Source: Nemertoderma westbladi
Lineage: Eukaryota > Animalia > Xenacoelomorpha
Assembly: GCA_032718475.1 (NCBI GenBank)
Contig: JAUCBJ010003768.1
Span: forward strand, 44,963-108,962
DNA: 64,000 bases
Direction of reading: 5' to 3'
The first letter of the stretch is position 1. Every line of letters starts with the position of its first letter. Under the pieces are notes generated by a model. It was given only the letters and a program-made list of their open reading frames with translations, searched no databases and was not told where the DNA came from. The position numbers were made by a program, and so were the translations under genes. This document shows, piece after piece, positions 1 to 64,000 of this stretch.

Positions 1-1539
1 GTTGTACAAGAGGGGGTCATATTGACCCCCCCCCCCCCCCCCCCCCTCTAAAATCTACAAATTTTTACGAAAACGTCTGATTTTTTGTTTGTACGTAGGT
101 ATCACTAGTCAGGATACGACCGAGAAAAAAAAATTTCGAAAAAATGTACTGGGGTGGTTATATTGCAGCACCAAAATTACAAGTAGTGCACAATTTTCAG
201 AAAATTTGAAAGTTACATTTTTCGTCTAATTGTTTTTCAATACAGGTTTTCTGGGGCGCAAAATACATTGAAAAATATTTAAAAATGATATGATTACTAT
301 AAATGGCTGTTTAGTCCTCTCTGCGTAGGAAAAAAATGAAAAAAACAAGTAACCAGCACTTTTCAGTTAGAACACAAAATTTTAAATTCACTTATACGAT
401 GCTATAAATTCACATTTTCAGGTTTTCTAGGGCGCTGATTCTAATGGAATACATTTCTAAAATGCCCCATCATTGCAACTTGTATTTTTCGGCGTAATTT
501 GGCAAATTTTGGTGCTAGGACCAAATTTCGTACCCATCACCAAAAAGTACAAGTTTGCGATGTCCAGTGCTGTTTTTATTGATTCCATCGGATTCAGGAC
601 CCTCATACACCCGTATAACGCAATAAACAAGATGATACTATCTAATGATCAATTTGCTTATTTTCCAAAATTTAGTGCTGGCACAACAATTTTCACCCAC
701 CGGCGAAAAATACAAGTTTGAAAACTCTTATGAAATTTTTACTGATTCCATTGAATTCAGAACCCTCACAAACCCGTATAACGCAAGAAACAAGGTGACA
801 CAATCAATTTATATATTTGATGGTTTTCAAAATTTGGTGCTAGCACCACATTTTGCACCCACTTTCGAAAAATACAATTTTGAGATGCCTAGTTCGAAAA
901 TTATATATTCCATTCAATTCAGAATAGCCATAAACCTCTAAAACGCAAGAAATAAATTGTCACAAACAATTTTATCAATTAAATGGATTTTCAAAATTTC
1001 GTGCTAGCACCAAAATTTGCACCCACCACCGAAAAATACAAGTTTGATACGCTTGGTGCAACTCGTATATATTTCATCGAAACCAGAACCCCAAAAAACC
1101 CCAATTGCGTAAAAAACAAGTTTCACACAATCAATTTACAAAATTGACATATTTCAAAATTTGGTGCTGGCACCAAAAATTGGCACCCGCCGAAAAAAAC
1201 AAGTTTGAAATTTTTAAATCAATTTATATGAATTCCATCCAATTTCTAACACCAAAAAACCGGTGTAAATCAAAAATAGAGATGTTACAATTCATATTTA
1301 ATGAAATGTAACTTTCAAAAAACGTCTCAAAAAAGTGCCAAAAGTAGGGTTAAAATATGGTGCTATAACTCGAAAACTACCCAATATTTTTGAAAACGGT
1401 TTTCACTACTAGGAAGACAATAGATTTTTAGGAAAAGTAATAAAATTTCAGATTCCCAACTGCGTTTGTTTCAGAATTATAATAAAAAAACCACGGGGGG
1501 GGGGTCATATTGACCCCCCCCCCCCCGGGTTTAATAGGG
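1..1539 (+). mobile_element. Non-autonomous piggyBac-like DNA transposon (MITE), left end just outside window
   Basis: Ends CCCGGGTTTAATAGGG followed by TTAA (1540-1543); the reverse complement matches the left end of the second copy (TTAA CCCTATTAGTACCGGG at 4888). Subterminal palindrome GGGGTCATATTGACCCC at both ends; internal degenerate repeats around TTTGGTGCTAGCACCA; no transposase ORF. Confidence 0.8.
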
Positions 1540-4500
1540 TTAATCAAACTTGCAATTAATAATACTTATTCAAACTTGCAATTAATAATACTTAATCAAA
1601 CTTGCAATTAATAATACTTATTCAAACTTGCAATTAATAATACTTAATCAAACTTGCAATTAATAATACTTATTCAAACTTGCAATTAATAATACTTAAT
1701 CAAACTTGCAATTAATAATACTTAATCAAACTTGCACTTAATAATACTTAATCAAACTTGCAATTAATAATACTTAGGCCTAATAAAACTTGCAATTAAT
1801 AATACTTAGGCCTAATCAAACTTGCAATTAATAATACTTAATCAAACTTGCACTTAATAACATTTAATCAAACTTGCAATTAATAATACTTAGGCCTAAT
1901 AAAACTTGCAATTATTAACATTTAATCAAACTTGCAATTAATAACATTTAATCAAACTTGCAATTAATAATACTTATTCAAACTTGCAATTAATAATACT
2001 TAATCAAACTTGCACTTAATAACACTTAATCATAATACTTAATCAAACTTACACTTAATAGTACTTAACCAAACTTGCACTTAATAATACTTAATCAAAC
2101 TTGCAATTAATAATACTTAATCAAACTTGCAATTAATAATACTTAGGCCTAATCAAACTTGCACTTAATAACACTTAATCAAACTTGCAATTAATAATAC
2201 TTAATCAAACTTGCACTTAACCAAACTTGCAATCAATAATACTTATTCAAACTTGCAATTAATAATACTTAATCAAATTTGCAATTAATAATACTTATTC
2301 AAACTTGCAATTAATAATACTTAATCAAACTTGCAATTAATAATACTTAATCAAACTTGCACTTAATAATACTTAATCAAACTTGCAATTAATAATACTT
2401 AGGCCTAATAAAACTTGCAATTGATAATACTTAGGCCTAATAAAACTTGCAATTAATAATACTTAATCAAACTTGCACTTATCCAAACTTGCAATTAATA
2501 ATACTTAATCAAACTTGCACTTAACCAAACTTGCAATCAATAATACTTATTCAAACTTGCAATTAATAATACTTAATCAAACTTGCAATTACTAATACTT
2601 AGGCCTAATAAAACTTGTAATTGATAATACTTAGGCCTAATAAAACTTGCAATTAATAATACTTAGGCCTAATAAAACTTGCAATTAATAATACTTAATC
2701 AAACTTGCACTTATCCAAACTTGCAATTAATAATACTTAATCAAACTTGCACTTAACCAAACTTGCAATCAATAATACTTATTCAAACTTGCAATTAATA
2801 ATACTTAATCAAATTTGCAATTAATAATACTTATTCAAACTTGCAATTAATAATACTTAATCAAACTTGCAATTAATAATACTTAATCAAACTTGCACTT
2901 AATAATACTTAATCAAACTTGCAATTAATAATACTTAGGCCTAATAAAACTTGCAATTGATAATACTTAGGCCTAATAAAACTTGCACTTATCCAAACTT
3001 GCAATTAATAATACTTAATCAAACTTGCACTTAACCAAACTTGCAATCAATAATACTTATTCAAACTTGCAATTAATAATACTTAGGCCTAATAAAACTT
3101 GCAATTAATAATACTTAGGCCTAATAAAACTTGCAATTAATAATACTTAGACCTAATAAAACTTGCAATTAATAACACTTAATCAAACTTGCACTTAATA
3201 ATACTTAATCAAACTTGCAATTAATAATACTTAGGCCTAATAAAACTTGCAATTAATAATACTTAGGCCTAATCAAACTTGCAATTAATAATACTTAATC
3301 AAACTTGCACTTAATAACATTTAATCAAACTTGCAATTAATAATACTTAGGCCTAATAAAACTTGCAATTATTAACATTTAATCAAACTTGCAATTAATA
3401 ACATTTAATCAAACTTGCAATTAATAATACTTATTCAAACTTGCAATTAATAATACTTAATCAAACTTGCACTTAATAACACTTAATCATAATACTTAAT
3501 CAAACTTACACTTAATAGTACTTAACCAAACTTGCACTTAATAATACTTAATCAAACTTGCAATTAATAATACTTAATCAAACTTGCAATTAATAATACT
3601 TAGGCCTAATCAAACTTGCACTTAATAACACTTAATCAAACTTGCAATTAATAATACATAATCAAACTTGCACTTAAACAAACTTGCAATCAATAATACT
3701 TATTCAAACTTGCAATTAATAATACTTAATCAAATTTGCAATTAATAATACTTATTCAAACTTGCAATTAATAATACTTAATCAAACTTGCAATTAATAA
3801 TACTTAATCAAACTTGCACTTAATAATACTTAATCAAACTTGCAATTAATAATACTTAGGCCTAATAAAACTTGCAATTGATAATACTTAGGCCTAATAA
3901 AACTTGCAATTAATAATACTTAATCAAACTTGCACTTATCCAAACTTGCAATTAATAATACTTAATCAAACTTGCACTTAACCAAACTTGCAATCAATAA
4001 TACTTATTCAAACTTGCAATTAATAATACTTAATCAAACTTGCAATTACTAATACTTAGGCCTAATAAAACTTGTAATTGATAATACTTAGGCCTAATAA
4101 AACTTGCAATTAATAATACTTAGGCCTAATAAAACTTGCAATTAATAATACTTAATCAAACTTGCACTTATCCAAACTTGCAATTAATAATACTTAATCA
4201 AACTTGCACTTAACCAAACTTGCAATCAATAATACTTATTCAAACTTGCAATTAATAATACTTAATCAAATTTGCAATTAATAATACTTATTCAAACTTG
4301 CAATTAATAATACTTAATCAAACTTGCAATTAATAATACTTAATCAAACTTGCACTTAATAATACTTAATCAAACTTGCAATTAATAATACTTAGGCCTA
4401 ATAAAACTTGCAATTGATAATACTTAGGCCTAATAAAACTTGCACTTATCCAAACTTGCAATTAATAATACTTAATCAAACTTGCACTTAACCAAACTTG

Positions 4501-4891
4501 CAATCAATAATACTTATTCAAACTTGCAATTAATAATACTTAGGCCTAATAAAACTTGCAATTAATAATACTTAGGCCTAATAAAACTTGCAATTAATAA
4601 TACTTAGGCCTAATAAAACTTGCAATTAATAACACTTAATCAAACTTGCAATTAATAATACTTATTCAAACTTGCAATTAATAATACTTAATCAAACTTG
4701 CAATTAATAATACTTATTCAAACTTGCAATTAATAATACTTAATCAAACTTACACTTAATAATACTTAATCAAACTTGCAATTAATAATACTTAGGCCTA
4801 ATAAAACTTGCAATTAATAATACTTAGGCCTAATAAAACTTGCAATTAATAATACTTAGGCCTAATAAAACTTGCAATTAATAACACTTAA
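1540..4891. repeat. AT-rich satellite, 26-bp unit (TAATCAAACTTGCAATTAATAATACT) with 32-bp and shortened variants
   Basis: Direct tandem repetition; 1457-bp higher-order duplication (rare variants recur at 2031/3488 and 2616/4073). Confidence 0.97.
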
Positions 4892-5275
4892 CCCTATTAG
4901 TACCGGGCTATAAAATGTTGTACAAGGGGGGGTCATATTGACCCCCCCCCCCTCTAAAATCTACAAATTTTTACGAAAACGTCTGATTTTTTGTTTGTAC
5001 GTAGGTATCACTAGTCAGGATACGACCGAAAAAAAAAAATTTCGAAAAAATGTACTGGGGTGGTTATATTGCAGCACCAAAATTACAAGTAGTGCACAAT
5101 TTTCAGAAAATTTGAAAGTTACATTTTTCGTCTAATTGTTTTTCAATACAGGTTTTCTGGGGCGCAAAATACATTGAAAAATATTTAAAAATGATATGAT
5201 TACTATAAATGGCTGTTTAGTCCTCTCTGCGTAGGAAAAAAATGAAAAAAACAAGTACCAGCACTTTTCAGTTAG
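4892..5275 (+). mobile_element. Second, 3'-truncated copy of the piggyBac-like MITE
   Basis: Starts TTAA|CCCTATTAG; 4917-5275 is near-identical to 1-370, then breaks at TTTCAGTTAG into BEL sequence. Confidence 0.85.
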
Positions 5276-8200
5276 TTACTAAAGTCCTTGGTGGCCGCAA
5301 AAGTCAAATCCTTAAAGGGTAACAAAGACCTCTCCTTTTCGCTGTGTTGCGATTTCGGAAGAAGAGTGTCTAAGTTTAACTTAACTCGTGTCACTGGTAT
5401 TGCACGTTGTCCGTGCATACTACTTACGGTGTAACTGACATGCTTACCTTGTCTGAGATCCGTCACGACATCAGCTATCTGCTCATCCACGTAGCTGTGA
5501 GATGAGGCTGAATCCAGGATAGCGTAGATTCTCTTGCTCCCTTTTGTGCCAGTAATCTTAATCGGAATTACGCTGAAACCCTTTAGTTGGTCAGTCGTCA
5601 GAAGCGCGATCGATGGTTGTTCGTCTCCATCTGAATATACGTCGTCGTCTTCCGACTCTTCGTCCGACGATCCGGATTGTTCTGAGAAGCAATCCTTAAT
5701 ATGTGTCACGAAGGTTGGAGTCGTTTTCGATTCTCGATTCTTGTAGGCCGTATTACATTTCGCTGCTGCTTCCGGGTGTTCCCTGGCGAAGCGTTTTGTC
5801 GGCGTGTGGCTGTCTGTGTGGAGCAGACCGTCATGGTTGCATCCACAGGATGGACAAGTGTCGGTATTTGGGCAATCTTTGCGGACGTGTCCGTGTCGCG
5901 TACACCGCCAACAAGAGTCCAATGGCCGTATCTGCAGCCGTCGTTCTTCCGAGTTTAACTCGCGAAACTGTCGACAACCTCTCAACTTGTGACCGATATA
6001 CCGCTTGCCTAAATGCTCGCAGTATTGGCAGCCGCTGAAGTCTGTACTGAGTTGCTGTCTAGTCTGTTTTATTCCAATGGGCGCAGATACCCTACTACCG
6101 TCCGAGAATTGTCGTGTTTCCGTCGATGTGGCGTAAGTGGCCGTCTTGGTGGATGTTGTCTGGGGTTTTTGTCGGTTTGAGGATGGCAAGGTGATTCCTT
6201 CTGCTACGATGTGCTGGTCAGTGTAGTTGGATCGAGTTTCTACCACTGCTTCCCTGGATATCAAAAGGTACACATCTTCCAGTTTTAAGAATCCACCCCG
6301 CTCTTCCCGCTGGTATTCGATCTTCCTCCACTCCCGACGAAGTCGATGGTGGAGTCGTCCTATGATCTTTAATAGGACTGTAGGGGTATTCCCGTAGTCA
6401 AGTTGTCCAATGGATCTCAAAGTAGTGATAGCGTTCTTTATTTCGTCAGCCAGTTTCAATAAGTCGACGGGTTTAGTAATAGCCCCTCCCTTACAGAGTT
6501 CCTCTATCACTGACCTGGCCATGCTGACTGTACCTCCGTAGATCGAAGTTAAACGATCGTACGCTAGTTCGAAGGCGTCCGGTACACCAACGAAGGTCTC
6601 CGCCAAACGTTTAGGTTCTCCCGACAACGTTTGAAGCAGGTAATTAAACTTCTCCCGTGATGTAAAGGCGCACACGGCGATCTGAGATTCGATATAGTCT
6701 ACGAAAGTGTGCCAGTGTTTTGAGCTACCGGAAAACTTAGGTGGTTGTTGCACCGGTAGTCCTTGTCTAGCTGCGAATTTCGCTATTTCTTCTGCAACGT
6801 TCAGAGTTTCGCATCCTTGGTTGGTAATCTGGTTGATGTCCCTTCTTGGCGCTTTTCCCTGATATGCTGTGTTTTTTGAAGGTACCTGTCCTTGTGGTTC
6901 CTTCGGGTGTCTATTGTGTTCGAATTCAGTATTCCTCGAACTATCGGTTTGAACTTCCTCCAGACGTTCTTCAATCTGAGCCAACTTGTTAACAACTGGT
7001 CGCAGGATGTCGGCGAACTGTTGTGTACTGATTGCGTCCGTTGGTTGTAACGCCTTCTGTGTTGGTGTATTTCGTGGAGGATTGTCTACAAAGGAGTTGT
7101 CTGAACGCTCGCGTTTATATTCATCGGCCACCCCTGTTCTAAATACCTCGCGTTTCGGGTAATCCGATTCGCTCGAAGCACTACTATCATCTGGATATGG
7201 TGGTCGACGTGCTCGCGTCCGTTGCGTCGTACGAATTCTAACGTTTCGTTTTGGAACATCGTCCACTGATCTCCGTTGTTCGGTAGGCTCACAAGTCTTC
7301 CTCGAAGTCGTAGATTGGGATGTAAACTGGTTGAACGGTCGCGTATCCACTGTTCTCCGTTGTTCGGTAGGCTCACAAGTCTTCCTCGAAGTCGTAGATT
7401 GCGATGTAAACTGGTTGAACGGTCGCGTATCCACTGTTCTCCGTTGTTCGGTAGGCTCACAAGTCTTCCTCGAAGTCGTAGATTGCGATGTAAACTGGTT
7501 GAACGGTGGTCGGACGACAGCGTTTGAATCCAAAGGCCTTGTAGGCCTAAACGTCATTGGGTACGTGTAGTGCGTAACGAGTTTTGGTGTCGAAGGTGGA
7601 CTCACCTGTTTTGTCGTCAGTAGTGCAGGTCCAGTCAACAAACTACTACGATCTGTAATCGGTGGGTTACTTACCTTGACTTTCAAAATAGGCGACGACG
7701 TTGCTCTTGACGGTATGAATTTGTCCGGAATAACCAACCTGTGTTCCGTCGCACCATGGATAGGAGAAATATCACTACTACCCGCAATCGAAACAGGTTC
7801 CTTAGTTGTAACTGGTGCGAACATAGGGGTTACTTGAGGGAATCTTTGACATAAGTCTTTAACTAATTGTTGTTCCCGTCCAGGTGCTCCTATCGAACCT
7901 TCCTTCATTCGTTCCTGGATTTGGCGGTGCCTTACCTCTATCTGGTCCAAATCATGTCCGTCACGAGATCTCATCGATCGATCGCGGGCTAGAAGATCCA
8001 GATTTTCCTTGGCTTCGGCTAATTCTCTCGCCTTCTTCTCAAGTTCGAAACGAAGTTTAACTTCCTTTTCTCGTTGTTCCGTTTGTTGTTGTTGCGCCTC
8101 GAACTCCGCTTGTCGTATAGCTGATTGAGCTTTTATTTGCCGTGTCTTCATCTCGACTCTGGCTTCTGAAACTAACCTTTTTCTTTCTAACTCTGCCGCT

Positions 8201-9354
8201 GCCGTTTGTCACTCTAACTCGGCTGCTGCCGTTCGTTGCGCTAACTCGGCTGCCGCCGTTTGTCGCTCTAACTCGGCCGCTGCCACTGCCGTTTGTCGCT
8301 CTAACTCGGCTGCTGCCGTTCGTTGCGCTAACTCGGCTGCCGCCGCTTGTTGGGCAATGTCCAACTCTAACCTTTCCATTTCGGCTGCTTCGAGTTCGGC
8401 TTGTTCCTGCAGATGAGAGATTCTCGCTACATTCGCAACACGTATTTTCTCTTCCTCTACCGCTGCTTGTATCATTAGCAGTTGAGTTTGTTCTTCCATT
8501 TCGTGTTGCTGTCTGTAGAACTGTTTCTGTTGTCGAGCAACTTCTGACGTGACCATACTTCCCTCGCCAATTTCGCTACGAATACTTACCAACGATTGAT
8601 CCAGTATTCCCGGTGCCGATTCGATTCGTACGGGTGAAGTTTCCCTCGTATATTCCGGCACGGTTTCCAAATCGCCGACGTCTTCGCCGCACATACGTAA
8701 GTGGTCCGTCAGATGTTTAAATTGTCCATCTAGCCTATACAGTTCCTGTTCTTGCTCGGGTTGTAATAATTCGTCCGAAACTGACTCACCTAACAACTGG
8801 TCTGCTTGTTCCTGTTGTATCTGTCTAATCGTCGACTTAAACTGAATCAGTTTCTCTCTAGCGATCATTAGTTTCTCAAGGATTCTAAGTTGTGTGTCCA
8901 TATCCTGTCTCTGTCTAGCTAGATCTTGTAGACCAATTAGGTTATCTACGGACTTATGTACTTTACTCTGTACTCTTACCTGTAAAGTGTAGAACTCGAA
9001 CCGAGACATCGGAGCGGTCAACTCGTCTAATATGCGTTGGCCTTCTCCAATACTCCTGGTTATATGCGCCATGTAACCGCCGACGCTTCTAACCACACTT
9101 TCTGTGCTTCCTACTGAACTTACCATGTCCGTTTCCCTGTATCTAGGTTGCGGAACAGTTAGAAAGTCCTCGGTCCTGCCGTCGCCTCGTACTACGGCAT
9201 CCGGTACTCCCGTTGGATGTACTGGTGACGCACACGGTGTAGGTTCGGTAGGCTCGCGAGTCTTCCCCTGTAGTTCTTCCGCTGCTGACTTATCCGCGTC
9301 ACATGAGTCATAGTCGGTAGGTGTATTCTTCGTATAGTCTTGTTTGTCACTCAT
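5272..9354 (-). pseudogene. gag-pro: BEL/Pao gag-protease polyprotein with one in-frame nonsense codon and a C-terminal truncation
   Basis: ORFs 8209-9354 and 5272-8151 are in the same frame, separated by one TGA at 8209-8211. DUF1759-like PPKFSG..W..F/EKFNYLLQTLSGE motif, three Cys/His knuckles (CQYC..H..C, CWRC..H..C, CPSC..H..LLH), aspartic protease AILDSAS. 84-bp unit repeated 3 times in gag (about 7270-7510). Confidence 0.88.
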
Positions 9355-11479
9355 TTCGGTAGTTGTAAGTCAAGTAAAGTGAGTGTCAAAGTATCAAACT
9401 TACCGTATTTATATCTAAACGGTACTAATTACAGTCATATAAAATTAGCCTACCGGCCGATTTTATAGCAGATGGATAAAATTAGCCTAAACGGCCAATT
9501 TTACAGCAAATAAATGTCACGGAATAAGTATATAATAAAATTAGCCTAGCGGCCAATTTTATAACAAATAAATCGGATAACGATATGCGTTATCAAAAGG
9601 TAAATTAAATACAATAATACGGACTAATTCAGCAATGAACAAAGAAATCATACGGAATGCATAAATACTTGAGACAGTGGAACCCACAATAATTTTAACT
9701 AATACGGTAATGCCTAACTTATTTATGCAACTTTTCGAACTCACCCACTCCAATAATTCTCCAGAAAAACAGATTCCCAGATACAAACCGGACGTGAACC
9801 TTTCCGTTTTTAACGTTGCGGACGAAGCGCGATTTTCCCAACCAAAGTTGTTGAGTTATCTATCTCCCAAACTTGCTAAACACGGTCTTGCTCCCGTTAC
9901 AGTCTAGAAATGAGTTCTGAATCCTGAAAAACAAAAGAGTTAGGTTTTACTTTTACGAAAAATGTTGTACCGGTACAATATGGTATTTAAACCCTTTTAA
10001 ACACCGGTATTCAATTCCAAAAAATATTTTACACGCGGTTCAAATCAAATTTTATTTCAAAAAATTAGCACTTAGCTAATCAAATATAAACTTTTACCTC
10101 CTCAAAATACAAAATTTTCAAATAACTTTAGTCCTACCGAACCTGAGTTCAGTAAAACATATTCCTACTATTTGAAGAGACAGTAACAATACCTGCAATA
10201 TCCTACTGTAAAGTTTGTGAATCAAATCATAAATCCGACCTTCTCACCAAAACAGTAAACTCTAAGTAAGCGAATATATTGCAGTATCGATCTCTTATAA
10301 CCGGTGAGGCAGAAAACAGTCTACGAGCAGACAAACTTCGATAAAACAAAATCCCGCGCAGCGAATCCTAAAATCAGGCTGACTCACTGACGGACTAAGA
10401 GGCTCGTATACTTTGCCGCGGTGTGATTTATATGGTTGGGCGAAAGGGACGCTAGCTAGGTGCAGAGATTTGGAGATGTCTAACTAGCGGGCAAAGCGCA
10501 GTACGGACAAAAGTTAATTTTATATATTTTGAGGTGTAAATAATTTCTAACGCGCGCGTGTGTTAATTCTAAACGGGCAAAGCAGTTTTGCTCCTTCATA
10601 TATATAATTACTGGGTACGGTGTGCATTTAACGAATATTCTAATTTTGTAACTTGTAGGTCCAATACTCACAAATGATAAGGCTCCTTCCCCTCTTGCGT
10701 ATTTCCAGGACTCAAATTCAGGCATAAGGTTAATGCTACGCCCAGAATTCGGCAATTTTAATTTACCAGGTCCCTAATACTAAGAAGAAATGTGTTAGTT
10801 TACTACAGTAGGCGTACGGGTACTAATAGCTAGCCTGGCGTCCTATCTAGAATTTTGGTTACCTAGGTGGGCTTGGTAACTTCCTATCAGGACGTTGGCG
10901 GGGACACGGTAGATGTTAGTATATCCCTAATAGCCTCAATTTATTTGCGCCTAGTCGTAAACTGCCCTACCGCCTGAACGGTACAATCCTAATTCAGGTG
11001 AAACACAGCAACCCTCCTAGCCTACAAGTTCTAATGCAATGGACACCGTTGTACTACAAATAGTCGCAAACGCACCTGCACTTAGCAAGAATTAGGCGTA
11101 CAGTTTGCTGCACCCTACCAATGTGTATGCTTCGTACCAGTGTGCCTACGTCCTATCTGCGTACTAGTATCTCTGCCTGCTCTCTCCCTCCCCCCGTAGG
11201 AATATGAAGGTCTACTGCGGTTTTTCCTGAATTAAGACAGTACAGTCCGTAAATGATATTTTAGGCGTACAGCGTGTCACTACTTCTACCTTTGATCTTT
11301 GGTCTTACGCTTAGGTAGCAAGGCATCGAACGCTGTCTAACCTTTCAGGCGATGGGCGAATAACTAAGATGGTATTGCGGGTTGTCTCCTGTCTACATTC
11401 CCTTGATGTTCCCGTTCATTGCTGCGGCCCGATCTCTAGCCGGCCATCCTGTTCCTAAGTGTGTTCACCGTAGTGAATC

Positions 11480-12068
11480 ATGGTGAAAAGAAAAGGCAGG
11501 TAGCGGTATTTCTGGATTTATTGCAGATAATAATACAAAATGTAATCTGAAAACTAATGACAGAATAAACAAATATCAGATAACTCAGAATAATTGTGTA
11601 AGTGAAGAGTGTGAGAGTATAATTGAATAACTAATGAACAAATCGCACCTTTATATAGCAAATTTGTGCTGCAATCAATCGAGAACATTCTATAATTATA
11701 TTGGGTTTTTAAAGATAACCATTGGTCCAGCTAATATATAACTTGCACGACATTGGTTACAATCTAATAACTGCAGTCTCATTGGTTAATCTAGGTACAG
11801 ACAAATGCAATTTAATTTGTAGCGGTCAATTTAAATGAGTTGAAATTCTGCACAAAAAATAATTCGCACTTACTAGGATTCGAACTCAATACCTACTACG
11901 CATATAATTTCCAACGCTCTACCGACTGAGCTACTGAACCACTTGACTAAACATCGTACAATAGATATAACAAATGCAAATGAGGACTCAAAGTAATCTT
12001 TTAGCAAAGTTAATTCGAATAAAATAAAATTTTAAAAATCCACGGCATTTAGGGAATATAATTCTATA
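11480..12068 (-). promoter_or_regulatory. Putative LTR with three CCAAT boxes, TATA box and poly(A) signal
   Basis: Minus strand: CCAAT at about 11785, 11756 and 11725; GCTATATAAAGG at about 11648-11659; AATAAA at about 11517-11522. Inner boundary approximate. Confidence 0.55.
11863..11940 (-). other. tRNA-derived sequence with Pol III A/B boxes inside the putative LTR
   Basis: GGTTCAGTAGCTCAGTCGGTAGAGCG (A box/D arm) ... GAGTTCGAATCC (B box); no proper anticodon or acceptor stem. Confidence 0.65.
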
Positions 12069-12836
12069 TTGCAATTAATAACATTTAATCAAACTTGCAA
12101 TTAATAATACTTATTCAAACTTGCAATTAATAAATCTTCATCAAACTTGCACTTAATAACACTTAATCATAATACTTAATCAAACTTACACTTAACAATA
12201 CTTAACCAAACTTGCACTTAATAATACTTAATCAAACTTGCAATTAATAATACTTAATCAAACTTGTAATTAATAATACTTAGGCCTAATCAAACTTGCA
12301 CTTAATAACACTTAATCAAACTTGCAATTGATAATACTTATTCAAACTTGCAATTAATAATACTTAATCAAACTTGCACTTAATAACACTTAATCAAACT
12401 TCAATTAATAATACTTAATCTAACTTACACTTAATAATACTTAACCAAACTTGCAATTAATAATACTTAATCAAACTTGCACTTAATAACACTTAATCAA
12501 ACTTGCAATTAATAATACTTAATCAAACTTACACTTAATAATACTTAACCAAACTTGCAATTAATAATACTTAATCAAACTTGCAATTAATACTACTTAG
12601 GCCTAATAAAACTTGCAATTAATCAAACTTGCACTTAATAACAATTTAATCAAACTTGCAATTAATAATACTTAATCAAACTTACACTTAATAATACTTA
12701 ACCAAACTTGCAATTAATAATACTTAGGCGTAATAAAACTTGCAATTAATATTACTTAATCAAATTTGCAATTAATAATACTTAATCAAACTTACACTTA
12801 ATAATACTTAATAAAACTTGCAATTAATAATACTTA
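12069..12836. repeat. Continuation of the 26-bp satellite
   Basis: Same unit as 1540-4891, somewhat more diverged. Confidence 0.95.
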
Positions 12837-13414
12837 AAAGTAATATTGCTGCGATTATTTCATGCAGCACTAAAATATACAGGTATTCACAAAACTTCCT
12901 CACAGTTTCTGTGCACATGTTTGTGCCTGTTTGCACAGGTGCCGGTATGTTACATACCGGTATTTGAGGATCTGTAACTTTGTAGGATTTGTAAGCATTA
13001 CCAAACGAATGAAGATTGTTTGTAGGCCGAGAGCTCATACCGGTACGTCCTTCGAATCCTCGGCTGGGATTCCCATTGTTTGTAGGCTGAGAGCTAATAC
13101 CGGTACGTCCTTCCAACCCACGGCTGGGATTTCCCCAGTTTCCTTGTTGTGGCTGAGACGATGTAGGCCTCTTTAAAGACGAAACAAACTGGTTAAACGC
13201 TTCATCGTCATCAGAATCACTACCGGGCAGTATATATTTACCATTACACCACATAATGGAATTGGATTTCAGTTTATGTTGATGATGGAGATTTATTGTT
13301 TGGTCACTTCGAGAGCAAATTAAATTAGTAGCAAATTAAACAACTGTTTCATTCAGACACATTAGACCTATGAAATAATCTTATAATATCATAGGACCAT
13401 AGGACCATATAATA

Positions 13415-13630
13415 CCTTAGGAATGGTTCATCTTAAGTTCACTACTGGTGTGTAGAGGCGAGTAGGGAAGGGTGGAGGGGTGGGGGGGTCCATAGGAATG
13501 GTTCATCTTAAGTTCACTTCTGATGTGTAGAGGGAGGAGGGGGTGGGTCCATAGGAATGGTTCATCTTAAGTTCACTACTTGATGTGTAGATGGAGGAGG
13601 GGAGGGAGGAGGGTGGGGGGGGGGGGGAAT
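13415..13630. repeat. Three tandem copies of a 62-76 bp unit (TAGGAATGGTTCATCTTAAGTTCACT...TGTGTAG plus G-rich tract)
   Basis: Direct repetition at about 13418, 13492 and 13552. Confidence 0.85.
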
Positions 13631-14722
13631 TATTACAGCAATCAGATCAGTATAAGATGGTTCGACAACATTTGTGTCTACTGTTGATGGTGACACAGAA
13701 CCATTTGAAGTGTTATGGGGCGTCCTCCAAGGAGACACACTTGCACCATTCTTGTTCATTATTGTGGTTGACTATGTTCTACGCATTTCCTTAGATCATT
13801 ATAATGATGATGGGGTGATGATAACTCCACCTACTGGCTCCAGAAGTCGAGGAAATCCTGCCAAGTACCTAACTGATCTAGACTTTGCTGATGACTTAGG
13901 AGTACTCTCAGAATCATTAGAGGGAGCCCAACGGCTCCTCAGCTCATTAGAACATGCTGCTTCTAGTGTTGGTCTTTATATTAACTCCAGAAAGACCAAA
14001 ATTCTGACAGTTATTTTTGAAAGTCCTCAGCAAGTCTCTGATCGGATGAGCATAAGCTCAAAGGATGGTATGCTTGAGCATGTGGACGACTTCTGTTACC
14101 TGGGATCATGGATCCGGAAGTCAGGTGAGGACCTTCGAATACGTAAGGGAAAGGCATGGGCAGCCTTGAATAGGCTTTCCATGATTTGGAAGTCACCGAG
14201 AATTAATCGGAAACTTAAGGTCCGATTATTTAGAGCAGCAGTAGTTCCAGTACCTCTATGGGAGTTCCTCTAGTTCCTCTATGGGAGTCCATGCTGGGCT
14301 CTAACTGCTGAGGACACCAAATCTCTGGATGGCACATTCACAAGAATGCTACGCTGGGTTCATTGTGTCAAGTACAATGCACACATCTCCAACCAGACAC
14401 TACATAACATTGGAGGTGTCTCATTGGTTCCCCCAAGCTTGACACTAGAACAAAATCGCCTCCGCTTTGCAGGACATTGCTTTCGCCGTGAGGACCAGCC
14501 AGTGCATAATCTTGTACTTTGGCAGCCTCATGGAGTGAATAAGCATGGTGGACAGCCCATGACTTTCTTGAGACGCATCTTAAAGGACACTGGCCTTGAA
14601 TATGCGGATGATCGAGCAAATGTCATGGGTGATAGGGAGTTGTGGCGGTGCAATTTTGTTGACAAGCCGGCACAGCATTCTTAAAAATGCAGCTGCAATG
14701 CAGCATGCCGATCCTAGTAGTG
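13630..14722 (+). mobile_element. 5'-truncated RTE-clade LINE (RT C-terminal half), frameshifted
   Basis: GVLQGDTLAPFLFIIVVDYVLR, TDLDFADDL, FCYLGS, RLRFAGHCFRR motifs; short 3' UTR with TAG-repeat tail; local duplication at about 14250-14290 breaks the frame. Confidence 0.88.
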
Positions 14723-14729
14723 TATTACA

Positions 14730-16029
14730 CAAGAAAGCGTAAATCTCCGCAACATAAAAATATAATATCTAGAAAAATCTTAAGGGTGGCTCTTGGTACA
14801 TGTGCAACAATTTTTATGCGGGAACAAGAAGCTCACGATAATCGTCTTGAAATTTATGTCCACAACCTCCCAACTTCTAGAGATTATCCAGATGTAGAAA
14901 CAGCATTAGCGCAAATTCGAGGTAATATTCTTCAGTTAATATTAGACCGATTGAAAGAAATGAATGTTCTTAGACTGTGGTTAGGTCTAAATGTATTAAT
15001 GTACAGATCACATTTTTCAGAAGGCGAACAATTAGAAACCTTTTATTTTAATTCTTCCGGTGGTGCTACTAATACTGTAGATTCATCACAAAGTTTTGAC
15101 ACATGGTTTGAGTATGTGGTGCAAAATGTATTACAAAAAATAGCCATCTTTAACACACGTGGTTCGGGCTGGCGTATTAAATCTTTATTTACTATATAAG
15201 GGACATGGATATATGGAATTACCTAAGGTTCTATCGAGTGAACGATGTACAATAAATATACAATCGGCTGATAATGACTGTTTCAAATGGGCTATTATAG
15301 CCACAAAATTTAGTAGCAAAGTGAAAAATCACAAATACCGTACTTTGCAGTACAAAAATTATATGAGTCATTTCATTTTTGACAACGGTTGACAATGACT
15401 ATCCAACAGAGTGGCAGCTAGCGATTAAACTTTTTGAAAAACAAAATTCTAAATATATAATTAATTTACTATGTTGGAATAACGACAACAAACGCACCCC
15501 CGTATCTATATTAAGACAACCACCGTTTAGTAAAATTACACCAGATAAAGAGTTATTAAATATATTACTTGTAGTAAAAAATAACAATGTACCTAAACTG
15601 AATCATTATGTTTGCATAACTAACTTGAATCGATTGCTGAATACGAGAGCTCTTCATATCGTCAATAGGCAATATTGTGAAAGATGTTTAGCGCATTTTT
15701 TTCGACCGGAAGTTCTCCATCATCACCGTCTCACCGGCTACCAAGGAAGAAGTCAACGAGAGAAACTACCTAATAAAAAAAGAACACACATTAGTTTTAC
15801 AAATTTAGATAGAACTTTATCCCTATTGTTTGTCACCTACTTTGATATAGAATGTATCTTACAACCCTCAATTAATAATCAATTTATACAGGAGCATATA
15901 CCGTGTGCTGTGAGTTATTTAATTGTTCCCAATAGTGAATTAATTGATCCTCCAAAATGTCATTTGAAAACATTCGTAATGTCAAATAATAATAATAATT
16001 GTATTCAAGATTTCTTAGATTCATTATAA
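14730..16029 (+). pseudogene. Polinton/Maverick-like protein-primed DNA polymerase B, N-terminal fragment with two frameshifts
   Basis: Three overlapping ORFs give FNTRGSGW, GYMELPKVL..INIQSADNDCFKWAI, HYVCITNLNRLL, CERCLAHF, YFDIECIL (ExoI-like) and EHIPCAVSY, the motif order I recognise from invertebrate Polinton-type PolB N-termini. Confidence 0.72.
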
Positions 16030-16060
16030 TACTGATTTAACTGAATTATCATTGAACTAT

Positions 16061-16926
16061 CATTCTGGAAGGCCAACGAAACTTCTAATAGTTATATAAA
16101 GGGAATCAGTGGTATTTCCGCTCTTTATTGACAAATAAAGAAAGTTGGTATTTTATAATGTTTTGATCATATCATTACAGAAACAAACAAAAATAATTAA
16201 CACAGAAGGACACAAAGCACAATTTTTACAAAAGTACAAGATCGATTAAAACTCGACAATGATTTATCAAAATATTAATGATTGAGAAATTTATGGTTAA
16301 TTAAAAATGCAAATCATTGAAAAATATTACACAAAATTACTAAATTACAAGCACAAAATTACCACGCCGGAAGTTTGCCAGGTTGACAACCTGAAACTAC
16401 CTTGGAAAACTATCACCCCTCCCTATCATAGGACTGTAAACATTCTGGAAGGCCAACGAAACTTCTAATAGTTATATAAAGGGAATCAATGGTATTTCCG
16501 CTCTTTATTGACAAATAAAGAAAGTTGGTATTTTATAATGTTTTGATCATATCATTACAGAAACAAACAAAAATAATTAACACGGAAGGACACAAAGCAC
16601 AATTTTTACAAAAGTACAAGATCGATTAAATTAAAACTCGACAATGATTTATCAAAATATTAATGATTGAGAAATTTATGGTTTATTAAAAATGCAACAA
16701 AAAATGCAAATCATTGAAAAATATTACACAAAATTACTAAATTACAAGCACAAAATTGCAACGCCCAAAGTTGCCAGGATGACAACCTGAAACGACCTTG
16801 GAAAACTAGGCTATCACCCCTATCATAGGACTGTGAAACTTTCTGGAAGGCCAACGAAACTTCTAGTAATTATATAAAGGGAATCAGTGGTATTTCCGAT
16901 GAATTCTGTCTTTATTGACAAATAAA
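16061..16926. repeat. Tandem duplication of a 380-400 bp AT-rich unit (2 full copies plus the start of a third)
   Basis: TTCTGGAAGGCCAACGAAACTTCTA...GGGAATCA recurs at about 16063, 16443 and 16841. Confidence 0.9.
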
Positions 16927-17218
16927 TTGGAGATGAGCTGTTGCAACTGTAATTAAAGGTGTAATATTATGGGTTTGTTCAGAAGTGGAAAAAATGGGAG
17001 CGCGTCAGCTCATCTCCAATTTATTTAATTAATATCACCTGGCAGCAATACCGAGCTGAATATTTATTTATTTGTACTTCCCTCCTGTTTCACTCTAGCA
17101 TACTTGAGGCCGTTAGGTCCGCTGTTAGAGATAGAATATATGCAACTTAAGACTGCCCGTTCAATAGAAGTGGATTAGGTGGGACTGTGAGTGTCAGGGG
17201 CTAGTGGCTGAGCTGGTT

Positions 17219-17264
17219 AGCGCTACTGATGAGGCCTGTTAGGCCGAAACGTACGTATAGCGCT
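17219..17264 (+). ncRNA. Type I hammerhead ribozyme, copy 1
   Basis: Stem I AGCGCTA/TAGCGCT, CTGATGA core, stem II GGCCT-GTT-AGGCC, GAAAC, palindromic ACGTACGT stem III, GTA cleavage triplet (cut after 17257). Confidence 0.92.
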
Positions 17265-17558
17265 GGTTCAACCCCCGGTGACGCGCTCCCATTTTTTCCA
17301 CTTCTGAACAAACCCATAATATTACACCTTTAATTACAGTTGCAACAGCTCATCTCCAATTTATTTAATTAATATCACCTGGCAGCAATACCGAGCTGAA
17401 TATTTATTTATTTGTACTTCCCTCCTGTTTCACTCTAGCATACTTGAGGCCGTTAGGTCCGCTGTTAGAGATAGAATATATGCAACTTAAGACTGCCCAT
17501 TCAATAGAAGTGGATTAGGTGGGACTGTGAGTGTCAGGGGCTAGTGGCTGAGCTGGTT

Positions 17559-17605
17559 AGCGCTACTGATGAGGCCTGTTAGGCCGAAACGTACGTATAG
17601 TCGCT
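17559..17605 (+). ncRNA. Type I hammerhead ribozyme, copy 2 (1-nt insertion in stem I)
   Basis: Same core; the 3' strand of stem I reads TAGTCGCT. Confidence 0.88.
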
Positions 17606-17899
17606 GGTTCAACCCCCGGTGACGCGCTCCCATTTTTTCCACTTCTGAACAAACCCATAATATTACACCTTTAATTACAGTTGCAACAGCTCATCTCCAA
17701 TTTATTTAATTAATATCACCTGGCAGCAATACCGAGCTGAATATTTATTTATTTGTACTTCCCTCCTGTTTCACTCTAGCATACTTGAGGCCGTTAGGTC
17801 CGCTGTTAGAGATAGAATATATGCAACTTAAGACTGCCCGTTCAATAGAAGTGGATTAGGTGGGACTGTGAGTGTCAGGGGCTAGTGGCTGAGCTGGTT

Positions 17900-17945
17900 A
17901 GCGCTACTGATGAGGCCTGTTAGGCCGAAACGTACGTATAGCGCT
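17900..17945 (+). ncRNA. Type I hammerhead ribozyme, copy 3
   Basis: Core and stems identical to copy 1. Confidence 0.92.
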
Positions 17946-18357
17946 GGGTCAACCCCCGGTGACGCGCTCCCATTTTTTACACTTCTGAACAAACCCATAA
18001 TATTACACCTTTATTGACAAATAAAGAAAGTTAGCGTTTCCGGTAGTATTTTATAGTATTTAACCGGGCATATATTTGCTTCTCGCTCTTCCCTGGAAAA
18101 AGCTGCCCAACTTTCGCTATCTTATAGCTGTTTCTAGGCATCATCGCCCCCTTAATCTCATCCCAAAAGACATCAACCAAGACGTCTTTGGTTGGATCGG
18201 GGAGTCCACTCTATACGTTTCTGTCGCCGGCGGTTGAATATTGATTGAGGACGATTGATCGGACTCAAACTGAAAATAAAAATACATCTCTATAAATATT
18301 AACGTTGTCTATCTGTGTGTCTGTCAGGTCTGACTGTTTATCTAGCTTCCTGTCTGG

Positions 18358-19845
18358 TAGGGATGCAACAGAGCTAAAATTTCATCCGGAGCCGGAGCCC
18401 GGAGATTTCTACGGGTAACAATGTGAGCTCCGGCCGGAACCAGAGCCGGAGCTTTGGTGAATTGATAATTCCAATGTACAGCATACAGACAGACGAATGT
18501 TCGGGCTTAAATTAATGTTGTTTTAGAGGTCGGCATATTGCATTTGGCAATAGGAGCGTATTTTATTCCCCTTTCCCAAATTATTTCGTCTAACTCTGAA
18601 TGACAATAATTCCTGTGTCATTAAGTCCTGTCATTAGATCTCTTCATTGTCGCCACGCAAATACTTAGCGAAATGTTGATTCTAATGGAGAAACTTAAGG
18701 ACAGCTGTACAATGATGCACAACCTAATGGCTAACTGTGATGAACCCAAATAATAATACTAAATACTATTTACTTTATTGTGGGAAAACTGGGACACACT
18801 GTTAGTTAAGACCCGAGTGTATTTATGTACCGAGTGAGCGCAACGATGGAGGCTTCCATAAATATACAAGGGTCATAAACGATGAATAGTGTCCATTCAA
18901 CACAATGGTGTACGTGATTTTGTTACATTATGTCAACTTATCGGCGTTCTGAATGCTTAATATGTAGCTTTATTATTGTAATGTTTAGAGTTTTGGCGCT
19001 CTAACCAAACATTTCTTGCAAACACTGAAAGTTACAATAACTTTTGAGTGTGTGCACGGATTTTGCTGAAATTGCATGCAAACTTTTTTTACATCGATGC
19101 ACTTTTGATTCATGTAATAAAATTTAAGAAATTCCACCAAAATTATTTTCACATTTTCTTATTTACATTATGTTGCTTTTTTCTCCGTGAAAAAAATTAA
19201 ATTAAATTCAATCCTATGGGATACTTATTTCCCTATGGGAAAAAAAACTGCTTCTTTTTCTCCCGATTTTGGGGGATATTCGGATCAAAAACTTGATGAT
19301 AGCCATTGCAGGCTAAGCGTAAGAATATTTACCGTACTGCTGTTACCTTTACTGCAAATATTTGCATAAAAAGGATATTGATTTCATTAATATTCCTAAA
19401 CATTACAATATTAAAGCTAATAACTAGAAAAGAAAGTCATTAAGCTGGCTTTAAGAAGACCGTCAGGGCTTCTTAAGCCAACCAATATCAATGTGAACAT
19501 AACGACAAACACCAAAACAAACAAACACACAAACTAACACACACACAAACATACGTTTTTTTTGGAAGCAATAAGCCCTAACGGTCTTCTAATTAATCTT
19601 CCAGAACGCCGATAAGTTGACATAATGTAACAAAATTACAGACACCATTGTGTGAAAAGGGCACTATTCAGCGTTTATGACCCTTGTGTTTTTTATACAA
19701 ATTAAAAAACCATTTATTTTAATTGAAATTTTAACAACAGAAGCTCCGGATTGGCTCCGGATGGATTTGCCCAGAGCCGGAACCAGAGCTAGAAAATTGA
19801 GCCGGAGCTCCGGATTTCCGGAGCCGGAGCTCTGTTGCATCCCTA
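18358..19845. mobile_element. Non-autonomous hAT element
   Basis: TIR TAGGGATGCAACAGAGCT / AGCTCTGTTGCATCCCTA; perfect 8-bp TSD CTGTCTGG (18350-18357, 19846-19853); subterminal CCGGAGC repeats. Confidence 0.92.
18861..19695. mobile_element. Nested MITE-like insert with about 90-bp imperfect inverted repeats inside the hAT element
   Basis: CAAGGGTCATAAACG...CAACTTATCGGCGTTCTG (about 18867-18951) is inverted at about 19602-19686; exact termini and TSD not resolved. Confidence 0.6.
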
Positions 19846-22104
19846 CTGTCTGGTATGACTGTCAGTCAGTCAGGACTGCCTGTCTGGTCTGGTTGGCTAA
19901 TGGCTACTAGCCATTGGCTAGTATAATATCTGTTTTGCTGTATGTCGAATACCAACAACAACTTCCAAATTGTTATCCCTATTCTCAGCTATTACTCAGT
20001 TGTCCAGGTAGTAAACGCAAAAGACGGATATCTCATACTGTACCGAATTCTCTACCGTACCGTCCACATTGTCCATAATGTGGCAATATTGTTGCATGCA
20101 ACGATCTAGACCAGGCAAAAACAGACAGACAGCCAGACGAGACGGTAGCCAACTTGACCAGAGAGACAGGTATATAGCCAAACGTTGCTGACAGACAGAT
20201 TGACAGTCAAACCGACCAGGCCATTGATATAGACATACACACCAGACAGCCAGTTAGGTCAAACAGATAGAGAGATAGCCATCCAGAGCCGACAGGCAGA
20301 TAGACCTATCAGCCAAACAGATGCCAGTCTGCCAGCCAAACAGATACTCAGCAGACAGGCGACGGTCTGCGGGTTTGCCAGCATAACAAACCGACAACAA
20401 ACCAGCCAGACAGACAGCCAGACCTGACAGAAAGATGGAATATGCCTCCTGTTATTTATATGTATTTGTGGACCATACTGTATGGTGCTGCTTTTAAATG
20501 TTATGGACCATATGGTACTAAACATTCACAGTTATGGCCCTTTAGTTATGGTTACAGTTACAGTTACAGTTATGGTTCCTTTGTGTGAGGAATCGGCCTT
20601 TTTTGACATTGATTTAGCCAATCAGAGCAATCTCCCTTTCTCTGTTAACAGCGGCCTATGAGAGATGACCCAATGCGGCAGTTTTCCGAGAATTCATACT
20701 TCATTCAGAATTCATTCGGACATTCTGACTTTCTGACTTTGCCTTAACATCAGAGGCTTAGAGTCATAAGAACGCAAATCTATTAACATATTGACCTATT
20801 TGTACTGTTAACCACGTACATGATATTAGAATCGTTGGGTCTTCACACCCAGACAATTAATTGGTTTTGTTTGGGGTTATTTTTTATGATTTGGTTTGTG
20901 ATTTGGTATGTTGTGATTTGGTTTGTGATTTGGCTGTTTGGTGTGATTTGTTGTGCTTAATAGTATAATTAATTCTGTAATTGTTAATACTGTAATCCTA
21001 ATACTAATCTAATGCCCGTCTCAAATCAATTTGGTGCACACCACTTGGCTGTCCGATATTTTGGCTATAGAGCATAGAGTGACTACTGAGTGTCTGACCA
21101 TCTGATTACTGACTGTCTGAGCATATGGATTCCCTCAAATGAAAAAGTGATCGTTTATTGTTTTGGTTAGAAAAGCCCGCCTCATTAACCTGCTCCTTTT
21201 CCTCTACAGTCCCAATCCCAATAAACATTAACTTGGTCGTTTTGGCGGCCAAAATGACCAAAATCGCCAAAAAAAATGTAGTGTATTCCTATGGGCTACT
21301 TGGTCGTTTTGGCGAAGCGATTTAACTCGACTCAGTCAAGTCCAGACAGCCCGTCTCCTTGGACATCCATTTGGTTGCTCTGACTAAATGTCGGCTCGCT
21401 TTCATTTTTATTATTGACAGATTGTTAACTTACCTGGAGCTGAGTCGGGCCTTTCAGTTGTAGTAAAGACCACCCACTGAGGCATTGATACAGCACAGGC
21501 TAATACGTAATAAGGGAGTTAGTTGAATGCGGCTTTGTTAAAAGGAGGAGTATGTATAATAATCGGATTTTGTGTGTTATTATTAGATAATCATTTCTCA
21601 CCTTTTCCTTTGTGTAGCTTCAGTTTAGAGTCATTATGAAATGGCAACGTGTTCTGTATGAAGGCGTCCTAATTATAGTTTTATAGTTAGAAGCTGGGTC
21701 TGTGACAGGGCGAGAGGTAGCTATTAAATAGCGACACTCAGTCTCGAACGAGTTCGGTATACTGATGAAATTCAGATTAGACGGCGCGGCCTATTTCTAG
21801 TAGCTGGGTCTGAATTCGAGGGCGATAGTAACTGAAAACATTATAATATCAGGCTCTGGCTCTGTGCTAACAGTCAACAGAGTCGGCATATTTGGGTGAA
21901 TTTATGATGATGTATATTTTGTGAATCGTTTTATTATTTTAATTATTTGTAATGGTAATATTTATTAACTAAGTTTTATTTATTAACCATTCAAAAGTTT
22001 ACTCGATATGAAATATTGATATTGATTTACACCGAACACAATTTTTAATTATGCTTTATTTGTACCGAAACAGATTTATTCCCGAGTTGTTTGAGTTGAT
22101 ACGG

Positions 22105-22662
22105 ATGGAAAGCTGCCCATACAAGGATTCCAAATATGGAAAGCTGGCCATACAAGGATTCCAAATATGGCAAACTGGCCATACAAGGATTCCAAATATG
22201 GAAAGCTGGCCATACAAGGATTCCAAATATGGAAAGATGGCCATACAAGGATTCCAAATATGGAAAGATGGCCATACAAGGATTCCAAATATGGAAAGAT
22301 GGCCATACAAGGATTCCAAATATGGAAAGCTGACCATACAAGGATTCCAAATATGGAAAGATGGCCATACAAGGATTCCAAATATGGAAAGATGGCCATA
22401 CAAGGATTCCAAATATGGAAAGCTGGCCATACAAGGATTCCAAATATGGAAAGATTGCCATGCAAGGATTCCAAATATGTAAAGCTGGCCATACAAGGAT
22501 TCCAAATATGGAAAGATGGCCATACAAGGATTCCAAATATGGAAAGATGACCATACAAGGATTCCAAATATGGAAAGCTGGCATACAAGGATTCCAAATA
22601 TGGAAAGCTGGCTATACAAGGATTCCAAATATGGAAAGCTGGACATACAAGGATTCCAAATA
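22105..22662. repeat. 31-bp minisatellite (ATGGAAAGCTGGCCATACAAGGATTCCAAAT), about 18 copies
   Basis: Direct repetition; the unit matches an internal segment of the MITE family at 57.4-62.5 kb (e.g. reverse complement at about 61720-61753). Confidence 0.95.
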
Positions 22663-24314
22663 GATAAAAAAAAATGAATTTCTATGACATTATAGATGAG
22701 ATTGGGTGTTTAGTGAGATATTAATTATTATTTAGCTGAGCATTTAAACTCTTGTTTCTTCATTACGCGTAATTAAAATAAAATAAAGATAAAATAAACG
22801 TTAGAATTACATCGATTTACGTCTCAAAATTGACATCTGGCTCAAACTCACAAACAGTGGCCAAAAAGTTTCCCACACGATTCGACTTAATTTTAGAATG
22901 AAATTTTTTTTGGAACCTAGTAAAGTTATATATATTTTTAAAGATAATTTTATGGTCCAACAGATACACAAAAAATCATACTGCCACTCCGACTGTTCGC
23001 GCTTTCGAAGACCTTTAGCAGTTTAACCTGCCAAAATTTATATGTCTTTTAGTTAATTAAAACCACTTTAGCATACGACAATAATTTATGCTAATACGCA
23101 AAACATTAGCCGAAGTCAGCCCATGCGCGATCATTCACCCGATGGATCTACACCCGGGAGACTGAATTCGGATGCTTGAATTGGATTATTACAGTGTAAG
23201 GTTGCAGTGTATACCTAATGTATTATTCGATAGATCGTTAATAATTAATTTCTGACAGATATTATTGGCTTTCGGGAAATATTAACAGTTCCTTTAGGAC
23301 GTGGCGCTTTATCTATTTAAACAGAACTAAGACTTATACTAAACGCAACGATACTGCTTATGATTAAAGTATAAAACGTATTCTTTAGGAAATACTTTGT
23401 TACCAATCACAATCATACACACTATTCTGCCGACAGTCAGTACATTTGATCACACATAAAGAGAGCAGTAATTGACTCACGTAGGGTCTGCTAAATAACA
23501 TTGGATTCAATACACACCACATTAATATAAATCGCAATTGTTATATATAGCCGGTCTCTCTAACCTGTAGTGTTATCAAGAAAATTGGGAATTGGGTGAT
23601 TTATCCGTATTATCCAAATAGCAATATTTCCATCAACAAATATTTACAATTAATAACTGACGGTAAAATAACAGTACAAACAATATGATTAATGAGTTAG
23701 GTGATATTCGATTCGTGAGATTAGTTAGTTTGATGAGGTAACAGTTTATACTTTCGATAATTCAAGCAGTTTACGGTACAGCAGTATCTATCCAAAAATG
23801 CCGGTGTTTCTGGCTTAGACAGCAATAACCACAAAGTACCAAGAAAAAACAGTAAGACCGAACACTCTCCTTATGATCGGCAGAAAAGCTACACGTCGAC
23901 AGGAAAAACCGCCCTGATTGGCCCAAGCCAAACAAAGAACCACGCGGCCAATGGCTGTTTCCATGTCAGCAACCAGCTGCTAGATGTCGCAATATGAATC
24001 ATCACGGCTAAACTGTGAAAGGTGGTTGATGCATTACAAGTTTTTTGTCTTACCATGTCCGCTAAAACACGTATATAGCAGAATGATTTTTATGTCCGTT
24101 AAAACACCTGTAAAGGTACCTTGCGGGCGAGGGGAATATATATACAGTTAGAAAACCTTTTTTAGAGTATTCCAGCGCCTGGGGGGAACTGGCCAGCATA
24201 GGCAAACGTATCAGTTATCCCACAAAAGCTTTTACACCGCTCCCAGAAAATGGGATTTAAGTCTATAAAATATACAAAATCACAGTTTCTAAAATACAAA
24301 AATACTCTAAACAG

Positions 24315-25163
24315 TTAGTCTTTCTTGCGCGGACGGCGTTTACGCAGTTTTTTGAAGCTAGCAAGAGTCCTTTTCTCTTTGGGGCGAGCCACTTTACTAG
24401 GAGGGCTATAACTCCTGGGTGAAGGGTGCAATATGATTGCATCAGAAGGTATGGGATTGCGATCGGTATATCCGCCGGTCGAAGTACCGGGTTGATGGAC
24501 ATCAACGTCCGGGGAGAGGGGTCTAACGGCTTTGAGAGCTCGTTTCAAGACAGCCGCTCTTACGGGTCCTTTACGAGTGGTCTGAACGAGGGCCGTGGGT
24601 GGACCATAGGCAGTTAGAAACTTCCTTGGTTTAATGGTTCTTTCTAACTCGCGTTCGCGGGCTCGATACTCGTAAGGCCGTCGATATACCTCTTGTAACT
24701 CAGGGTGTGAGTTGACGAATAAGTCTCCATAGGCAGGGTCTTGACGGATAAAGTTTATTAAGTTGTAAGACTGGATGTCACTCGGATTAATGCTCCTGAG
24801 AAATTTACGCACATATTTGGTTGAAATACATTCTCCAACGCGCTTCAATAGTTCATAACTTGATAGGCGCGATTTCTGCTCGACGGAGGCAAACAAATAT
24901 GGATGGAACGCATAAACTCCTTCGTAGGCGCGTCCGGGATAATAGCGATGGCGTGAGTCACAATGTAAATCAGCGTTCGCTTCCCAAGCTCTTATATAAC
25001 GTAGTACAATCATTTCATCTACGCTCTCTAAATCATGGTTAAAGGGACAATCAAAGCTGGCGTGTCCTTTTAATTGACAATGATGGCATTGAGTCATAAA
25101 TTGGGGGCAGACGGTAAAAATGTGCAAATTATTAAGCCGACAATATGCACAATAGATTTCCAT
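24315..25163 (-). CDS. Intronless 282-aa orphan ORF with two N-terminal CCHC zinc knuckles and a basic C-terminus (gag/virus-like nucleic-acid-binding protein)
   Basis: CAYCRLNNLHIFTVC and CHHCQLKGHASFDC (CX2CX4HX4C); ends KKLRKRRPRKKD; 849 nt open in AT-rich non-repetitive context. Confidence 0.55.
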   Translation of the reverse strand: MEIYCAYCRLNNLHIFTVCPQFMTQCHHCQLKGHASFDCPFNHDLESVDEMIVLRYIRAWEANADLHCDSRHRYYPGRAYEGVYAFHPYLFASVEQKSRLSSYELLKRVGECISTKYVRKFLRSINPSDIQSYNLINFIRQDPAYGDLFVNSHPELQEVYRRPYEYRARERELERTIKPRKFLTAYGPPTALVQTTRKGPVRAAVLKRALKAVRPLSPDVDVHQPGTSTGGYTDRNPIPSDAIILHPSPRSYSPPSKVARPKEKRTLASFKKLRKRRPRKKD

Positions 25164-25210
25164 CGACGGTTGTTCGTGGAAATAGGAACAAAGATCGTTG
25201 TGTTCGGTAC

Positions 25211-25398
25211 CTTATATCTCGTGTCGTCCACCTCATCTCTCGTCGCCTTTACCCAGCGGCGGCTGTCCGGCGATTTCATTTCAATCACGTAGTTTTTAAT
25301 CCGCGAGCCGCCATCATTATCTGGAGGTTGCCACGACAACGAAACAAAATCACGTCCAGTGCCGGTCACTTTGAGGTGGGTGGGTCTGTCGGGAACGT
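25211..25398 (-). CDS. Titin-like exon (N-terminal half of FN3; last exon found)
   Basis: DVPDRPTHLKV...DDTRYK; acceptor clear, donor AAG|GTACCG tentative. Confidence 0.8.
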
Positions 25399-28300
25399 CT
25401 GAAACACAATAAACAGTTGTTAGGTCCAAGGGAAGTTAGGGAGACGTTTTCATAAAAACAATGAAAAACAAGTTTCTACAAGTAAATCTATTTGCATTAT
25501 AATCATAGAAAGCGATTCTCATCCCCCCGCAGCCAGTTGTTACACAGTCCGTGATAGTATAAAGTAGGGATGCACTCAGTCATTCGACTTAAAACTAATA
25601 TATTGCTTGATAATATAATACATTTAACAAAACTACGTTTTAAGAAAATGTACAAAATAATAACAAAAAGAAAGTGCCTGGACCCGGATTCGAGCCGGGG
25701 TTTTTGCGGCCACAACGCAAAGTACTAACCACTATACTATCCAGGCTTGAGGTAAGAAGATCTCAAATACGTGGTTCTACGAATTTGTACATCTGTATAC
25801 AATAAGTTATTCTTATTGACAATCTGCTTACAAGACAACTGTGGAATAACAATACAGTGTGTTATGATTAGATGGGATGGGATGATGACGTTGACATAAC
25901 GTTCTCCATGCTGTTTTTCCGGAAGTGTGGGGCGAGCCACGATTAATAAAAGAGCCTTAAGATTAGCGGTACAATTACAGAACCTCCGTGTCGTACACTA
26001 AGTAACCTTGTAATTAGCGCTTTGAAATATGCCTAGAAAGGCGCTATATAAATAAATATATATTATTTATATATATATATATTAATAATTATTTAACTTT
26101 CTATGCTTTATGGGGCGAGCCACGAAGCTGTTAGCCTTTAGTACCATCATACAGCGGCACACATTTTTCGACATTGTCCTACTAGCGGTACTCCCATCCG
26201 CCTCAGTGTTGGAAACTTTATATCTCAAAGTTTCAGAGTTTTTTAACTAATATAGACAATGCCTATTTGGACCGCCACTAAAAACTGTTTGATAATGTTC
26301 ATTAATGGCGAAGTCACCACAACGTGTATTCTAGAACATGCGTAATTGCCTTCCTAGTTTTCATACTAAACGTCTGTAGGCCGGTTTTATTTCAACACAA
26401 CAACTAATATGTGACCTCCGGGCGCGCGCACCAACAAGATTCCATACATTAATTAACAACCGTATACCAATGAATCGTTAACTACGTGACGCATACCACA
26501 TGGAAAATCCACTAACTCATATATATATTATAACTAATACCATTATAACTGACCGAGAGAAAGCCGCCCCAATATTAGATTATTACAACAACATATCCAT
26601 TGGGTAAGAAAGTGGAGGAGAGCCATCCCGTCTCTTAATTTTTTAAAATTTAATTTAAAATTAATATTAAATTATAAATAAATTATAATATAATAATAAT
26701 AATTATAATTATAATAATAATAATTATAAATTATAAATATAAAATTAATTACTTAATTTTTAAAATGGAGAAATATTTATCCCACCAAGGTATATTCCCA
26801 CACATACTCTATATAACTGTACAAATGACTAAATTAATACAATTGGCTACGATAATTTATATTACAATTGATTCCATTACATGAAACTGACTTCTATATT
26901 ATTATAACTGAGATCAGCATAATTACCTTTGAGTCACGTATATTACTTTGACTTTTTTCCACATTTCTATTACTCAGAACTTTATATGACAACTGTCTAC
27001 TTTATAATACAATTGACTACTTTATAGTGCAACTATACCTATATATCCTGTAATCAGGCGTTAAATTATACAAAATATCGTTGCTGTAAGGTACAAATGA
27101 AACTTACCGAAAGGATTTTTGGCTGTTATTGTCTCTGTTCCTTCGAGGGGCTCCCCTACGCCGTACTGATTCTCCGCCGCAACCCTAAACTTATACTGCT
27201 GTCCTTCCACGAGATTGTTTACAGTCAGACTGGTGCCGGTAGCGGTGCCGCAGCGGACCCAGTTGCCCCTGGAGACGTCCATCTTCTCTACCACGTACTG
27301 GGTAACCGGGGAGCCGCCGTTGTCTTTGGGGGGGTCCCACGATACAAACGCAGTCTCCTTGGTAACGTCTCTCACGTCCAAAGGACCCCCCGGTGGTCCA
27401 GGTGCGTCTGCAACAAACCAATCAACAATCGATTAAATCAGACAAATATAAACAATGTTATAATTGATTTCCTCTTCATTATTACAAGTTATATATTTTA
27501 AGTTTATTTTTTGACAAATCGTTTATGACACGGTCTTGTATTTGACATGGAGTTGAAAAGTACAGATAGGGGGTGGGGACTTTCGGGGCAATAAAAATTA
27601 ATCCCTATCCAGGGGAAATTGGACGCAAATAACAGCTGATTACTTTCAAAAATAAAACTGTAACCTGTTCTATTGATTTTCGTCTATTGTTTTGGTTAAA
27701 ATAACGTGCCACTGTAACCTGCTCCTTTCCCTAAATTGAGAATTTAACATTGAGGCGGGATATTAATTCGTCGAGATGGGATTTGTTTGCGTCCATCCCC
27801 CCCCCCCCCCCCCCCCTGTCTCGATAATTAACTCGGTGATTTCACAAATTCCGACCCCTCCCCCCCCCCTTTTTTTTAACCCCATCTCACCTAAAACTAT
27901 AACGTTGCAGACAGCCTCTGCGCTGCCTAATTCGTTACTAGCTGCCACCGTGTACTCGCCCATGTCGATACGTCTTACGTTCGTAACGACGCAACTACAC
28001 GAACTCGGGGTCTGATCCATCTTGGTTCGAGCGTCTGGTACCATGACAACGCCATGCACCGACCAATGGATGTTAGGCAGAGGCGACGCAGTGTAAGGGA
28101 CCACAATGCGGAGTATCTGACCCGCGGTCAATGTGATATCCTTAATGTTGGACATGTCGAATACCGGAGCGGCTGAAAAGTAAATGATTAATTTAAGTTG
28201 TGGAAGTCTGTAAGAAAAACCCAACTCTAACAGCATTATACCTTGACGACGGAATAGAAGGCATCTATGGGTTATATTTAATTAGCTATACTAACAGTCT

Positions 28301-31300
28301 GGGTCCTTTATTGTGATTGGTTCTCTGGTGATTCCTGGTTCACTACCACCCGCCGCATTCACTGCAATTACACGGAACTCATAAGTTTTCCCTTCGTCCA
28401 CGTCACTGATATCTAATTCTGTCGCATTAACAGGCTGGTTATTGACCTTCATCCACCTATAATACCGAATTATTTGGGTTGATTATCAGAAATTGGCAAC
28501 ATAATTCAATATTGGGTATTCCTTAACAACTAAATTACCTTATTGGAAAATTGCTAACATTGTGCTACCAAATATACATTATAATCTAAAAACGACCACC
28601 GCAAACACACCGAGGTGAAAATATTATAAAGCTAATAAATGGTCACGGATTGATAAACATTGTGACCAAATACACTCTCATCTAACATTATGACTACCAA
28701 ATACATTCTCATCTAACATGATGACTACCAAATACGTAATAATCTAACATTATGACTACCAAATACATTCTCATCTAACATTATGACTACCAAATATATT
28801 CTCACCTAACATTGTGACTACCAAATACATTCTCATTAACATTGTGACTACCAAATACATTCTCATCTAACATTGTGACTACCAAATACATTCTCACCTA
28901 ACATTGTGACTACCAAATACATTCTCACCTAACATTGTGACTACCAAATATATTCTCACCTAACATTGTGACTACCAAATACGTAATAATCTAACATTGT
29001 GACTACCAAATACATTCTCATCTAACATTGTGACTACCAAATATATTCTCACCTAACATTGTGACTACCAAATACATTCTCATTAACATTGTGACTACCA
29101 AATACATTCTCATCTAACATTGTGACTACCAAATACATTCTCACCTAACATTGTGACTACCAAATACATTCTCATCTAACATTGTGACTACCAAATACAT
29201 TCTCACCTAACATTGTGACTACCAAATACGTAATAATCTAACATTGTGACACCCAATATATTCTCACCTAACATTGTGACTACCAAATACATTCTCACCT
29301 AACATTGTGACTACCAAATACATTCTCACCTAACATTGTGACTACCAAATACATTCTCACCTAACATTGTGACTACCAAATACATTCTCATCTAACATTG
29401 TGACTACCAAATACATTCTCACCTAACATTGTGACTACCAAATACGTAATAATCTAACATTGTGACACCCAATATATTCTCACCTAACATTGTGACTACC
29501 AAATACATTCTCATTAACATTGTGACTACCAAATACATTCTCATCTAACATTGTGACTACCAAATACATTCTCACCTAACATTGTGACTACCAAATACAT
29601 TCTCATCTAACATTGTGACTACCAAATACATTCTCACCTAACATTGTGACTACCAAATACGTAATAATCTAACATTGTGACACCCAATATGTTCTCACCT
29701 AACATTGTGACTACCAAATACATTCTCATCTAACATTATGACTACCAAATACATTCTCACCTAACATTGAGACTACCAAATACATTCTCACCTAACATTG
29801 TCACTACCAAATATATTCTCACCTAACATTGTGACTACCACATACATTCTCAGCTAACCTTGTGCTACCCAATTCCTTTTTCTCAACCAGATACCCAGTA
29901 ATCCTGGAGCCACCATCCTTCTTTGGTTTATCCCAGGCCAACGTCAACCCATCTTTAGTAACATTCTCGCCCCTGACGTTGGCCGGCTTATCTGCAACAT
30001 CATAAGGATTCTTAGCCACTACCGGAGAGCCTGTCAACGGTTCCGATACACCAAACTGATTCTCCGCCATCACTCGGAACTCGTACTCCTCACCTTCGAC
30101 CAGTTTACCTACAGTCAACGAGGTTTTGTTACCATTGGCGACGCCAACCTGAACCCAGTTACCACGACGATCTCGCTTCTCCACGATGTAACCCAGAACT
30201 TCTCCGTCGCCGCAGTCGTCCGGAGGTTTCCAGGCCAGTTCCACGCGGTCAGCGAAGACCTCCGGGAACTCCAGGGGGCCCTTCGGCGCAGCCGGTATGT
30301 CGTAGACTACCGTGTTGGCGACGCCGGTCGCGGTCCCGGCAACGTTACTCGCTGTCAGGGTATACGGACCGGTATCCGAACGAACGGATCTGGGTATAAT
30401 CAATGATATAACGCCACTTCCGCGATCATACTCCACGTCTAGTTTCACCCGGTCGCTGTTTTCTACCTGCACACCTCCATGCATCCATTTAACATCCGGC
30501 TTAGGACTACCTTTAAAATTGACAATCAACTCCAAAGGCTGTCCGGCTTTTACTCGGACGTCATGTAACCCGGACATATCCAAAACCGGCTCAATTTCCG
30601 GCTCCTTTATAGTAATCATTTCGGTCTCAGGACTCGGTTCCCCTTTTCCGGCCTCGTTAACCGCTTTCACTCTAAACTTCGCCTGAGAACCTTTTGGTAA
30701 ACCCTCGATATTTGCCCGAGTGTCCGGAGTACGACAGCACTCCTCCCACACCCCATCGGGGCCGCTCTTCTCCACTATGTACTCCTTAATATTCCCGCCC
30801 CCGTCGTTCCTGGGTTTATCCCACGAGAGAGCCACCGAATCGTCCGTGATCCCCTCCACGACCGGCTTCCCCGGGGGTCCGCTACCGTGGATCGGGAACC
30901 TCGCCACCGCCTTCTCGCTCGGTCCCGACGGCTCGGAGACACCGGCGAGATTCTCCGCGGCGACCCGGAACTCGTAAGTCTGATCTTCGATCAGATTGGA
31001 CACCACAAATTGGGTGTCCAAAATCGGCTGACGGGAAACTCTAGTCCACTTCCGAGTGTCGGCATCACGCTTCTCCAGAATGTATCCTGTAATTGGACTT
31101 CCCCCATCAGCCGCTGGAGGCGTCCAGTTCACGGTTATGCTAGAGGGTGTTGTTGCGCCTATTTTTGGCGGTGCAGGTGATGAAGGTGGGTCAAATGGTA
31201 GCTTAGCAACCGTATATTTTTCTGTCTCAAGAGGTTCACTTTCACCTTCTAGATTAGCTGCAACAACCCTGAACAAGTACTCATGGTTTTCTTCTAGTTT

Positions 31301-34300
31301 AGGTACAGTTAGACTTGTTTTTGTTGTTGCTATGGGATTCACTCTGACCCAACGACCAGTCGCTTTGTCCATCTTCTCCACGTGGTACCCACTGATTGGA
31401 CTTCCACCATCATCAGCTGGAGGTTTCCATGACAACACTGCCGATTCCCTGGTCACATCGGATACATCGAGAGGACCCTGTGGCGGTGAGGGTTTATCCA
31501 ACACGTTAACATTACAACTTCCATCAGCGGAACCGAGTTTATTACTCAGGTTTAATCGATAAGACCCAGCATCTGTTCTACTCGCTTTGTCAATATGAAC
31601 AATCGTAACATCGGGTGAATTATCAATCTAAATTGGAAAAAATTGACATAAAATTAATTACTAATCGATAACGTTGCGCTGAAACACATACTACTGTAAA
31701 GAGCAGCAGTAGTTCCAGTACTCCTCTACGGGAGTCCATGCTGGGCTCTAACTGCTGAGGACACCAAATCTCTGGATGGCACATTCACAAGAATGCTACG
31801 CCGGGTTCATTGTGTCAAGTACAATGCACACATCTCCAACCAGACACTATATAACATTGGAGGTGTCTCATTGGTTCCCCTCCGCTTTGCAGGACATTGC
31901 TTTCGCCGTGAGGACCAGCCAGTGCATAATCTTGTACTTTGGCAGCCTCATGGAGTGAATAAGCATGGTGGACAGCCCATGACTTTCTTGAGACGCATCT
32001 TAAAGGACACTGGCCTTGAAGATGCGGATGATCTAGCAAATGTCATGGGTGATAGTGAGTTGTGGCGGTGCAATTTTGTTGACAAGCCGGCACAGCATTC
32101 ATAAAAATGCAGCTGCAATGCAGCATGCCGATCCTAGTAGTAGTAGTATCCTAGTAACTGTAAAGCTTTACTTCCACCAGATTGTAATCTACCTTCTGCT
32201 GTTACCACTTTTTTAAATTCGGCCAATTTTCGATTGAATTCCATCAAAATGTGGTGCACTCAAACTCCAGACTAGACCTAATTAAATTGGAAAAAAATTA
32301 GAACCTAGCAAAATTATACATAAAACATGGAATTGGTCTAACAAGATATAATTTTATGAAACATCTCTTTGACATCAATTTGGCCCTTCTATTGTGTGTG
32401 ACCTGACCTTGAATGTAATCCCACCACAATCTTACCTTACAGTCTGCCCCAGATTGCAGCACATCTCCGTTTCTCTCCCATGTAATATTGGCTTCGGGGT
32501 TGCTCGTGAACGGAACTTCTAGATGCACCGACTGCCCGGCGCGCACGGTCACATCGCGAAGTCTGGCTAGGTCCATCTTGGGGGCCGAGAGCGGAGACAC
32601 CGCCTCGGAAGGTTTACTTGGTTCACCCAGGCCGGCTTCATTCTCAGCTAATACTCTGAATTCATACTCGTGACCTGGTAGAATTAAAATTTGAAAGGTA
32701 ACATAAAGAGATTGGCTAAGGGGCATATAAAGTATATATATCTAGTTTTAATAAATAATAATGCTGCAGAAGATGATAACTAAGTCGGTGTGAAGTATAG
32801 TATTAATGATGGAAATTTAATTATTATATAAGTCATATAAAACATTACAATTAATTCATAACTACAAAAACAAAAACTAATTTTATTCTTAAATAATCTT
32901 GAATAATGTGGCTTTTAAATTATTGCCAATATATAAAACACAATGAAGCACACTAACTAAATTAATATAAACTACCTACCTAACTATATACAAAAGTACA
33001 AAATCAGTCTAACCCGCTGAGTCAGTAAATGTATAAAAATGTACAAAAACAAAATATATCCCAAAACAAATATTGTTAGGAGTAAATAGCTAATTAGTTA
33101 GTGTTTTAATAGTCTAACCTGGTTCCAGCCCATCCACTGTCATTTCTGTCCCCTTTACAGGTGTATGATTGCATTTCACCCATTTATTGGTGGCCTTATC
33201 CAATTTCTCAACCACATAGCCCTTGATGGGTTTACCGCCATCTTCTTTGGGTGGTTTCCATGACAATGTTACAGAGTCTGGTGTAACTTCCTCAATCACT
33301 GGCTTCGAAGTACAAGAAGGCGGTTCAAACATATTCTTAGCCACAACGGGAGATCCCTCGAGTGGTTCGGATATGCCAAACTGGTTCTCAGCCGAAACTC
33401 TAAACACATATTCTGAGCCTTCATTGAGTTTAGTTGCTGTAAAGGTTGTTTTTGAACACGTTTCTGTTACCTTAACCCAAACACTTCTCTTAACATCCCG
33501 TCTCTCAACAATGTATCCCAAAATATCCGATCCACCATCATCTTTGGGTGGTTTCCATGACAATGTAACAGAATCTTTTGTGGTTTCAGGATATTCGACT
33601 GGGCCTTGAGGTGGTGATGGTTTATCCAACACAGTAACATTAGCAGTCCCTTCGACCTCTCCTGAACTATTAGTTAAAAGTAATTTATACTTCCCGGAAT
33701 CTGGGCGAGATGATTTATTTACTGTTAGTCTTGTAGAAGTAGCAGTAGTTTCTATAACAACCGCATTGCTAGGTGACAACTGTTTATCACCATGGTACCA
33801 TGTAGCAGTTGGAGGAGGACTTCCAGTGAACTTGACATTAAGATCAATAGGACTTCCAGCTTTGACTTTAACATCCTGTAAGTCACTCATATCCATAGTA
33901 GGAGCTATTTTAGGAGTTTCAATTAAGGTCAGGGGAGTAGGTTTACTGGCTTCACCTGGCCCAACTTCATTAATTGCCTTTACACGGAATTCTAACTCAT
34001 CGCCTTTATTGAGACCATCGACGGTGCATTTAGGCTCTGAGCACCTGAAATATTGAAAAACGAAAATCAAATATAATTGAAATCCACTGGAAAACATTAG
34101 AAGAATCAGAATCCTACCATTGTTGCATTGGACATTATTGTTCTCAAATTCATACAATACTTAAAATCGGCTGGTTTTAATGTAAGCAAGTACAATATTA
34201 CATTTTCTATATAATTATATATAATATACAGAAAACTTCCATAATTATGTATTATATATGAATCGTAAAATGAAATTAAATGCTACATATTATTTATTAT

Positions 34301-37300
34301 ACATAACGTTTGATTTTTAGGTCCGCGTAGCGAGACCTCTAGTATTCACTCTGTTATTAGGTCCGCGTAGCGAGACCTCTAGTATTCACTCCGTTGTTGT
34401 TGTTGCTGGTGTTGTTAATTTCTCATTAGGTTTTGGTATTAAGGCTTGATACGGCCCCAGTGGCTCAGTTGGCAGAGCGTGGGACTTGGAATCTCTAGGT
34501 ACCGAGTCCAATCCCCCATTCCGGTGAATGTTTTTATGTTGTAAGATTGGTAGTAAGCCATTCAAGGAGACAGCCCATGCGTTAGTAAACGCGGACCTTT
34601 GCGCGATTTCGCGCTTGTTATGCTACAACAACTTTTACCCATTATGTTAATTTCCAGTGTGTCATATAGAAAATTCCAGAAAGTTAGTGACACCCAAAAA
34701 AAAATCTGAGTGATACAGTCAGGGGAGAAGTGGGGGCTAAAAATTCAAAATTTTGAAAATGGTTTTTTACATATTATTGTTCAAAGACATGTGCTAAGGG
34801 TTCTCACAAAATTTTAATAAGATCCCTCTACAGGAGGTGCTTTAAAAATGGGTATACACATGATGAAGTCTGTTGTTCGATTGACGTATCCGTACAAATT
34901 TTGCCCTTTCGGGGAAATATTCTACTAAAAAATAAAAACTATGTTCAGAAGGTTACTTACTGTAAGAATTGCTCGTGACTAAGTGACTTAACTGACTGAA
35001 TTTTCACAGTGGCTGGCTGGCCGGATTCTAAGGTTCCTGGCATGATTTTCGAGCCTCTGGGCTCGAAAAATAGACGTATACCGAAAAAAGCAATAGGCAC
35101 AATGATAAATCAACAGCTGGAGCACATGAGAAATGGATAGAGAGGTCCTAGTAATGCCATTCAATAGGGAGGGCCCAGCTACCCAGAAAGTACTTTCTTT
35201 GCCAAGTTTTACTTACTCACTCACGATCTCCCAGACAGTAAACAAACATAAGCTGTAGTTTTGTATTGTATTACCCCCTCAGCTAATAGCTCTTTCCCAT
35301 TCATCCTATAGGAAGATCTACAAGGTTACACACTCTGCTATGTTAGGAATTTACTTTAGTTTACTCTACTGTGCCATTCTGCTGAATGGATTTGAGCAAG
35401 CAGGTTAGTTACGACTGCTAGGATTTTGGCACTGTAACTAAAATATATATATAACATCTGGACTAACATCGCCCAGTCACTCAACCCTCACCACATAGAT
35501 ACTTACTGTTCACCCCTTGCATAGTAAAACTTTATATTGCAAGTTTTTTCCATACACAGTCTAACGCCAGTACAATACATTTTTTGTATTAAAAGGTTGG
35601 TTCCTTATTGGGCCCCTAGGCCCATCACTAGTTAGGAACCGACAGGTTACTTACTATAAGAATTGCTCACTATTATACTGATTAGTTGTGAGAGCTTTGG
35701 TGACAGCTATAATTTCTATATATTTCTCGATATAACACCATCACATGAATGGGGGACAAAATGTTCAGAAAATATATACTTGATATATAAAAGGCCTGGC
35801 GAACCCCCACGCGGTTTACATTACAGTTAACCAATTAAAATCATTACCTAGACCTTTGACAGCTGCCTAAGGAAAAGTCTGTCTGGAAGTTTTCTAATCA
35901 GAATAAAATTACATATCTCATAGTTACAACATACTATAATCGTATAAAGTGTTTCATTATACACCATCAGGTAACTAACTAGTTATCATAATCATATATT
36001 TGATATTTTTTTGCAAATTAGATTGATTTGGTTCAGAATGTCACATAAACTCTTGGAAGTATATTATGCAACAAACCCATTGAATATGATATGAATTAAA
36101 TTCATGAAAATATATAATGCCAAAATAATGCAAACATTCAATCATCCACAACCACATGTGAAGTATAATCTTTAAGACTACACATACTAAAATTAATTAT
36201 TATAATATTATAACCTGGAACATTCTTCCCATTCACCATCTGGTTTCCTCATCTCCACTACATATCCCTCCACATTACCATCACCATCATATGTCGGCTT
36301 CTCCCAGGCTAGAGTTACTGAGTCATCAGTAACAGCTTCAACCTCAGGCGTCCCAGGGGGTCCAGCCTGGAACACAGGATAGCGGGCGATCGCCTTCTCG
36401 CTTGGTTCTGATGGTTCTGATAAACCAGCAAGATTCTCTGCTGAAACACGGAACTCATATTCTTGACCTTCAATCAAGTTTGGAACTGTAATTTCAGTTC
36501 CTTTGACAGGATGTTTTCCAACTTTTGTCCATTTTCCAGAACGAGTGTCTCTTTTTTCAACAACATATCCTGTAATAGGACTACCCCCATCAGATTCAGG
36601 TGGTTTCCATGATAAACTGATACTATCAGGAGTTGTTGTCTCGATCACAGGCGGTACTGGCGATGAAGGGGGGTCAAATGGTAGCTTAGCAACTGTATAT
36701 TGCTCTGTCTCCAGTGGTTCACTTTCACCTTCGAGATTGGCAGCAACAACCCTGAACATATACTCATGGTTTTCTTCTAGTTTAGGTACAGTTAGACTTG
36801 TTTTTGTTGTTGCTATGGGATTCACTCTGACCCAACGACCAGTCGCTTTGTCCATCTTCTCCACGTGGTACCCACTGATTGGACTTCCACCATCATCAGC
36901 TGGAGGTTTCCATGACAACACTGCCGATTCCCTGGTGACATCAGATACTTCAAGAGGTTCACATGGTTTACCAGGCACATCGAGAACATTGACCTTAAGA
37001 GAACCCTCTGCAGAGCCAATCTCATTGGTCAATCTGATGCTGTACATGCCAGTGTCGGACCTCACAACTTTATCAATAGAAACAATTGTAAGACCTGGTT
37101 TACTCTTCTGCGTTTTAGCCTCATCAAGTGGAACGTCTTCTTTAGACCAACTAACAGTAGGTTCAGGATTCCCTTCATAATCTAATTCGATGAGAAGAGG
37201 CTTTCCTGCTTTTAATGTAATATCTCTGAGTTTAGAAAGATCAAGTTTAGGGGCACATTTTGGTGAAACAGCTTCAGTGGGAGAACTGGGTTCTCCAGGT

Positions 37301-40300
37301 CCCGCTTCATTTGCTGCACTGACTCGGAACTCGTAAGAATGTCCTGGTTCTAAATCATTTACAGTAATCTCAGGATCCGAAATTGGGGATTTATTGACTG
37401 GAGTCCACCTGTAATAAGTACAAAAATAAATAATTATAATAAAATAATATTTCAATAATAGACACCACTTTATAAATATTATGAATGAAGTCATTGCTGC
37501 TCAATAAATTATAATATTACACCGATGTATTCAAATTCATTACCTGTTTGTTGCCTTGTCAAATTTCTCAACAAAGTATCCTTCAATTGGTCGACCACCA
37601 TCTTTTTTGGGTGGTTTCCATGACAATTTCACACTATCTGTAGTCACATCTTCCACAACTGGTTTTGATGGGGGATCAGGAGCTTCGAACATATTCTTAG
37701 CCACAACGGGAGATCCCTCGAGTGGTTCGGATATGCCAAACTGGTTCTCAGCCGAAACTCTAAACACATATTCTGAGCCTTCATTGAGTTTAGTTGCTGT
37801 AAAGGTTGTTTTTGAACAAGTTTCTGTTACCTTAACCCAAACACTTCTCTTAACATCTCGTCTCTCAACAATGTATCCCAAAATATCCGATCCACCATCA
37901 TCTTTGGGTGGTTTCCATGACAATGTGACAGAATCTTTTGTGGTTTCAGGATATTCCACTGGGCCTTGAGGTGGTGATGGTTTATCCAACACAGTAACAT
38001 TAGCAGTCCCTTCGACCTCTCCTGAACTATTAGTTAAAAGTAATTTATACTTCCCGGAATCTGGGCGAGATGATTTATTTACTGTTAGTCTTGTAGAAGT
38101 AGCAGTAGTTTCTATAACAACCGCATTGCTAGGTGACAACTGTTTATCACCATGGTACCATGTAGCAGTTGGAGGAGGACTTCCAGTGAACTTGACATTA
38201 AGATCAATAGGACTTCCAGCTTTGACTTTAACATCCTGTAAGTCACTCATATCCATAGTAGGAGCTATTTTAGGAGTTTCAATTAAGGTTAGGGGAGTAG
38301 GTTTACTGGCTTCACCTGGCCCAACTTCATTGATTGCCTTTACACGGAATTCTAACTCATCGCCTTTATTGAGCCCATCGACAGTGCATTTAGGCTCTGA
38401 GCACCTGAAATATAAATAAACCATTATATAATTACTAGGTCTAACAACACGAATCATTTAATAATCTTAGTCACTTGGACATATTACTGTTTGTTTTAGA
38501 CTTTAGACTTTAAAATTAAAAAACTTCTTACTCCACCCATATTAACTTAGGCAAGAAACAAGCCTATATCATATCATATAGATATTATGTCGACCTATAT
38601 TATTTGTAAAGAATATATTGAATACACTGTCAGAATAATACCTATTAGTTTTCCGTCTGTTTGTATTCCATTTTGTCAAAACGAAATATATATATTAGGT
38701 GATATATAGGAATACAATGTGTCTTGTCATTCATAAGTACTGTAGTCATTTGTATGATATTATGATAAATCAACTTTTCCTGTGTGTGGCAAAGTGAAAG
38801 TACTTTTGCCACCCTCATATAAAAGGGTGGCTGAAGCATGTCATTGATCCGGATCAATCAGGATATAGACTGCATCAAATATCAAAAGTTTGGGAAATAC
38901 TAGCTCTTTATACTGTAATTAGGACCCCTACCGTTCATTACAATAACTAAACTATTCCAATATTTATCCTGCCATTTATTGGCCCTGAAGTGCCTATTTT
39001 AATTTTTGGTTTTCCCAAATTATACAAACTCATAAATTAAATATGCGGCCAGCCATCATTTATCCAGAAATTTGTGTATTAATTAGAAATAATTTAAATC
39101 AGACCACTAATAAATATGCATTCAAAGATTAATCATTACAACTTGACATAATAAAATAAATTTATATTCTAACCTGGAACATTCTTCCCATTCACCATCT
39201 GGTTTCCTCATCTCCACTACATATCCCTCCACATTACCATCACCATCATATGTCGGCTTCTCCCAGGCTAGAGTTACTGAGTCATCAGTAACAGCTTCAA
39301 CCTCAGGCGTCCCAGGGGGTCCAGCCTGGAACACAGGATAGCGGGCGATCGCCTTCTCGCTTGGTTCTGATGGTTCTGATAAACCAGCAAGATTCTCTGC
39401 TGAAACACGGAACTCATATTCCTGACCTTCAATCAAGTTTGGAACTGTAATTTCAGTTCCTTTGACAGGATGTTTTCCAACTTTTGTCCATTTTCCAGAA
39501 CGAGTGTCTCTTTTTTCAACAACATATCCTGTAATAGGACTACCCCCATCAGATTCAGGTGGTTTCCATGACAAACTGATACTATCAGGTGTTGTTGTCT
39601 CGATCACAGGCGGTGCTGGCGATGAAGGGGGATCAAATGGTAGCTTAGCAACTGTATATTGCTCTGTCTCCAGTGGTTCACTTTCACCTTCGAGATTAGC
39701 TGCAACAACCCTAAACATATACTCATGGTTTTCTTCTAGTTTAGGTACAGTTAGACTTGTTTTTGTTGTTGCTATGGGATTCACTCTGACCCAACGACCA
39801 GTCGCTTTGTCCATCTTCTCCACGTGGTACCCACTGATTGGACTTCCACCATCATCAGCTGGAGGTTTCCAAGACAAAACTGCCGATTCCCTGGTGACAT
39901 CAGATACCTCAAGAGGTTTACCTGGTTTACCAGGAACATCGAGAACATTGACCTTAAGAGAACCATCGGCAGAGCCAATCTCATTGGTTAATTTAATACT
40001 GTACATGCCAGTATCGGACCTCACAACTTTATCAATAGAAACAATTGTAAGACCTGGTTTACTCTTCTGTGTTTTAGCCTCATCAAGTGGAACGTCTTCT
40101 TTGGACCAACTAACAGTAGGTTCAGGATTCCCTTCATAATCTAATTCGATGAGAAGAGGCTTTCCTGCTTTTAATGTAATATCTCTGAGTTTAGAAAGAT
40201 CAAGTTTAGGGGCACATTTTGGTGAAACAGCTTCAGTGGGAGAACTGGGTTCTCCAGGTCCCGCTTCATTTGCTGCACTGACTCGGAACTCGTAAGAATG

Positions 40301-43300
40301 TCCTGGTTCTAAATCATTTACAGTAATCTCAGGATCCGAAACAGGGGATTTATTGACTGGAGTCCACCTGTAATAATTATAACAAAACGTCATTAATAAA
40401 ATTATATTTCAATAATAGATAACACTTTAAAATAAAATTGAAGACAGAAAACAGAAAATATTATGACATTAGATGTATTCATGCAAATTCATTACCTGTT
40501 GGTTGCCTTGTCAAGTTTCTCAACAAAGTATCCTTCAATTGGTCGACCACCATCTTTTTTGGGTGGTTTCCATGACAATTTCACACTATCTGTAGTCACA
40601 TCTTCCACAACTGGTTTTGATGGGGGATCAGGAGCTTCGAACATATTCTTAGCCACTACGGGAGATCCCTCGAGTGGTTCGGATATGCCAAACTGGTTCT
40701 CAGCTGAAACTCTAAACACATATTCTGAGCCTTCATTGAGTTTAGTTGCTGTAAAGGTTGTTTTTGAACACGTTTCTGTTACCTTAACCCAAACACTTCT
40801 CTTAACATCTCGTCTCTCAACAATGTATCCCAAAATATCCGAGCCGCCATCATCTTTGGGTGGTTCCCATGACAATGTAACAGAATCTTTTGTGGTTTCT
40901 GGATATTCCACTGGGCCTTGAGGTGGTGATGGTTTATCCAACACAGTAACATTAGCAGTCCCTTCGACCTCTCCTGAACTATTAGTTAAAAGTAATTTAT
41001 ACTTCCCGGAATCTGGGCGAGATGATTTATTTACTGTTAGTCTTGTAGAAGTAGCAGTAGTTTCTATAACAACCGCATTGCTAGGTGACAACTGTTTATC
41101 ACCATGGTACCATGTAGCAGTTGGAGGAGGACTTCCAGTAAACTTGACATTAAGATCAATAGGACTTCCAGCTTTGACTTTAACATCCTGTAAGTCACTC
41201 ATATCCATAGTAGGAGCTATTTTAGGAGTTTCAATTAAGGTCAGGGGAGTAGGTTTACTGGCTTCACCTGGCCCAACTTCATTAATTGCCTTTACACGGA
41301 ATTCTAACTCATCGCCTTTATTGAGCCCATCGACAGTGCATTTAGGCTCTGAGCACCTGAAATATTGTAAAAAAATAAACAATAAGTAATAGTGATACAT
41401 GAAAACAATAATTTTTATTGAAAATTATTCGGGACCAATACCTTTTATGTGAGACATAAAATTAAAATATATACCGGTATATCTTTACTTTAGTAACATG
41501 TCACATTTAGCCTCCCTATAAACTTTATCATATCATGGTTGACATATGTACTGATTATAGGGAATATTTCGAACACATTATATTAAAGATGGTTCTACCA
41601 GTTGAGTTAGTTTCTATTATGGTGTTTTGGTATTAAATACGATGCTGCTTTGACACTCTGCATAGGAAAGTGGATTGAAAGATGTCCTTGATCTTGGCGA
41701 TATATTGATATACAATGAAGTGTCATCAAAACAGTTACAAATAATGACGATATTAGTCTCAGCAGTTATGCTCGTTTATGAATAGCCGTTATTAGAATAA
41801 ATACACGTTCAAGTCACATGTCTAATGATTCAATTCTTGATTACAATTACATGACGCCTAGCCTACTTTATAGCTTGATGTGAAAGCGCCAGCTACCTTT
41901 TATTAGATTCGCTATAGAAAATTACTTAAACTGATGTGCCAAAATAATTGAAAGCTTTCCCATCTATCTTACAACAACTATATACATGTAAAGATGATAA
42001 TCATGACTATAAATCTAATCAAAGAATACCTTATTTTCATTCTTACCTTGTGCATTCTTCCCATTCGCCATCCGGTTTCCTCATCTCCACTACATATCCC
42101 TCCACATTACCATCACCATCATATGTCGGCTTCTCCCAGGCTAGAGTTACTGAGTCATCAGTAACAGCTTCAACCTCAGGCGTCCCAGGGGGTCCAGCCT
42201 GGAACACAGGATAGCGAGCGATCGCCTTCTCGCTTGGTTCTGATGGTTCTGATAAACCAGCAAGATTCTCTGCTGAAACACGGAACTCATATTCCTGACC
42301 TTCAATCAAGTTTGGAACTGTAATTTCAGTTCCTTTGACAGGATGTTTTCCAACTTTTGTCCATTTTCCAGAGCGAGTGTCTCTTTTTTCAACAACATAT
42401 CCTATAATAGGACTACCCCCATCAGATTCAGGTGGTTTCCATGACAAACTGATACTATCCGGAGTTGTTGTCTCGATTTCAGGTGGTGCTGGTGACGAAG
42501 GGGGGTCATATGGCAGCTTAGCAACTGTATATTGCTCTGTCTCCAGTGGTTCACTTTCACCTTCAAGATTAGCTGCAACAACCCTGAACATATACTCATG
42601 GTTCTCCTCTAGTTTAGGTACAGTTAGACTTGTTTTCGTTGTTGCTATGGGATTCACTCTGACCCAACGACCAGTCGCTTTGTCCATCTTCTCCACGTGG
42701 TACCCACTGATTGGACTTCCACCATCATCAGCTGGAGGTTTCCATGACAACACTGCCGATTCCCTGGTGACATCAGATACTTCAAGAGGTTCACCTGGTT
42801 TACCAGGCACATCGAGAACATTTACCTTAAGAGAACCCTCTGCAGAGCCAATCTCATTGGTCAATTTGATGCTGTACATGCCAGTATCGGACCTCACAAC
42901 TTTATCAATAGAAACAATTGTAAGACCTGGTTTACTCTTCTGCGTTTTAGCCTCATCAAGTGGAACGTCTTCTTTGGACCAACTAACAGTAGGTTCAGGA
43001 TTCCCTTCATAATCTAATTCGATGAGAAGAGGCTTTCCTGCTTTTAATGTAATATCTCTGAGTTTAGAAAGATCAAGTTTAGGGGCACATTTCGGGGAAA
43101 CAGCTTCAGTGGGAGAACTGGGTTCTCCAGGTCCCGCTTCATTTGAGGCACTGACTCGGAACTCGTAAGAATGTCCTGGTTCTAAATCATTTACAGTAAT
43201 CTCAGGATCCGAAACAGGGGATTTATTGACTCGTGTCCACCTGTAATAAATACAACAATAAAACATTCAATACCATATTAAATTACTACACTTTAGATAT

Positions 43301-46300
43301 AATTATACTTTATCTGCGATGAGAGCTCACATGAATTTGTATACAAGTTAACAAGTAATCAATCGTCCTTACCTGTTGGTTGCCTTGTCAAGTTTCTCAA
43401 CAAAGTATCCTTCAATTGGACGTCCGCCATCATTTTTGGGTGGTTTCCATGACAATTTCACACTATCTGTAGTCACATCTTCCACAACTGGTTTTGATGG
43501 GGGATCAGGAGCTTCGAACATATTCTTAGCCACAACGGGAGATCCCTCGAGTGGTTCGGATATGCCAAACTGGTTCTTCGCTGAAACTCGGAAAACATAT
43601 TCTGAACCTTCATTGAGTTTAGTTGCTGTCAAAGTTGTATCTAAGCAACTTTCTGTTACATTAACCCAAACACTTCTCTTAACATCTCGTCTCTCAACAA
43701 TGTATCCCAAAATATCCGATCCACCATCATCTTTGGGTGGTTTCCATGACAATCTAACAGAATCTTTTGTGGTTTCTGGATATTCCACTGGGCCTTGAGG
43801 TGGTGATGGTTTATCCAACACAGTAACATTAGCAGTCCCTTCGACCTCTCCTGAACTATTAGTTAAAAGTAATTTATACTTCCCGGAATCTGGGCGAGAT
43901 GATTTATTTACTGTTAGTCTTGTAGAAGTAGCAGTAGTTTCTATAACAACCGCATTGCTAGGTGACAACTGTTTATCACCATGGTACCATGTAGCAGTTG
44001 GAGGAGGACTTCCAGTGAACTTGACATTAAGATCAATAGGACTTCCAGCTTTGACTTTAACATCCTGTAAGTCACTCATATCCATAGTAGGAGCTATTTT
44101 AGGAGTTTCAATTAAGGTTAGAGGAGTAGGTTTACTGGCTTCACCTGGCCCAACTTCATTAATTGCCTTTACACGGAATTCTAACTCATCGCCTTTATTG
44201 AGACCATCGACAGTGCATTTAGGCTCTGTGCACCTGGCAAAATATATATAATAAATTCCTTTAATTTAATATTTTAACAAAGAATCCTTTAACAATTTGT
44301 ATTGTAATATAATTTATTATTTGATTAACAACATGTATTTATTTAATCGTGTTTGCTCACCTGGCGCACTCTTCCCATTCACCATCTGGCTTCTTCTTCT
44401 CCACAAGATAACCAGATATTTTCCCGCCACCATCATCTTCAGGTTTGGACCAATGTAAAGCAATAGAATTATCAGTAACATCATCAACCTCAGGTTGCCC
44501 TGGAGAACTGCACATTGCTGGATAATAATAAAAATATAACTAAAGTTAAACTAATTACTCCGAACAATAAAATAAACTTCCATATTAGGATATCTTACTA
44601 ACCAATTAAACTATTATGGATCATACCCCCACCCACTCATACAATCAAACCAACTAAAAACTAACCTATTGGGTATCTTGCTATAACTGTATCACTGGGT
44701 TCACTGGGTATTCCAATACCCGCGTCATTCTGAGCTGATATACGGAATTGGTATTCCGACCCCTCAAACAGATCAGTGGCCGTGTATTCGAGAGTTGTTA
44801 CGGGAGCTTTGTTGCATTTACTCCAACGCCCGCTGAAAATAATAATGAAGATTTATTATTCCCATTATGGGCTTGCTATCCCGTTATTTAGATGTGGTCG
44901 CAGGATTCAAGATTCCTCTTTATACCCTAAAAAGAGTCCCATATAAATACATATCATGGATGGATAAGAAAATGGGTATATACACTTTTACTAGAACAAG
45001 AAAACGGTCACACTTTTACTAGAACAAGAAAAGGGACATACTTTTACGAAGCTAGAAAAGGGACATACTTTCACTGGACCTAGAGAAGGGACATACTTTC
45101 ACGGGACCTAGAGAAGGGACATACTTTCACGGGACCTAGAGAAGGGACATACTTTCACGAGACCTAGAGAAGGGACATACTTTCACTGGACCTAGAGAAG
45201 GGACATACTTTCACTGGACCTAGAAACGGGACATACTTTCACTGGACCTAGAGACGGGACATACTTTCACGGGACCTAGAGACGGGACATACTTTCACGG
45301 GACCTAGAGACGGGACATACTTTTACGGGACCTAGAGAAGGGACATACTTTCACGGGACCTAGAGAAGGGACATACTTTCACGGGACCTAGAGACGGGAC
45401 ATATTTTCACGGGACCTAGAGAAGGGACATACTTTCACGGGACCTAGAGAAGGGACATACTTTCACTGGACCTAGAGAAGGGACATACTTTCACGGGACC
45501 TAGAGACGGGACATACTTTCACGGGACCTAGAGAAGGGACATACTTTTACGGGACCTAGAGAAGGGACATACTTTCACGGGACCTAGAGACGGGACATAC
45601 TTTCACGGGACCTAGAGACGGGACATACTTTCACGGGACCTAGAGACGGGACATACTTTCACGGGACCTAGAGACGGGACATACTTTCACGGGACCTAGA
45701 GAAGGGACATACTTTTACGGGACCTAGAGAAGGGACATACTTTCACGGGACCTAGAGACGGGACATACTTTCACGGGACCTAGAGACGGGACATACTTTC
45801 ACGGGACCTAGAGACGGGACATACTTTCACGGGACCTAGAGACGGGACATACTTTCACTGGTCCTAGAGAAGGGACATACTTTCACGGGACCTAGAGAAG
45901 GGATTTACTTTTACGGGACCTAGAGAAGGGACATACTTTCACGGGACCTAGAGACGGGACATACTTTCACGGGACCTAGAGAAGGGACATACTTTCACGG
46001 GACCTAGAGAAGAGACATACTTTTACGGAAGCTTGAAAAGGCACATTCCAGCGTTTAGCAATAATAAGGAAAAAACACCTTAAGGCGGCGTGTTATTCTA
46101 TTCTAATATTTTTACAGGACCAAGGAAAGGGATATACTTTAACATAACTTACGTGTTTTTATCTCGTTTCTCAATCCAGTATCCACTGATTGGATTCCCT
46201 CCATCGTTTTCCGGCGGTTTCCAAGTAACCGTGATGGTCGTGGGAGTTGTATCTATAACATCTGGTTTACTGGGAGCATCCGGTTCATCTGGGAGACAAA

Positions 46301-49300
46301 CCATAATTCGATATAGTCTAGTAAATACGAAAGGGGAAATTTGGTCTCCGAGTTAATCATAATAACCCAGATTCTGTTTGCTCAAATATTACTCACTGCT
46401 AACAGCAGAGCTAATCTATTGCCAGTGACATGCATTTTTATTTTTTTTGACCGAATTTTGCCAAATTCATAGGTACTTGTTGTGGCCGCTACTCCAATGG
46501 TCCGATTATTTTTATAAGCCATCACTAGCAATTTCATACTCAGCAACAACATACATACTGTTACTTTCACAGTTTAGCCTTGACTATGAAGATTTAATAC
46601 ATAGTTTAACCAGATATATTTATGAATAACGTATCGGATTGTAGTTTAACCAGGATGTTTATGAATAACGTCATGTAAGGTAGTTTAACCAGTATGTTTA
46701 TGAATAACTTACCGTATGGTAGTTTAACCAATATTATTATGAATAACTTACCGTATGGTAGTTTAACCAATATGATTATGAATAACTTACCGTATGGTAG
46801 TTTAACCAATATTATTATGAATAACTTACCGTATGGTAGTTTAACCAATATGATTATGAATAACTTACCGTAAGGTAGTTTAACCAGTATGATTATGAAT
46901 AACTTACCGTATGGTAGTTTAACCAATATTATTATGAATAACTTACCGTATGGTAGTTTAACCAATATGATTATGAATAACTTACCGTATAGTAGTTTAA
47001 CCAGTATATCTATATGAATAACTTACCGTATGGTAGTTTAACCAGTATATGTATATGAATAACTTACCGTATGGTAGTTTAACCAATATGATTATGAATA
47101 ACTTACCGTATGGTAGTTTAACCAATATGATTATGAATAACTTACAGTATGGTAGTTTAACCAATATGATTATGAATAACTTACAGTATGGTAGTTTAAC
47201 CAATATGATTATGAATAACGTACCGGATTGTAGTTTAACCAGTATATATTTATGAATAACGTACCGTATGGTAATTTGACCAGTATTGGCTCTGTTGTCT
47301 CCAATGGTTCCGACACTCCTTGTGCGTTCTCTGCTGCAACTCGGAACTTATATGAGTTGCCCTCTGTTAACTTCGGCACGGTAAACGTTGTCTTATCAAT
47401 CGTAGCGCTCACTTTACTCCACTTCTTTGCTTTTATATCGAATTTCTCAACGATATAATTTGTGATCTATAAAATAAAAATTAATATCAGTTTCAGCTAA
47501 TATATACACGGAATATTAGGTTTTGATTCAATATTCTGCGACTTGGGGTATCCCATCCAAAACCTCGGAATGAAGAAATTTAAGAACAGAGCCTGGATTG
47601 GAACCTGTAAGCAGCCGAAAACAACTAAATGAATGATAAAATACGAAGATATGTCGTTTAATGCACAAACTGAAATAAACAACAACCCTTTCCTGTTGGA
47701 GACAACATTATAAAAAAAAAGGGGAAACTGACTCCAACATGTTTTATAGAATTTCAGTAATGTAGAGATATATGTGTATCCCCACGCCCACCCTCCACCC
47801 CCCAAACAGCCTTACAGGCTTCTGATGTTTTAGATCTGCTATCGCACTAACGTATTGCACTGCGACCAAATTATTTTTACTCCGTCTCATATACCTGATC
47901 TTGTCAACAAGGTTAAATAACCTATAGATCAGATGTATTAATTAATACAGACGTGGTTTCCTTCATTTATAGAGTAATGAAGCTCGATAAACTGTATTTA
48001 ATATTGGTTACTCTATTGGTAACTTTATTGGTAACTCTATTGGTTACTTTATTGGTTACTCTATTGGTAACTCTATTGGTTACTTTATTGGTAACTCTAT
48101 TGGTTACTCTATTGGTAACTCTATTGGTTACTCTATTAGTAATTCTATTGGTTACTCTATTGGTAACTTTATTGGTAACTCTATTTGTAACTCTATTGGT
48201 TACTCTATTTGTAACTCTATTGGTTACTGTATTTGTAACTCTATTGGTTACTGTATTTGTAACTCTATTGGTTACTGTATTTGTAACTCTATTGGTTACT
48301 CTATTTGTAACTCTATTGGTTACTGTATTTGTAACTCTATTGGTAACTTTATTGGTAACTCTATTGGTTACTCTATTAGTAATTCTATTGGTTACTCTAT
48401 TGGTAACTTTATTGGTAACTCTATTTGTAACTCTATTGGTTACTGTATTTGTAACTCTATTGGTTACTGTATTTGTAACTCTATTGGTTACTGTATTTGT
48501 AACTCTATTGGTTACTGTATTTGTAACTCTATTGGTTACTGTATTTGTAACTCTATTGGTTACTGTATTTGTAACTCTATTGGTAACTTTATTGGTAACT
48601 CTATTGCTTACTCTATTGGTAACTCTATTGGTTACTCTATTGGTAACTTTATTGGTAACTCTATTGGTTACTCTATTGGTAACTCTATTGGTTACTGTAT
48701 TTGTAATTCTATTGGTTACTGTATTTGTAACTCTAGTGGTTTCTCTATTGGTTACTGTATTTGTAACTCTATTGGTTACTGTATTTGTAACTCTATTGGT
48801 TACTGTATTTGTAACTCTATTGGTAACTTTATTGGTAACTCTATTGCTTACTCTATTGGTAACTCTATTGGTTACTCTATTGGTAACTATATTGGTAACT
48901 CTATTGGTTACTCTATTGGTAACTCTATTGGTTACTGTATTTGTAACTCTATTGCCTATTGGTTTATCTATTGGTTACTGTATTTGTAACTCTATTGGTT
49001 ACTGTATTTGTAACTCTATTGGTTACTCTATTGGTTACTGTATTTGTAACTCTATTGGTTACTGTATTTGTAACTCTATTGGTTACTGTATTTGTAACTC
49101 TATTGGTTACTCTATTGGTTACTGTATTTGTAACTCTATTGGTTACTGTATTTGTAACTCTATTGGTTACTGTATTTGTAACTCTATTGGTTACTGTATT
49201 TGTAACTCTATTGGTTACTGTATTTGTAACTCTAGTGGTTACTGTATTTGTAACTCTATTGGTTACTATATTAGTAACTCCCTTGGTTACTCTATTGGTT

Positions 49301-52300
49301 ACTGTATTTGTAACTCTATTGGTTACTGTATTTGTAACTCTATTGGTTACTCTATTGGTAACTCTAGTGGTTACTGTATTTGTAACTCTATTGGTTACTC
49401 TATTGGTAACTCAATTGCCTATTGGTTTCTCTATTGGTTTCTCTATTGGTTACTGTATTTGTAACTCTATTGGTTACTCTATTGGTAACTCTATTACCTA
49501 TTGGTTTCTCTATTGGTTACTCTATTGGTAACTCTATTGGTTACTGTATTTGTAACTCTATTGGTTACTGTATTTGTAACTCTATTGGTTACTGTATTTG
49601 TAACTCTATTGGTTACTGTATTTGTAACTCTATTGGTAACTCTATTGGTAACTCTATTGGTTACTCTATTTGTAACTCTATTGGTTACTCTATTGGTAAC
49701 TCTATTGGTTACTGTATTTGTAACTCTATTGGTTACTGTATTTGTAACTCTATTGGTTACTCTATTTGTAACTCTATTGGTTACTTTATTGGTTACTTTA
49801 TTGGTTACTTTATTGGTAACTCTATTGGTTTCTCTATTGGTTACTGTATTTGTAACTCTATTGGTTTCTCTATTGGTTACTGTATTGGTTACTTCATTGG
49901 TAACTCTATTGGTTTCTCTATTGGTTACTGTATTTGTAACTCTATTGGTAACTCTATTGGTAACTCTATTGGTAACTCTATTGGTTACTTTATTGGTTAC
50001 TTTATTGGTAACTCTATTGCCTATTGGTTTCTCTATTGGTTACTGTATTTGTAACTCTATTGGTTACTCTATTGGTAACTCTATTGGTTTCTCTATTGGT
50101 TACTGTATTTGTAACTCTATTGGTTACTGTATTGGTTTCTCTATTGGTTACTGCATTTGTACTACTTTATTGGTAACTCTATTGGTTACTCTATTGGTTA
50201 CTGTATTTGTAACTCTATTGGTTACTGTATTTGTAACTCTATTGGTTACTCTATTTGTAACTCTATTGGTTACTGTATTTGTAACTCTATTGGTTACTTT
50301 ATTGGTTACTTTATTGGTAACTCTATTGGTTACTTTATTGGTTACTTTATTGGTAACTCTATTGGTTTCTCTATTGGTTACTGTATTTGTAACTCTATTG
50401 GTAACTCTATTGCCTATTGGTTACTCTATTGGTTACTGTATTTGTAACTCTATTGGTTACTGTATTTGTAACTCTATTGGTTACTCTATTGGTAACTCTA
50501 TTGGTTACTCTATTTGTAACTCTATTGGTTACTCTATTTGTAACTCTATTGGTTACTGTATTTGTAACTCTATTGGTTACTTTATTGGTTACTTTATTGG
50601 TAACTCTATTGGTTACTTTATTGGTTACTTTATTGGTAACTCTATTGGTTTCTCTATTGGTTACTGTATTTGTAACTCTATTGGTTACTGTATTTGTAAC
50701 TCTATTGGTTACTCTATTTGTAACTCTATTGGTTACTGTATTTGTAACTCTATTGGTTACTGTATTTGTAACTCTATTGGTTACTCTATTTGTAACTCTA
50801 TTGGTTACTGTATTTGTAACTCTATTGGTAACTCTATTGCCTATTGGTTACTCTATTGGTTACTGTATTTGTAACTCTATTGGTTACTGTATTTGTAACT
50901 CTATTGGTTACTGTATTTGTAACTCTATTGGTTACTCTATTTGTAACTCTATTGGTTACTCATTTGTAACTCTATTGGTTGCTGTATTTGTAACTCTTTT
51001 GGTAACTATATTGGTAACTCTATTGGTTTATCTATTGGTTACTCTATTTGTAACTCTATTGGTTACTCTATTTGTAACTCTATTGGTTACTGTATTTGTA
51101 ACTCTATTGGTTACTTTATTGGTTACTTTATTGATAACTCTATTGGTTACTTTATTGGTTACTTTATTGGTAACTCTATTGGTTTCTCTATTGGTTACTG
51201 TATTTGTAACTCTATTGGTTACTGTATTTGTAACTCTATTGGTTACTCTATTTGTAACTCTATTGGTTACTGTATTTGTAACTCTATTGGTTACTGTATT
51301 TGTAACTCTATTGGTTACTCTATTTGTAACTCTATTGGTTACTGTATTTGTAACTCTATTGGTAACTCTATTGCCTATTGGTTACTCTATTGGTTACTGT
51401 ATTTGTAACTCTATTGGTTACTGTATTTGTAACTCTATTGGTTACTGTATTTGTAACTCTATTGGTTACTCTATTTGTAACTCTATTGGTTACTCATTTG
51501 TAACTCTATTGGTTGCTGTATTTGTAACTCTTTTGGTAACTATATTGGTAACTCTCTTGGTTTCTCTATTGGTTACTGTATTTGTAACTCTATTGGTTAC
51601 TGTATTTGTAACTCTATTGGTTACTCTATTTGTAACTCTATTGGTTACTGTATTTGTAACTCTATTGGTTACTGTATTTGTAACTCTATTGGTTACTCTA
51701 TTTGTAACTCTATTGGTTACTGTATTTGTAACTCTATTGGTAACTCTATTGCCTATTGGTTACTGTATTTGTAACTCTATTGGTTACTGTATTTGTAACT
51801 CTATTGGTTACTGTATTTGTAACTCTATTGGTTACTCTATTTGTAACTCTATTGGTTACTCATTTGTAACTCTATTGGTTGCTGTATTTGTAACTCTTTT
51901 GGTAACTATATTGGTAACTCTATTGGTTTCTCTATTGGTTACTGTATTTGTAACTCTATTGGTTACTGTATTTGTAACTCTATTGGTAACTCTATTGCCT
52001 ATTGGTTACTCTATTGGTTACTGTATTTGTAACTCCATTGGTTACTGTATTCGTAACTCTATTGGTTACTCTATTTGTAACTCTATTGGTTACTGTATTT
52101 GTAACTCTATTGGTTACTCTATTTGTAACTCTATTGGTTACTCATTTGTAACTCTATTGGTTGCTGTATTTGTAACTCTATTGGTTACTCTATTTGTAAC
52201 TCTATTGGTTACTGTATTTGTAACTCTATTGGTTACTGTATTTGTAACTCTATTGGTAACTCTATTGCCTATTGGTTACTCTATTGGTTACTGTATTTGT

Positions 52301-55300
52301 AACTCTATTGGTTACTCTATTTGTAACTCTATTGGTTACTCATTTGTAACTCTATTGGTTGCTGTATTTGTAACTCTATTGGTTACTCTATTTGTAACTC
52401 TATTGGTTACTGTATTTGTAACTCTATTGGTTACTGTATTTGTAACTCTATTGGTAACTCTATTGCCTATTGGTTACTCTATTGGTTACTGTATTTGTAA
52501 CTCTATTGGTTACTGTATTCGTAACTCTATTGGTTACTCTATTTGTAACTCTATTGGTTACTGTATTTGTAACTCTATTGGTTACTCTATTTGTAACTCT
52601 ATTGGTTACTCATTTGTAACTCTATTGGTTACTGTATTCGTAACTCTATTGGTTACTCTATTTGTAACTCTATTGGTTACTGTATTTGTAACTCTATTGG
52701 TTACTCTATTTGTAACTCTATTGGTTACTCTATTTGTAACTCTATTGGTTACTGTAATTGTAACTCTATTGGTAACTCTATTGCCTATTGGTTACTCTAT
52801 TGGTTACTGTATTTGTAACTCTATTGGTTACTGTATTCGTAACTCTATTGGTTACTCTATTTGTAACTCTATTGGTTACTGTATTTGTAACTCTATTGGT
52901 TACTCTATTTGTAACTCTATTGGTTACTGTATTTGTAACTCTATTGGTTACTTTATTGGTTACTTTATTGATAACTCTATTGGTTACTTTATTGGTTACT
53001 TTATTGGTAACTCTATTGGTTTCTCTATTGGTTACTGTATTTGTAACTCTATTGGTTACTGTATTTGTAACTCTATTGGTTACTCTATTTGTAACTCTAT
53101 TGGTTACTGTATTTGTAACTCTATTGGTTACTGTATTTGTAACTCTATTGGTTACTCTATTTGTAACTCTATTGGTTACTGTATTTGTAACTCTATTGGT
53201 AACTCTATTGCCTATTGGTTACTCTATTGGTTACTGTATTTGTAACTCTATTGGTTACTGTATTTGTAACTCTATTGGTTACTGTATTTGTAACTCTATT
53301 GGTTACTCTATTTGTAACTCTATTGGTTACTCATTTGTAACTCTATTGGTTGCTGTATTTGTAACTCTTTTGGTAACTATATTGGTAACTCTCTTGGTTT
53401 CTCTATTGGTTACTGTATTTGTAACTCTATTGGTTACTGTATTTGTAACTCTATTGGTTACTCTATTTGTAACTCTATTGGTTACTGTATTTGTAACTCT
53501 ATTGGTTACTGTATTTGTAACTCTATTGGTTACTCTATTTGTAACTCTATTGGTTACTGTATTTGTAACTCTATTGGTAACTCTATTGCCTATTGGTTAC
53601 TGTATTTGTAACTCTATTGGTTACTGTATTTGTAACTCTATTGGTTACTGTATTTGTAACTCTATTGGTTACTCTATTTGTAACTCTATTGGTTACTCAT
53701 TTGTAACTCTATTGGTTGCTGTATTTGTAACTCTTTTGGTAACTATATTGGTAACTCTATTGGTTTCTCTATTGGTTACTGTATTTGTAACTCTATTGGT
53801 TACTGTATTTGTAACTCTATTGGTAACTCTATTGCCTATTGGTTACTCTATTGGTTACTGTATTTGTAACTCTATTGGTTACTGTATTCGTAACTCTATT
53901 GGTTACTCTATTTGTAACTCTATTGGTTACTGTATTTGTAACTCTATTGGTTACTCTATTTGTAACTCTATTGGTTACTCATTTGTAACTCTATTGGTTG
54001 CTGTATTTGTAACTCTATTGGTTACTCTATTTGTAACTCTATTGGTTACTGTATTTGTAACTCTATTGGTTACTGTATTTGTAACTCTATTGGTAACTCT
54101 ATTGCCTATTGGTTACTCTATTGGTTACTGTATTTGTAACTCTATTGGTTACTCTATTTGTAACTCTATTGGTTACTCATTTGTAACTCTATTGGTTGCT
54201 GTATTTGTAACTCTATTGGTTACTCTATTTGTAACTCTATTGGTTACTGTATTTGTAACTCTATTGGTTACTGTATTTGTAACTCTATTGGTAACTCTAT
54301 TGCCTATTGGTTACTCTATTGGTTACTGTATTTGTAACTCTATTGGTTACTGTATTCGTAACTCTATTGGTTACTCTATTTGTAACTCTATTGGTTACTG
54401 TATTTGTAACTCTATTGGTTACTCTATTTGTAACTCTATTGGTTACTCATTTGTAACTCTATTGGTTACTGTATTCGTAACTCTATTGGTTACTCTATTT
54501 GTAACTCTATTGGTTACTGTATTTGTAACTCTATTGGTTACTCTATTTGTAACTCTATTGGTTACTCTATTTGTAACTCTATTGGTTACTGTAATTGTAA
54601 CTCTATTGGTAACTCTATTGCCTATTGGTTACTCTATTGGTTACTGTATTTGTAACTCTATTGGTTACTGTATTCGTAACTCTATTGGTTACTCTATTTG
54701 TAACTCTATTGGTTACTGTATTTGTAACTCTATTGGTTACTCTATTTGTAACTCTATTGGTTACTCATTTGTAACTCTATTGGTTGCTGTATTTGTAACT
54801 CTTTTGGTAACTATATTGGTAACTATATTGGTTTCTCTATTGCTTACTATATTTGTAACTCTATTGGTTACTGTATTTGTAACTCTATTTGTAACTCTAT
54901 TGGTTATTATATTTATTCTTTATTCTATTCTACCTTTATTTATTCTAGCGGGGTGAATGTCAATTAGGTTATTCATTAGTTTTCCTAGAAAACAGGAAAA
55001 CAGGAAATTACTTGTGATTAATTAAACAAATAACGCACAAAAAACGTCACGGAGTTTTGTAAATAATCAGCTTACTCTAATATATTTATTTGGAATCAGT
55101 AATAGAAGTTCTACTGGAATAATTAACTAAGTTAAGTATAAATACACAGATGGATAACATTAAATTGAATTCAATATACGGTTCATCGAGTTAATATAGC
55201 TTTCGGTTATAAGTCGCCATTTAACTTGGATACTTAAAGGAATCCTCCGTTACCATAGTTACTTATAGGAATCCTCCGTTACCATGGTTACTAACAAGTA

Positions 55301-57117
55301 GTCCTCCGTTACCATAGTTACTTATAAGAATCATCCGTTACTATGGATACTTACAGGGGTCCCACCGTCATCCTTGGGTTCCTTCCAACTGAGTGTAACA
55401 GAATCTCGAGTTACGTCCGTCGCCTCTAGAGGGCTCTCCGGGGCTCCCGGCGCCCCCAGTATTACAACACCAAGTTCCCCTTCGGCGGACCCAACGGAAT
55501 TACGGAGTTCCACTTTGTACCGCCCGGTGTCGCTACGTTTAGTTTTCTCCATAATAAAGACGCATTTAGTAGTCTGAACATCAACCTGAAAAAATATTAT
55601 TATATTAAAATTAGTTAACAGATTGGTGTATCGCAGGTTAAGCGAGAAGGGATTGAACCAGTTCAATGAAAATAATGTATTCAAACGTGCAATAATTAAT
55701 TAATATAAATCGTTTGTTATTGGGAAATTATGGAAGCCGATTACGGTCACTAAACATATTAATGCAACCTAAAACGTATTTATATCATGCCACAACAACA
55801 TTATTGCGTGAATGCGACCAATTGCTTCACTGGGAATAGACTCACCGCAATTGCAGCAATGCATTCCATTGCAAGTCATATGAATGGCCAAGTCACGCAC
55901 ATTCCCGTCCTTTAGGTCTTGGTCTATTGTAGGTCTAACTAACTGTAGGCCTAATGCTGACTGTATTGTACCGGTACCGCTACTGCAATAACCAGATAAT
56001 TAAAACTGAAATATACTTTCAGAATGTGGCACAACAGCAAATTTGAATTCCCCACCACAACAGCCAAATATTCCAATACACATTGGCATTAACTTGAGTT
56101 CGCAATAATGTTATTGTGTAATGAAAATGACACAGGTACATACGTAAAACGGTAAAACGTACATAAATACGTTTTAGGTTGGACTAATATGTTTAGTGAC
56201 CGAAATGGGCTTCCATAGAAAATGACTATTAACCTTAGAAACCCCAGAACTATCTCAGAGGATACTGAAACTAATTTAGCTACAGTCATTGAATAAGAAT
56301 GCACGCCAGAGATGAACTCCGTCTAGAATTCGCACCGAAATTTAAATTCCCATTGCCACCATGCGGATCTGGTCTCGTTGACTTTTTTTGTTTTTAGTTT
56401 AAAAAATAAATTATTGAAATATGAGAAGAGTATTTAAGTATATTATATGACTATTATGATTATACCTTGAGTCTGCCGTCCTTTACTTCAGTTTCATGTA
56501 AATATAGGAATCCTTGAGGATTGGGGTTGGCCCAATAGACAACCTCTATACGTAATGTTTGGCCGGCCTTTAGTATAACGTCTTTGAGACTTCCCATATC
56601 GATCTTAGGTTTACCTATGTAAATAAAACGATAACATCTATAGTAAACGAATAAACAACGAAAGTAAATTATTATATAGTTCAAAAACAAAGAGCACCAA
56701 TTTAGCATTTATTACTTATTACGACACTTTGTAAACAATGGACAAACAAATTTACTTTACCTCTTGTAATCTTGCTTTAAAACCCGATCGTTAATAACAC
56801 GGGTCATGAAGCTAAGTTGCCATGGGTACACTTACGTTTACATTTAATAACATGGGACATGACGCTAGGTTGCCAAGGGTACACTTACGTTTACATTATT
56901 TAATAACATAGGACATGACGCTAGGTTGCCATGGGTACACTTACGTTTACATTTAATAACATGGGACATGGCGCTAGGTTGGCCTGGACCAGCCTCATTG
57001 GCGGCGGCGACACGGAACTGATACTCAAGGTCAGAATCAACACCCTCAACGGTGAACTCGAGTTCCGGGGTCGGCGAGGAATTTACCGGAATCCATTTCT
57101 TAGATGATTTATCAAAT
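25211..57117 (-). CDS. Titin/twitchin-family giant Ig/FN3 muscle protein, partial gene span (20 exons in window, about 3,750 aa)
   Basis: All exons have AG/GT ends and consecutive phases fit. Typical FN3 (W.PP..DGGS.I.GY.VEK, Y.FRV.A.N..G) and I-set Ig (G.P.P...W, D.G.Y...L.N..G) motifs. No start, kinase domain or stop in window. Confidence 0.93.
25675..25746 (-). tRNA. tRNA-His(GTG), intronic; T-loop variant
   Basis: GCCTGGATAGTATAGTGGTTAGTACTTTGCGTTGTGGCCGCAAAAACCCCGGCTCGAATCCGGGTCCAGGCA; stems pair, GTG anticodon, followed by a T-rich terminator; GGCTCGA instead of GGTTCGA. Confidence 0.8.
25943..26110 (+). mobile_element. Short L2-like LINE/SINE 3' end with 15-bp TSD
   Basis: AGCGCTTTGAA...AAAGGCGCTATATAAAT stem-loop and AT tail; flanked by TGGGGCGAGCCACGA at 25928-25942 and 26111-26125. 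Confidence 0.6.
27108..27407 (-). CDS. Titin-like exon (FN3)
   Basis: DAPGPPGGPLDV...TAKNPF; phase 1-1. Confidence 0.92.
27891..28172 (-). CDS. Titin-like exon (Ig)
   Basis: SAPVFDMSNIKDITL...CNVIVL; phase 1-1. Confidence 0.92.
28296..28456 (-). CDS. Titin-like exon (FN3 C-terminal half; absent from ORF track)
   Basis: RWMKVNNQPVNATELDISDVDEGKTYEFRVIAVNAAGGSEPG...IKDPD; phase 2-1. Confidence 0.9.
28675..29858. repeat. 31-bp minisatellite abutting, and resembling, the exon donor junction
   Basis: Unit CTCACCTAACATTGTGACTACCAAATACATT, about 38 copies. Confidence 0.95.
29859..31627 (-). CDS. Titin-like large exon (Ig end-Fn-Fn-Fn-Ig-Fn-Fn start)
   Basis: IDNSPDVTIV...KKELGST(R); 1769 nt, phase 0-2. 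Confidence 0.93.
31702..32156 (+). mobile_element. 5'-truncated intronic copy of the same RTE LINE
   Basis: Near-identical to about 14233-14722 except a 27-bp deletion; (TAG)n tail; TSD ACTGTAAAG at 31693-31701 and 32157-32165. Confidence 0.92.
32436..32674 (-). CDS. Titin-like exon (FN3 end, Ig start)
   Basis: GHEYEFRVLAENEAG...SGADCK; phase 1-0. Confidence 0.92.
33119..34044 (-). CDS. Titin-like exon A4 (Fn end-Ig-Fn-Fn)
   Basis: RCSEPKC...VDGLEP; 926 nt, phase 2-1. Confidence 0.93.
34315..35830. mobile_element. Probable non-autonomous element (Helentron/HINE-like start, embedded tRNA-like segment at about 34453-34525)
   Basis: Tandem 40-bp start TTAGGTCCGCGTAGCGAGACCTCTAGTATTCACTC x2, (GTT)n tract, then AGTGGCTCAGTTGGCAGAGCG A box. 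Right boundary is a guess. Confidence 0.35.
36215..37408 (-). CDS. Titin-like exon B3 (Fn end-Ig-Fn-Fn-Fn start)
   Basis: 1194 nt, phase 2-2. Confidence 0.93.
37544..38404 (-). CDS. Titin-like exon A3
   Basis: 861 nt, phase 2-2. Confidence 0.93.
39174..40367 (-). CDS. Titin-like exon B2
   Basis: 1194 nt, phase 2-2. Confidence 0.93.
40496..41356 (-). CDS. Titin-like exon A2
   Basis: 861 nt, phase 2-2. Confidence 0.93.
42047..43240 (-). CDS. Titin-like exon B1
   Basis: 1194 nt, phase 2-2. Confidence 0.93.
43373..44233 (-). CDS. Titin-like exon A1
   Basis: 861 nt, phase 2-2. Confidence 0.93.
44361..44517 (-). CDS. Titin-like exon (FN3 N-terminal half; absent from ORF track)
   Basis: AMCSSPGQPEVDDVTDNSIALHWSKPEDDGGGKISGYLVEKKKPDGEWEECA(R); phase 1-2. 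Confidence 0.9.
44666..44832 (-). CDS. Titin-like exon (FN3 C-terminal half; absent from ORF track)
   Basis: TGRWSKCNKAPVTTLEYTATDLFEGSEYQFRISAQNDAGIG...ARYPI; phase 2-1. Confidence 0.9.
44970..46040. repeat. 28-bp minisatellite (GGGACATACTTTCACGGGACCTAGAGA[A/C])
   Basis: About 35 copies, degenerate at the edges; a lone diverged unit lies at 46111-46140, 12 nt into the intron. Confidence 0.96.
46153..46288 (-). CDS. Titin-like exon (FN3 N-terminal half)
   Basis: DEPDAPSKPDVIDTTPTTITVTWKPPENDGGNPISGYWIEKRDKN; phase 1-2. Confidence 0.9.
46603..47264. repeat. 39-bp tandem array of exon end plus splice donor
   Basis: Minus-strand unit TGGTTAAACTACCATACG|GTAAGTTATTCATAATCATAT versus exon end TGGTCAAATTACCATACG|GTACGTTATTCATAA. 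Confidence 0.96.
47265..47466 (-). CDS. Titin-like exon (FN3 C-terminal half)
   Basis: ITNYIVEKFDIKAKKW...VKLPY; phase 0-1. Confidence 0.92.
48002..54907. repeat. 6.9-kb intronic satellite built of 12-bp units (GTAACTCTATTG / GTTACTGTATTT)
   Basis: Direct repetition with 24-bp dimers and an 1837-bp higher-order duplication. Confidence 0.97.
55228..55354. repeat. Decayed 29-30 bp tandem array of exon end plus donor (4 copies)
   Basis: Minus-strand copies ACGGAGGATTCCT-ATAAGTA versus exon end ACGGTGGGACCCCT|GTAAGTA. Confidence 0.75.
55355..55585 (-). CDS. Titin-like exon (Ig end, FN3 start)
   Basis: VDVQTTKC...DDGGTP; phase 0-0. Confidence 0.92.
56466..56614 (-). CDS. Titin-like exon (Ig start)
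   Basis: RKPKIDMGSLKDVILKAG...DGRLK; phase 1-0. Confidence 0.9.
56790..56944. repeat. 53-56 bp tandem copies of exon end plus donor
   Basis: CAACCTAGCG(C/T)CATGTCCCATGTTATTAAATGTAAAC|GTAAGTGTACCC repeated; donors at 56944, 56888 and 56835. Confidence 0.92.
56945..57117 (-). CDS. Titin-like exon (FN3 C-terminal half)
   Basis: (K)FDKSSKKWIPVN...YQFRVAAANEAGPG...VIKCK; phase 2-1. Confidence 0.9.
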
Positions 57118-57416
57118 CTAAAACAAATTATAAATAACATACTCTCGTATTTATTGTTTACTTATAACTTATTGTTAATTAGTTTTGTTTTGTTTTTATT
57201 ATGGGCGTCGGTTAGCCCGGAATGATATTAAATAATAATAAAATTTCCTTATGTATGTATATGCCATATATCCCATCTAATTATCCTATATCTACACCAG
57301 TATCCATTCTACCTATATGTCTACTCTAATATTTATTATAATTTTCCTAAATGTTTACTCCAGTATTTATTATAGCTATTACTATTTAATATATACACCA
57401 TGTCCCGGAACATAGT

Positions 57417-58425
57417 TGTGAGGAACGGCGCAGAGTTGAGAGAGAAAGGGAGAGGGAGAGACTGCACCTGTTCCGCCGGTTCTTACCAAAGTGAGAGGGC
57501 TGTTAGACACCTCCCGTAAGAGTTCGATGTGAAGTTGAGGTGAAAAACAAGTAGAGATCGTTGAGAATTGCCGGAACTATATATTATTAGAATCAGTTTG
57601 GAGTTAAAAGAAAAGTCAGGGGCTTCCGCGAGCAGAGGGTGAAGAAGGTAAGGAAAGTGAGAAAACAGGCCCTTTTATAGCCAGACATTATGCAAATCGG
57701 GATCGGAACGTACTGGATGCTGATTGGTCGGAGCTACTGGTTGGCCAAGTAGTTACGTTTCGATCCTATTGCACCTATGGGCTGGCAAGGGCAGGAGGTT
57801 GATGACATGGGTAATGTGACATAGAAACGTATCGGCGTTAGGCAAACCAAACGTGACACCACAGGACAAACCTATACGTTTGGATCCTATTTAGAAGTGA
57901 ATGTCTGTCTCTCCAATCAATATCCTTGGCGGACAATCAAAGATTACTTTTGTATTATTTAATTTAATATTTAACCACACCGAGTTGGAATAATTATTTT
58001 AACGACCTACGAATTATTTCAGTTCCGGGACTCATACTCAATCAGACTTTTATGGATTTTAAATGCATTTTAAATATTTTGTTCATTCACATATTGTCAT
58101 TTTACTTCAAACCTTATATCTGTCGTAATGGTGACCGGACACTCCCCCCCCCCCCCCCCCCGTGCGGGTGGAACGCTTCCCTCCCGGGCACTCCCCCCCC
58201 GAATGGGGGCGGGGGATGCCCGGGTGTGGGGGACTGCCCGGGGGGGGGGGGGGGGGGGGGGGGTGTCCTAGATCCATCGTAATCTGTGCGAATACGTTTG
58301 TGTCTATAACGTGCATTTCATAATTGTTTTTATTGTCAGTTTATCTGAATTAAACTAATGAATTGAATTGAATTGTGAGACTGAAACGTGATCCCACTGA
58401 ACAACCCTACACGAGATTATTCACA
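57417..58425 (-). mobile_element. Probable solo LTR inserted in the MITE arm
   Basis: TGTGA...TCACA termini interrupt the MITE consensus ATAGT|GTCGTAATT; minus-strand TATA (GGCTATAAAAGGG) and CCAAT; TSD imperfect. Confidence 0.55.
58130..58275. mobile_element. Small GC-rich MITE with 8-bp TSD
   Basis: GGTGACCGGACAC-poly C ... poly G-GTGTCCTAGATCC; flanks GTCGTAAT / ATCGTAAT. Confidence 0.55.
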
Positions 58426-59102
58426 ATTGCCGTAATTGACACGGCCCCCATCCCCATACCCCCCCCCCCCCTAAATTGTTATACAAATCTTGATGAGATT
58501 GCATGAAAATTGAAATAGAGAGAGTTTCACTTCCCGACAACTTACTGGGTTAGCCAGAATTTTTATTTTTGTTGGTACCAATGGAAATCTGGCCGTGCAA
58601 GTATTCCAATTATGTAACCCCATCTGAATTTCATTGAAAAATAGCTGAGATACGGGCGTTCAAAATTTGCATCTGCGCGAGGCTATTTTATTATATTTAA
58701 TAAATACACCATATTCTAGAACATTGTATTAATGTATGTATGTACATAATATATGTATAATCTGTATAATATATCTGTATTATCTGTATAATATATACAT
58801 ATACACCCTGTCCCAGAATATAGTGTCGTAATTCAGTTAAATCTGGCCCTCCAAGGATTTCAAATATTTAACGCAATTTGAATTTCGTTGAAAAATAGCT
58901 GAGATATGAGCCTTCAAATGTTGCATGGTTATGCACCTGCGCGAGGCTATTTTATTCTATTTAATAAATGCATCATATTCTGGAATATTTTTTTTATCCA
59001 AATACGTAGCTGGGCAACAATGCATTACATCTTTATCATACTATTACGTAGCTATTCATACATTTAAAAAAGGAACATTTTGTTAATGTATGAATAAGTA
59101 TA

Positions 59103-59948
59103 CACCATGACCCGTAATATAGTGTCATTTTCTGATGACACGGACCCTCCCCCCCCCCCCCCAAATTTTCCTACAAATCTTTATCATATTGCTTGAAATT
59201 TGAAACATAATTAGTTCAACTCACCGTGGTTGTTACCATGAAGCCGAAATTTTCGATTTCGCCTTTAAATTTTATTTACAAGCGTTTTAAAAAAGTGTCT
59301 TTTGCGAAATCGCACCCTCTGTATCATTGCCATTCTTCACGTTAGTCGTAAGCAAAAGTATGTAATGAAAGCGAATGTAGGCATTCAAAGATTGCAAGAA
59401 TTATTGTTCACTGCAGGCCATTTATTCTATTTAATAAATACACAATATTCTGGAACAATTTGTTTATGTATGATTATAGCTACGCAATATAGATATTGTA
59501 TAGGCGTACCGCTGTTGCCAACCAACTCATAAAATAAAACACGTTCTAGAATTTTGTGTATTTATTAAATAGAATAAATGGCTTGCAGCGAACAATAATT
59601 CTTGCAATCTTTGAACGCCTATTTCTCAGCTGTTTCTCAATGAAATTCAGATATTGCTACATATTTGGAATCCTTTCAACGCAAGCTTTCTATTGATGTG
59701 AAAAAATTACGACTAAAGTGAAGAATGGCAATGATACAGAGGGTGCGATTTCGCAAAAGACACTTTTTTAAAACGCTCATAAATAAAATTTAACGGCGAA
59801 ATCAATCGAAAATTCCGGCTTCATGGTAACAACCACAGTGAGTTGAACTAGTTGTGTTTCAAATATGATAAAGATTTGTAGAACAATTTGTGGGGGGGGG
59901 GGGGGGTCCGTGTCATCAGAAAATGACACTATATAAAGGGTCATGGTG
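59103..59948. mobile_element. Complete palindromic MITE (related subfamily) in the 3' UTR of the CRE-like element
   Basis: TA|CACCATGACCC...GGGTCATGGTG|TA with long (about 350-400 bp) inverted arms. Confidence 0.85.
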
Positions 59949-60573
59949 TAATATAATAATATCAAACATTGATGAAGTAAGAGTAGGGACAAGGTAGATG
60001 ATACCGGTAATTACTATTGATTCTAATTAAATTTAAGAAAGTTATAGTTGAAGGAAGAATGGATGGAGATGGAGAATCCCAACGAAGGCGACTCAACCCT
60101 GTTTAAAAGCTCCCTGCAAGGTTGATGCCGCGTAGGCCCGCGTCGTCGCCGAACCCCAATCCACGCCATGGTCGTCGACCTCGACCGCCGCGCAGGCAGA
60201 GCGAGCTGGATCGAAGGAGCGCAAACAGAAGCCTCCGGCGAATACCTCGGCGAGATGGCGGAGCAGGATCTGGGTCTCGAGGCACCAAACACCATCGGTT
60301 GTACCGACCAGTGGGGTGAACTCCATCCTCCGTTCCTCGCAGATAGACCGGTAGTGATTCTTCTTGAAGCGGCAACGCGCCTCAAGCAGCGAATCTGTCG
60401 AGCGGTTGGTCTGGGCGTAAGAGGTGGCGTCAGCGTTGATAACAGCAATGTCGAACGACGCAACTCTCTGATTGGCCCAGGCCCCGCGAGCTACCAGGTC
60501 TGCACGCACTCCCCCTACCTCGCGACCCTCCCTGTCCAGGTGACCACGAGAAAGAGTCACCTCCCGCTCGACA

Positions 60574-61143
60574 CTGGATGGTCCTACCACCTCTGGATGG
60601 TCCTACCACCTCTGGATGGTCCTACCACCTCTGGATGGTCCTACCACCTCTGGATGGTCCTACCACCTCTGGATGGTCCTACCACCTCTGGATGGTCCTA
60701 CCACCTCTGGATGGTCCTACCACCTCTGGATGGTCCTACCACCTCTGGATGGTCCTACCACCTCTGGATGGTCCTACCACCTCTGGATGGTCCTACCACC
60801 TCTGGATGGTCCTACCACCTCTGGATGGTCCTACCACCTCTGGATGGTCCTACCACCTCTGGATGGTCCTACCACCTCTGGATGGTCCTACCACCTCTGG
60901 ATGGTCCTACCACCTCTGGATGGTCCTACCACCTCTGGATGGTCCTACCACCTCTGGATGGTCCTACCACCTCTGGATGGTCCTACCACCTCTGGATGGT
61001 CCTACCACCTCTGGATGGTCCTACCACCTCTGGATGGTCCTACCACCTCTGGATGGTCCTACCACCTCTGGATGGTCCTACCACCTCTGGATGGTCCTAC
61101 CACCTCTGGATGGTCCTACCACCTCTGGATGGTCCTACCACCT
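60574..61143. repeat. Perfect 19-bp minisatellite x30 (CTGGATGGTCCTACCACCT) inside the endonuclease ORF
   Basis: 570 bp = 30 x 19; no variant unit seen. Confidence 0.97.
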
Positions 61144-62544
61144 CTGCCAGGAGGTCTCCGAAAACTTCGCGGACCCCGTCGTGCCGCTTTATAATGAGTC
61201 CGCCAGACTTACAGCTTACAGCGCATGCCGATGTTGAGAACGCGCTCCCGCACCCTTCGCACCTAGCTGGAAGACCCGGCGGGGTTAGGCCGTACCGTAG
61301 AGCCAGACCATCGCGAAACTCATCAGGGCTCAAGTCGGTGTGGTCTACGGATGGATGGTTGCGCTGTTATCCAACCCCCGATCTTATTGGACACGGCACG
61401 TTCAACAGGTCTTTTGCAGCCAGGAGGTAGAGTCGACAGAACTGTAGTCTGCTGCAGCTTGAAGGCATGGTCTTGGGCTAGCTTGTGGGTCTTCAGCACT
61501 TCACGGAGATGTAACTCGTGGTCCGCCATGTAGAGTGGCTGTCAGGATAGTATAGCCGCCGTCACCAGAAAAGTACCGTCGATGGATACATTTAAAAAAT
61601 GTTCCAGAATATGGTTTATTTATTAAATAGAATAAAATAGCCTCGCGCCGGTGCAAAACCATGCAACATTTGAACGCTCATATCTCAGCTATTTTTCAAC
61701 GAAATTCAAATTGTGTTACATATTTGGAATCCTTGCATGGCCAGCTTTCCATTGGTACCAACAAACAGCTATAAGGCAGAAGAATAACTGCGGTGTAACT
61801 GGTGTAATATCGCTGGAGACACCTTTTTTAAACGCTTGTAGCTAAAGATTGAAAGCAAAAATAAAAATTCTGGCTCACCCAGTCAGTGGTCGGGAGGTGA
61901 AACTATCTCTGTTTCAAATTTCATGCAATCTCATTACGATTTGTAGAAATATTAGGGGGGGGGGGGGGTGTCACTGAATTACGACACTATATTCTGGGAC
62001 ATGGTGTTGTACATAAGAGTATGATTAAAGAAGCATTGCATTGTTGCCCAGCTACGTATTGGATATACAAAATGTTCCAGAATATGGTGTAATAATTAAA
62101 TAGAATAAAATAGCCTCGCGCAGATGCAAAACCATGCAAATTTTAAACGCTGATATCTCAGCTATTTTACGACGAAATTTCGATTGTATTACATATTTGG
62201 AATCCTTTCACAACCAGCTTTCTGGCTGGTTGTGCAGCCAAACAAACAAATTACTATAAGGGTGAATAACCAAACAAACAAACAAATTACTATAAGGGTG
62301 AATAATAACTGCGGTGGGATTGGTGTAATATCACCGGAGACACTTTTTTTAAACGCTTGTAGCCACATAATGACAGCAGATATAAAAATTCTGGCTCACA
62401 CAATAAGTAGTCGGGAAGTGAAACTGTCTCTGTTTCAAATTTCATGCAATCTCATTAAGATTTGTAGAAACATTTGGGGGGGGGGGGGGGGGGGTGGTCG
62501 TGACATTGAATTAGGACACTATATTCCGGGGCATGGTGTATATA

Positions 62545-64000
62545 AGTCTACTCCAGTATTTATTTTACTTATATATATCTACTCCAGTATGAATTCTACT
62601 TATATATATCTACTCCAGTATTTATTCTACTTATATATATATCTGCTTCAGTACTTATTCTACTTATATATATATCTACTTCAATACTTATTCTACTTAT
62701 ATATATCTACTCCAGTATATATTATACTTATATATATCTACTTCAGTACTTATTCTACTTATATATATCCACTCCAGTATTTATTCTACTTATATATATC
62801 TACTTCAGTACTTATTCTACTTATATATATCTACTCCAGTATGAATTCTACTTACTTCTCCAATAGATATCCCTCGATCGGGCGAACTACTTATATATAT
62901 CTACTCCAGTATGAATTCTACTTACTTCTCCAATAGATATCCCTCGATCGGGCGACCTACTTATATATATCTACTCCAGTATGAATTCTACTTACTTCTC
63001 CAATAAATATCCCTCGATCGGGCGACCTACTTATATATATCTACTCCAGTATATATTCTACTTATATATATCTACTCCAGTATGAATTCTACTTATATAT
63101 ATCTACTCCAGTATTTATTCTACTTATATATATATCTGCTTCAGTACTTATTCTACTTATATATATATCTACTTCAATACTTATTCTACTTATATATATC
63201 TACTCCAGTATATATTATACTTATATATATCTACTTCAGTACTTATTCTACTTATATATATCCACTCCAGTATTTATTCTACTTATATATATCTACTTCA
63301 GTACTTATTCTACTTATATATATCTACTCCAGTATGAATTCTACTTACTTCTCCAATAGATATCCCTCGATCGGGCGAACTACTTATATATATCTACTCC
63401 AGTATGAATTCTACTTACTTCTCCAATAGATATCCCTCGATCGGGCGACCTACTTATATATATCTACTCCAGTATGAATTCTACTTACTTCTCCAATAAA
63501 TATCCCTCGATCGGGCGACCTACTTATATATATCTACTCCAGTATATATTCTACTTATATATATCTACTCCAGTATGAATTCTACTTACTTCTCCAATAG
63601 ATATCCCTCGATCGGGCGACCTACTTATATATATCTACTCCAGTATGAATTATACTTACTTCTCCAATAGATATCCCTCGATCGGGCGACCTACTTATAT
63701 ATATCTACTCCAGTAAGAATTCTACTTATATATATCTACTCCAGTATGTATTCTACTTACTTCTCCAATAGATATCCCTCGATCGGGCGACCTACTTATA
63801 TATATCTACTCCAGTAAGAATTCTACTTATATATATCTACTCCAGTATGTATTCTACTTACTTCTCCAATAGATATCCCTCGATCGGGCGACCTACTTAT
63901 ATATATCTACTCCAGTATATATTATACTTATATATATCTACTCCAGTATGTATTCTACTTACTTCTCCAATAGATATCCCTCGATCGGGCGACCTACTTA
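62545..64000. repeat. Composite array: 70-bp exon-end plus donor units (11 copies) mixed with 31-35 bp intron-only units
   Basis: Minus strand GGTCGCCCGATCGAGGGATATCTATTGGAGAA|GTAAGTAGAAT (GRPIEGYLLEK); 493-bp higher-order duplication; runs off the window. Confidence 0.95.

What the first reader, a model, noticed from the sequence alone, without database searches (positions are those of the whole stretch)
28675..64000. Recurrent splice-donor-seeded tandem arrays: five introns begin with repeats of their own exon end plus 5' splice site
Seen: five arrays with unrelated sequences (28675-29858, 46603-47264, 55228-55354, 56790-56944, 62545-64000; units 31, 39, about 29, 53-56 and 70 bp). Each unit is the last 15-37 nt of the adjacent exon, the GT donor and the first intron bases. 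The arrays extend only into the intron, and I found no equivalent array at any acceptor. They range from fresh to decayed. Inference: five independent origins at the same landmark in one gene suggest a donor-targeted duplication process (for example co-transcriptional R-loop or break repair, or RT template slippage). Selection could also contribute, because a donor-spanning duplication leaves the first exon copy intact. Either way it is a systematic route to intron expansion and to stacks of decoy donors. I do not know of a named system for this.
Basis: partly seen in the sequence, partly recalled or inferred. Interest (0 to 1): 0.85.

Follow-up and report, generated by a model that had tools for sequence, protein, structure and literature searches.

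The report
Five splice-donor mirage repeats, twitchin-like gene
In an animal's giant muscle-protein gene, five exon ends with their splice signal are each copied head-to-tail about 4 to 39 times into the next intron, a likely harmless repeat type already known as "mirages" in lancelets and from several human genes, though here they crowd exon ends more often than random copying would give.

Summary
A minus-strand twitchin/titin-like gene (20 exons, stop-free 3,748-codon frame) has five unrelated arrays whose unit is exon end + GT + intron head. The fifth array's exon lies outside the window, but a single-copy contig shows it. None of 20 acceptors has such an array (5 of 21 against 0 of 20, Fisher p=0.048, marginal).

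The class is named: amphioxus "mirage" minisatellites, and human F7/CBS/LMNB2/PDGF donor VNTRs, where the first donor is mostly used. Extension "only into the intron" follows from first-donor use and says nothing about mechanism.

One point survives: random placement plus loss of acceptor-spanning copies predicts 0.3-0.5 donor arrays (1.7 if all introns were 130 nt), against 5 seen; the window was, however, picked for this pattern. Three other arrays in these introns contain no donor.

Unchecked scan notes report the same in many genes of this genome, at acceptors too, and in other animals. The best reading is exon-border-biased duplication, ordinary unequal-exchange growth, and tolerance at donors. 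No genome or RNA was available, so the bias and the splicing are untested. New member of a known kind; interest 0.35.

The parts
25211..57117 (-). Twitchin/titin-like gene, 20 modelled exons (57117-56945, 56614-56466, 55585-55355, 47466-47265, 46288-46153, 44832-44666, 44517-44361, 44233-43373, 43240-42047, 41356-40496, 40367-39174, 38404-37544, 37408-36215, 34044-33119, 32674-32436, 31627-29859, 28456-28296, 28172-27891, 27407-27108, 25398-25211); it continues upstream beyond 64000
   Evidence: All introns GT-AG, 3,748 codons without a stop; Pfam fn3 and I-set; named hits are twitchin/titin-like at about 32-43% identity. No RNA evidence.
62545..64000 (-). Composite donor array: 11 heads (32 exonic nt + GTAAGT) interleaved with about 32 sub-units of 31-33 bp; the seeding exon lies beyond the window end
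   Evidence: contig loose end joining Fn3 exon sequence to the unit
57395..62543 (.). Nested transposon block with matching inverted ends; it splits the 31-bp array and holds a perfect 19-bp x30 array (60574-61146) inside a broken reading frame
   Evidence: Terminal inverted repeats; self-BLAST; TRF; no Pfam hit for the two frame pieces
57277..57394 (-). Decayed distal remnant of the 31-bp sub-unit array, 160 nt before the acceptor at 57117
   Evidence: 76% over 100 nt to 63027-63122
56791..56981 (-). Donor array at 56945: 53-56-bp unit (37 exonic + 16 intronic), 3.5 copies, 2 decoy donors identical to the real one
   Evidence: covered by short contigs in samples S1 and S2
55227..55370 (-). 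Decayed donor array at 55355: 29-30-bp unit (16 exonic + 14 intronic), 4 extra copies, 3 without GT
   Evidence: bridged by one contig with 0 differences in each of S1 and S2
48003..54913 (.). 6.9-kb 12/48-bp array in mid-intron, 442 nt from the donor; not donor-derived (counter-example)
   Evidence: no significant match to the donor region, p=0.21
46602..47288 (-). Donor array at 47265: 39-bp unit (24 exonic + 15-17 intronic), 17.4 copies; 12 decoys score at or above the real donor, none leaves the frame open
44984..46046 (-).
   Evidence: 30 of 38 identical to the intron head, p=0.001
28665..29875 (-). Donor array at 29859: 31-bp unit (about 16 exonic + 15 intronic), 39.2 copies; 19 copies carry a new TAG|GTGAGA site; remnant copy near 28560-28575

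Best explanation
These are five independent mirage-type minisatellites whose 29-70-bp units span an exon end and its splice donor; they likely began as small tandem duplications that arise preferentially at exon borders, likely grew by unequal exchange, and likely persist because splicing is predicted to use the first donor. Step 1 (shown): each unit derives from its own junction, and the five are unrelated. Step 2 (inferred): the seed duplication is favoured at exon borders. The most likely cause is that recombination or repair pairs in the conserved exon and slips where homology ends in the diverged intron. This would act at donors and acceptors alike. Step 3 (pattern shown, process inferred): interior copies homogenise while edge copies keep the junction's original letters, as in ordinary minisatellite turnover. 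Step 4 (inferred from human F7): the most upstream donor wins, so donor arrays end up wholly intronic and nearly neutral. Acceptor-side copies are transcribed before the real acceptor and are purged more often, which gives the donor excess. Almost any decoy use would give a premature stop.
For: Junction-derived units at 5 of 21 donors. Random placement with acceptor purge expects 0.29-0.53 donor-spanning arrays, P(>=5) 2e-6 to 4e-5, so selection alone on present-day introns falls short. Edge copies at 55355, 47265 and 29859 keep junction letters that interior copies lack, the same edge exclusion reported for amphioxus BflGb6. Repeated exons 8-14 are 93-98.5% identical while their introns are 57-78%, so homology in this gene breaks at splice borders. 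Splicing at the first donor aligns to homologues with no gap near the junction in 240 of 242, 210 of 244 and 228 of 249 spanning hits at 55355, 47265 and 29859. Of 36 strong decoys in the four in-window arrays, 35 would give a stop. First-donor preference is shown for F7. The window is generally prone to tandem amplification, with at least 10 arrays that span no donor.
Against: The border-slippage step is not shown; exon-over-intron identity can also reflect selection on an older duplication. The window was chosen for this pattern, so the P values are inflated. If all introns were 130 nt when the arrays arose, the expectation is 1.7 (P>=5 0.006; P>=4 0.049). A symmetric origin predicts some acceptor arrays and this gene has 0 of 20; the acceptor cases come from amphioxus and from unchecked notes. 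No RNA was laid. At 56945 only 20 of 189 spanning homologues are gap-free (variable linker), so homology says nothing there. CBS and 6-16 do use downstream pseudo-donors.
Confidence: 0.5

Rival explanations
1. No positional bias. Duplications arise at random in a tandem-repeat-prone genome whose introns were short, so a 30-70-bp unit often hit a donor. Exonic and acceptor-spanning copies were purged, and this window is a selected extreme.
For: With arrays and the transposon block removed, five of the six donor-associated introns shrink to 160-313 nt, and six introns without arrays are 123-148 nt. Under 130-nt introns with acceptor purge, 1.7 are expected, and P(>=4)=0.049 if the weak 55227 case is dropped. 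Many non-donor arrays exist.
Against: P(>=5)=0.006 even in that most favourable case, and 7e-4 for 200-nt introns. Six of the 7 arrays in host intron DNA derive from sequence within about 50 nt of a donor. Unchecked notes report 2-7 junction arrays per gene in several other genes of this genome.
Confidence: 0.2
2. One reading: a donor-specific, transcription- or splicing-coupled lesion (R-loop, polymerase pausing at the 5' splice site, or RNA-templated repair) creates duplications at donors.
For: 5 of 21 donors against 0 of 20 acceptors (p=0.048). A sixth array is seeded just inside the intron head. The excess over random placement.
Against: Array ends have no fixed register to the GT, and exonic content ranges from 16 to 37 nt. 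Acceptor mirages exist in amphioxus and, by unchecked notes, at very large size in this genome. Differential tolerance can produce the asymmetry. A twitchin-like muscle gene may be little transcribed in the germ line (general knowledge, untested).
Confidence: 0.2
3. The arrays are kept by selection as stacks of U1-binding sites that help exon definition or protect long AT-rich introns from premature cleavage, or as regulated alternative donors.
For: At 47265 the variant that spread through the interior (GTAAGT, 13 copies) is a better donor than the real GTACGT. At 29859, 19 copies gained a new donor-like site, and the first of them would add 12 residues in frame.
Against: 3 of 4 copies at 55227 lost the GT. 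The 28-bp array and 32 of 43 sub-units at 62545-64000 have no donor. Direct decoys at 29859 lost the -1 G. 16 of 21 donors have no array.
Confidence: 0.07
4. The arrays are assembly artefacts.
For: No listed contig spans the longer arrays. The 19-bp array at 60574 is 100% identical over 30 copies, and there are exact higher-order repeats.
Against: The 55227 array is bridged without differences in two samples from two studies. Pieces of the 56791 array and of the 70-bp unit occur in both samples. Copies carry graded divergence, and a transposon splits one array. Exact copy numbers of the long arrays remain unverified.
Confidence: 0.03

Closest known systems
Amphioxus 'mirage' minisatellites (Adh3, troponin C, globins BflGb6/BflGb9, PGBD5). 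PMC3087553: 6 passages and the reference lines read. PMC3902484: 4 passages read. The original Adh3 paper (Canestro 2002) was not held and is known only as cited.
   Same: Tandem unit spans an exon-intron boundary; many but not all copies keep the splice signal; 10-160-bp units; interior homogenised with edges excluded; several arrays per gene; origin stated to be unclear.
   Different: Here all five are on the donor side, whereas amphioxus has both sides. Up to 39 copies, against 2-7 in the globin and PGBD5 cases. The animal is not identified (best homologue about 43-46% over 200+ residues). Normal splicing and length instability were shown in amphioxus and not here.
Human donor-spanning VNTRs: F7 intron 7 (37 bp x5-9), CBS intron 13, interferon-inducible 6-16, LMNB2, PDGF intron 4. 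PMC1557585: abstract, Introduction and Discussion read.
   Same: The first monomer spans the exon-intron boundary, so the donor recurs in the intron; similar unit sizes and copy numbers; decoys equal to or stronger than the real donor.
   Different: One array per human gene, against five in one gene here. The F7 unit has only 4 exonic nt, against 16-37 here. First-donor scanning is shown for mammals and only assumed for this animal; CBS and 6-16 leak to nearby pseudo-sites.
Intron gain by tandem duplication of proto-splice sites (Rogers 1989; seen only as cited in PMC3087553)
   Same: Intragenic tandem duplication around splice signals changes intron content.
   Different: No new intron is shown here; existing introns are lengthened.

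Membership tests
Mirage / junction-spanning minisatellite | Tandem unit spans an exon-intron boundary of the host gene | tested here: met
   4 in-window donors and the fifth through a contig loose end
Mirage / junction-spanning minisatellite | Many but not all copies keep the splice signal | tested here: met
   2, 0, 14 and 20 decoys within 2 bits of the real donor, and 11 identical donors at 62545-64000; the scoring matrix was built from the same 20 donors
Mirage / junction-spanning minisatellite | Minisatellite-size unit (10-160 bp in amphioxus) | tested here: met
   29-70 bp; range
Mirage / junction-spanning minisatellite | Concerted evolution of interior copies with edges excluded | tested here: met
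   Edge copies keep junction letters at 55355, 47265 and 29859, judged by reading the copy lists; no tree was built
Mirage / junction-spanning minisatellite | mRNA spliced at the authentic site, no aberrant forms | not testable with these tools
   No RNA holder listed. Indirect only: open frame and gap-free homology at three junctions
Mirage / junction-spanning minisatellite | Length instability between haplotypes or individuals | tested here: inconclusive
Transposon-derived or dispersed satellite family | Unit shared among loci or derived from a mobile element | tested here: not met
   The five units match only their own junctions within the window. By contrast, the 22105-22662 array matches a dispersed element at 61682-61752. 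The rest of the genome could not be searched

The most novel reading that the evidence does not exclude
This animal has a genome-wide mutational process that nucleates tandem duplications specifically at the exon-to-intron transition and is coupled to transcription or 5' splice-site recognition. Units with better U1 sites would then spread preferentially, making splice donors the main seeds of its intron growth. The genome would be the first tractable system for finding how mirages arise.
Probability: 0.2. Interest if true: 0.75.

Novelty: new member of a known kind. Interest (0 to 1): 0.35.

Why it matters
Mirages were described from a handful of loci, and PMC3087553 calls their origin unclear. 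A gene with five of them, where random placement predicts under one, points to a real positional bias. A genome rich in them would allow the origin to be tested: donor against acceptor, young against old arrays, germ-line-expressed genes against others. They are also natural tests of splice-site choice among stronger decoys, and a trap for gene prediction and assembly. The single locus is not a new kind of element.

Tried and rejected
No whole genome is held, so the genome-wide donor/acceptor test could not be run.

No RNA holder was listed among 6 runs; this is no evidence on expression. Contig depth over the 70-bp unit differed between S1 and S2, but the tool states that depth is no copy number, so it was not used.

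No close protein relative or transcript-derived protein was found among the best 120 and 150 hits listed (266 proteins fetched), so neither the phylum nor orthologous introns could be examined.

Derivation of the 6.9-kb 12/48-bp array from the 55355 donor region was rejected (p=0.21). Derivation of the 31-bp sub-unit of the 62545-64000 array from an older copy of the same exon end was inconclusive (p=0.052). Weak decayed copies at donors 44666, 33119, 27891 and 27108 were not counted, because acceptors gave hits of like strength. tblastn found no further exon in 1-25150. An exact exon-end register, as an RNA-templated origin would leave, was not seen.

Literature: seven searches were answered over open-licence full texts only. 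None listed a genome-wide donor-versus-acceptor survey of such arrays; this does not show that none exists. PMC10078293 (9 passages read) did not address it. PMC2812944 was seen only as a listing. Supplements were not read; the BflGb6 alignments and PGBD5 repeat files may bear on the edge and unit comparisons.

Full report
Host gene. The window's minus strand carries part of a twitchin/titin-like gene. Six-frame reading and inspection gave 20 exons between 57117 and 25211, all bounded by AG and GT. They join into 3,748 codons without a stop. The exons tested encode fn3 and I-set domains. Named homologues are twitchin- and titin-like proteins of many animals at about 32-43% identity, and the best of 266 fetched proteins reaches 46%, so the animal is not identified. 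No genome is held and no RNA run was listed; the exon model rests on frame and homology.

The five arrays. At donor 56945 the unit is 37 exonic + 16 intronic bases, with copies 50 and 52 of 53 identical to the junction. At 47265 it is 24 + 15-17 bases, 17 copies. At 29859 it is about 16 + 15 bases, 39 copies. At 55355 it is 16 + 14 bases, with decayed copies at 20-22 of 30. A uniform test of all 20 donors and 20 acceptors against shuffled intron gave the floor value at exactly these four donors and at no acceptor. The exonic share of the 55355 unit failed two local tests but passed an in-phase test.

The fifth array. The array at 62545-64000 is composite: 11 heads that translate as GRPIEGYLLEK followed by GTAAGT, and about 32 sub-units of 31-33 bp without a donor. 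Its exon is outside the window. A 604-nt contig of run X1 enters the unit at 63027, and its unique part reads as the Fn3 LSWxxPxxDG motif in frame (hand translation; X1 may be the source sample). The phase fits the next exon. A transposon block at 57395-62543 later split this array and left a remnant at 57277-57394.

Reality of the arrays. The 55227 array is bridged with no differences by single contigs from two samples of two studies. Pieces of the 56791 array and of the 70-bp unit occur in both.

Three further arrays lie in these introns without spanning a donor: 6.9 kb at 48003-54913 (unrelated to the donor, p=0.21), a perfect 19-mer array inside the transposon, and a 28-mer array at 44984-46046 whose unit matches intron bases +10 to +47 after donor 46153 (30 of 38, p=0.001). 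Seven more arrays lie at 503-22662. The region amplifies tandem repeats generally. Extension 'only into the intron' is automatic: after a donor-spanning duplication the exon ends at the first donor used.

Is it more than chance? Donors against acceptors: 5 of 21 against 0 of 20, p=0.048; without the off-window case 4 of 20, p=0.11; paralogous junctions merged, 5 of 16 against 0 of 15, p=0.043. For position, I placed the observed units uniformly on intron DNA with arrays collapsed, counting a unit as donor-spanning with at least 3 exonic and 6 intronic bases, and treating exon-internal and acceptor-spanning events as purged. This expects 0.29 (8 arrays, transposon kept), 0.39 (7 arrays, transposon out) or 0.53 (15 arrays, whole window), with P(>=5) from 2e-6 to 4e-5. 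If every intron was 130 nt at the time of origin, the expectation is 1.7 (P>=5 0.006, P>=4 0.049). Purifying selection can only remove arrays, so it does not by itself explain the excess. The caveat is that the window was chosen for this pattern.

How they likely work. Edge copies keep junction letters that interior copies lack, at 55355, 47265 and 29859. This is the signature of origin from the junction followed by interior homogenisation, as reported for amphioxus BflGb6. Of 36 decoys scoring within 2 bits of the real donor in the four in-window arrays, 35 would introduce a stop, and 14 score at or above the real site. Splicing at the first donor is gap-free against 240 of 242, 210 of 244 and 228 of 249 spanning homologues at three junctions, and uninformative at 56945 (20 of 189). 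In human F7 the most upstream of identical donors is used even against stronger pseudo-sites (PMC1557585), although CBS and 6-16 leak. Tolerance at donors is therefore plausible but inferred. For the origin I favour slippage at the edge of homology. In this gene the repeated exons 8-14 are 93-98.5% identical while their introns are 57-78%, so pairing would break at splice borders. This step is not shown. It predicts acceptor arrays as well, which this gene lacks but amphioxus has and which unchecked scan notes report for this genome. A donor-specific, transcription-coupled process stays possible (0.2), as does the short-intron random model (0.2).

What is known. I recalled the term 'mirage' and confirmed it in PMC3087553 and PMC3902484 (passages); the defining Adh3 paper was not held. 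Human donor VNTRs are listed in PMC1557585. Four of the six mirage features were met, one was inconclusive and one untestable. The seven answered paper searches listed no genome-wide survey of donor bias; they cover open-licence texts only. The scan has found this arrangement before: 17 of 19 notes on this genome fit the donor-array look-up, and similar notes exist for other genomes. These are unchecked AI notes, used as leads only.

Verdict. This is a new, dense member of a known kind. The open point is why such arrays crowd exon borders. Interest 0.35.

Noticed in passing
window:33119-44233 (-): About 2.9-kb exon-pair super-repeat (861 + 1194 nt exons, three and a half times). Exons are 93-98.5% identical (third positions 87-96%) but introns only 57-78%, suggesting exon-bounded gene conversion or strong constraint.
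   Followed up: partly
window:46602-47288 and 28665-29875: In two arrays the variant that spread through the interior makes a better or a new donor-like site, while edge copies keep the original letters. With n=2 this could be chance.
   Followed up: partly
window:60574-61146: 19-bp x30.2 array, 100% identical, interrupting a GC-rich broken reading frame inside the transposon block; a very recent expansion or an assembly effect. No Pfam hit for the flanking frames.
   Followed up: partly
window:57395-62543: Nested block of related inverted-repeat elements with poly-G/C tracts inserted into the older 31-bp array.
   Followed up: partly
window:22105-22662: 31-bp x18 array whose unit matches an internal piece of the dispersed element at 61682-61752, so a transposon-seeded minisatellite.
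   Followed up: partly
window:4917-9369 (-), with 1-370: Retrotransposon-like long frames (DUF1759 hit) with in-frame 84-bp and 27-bp repeats. A 370-bp direct repeat (1-370 and 4917-5275, 96%) and a 26-bp satellite (1540-4858, 12069-12845) lie nearby.
   Followed up: no
window:24318-25211 (-): 298-codon open frame starting right at the last modelled donor, with a CxxCxxxGHxxxxC zinc-knuckle-like motif (recognised by eye) and a basic tail; no Pfam hit. No further exon of the gene was found in the 25 kb downstream.
   Followed up: partly
window:16920-18019: 341-bp x3 repeat at 99% identity, with an exact 88-bp inverted copy beside it.
   Followed up: no
window:14275-14746 and 31722-32167: A dispersed element of about 470 bp, 91% identical between the two places, one copy inside the intron before the long exon.
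   Followed up: no
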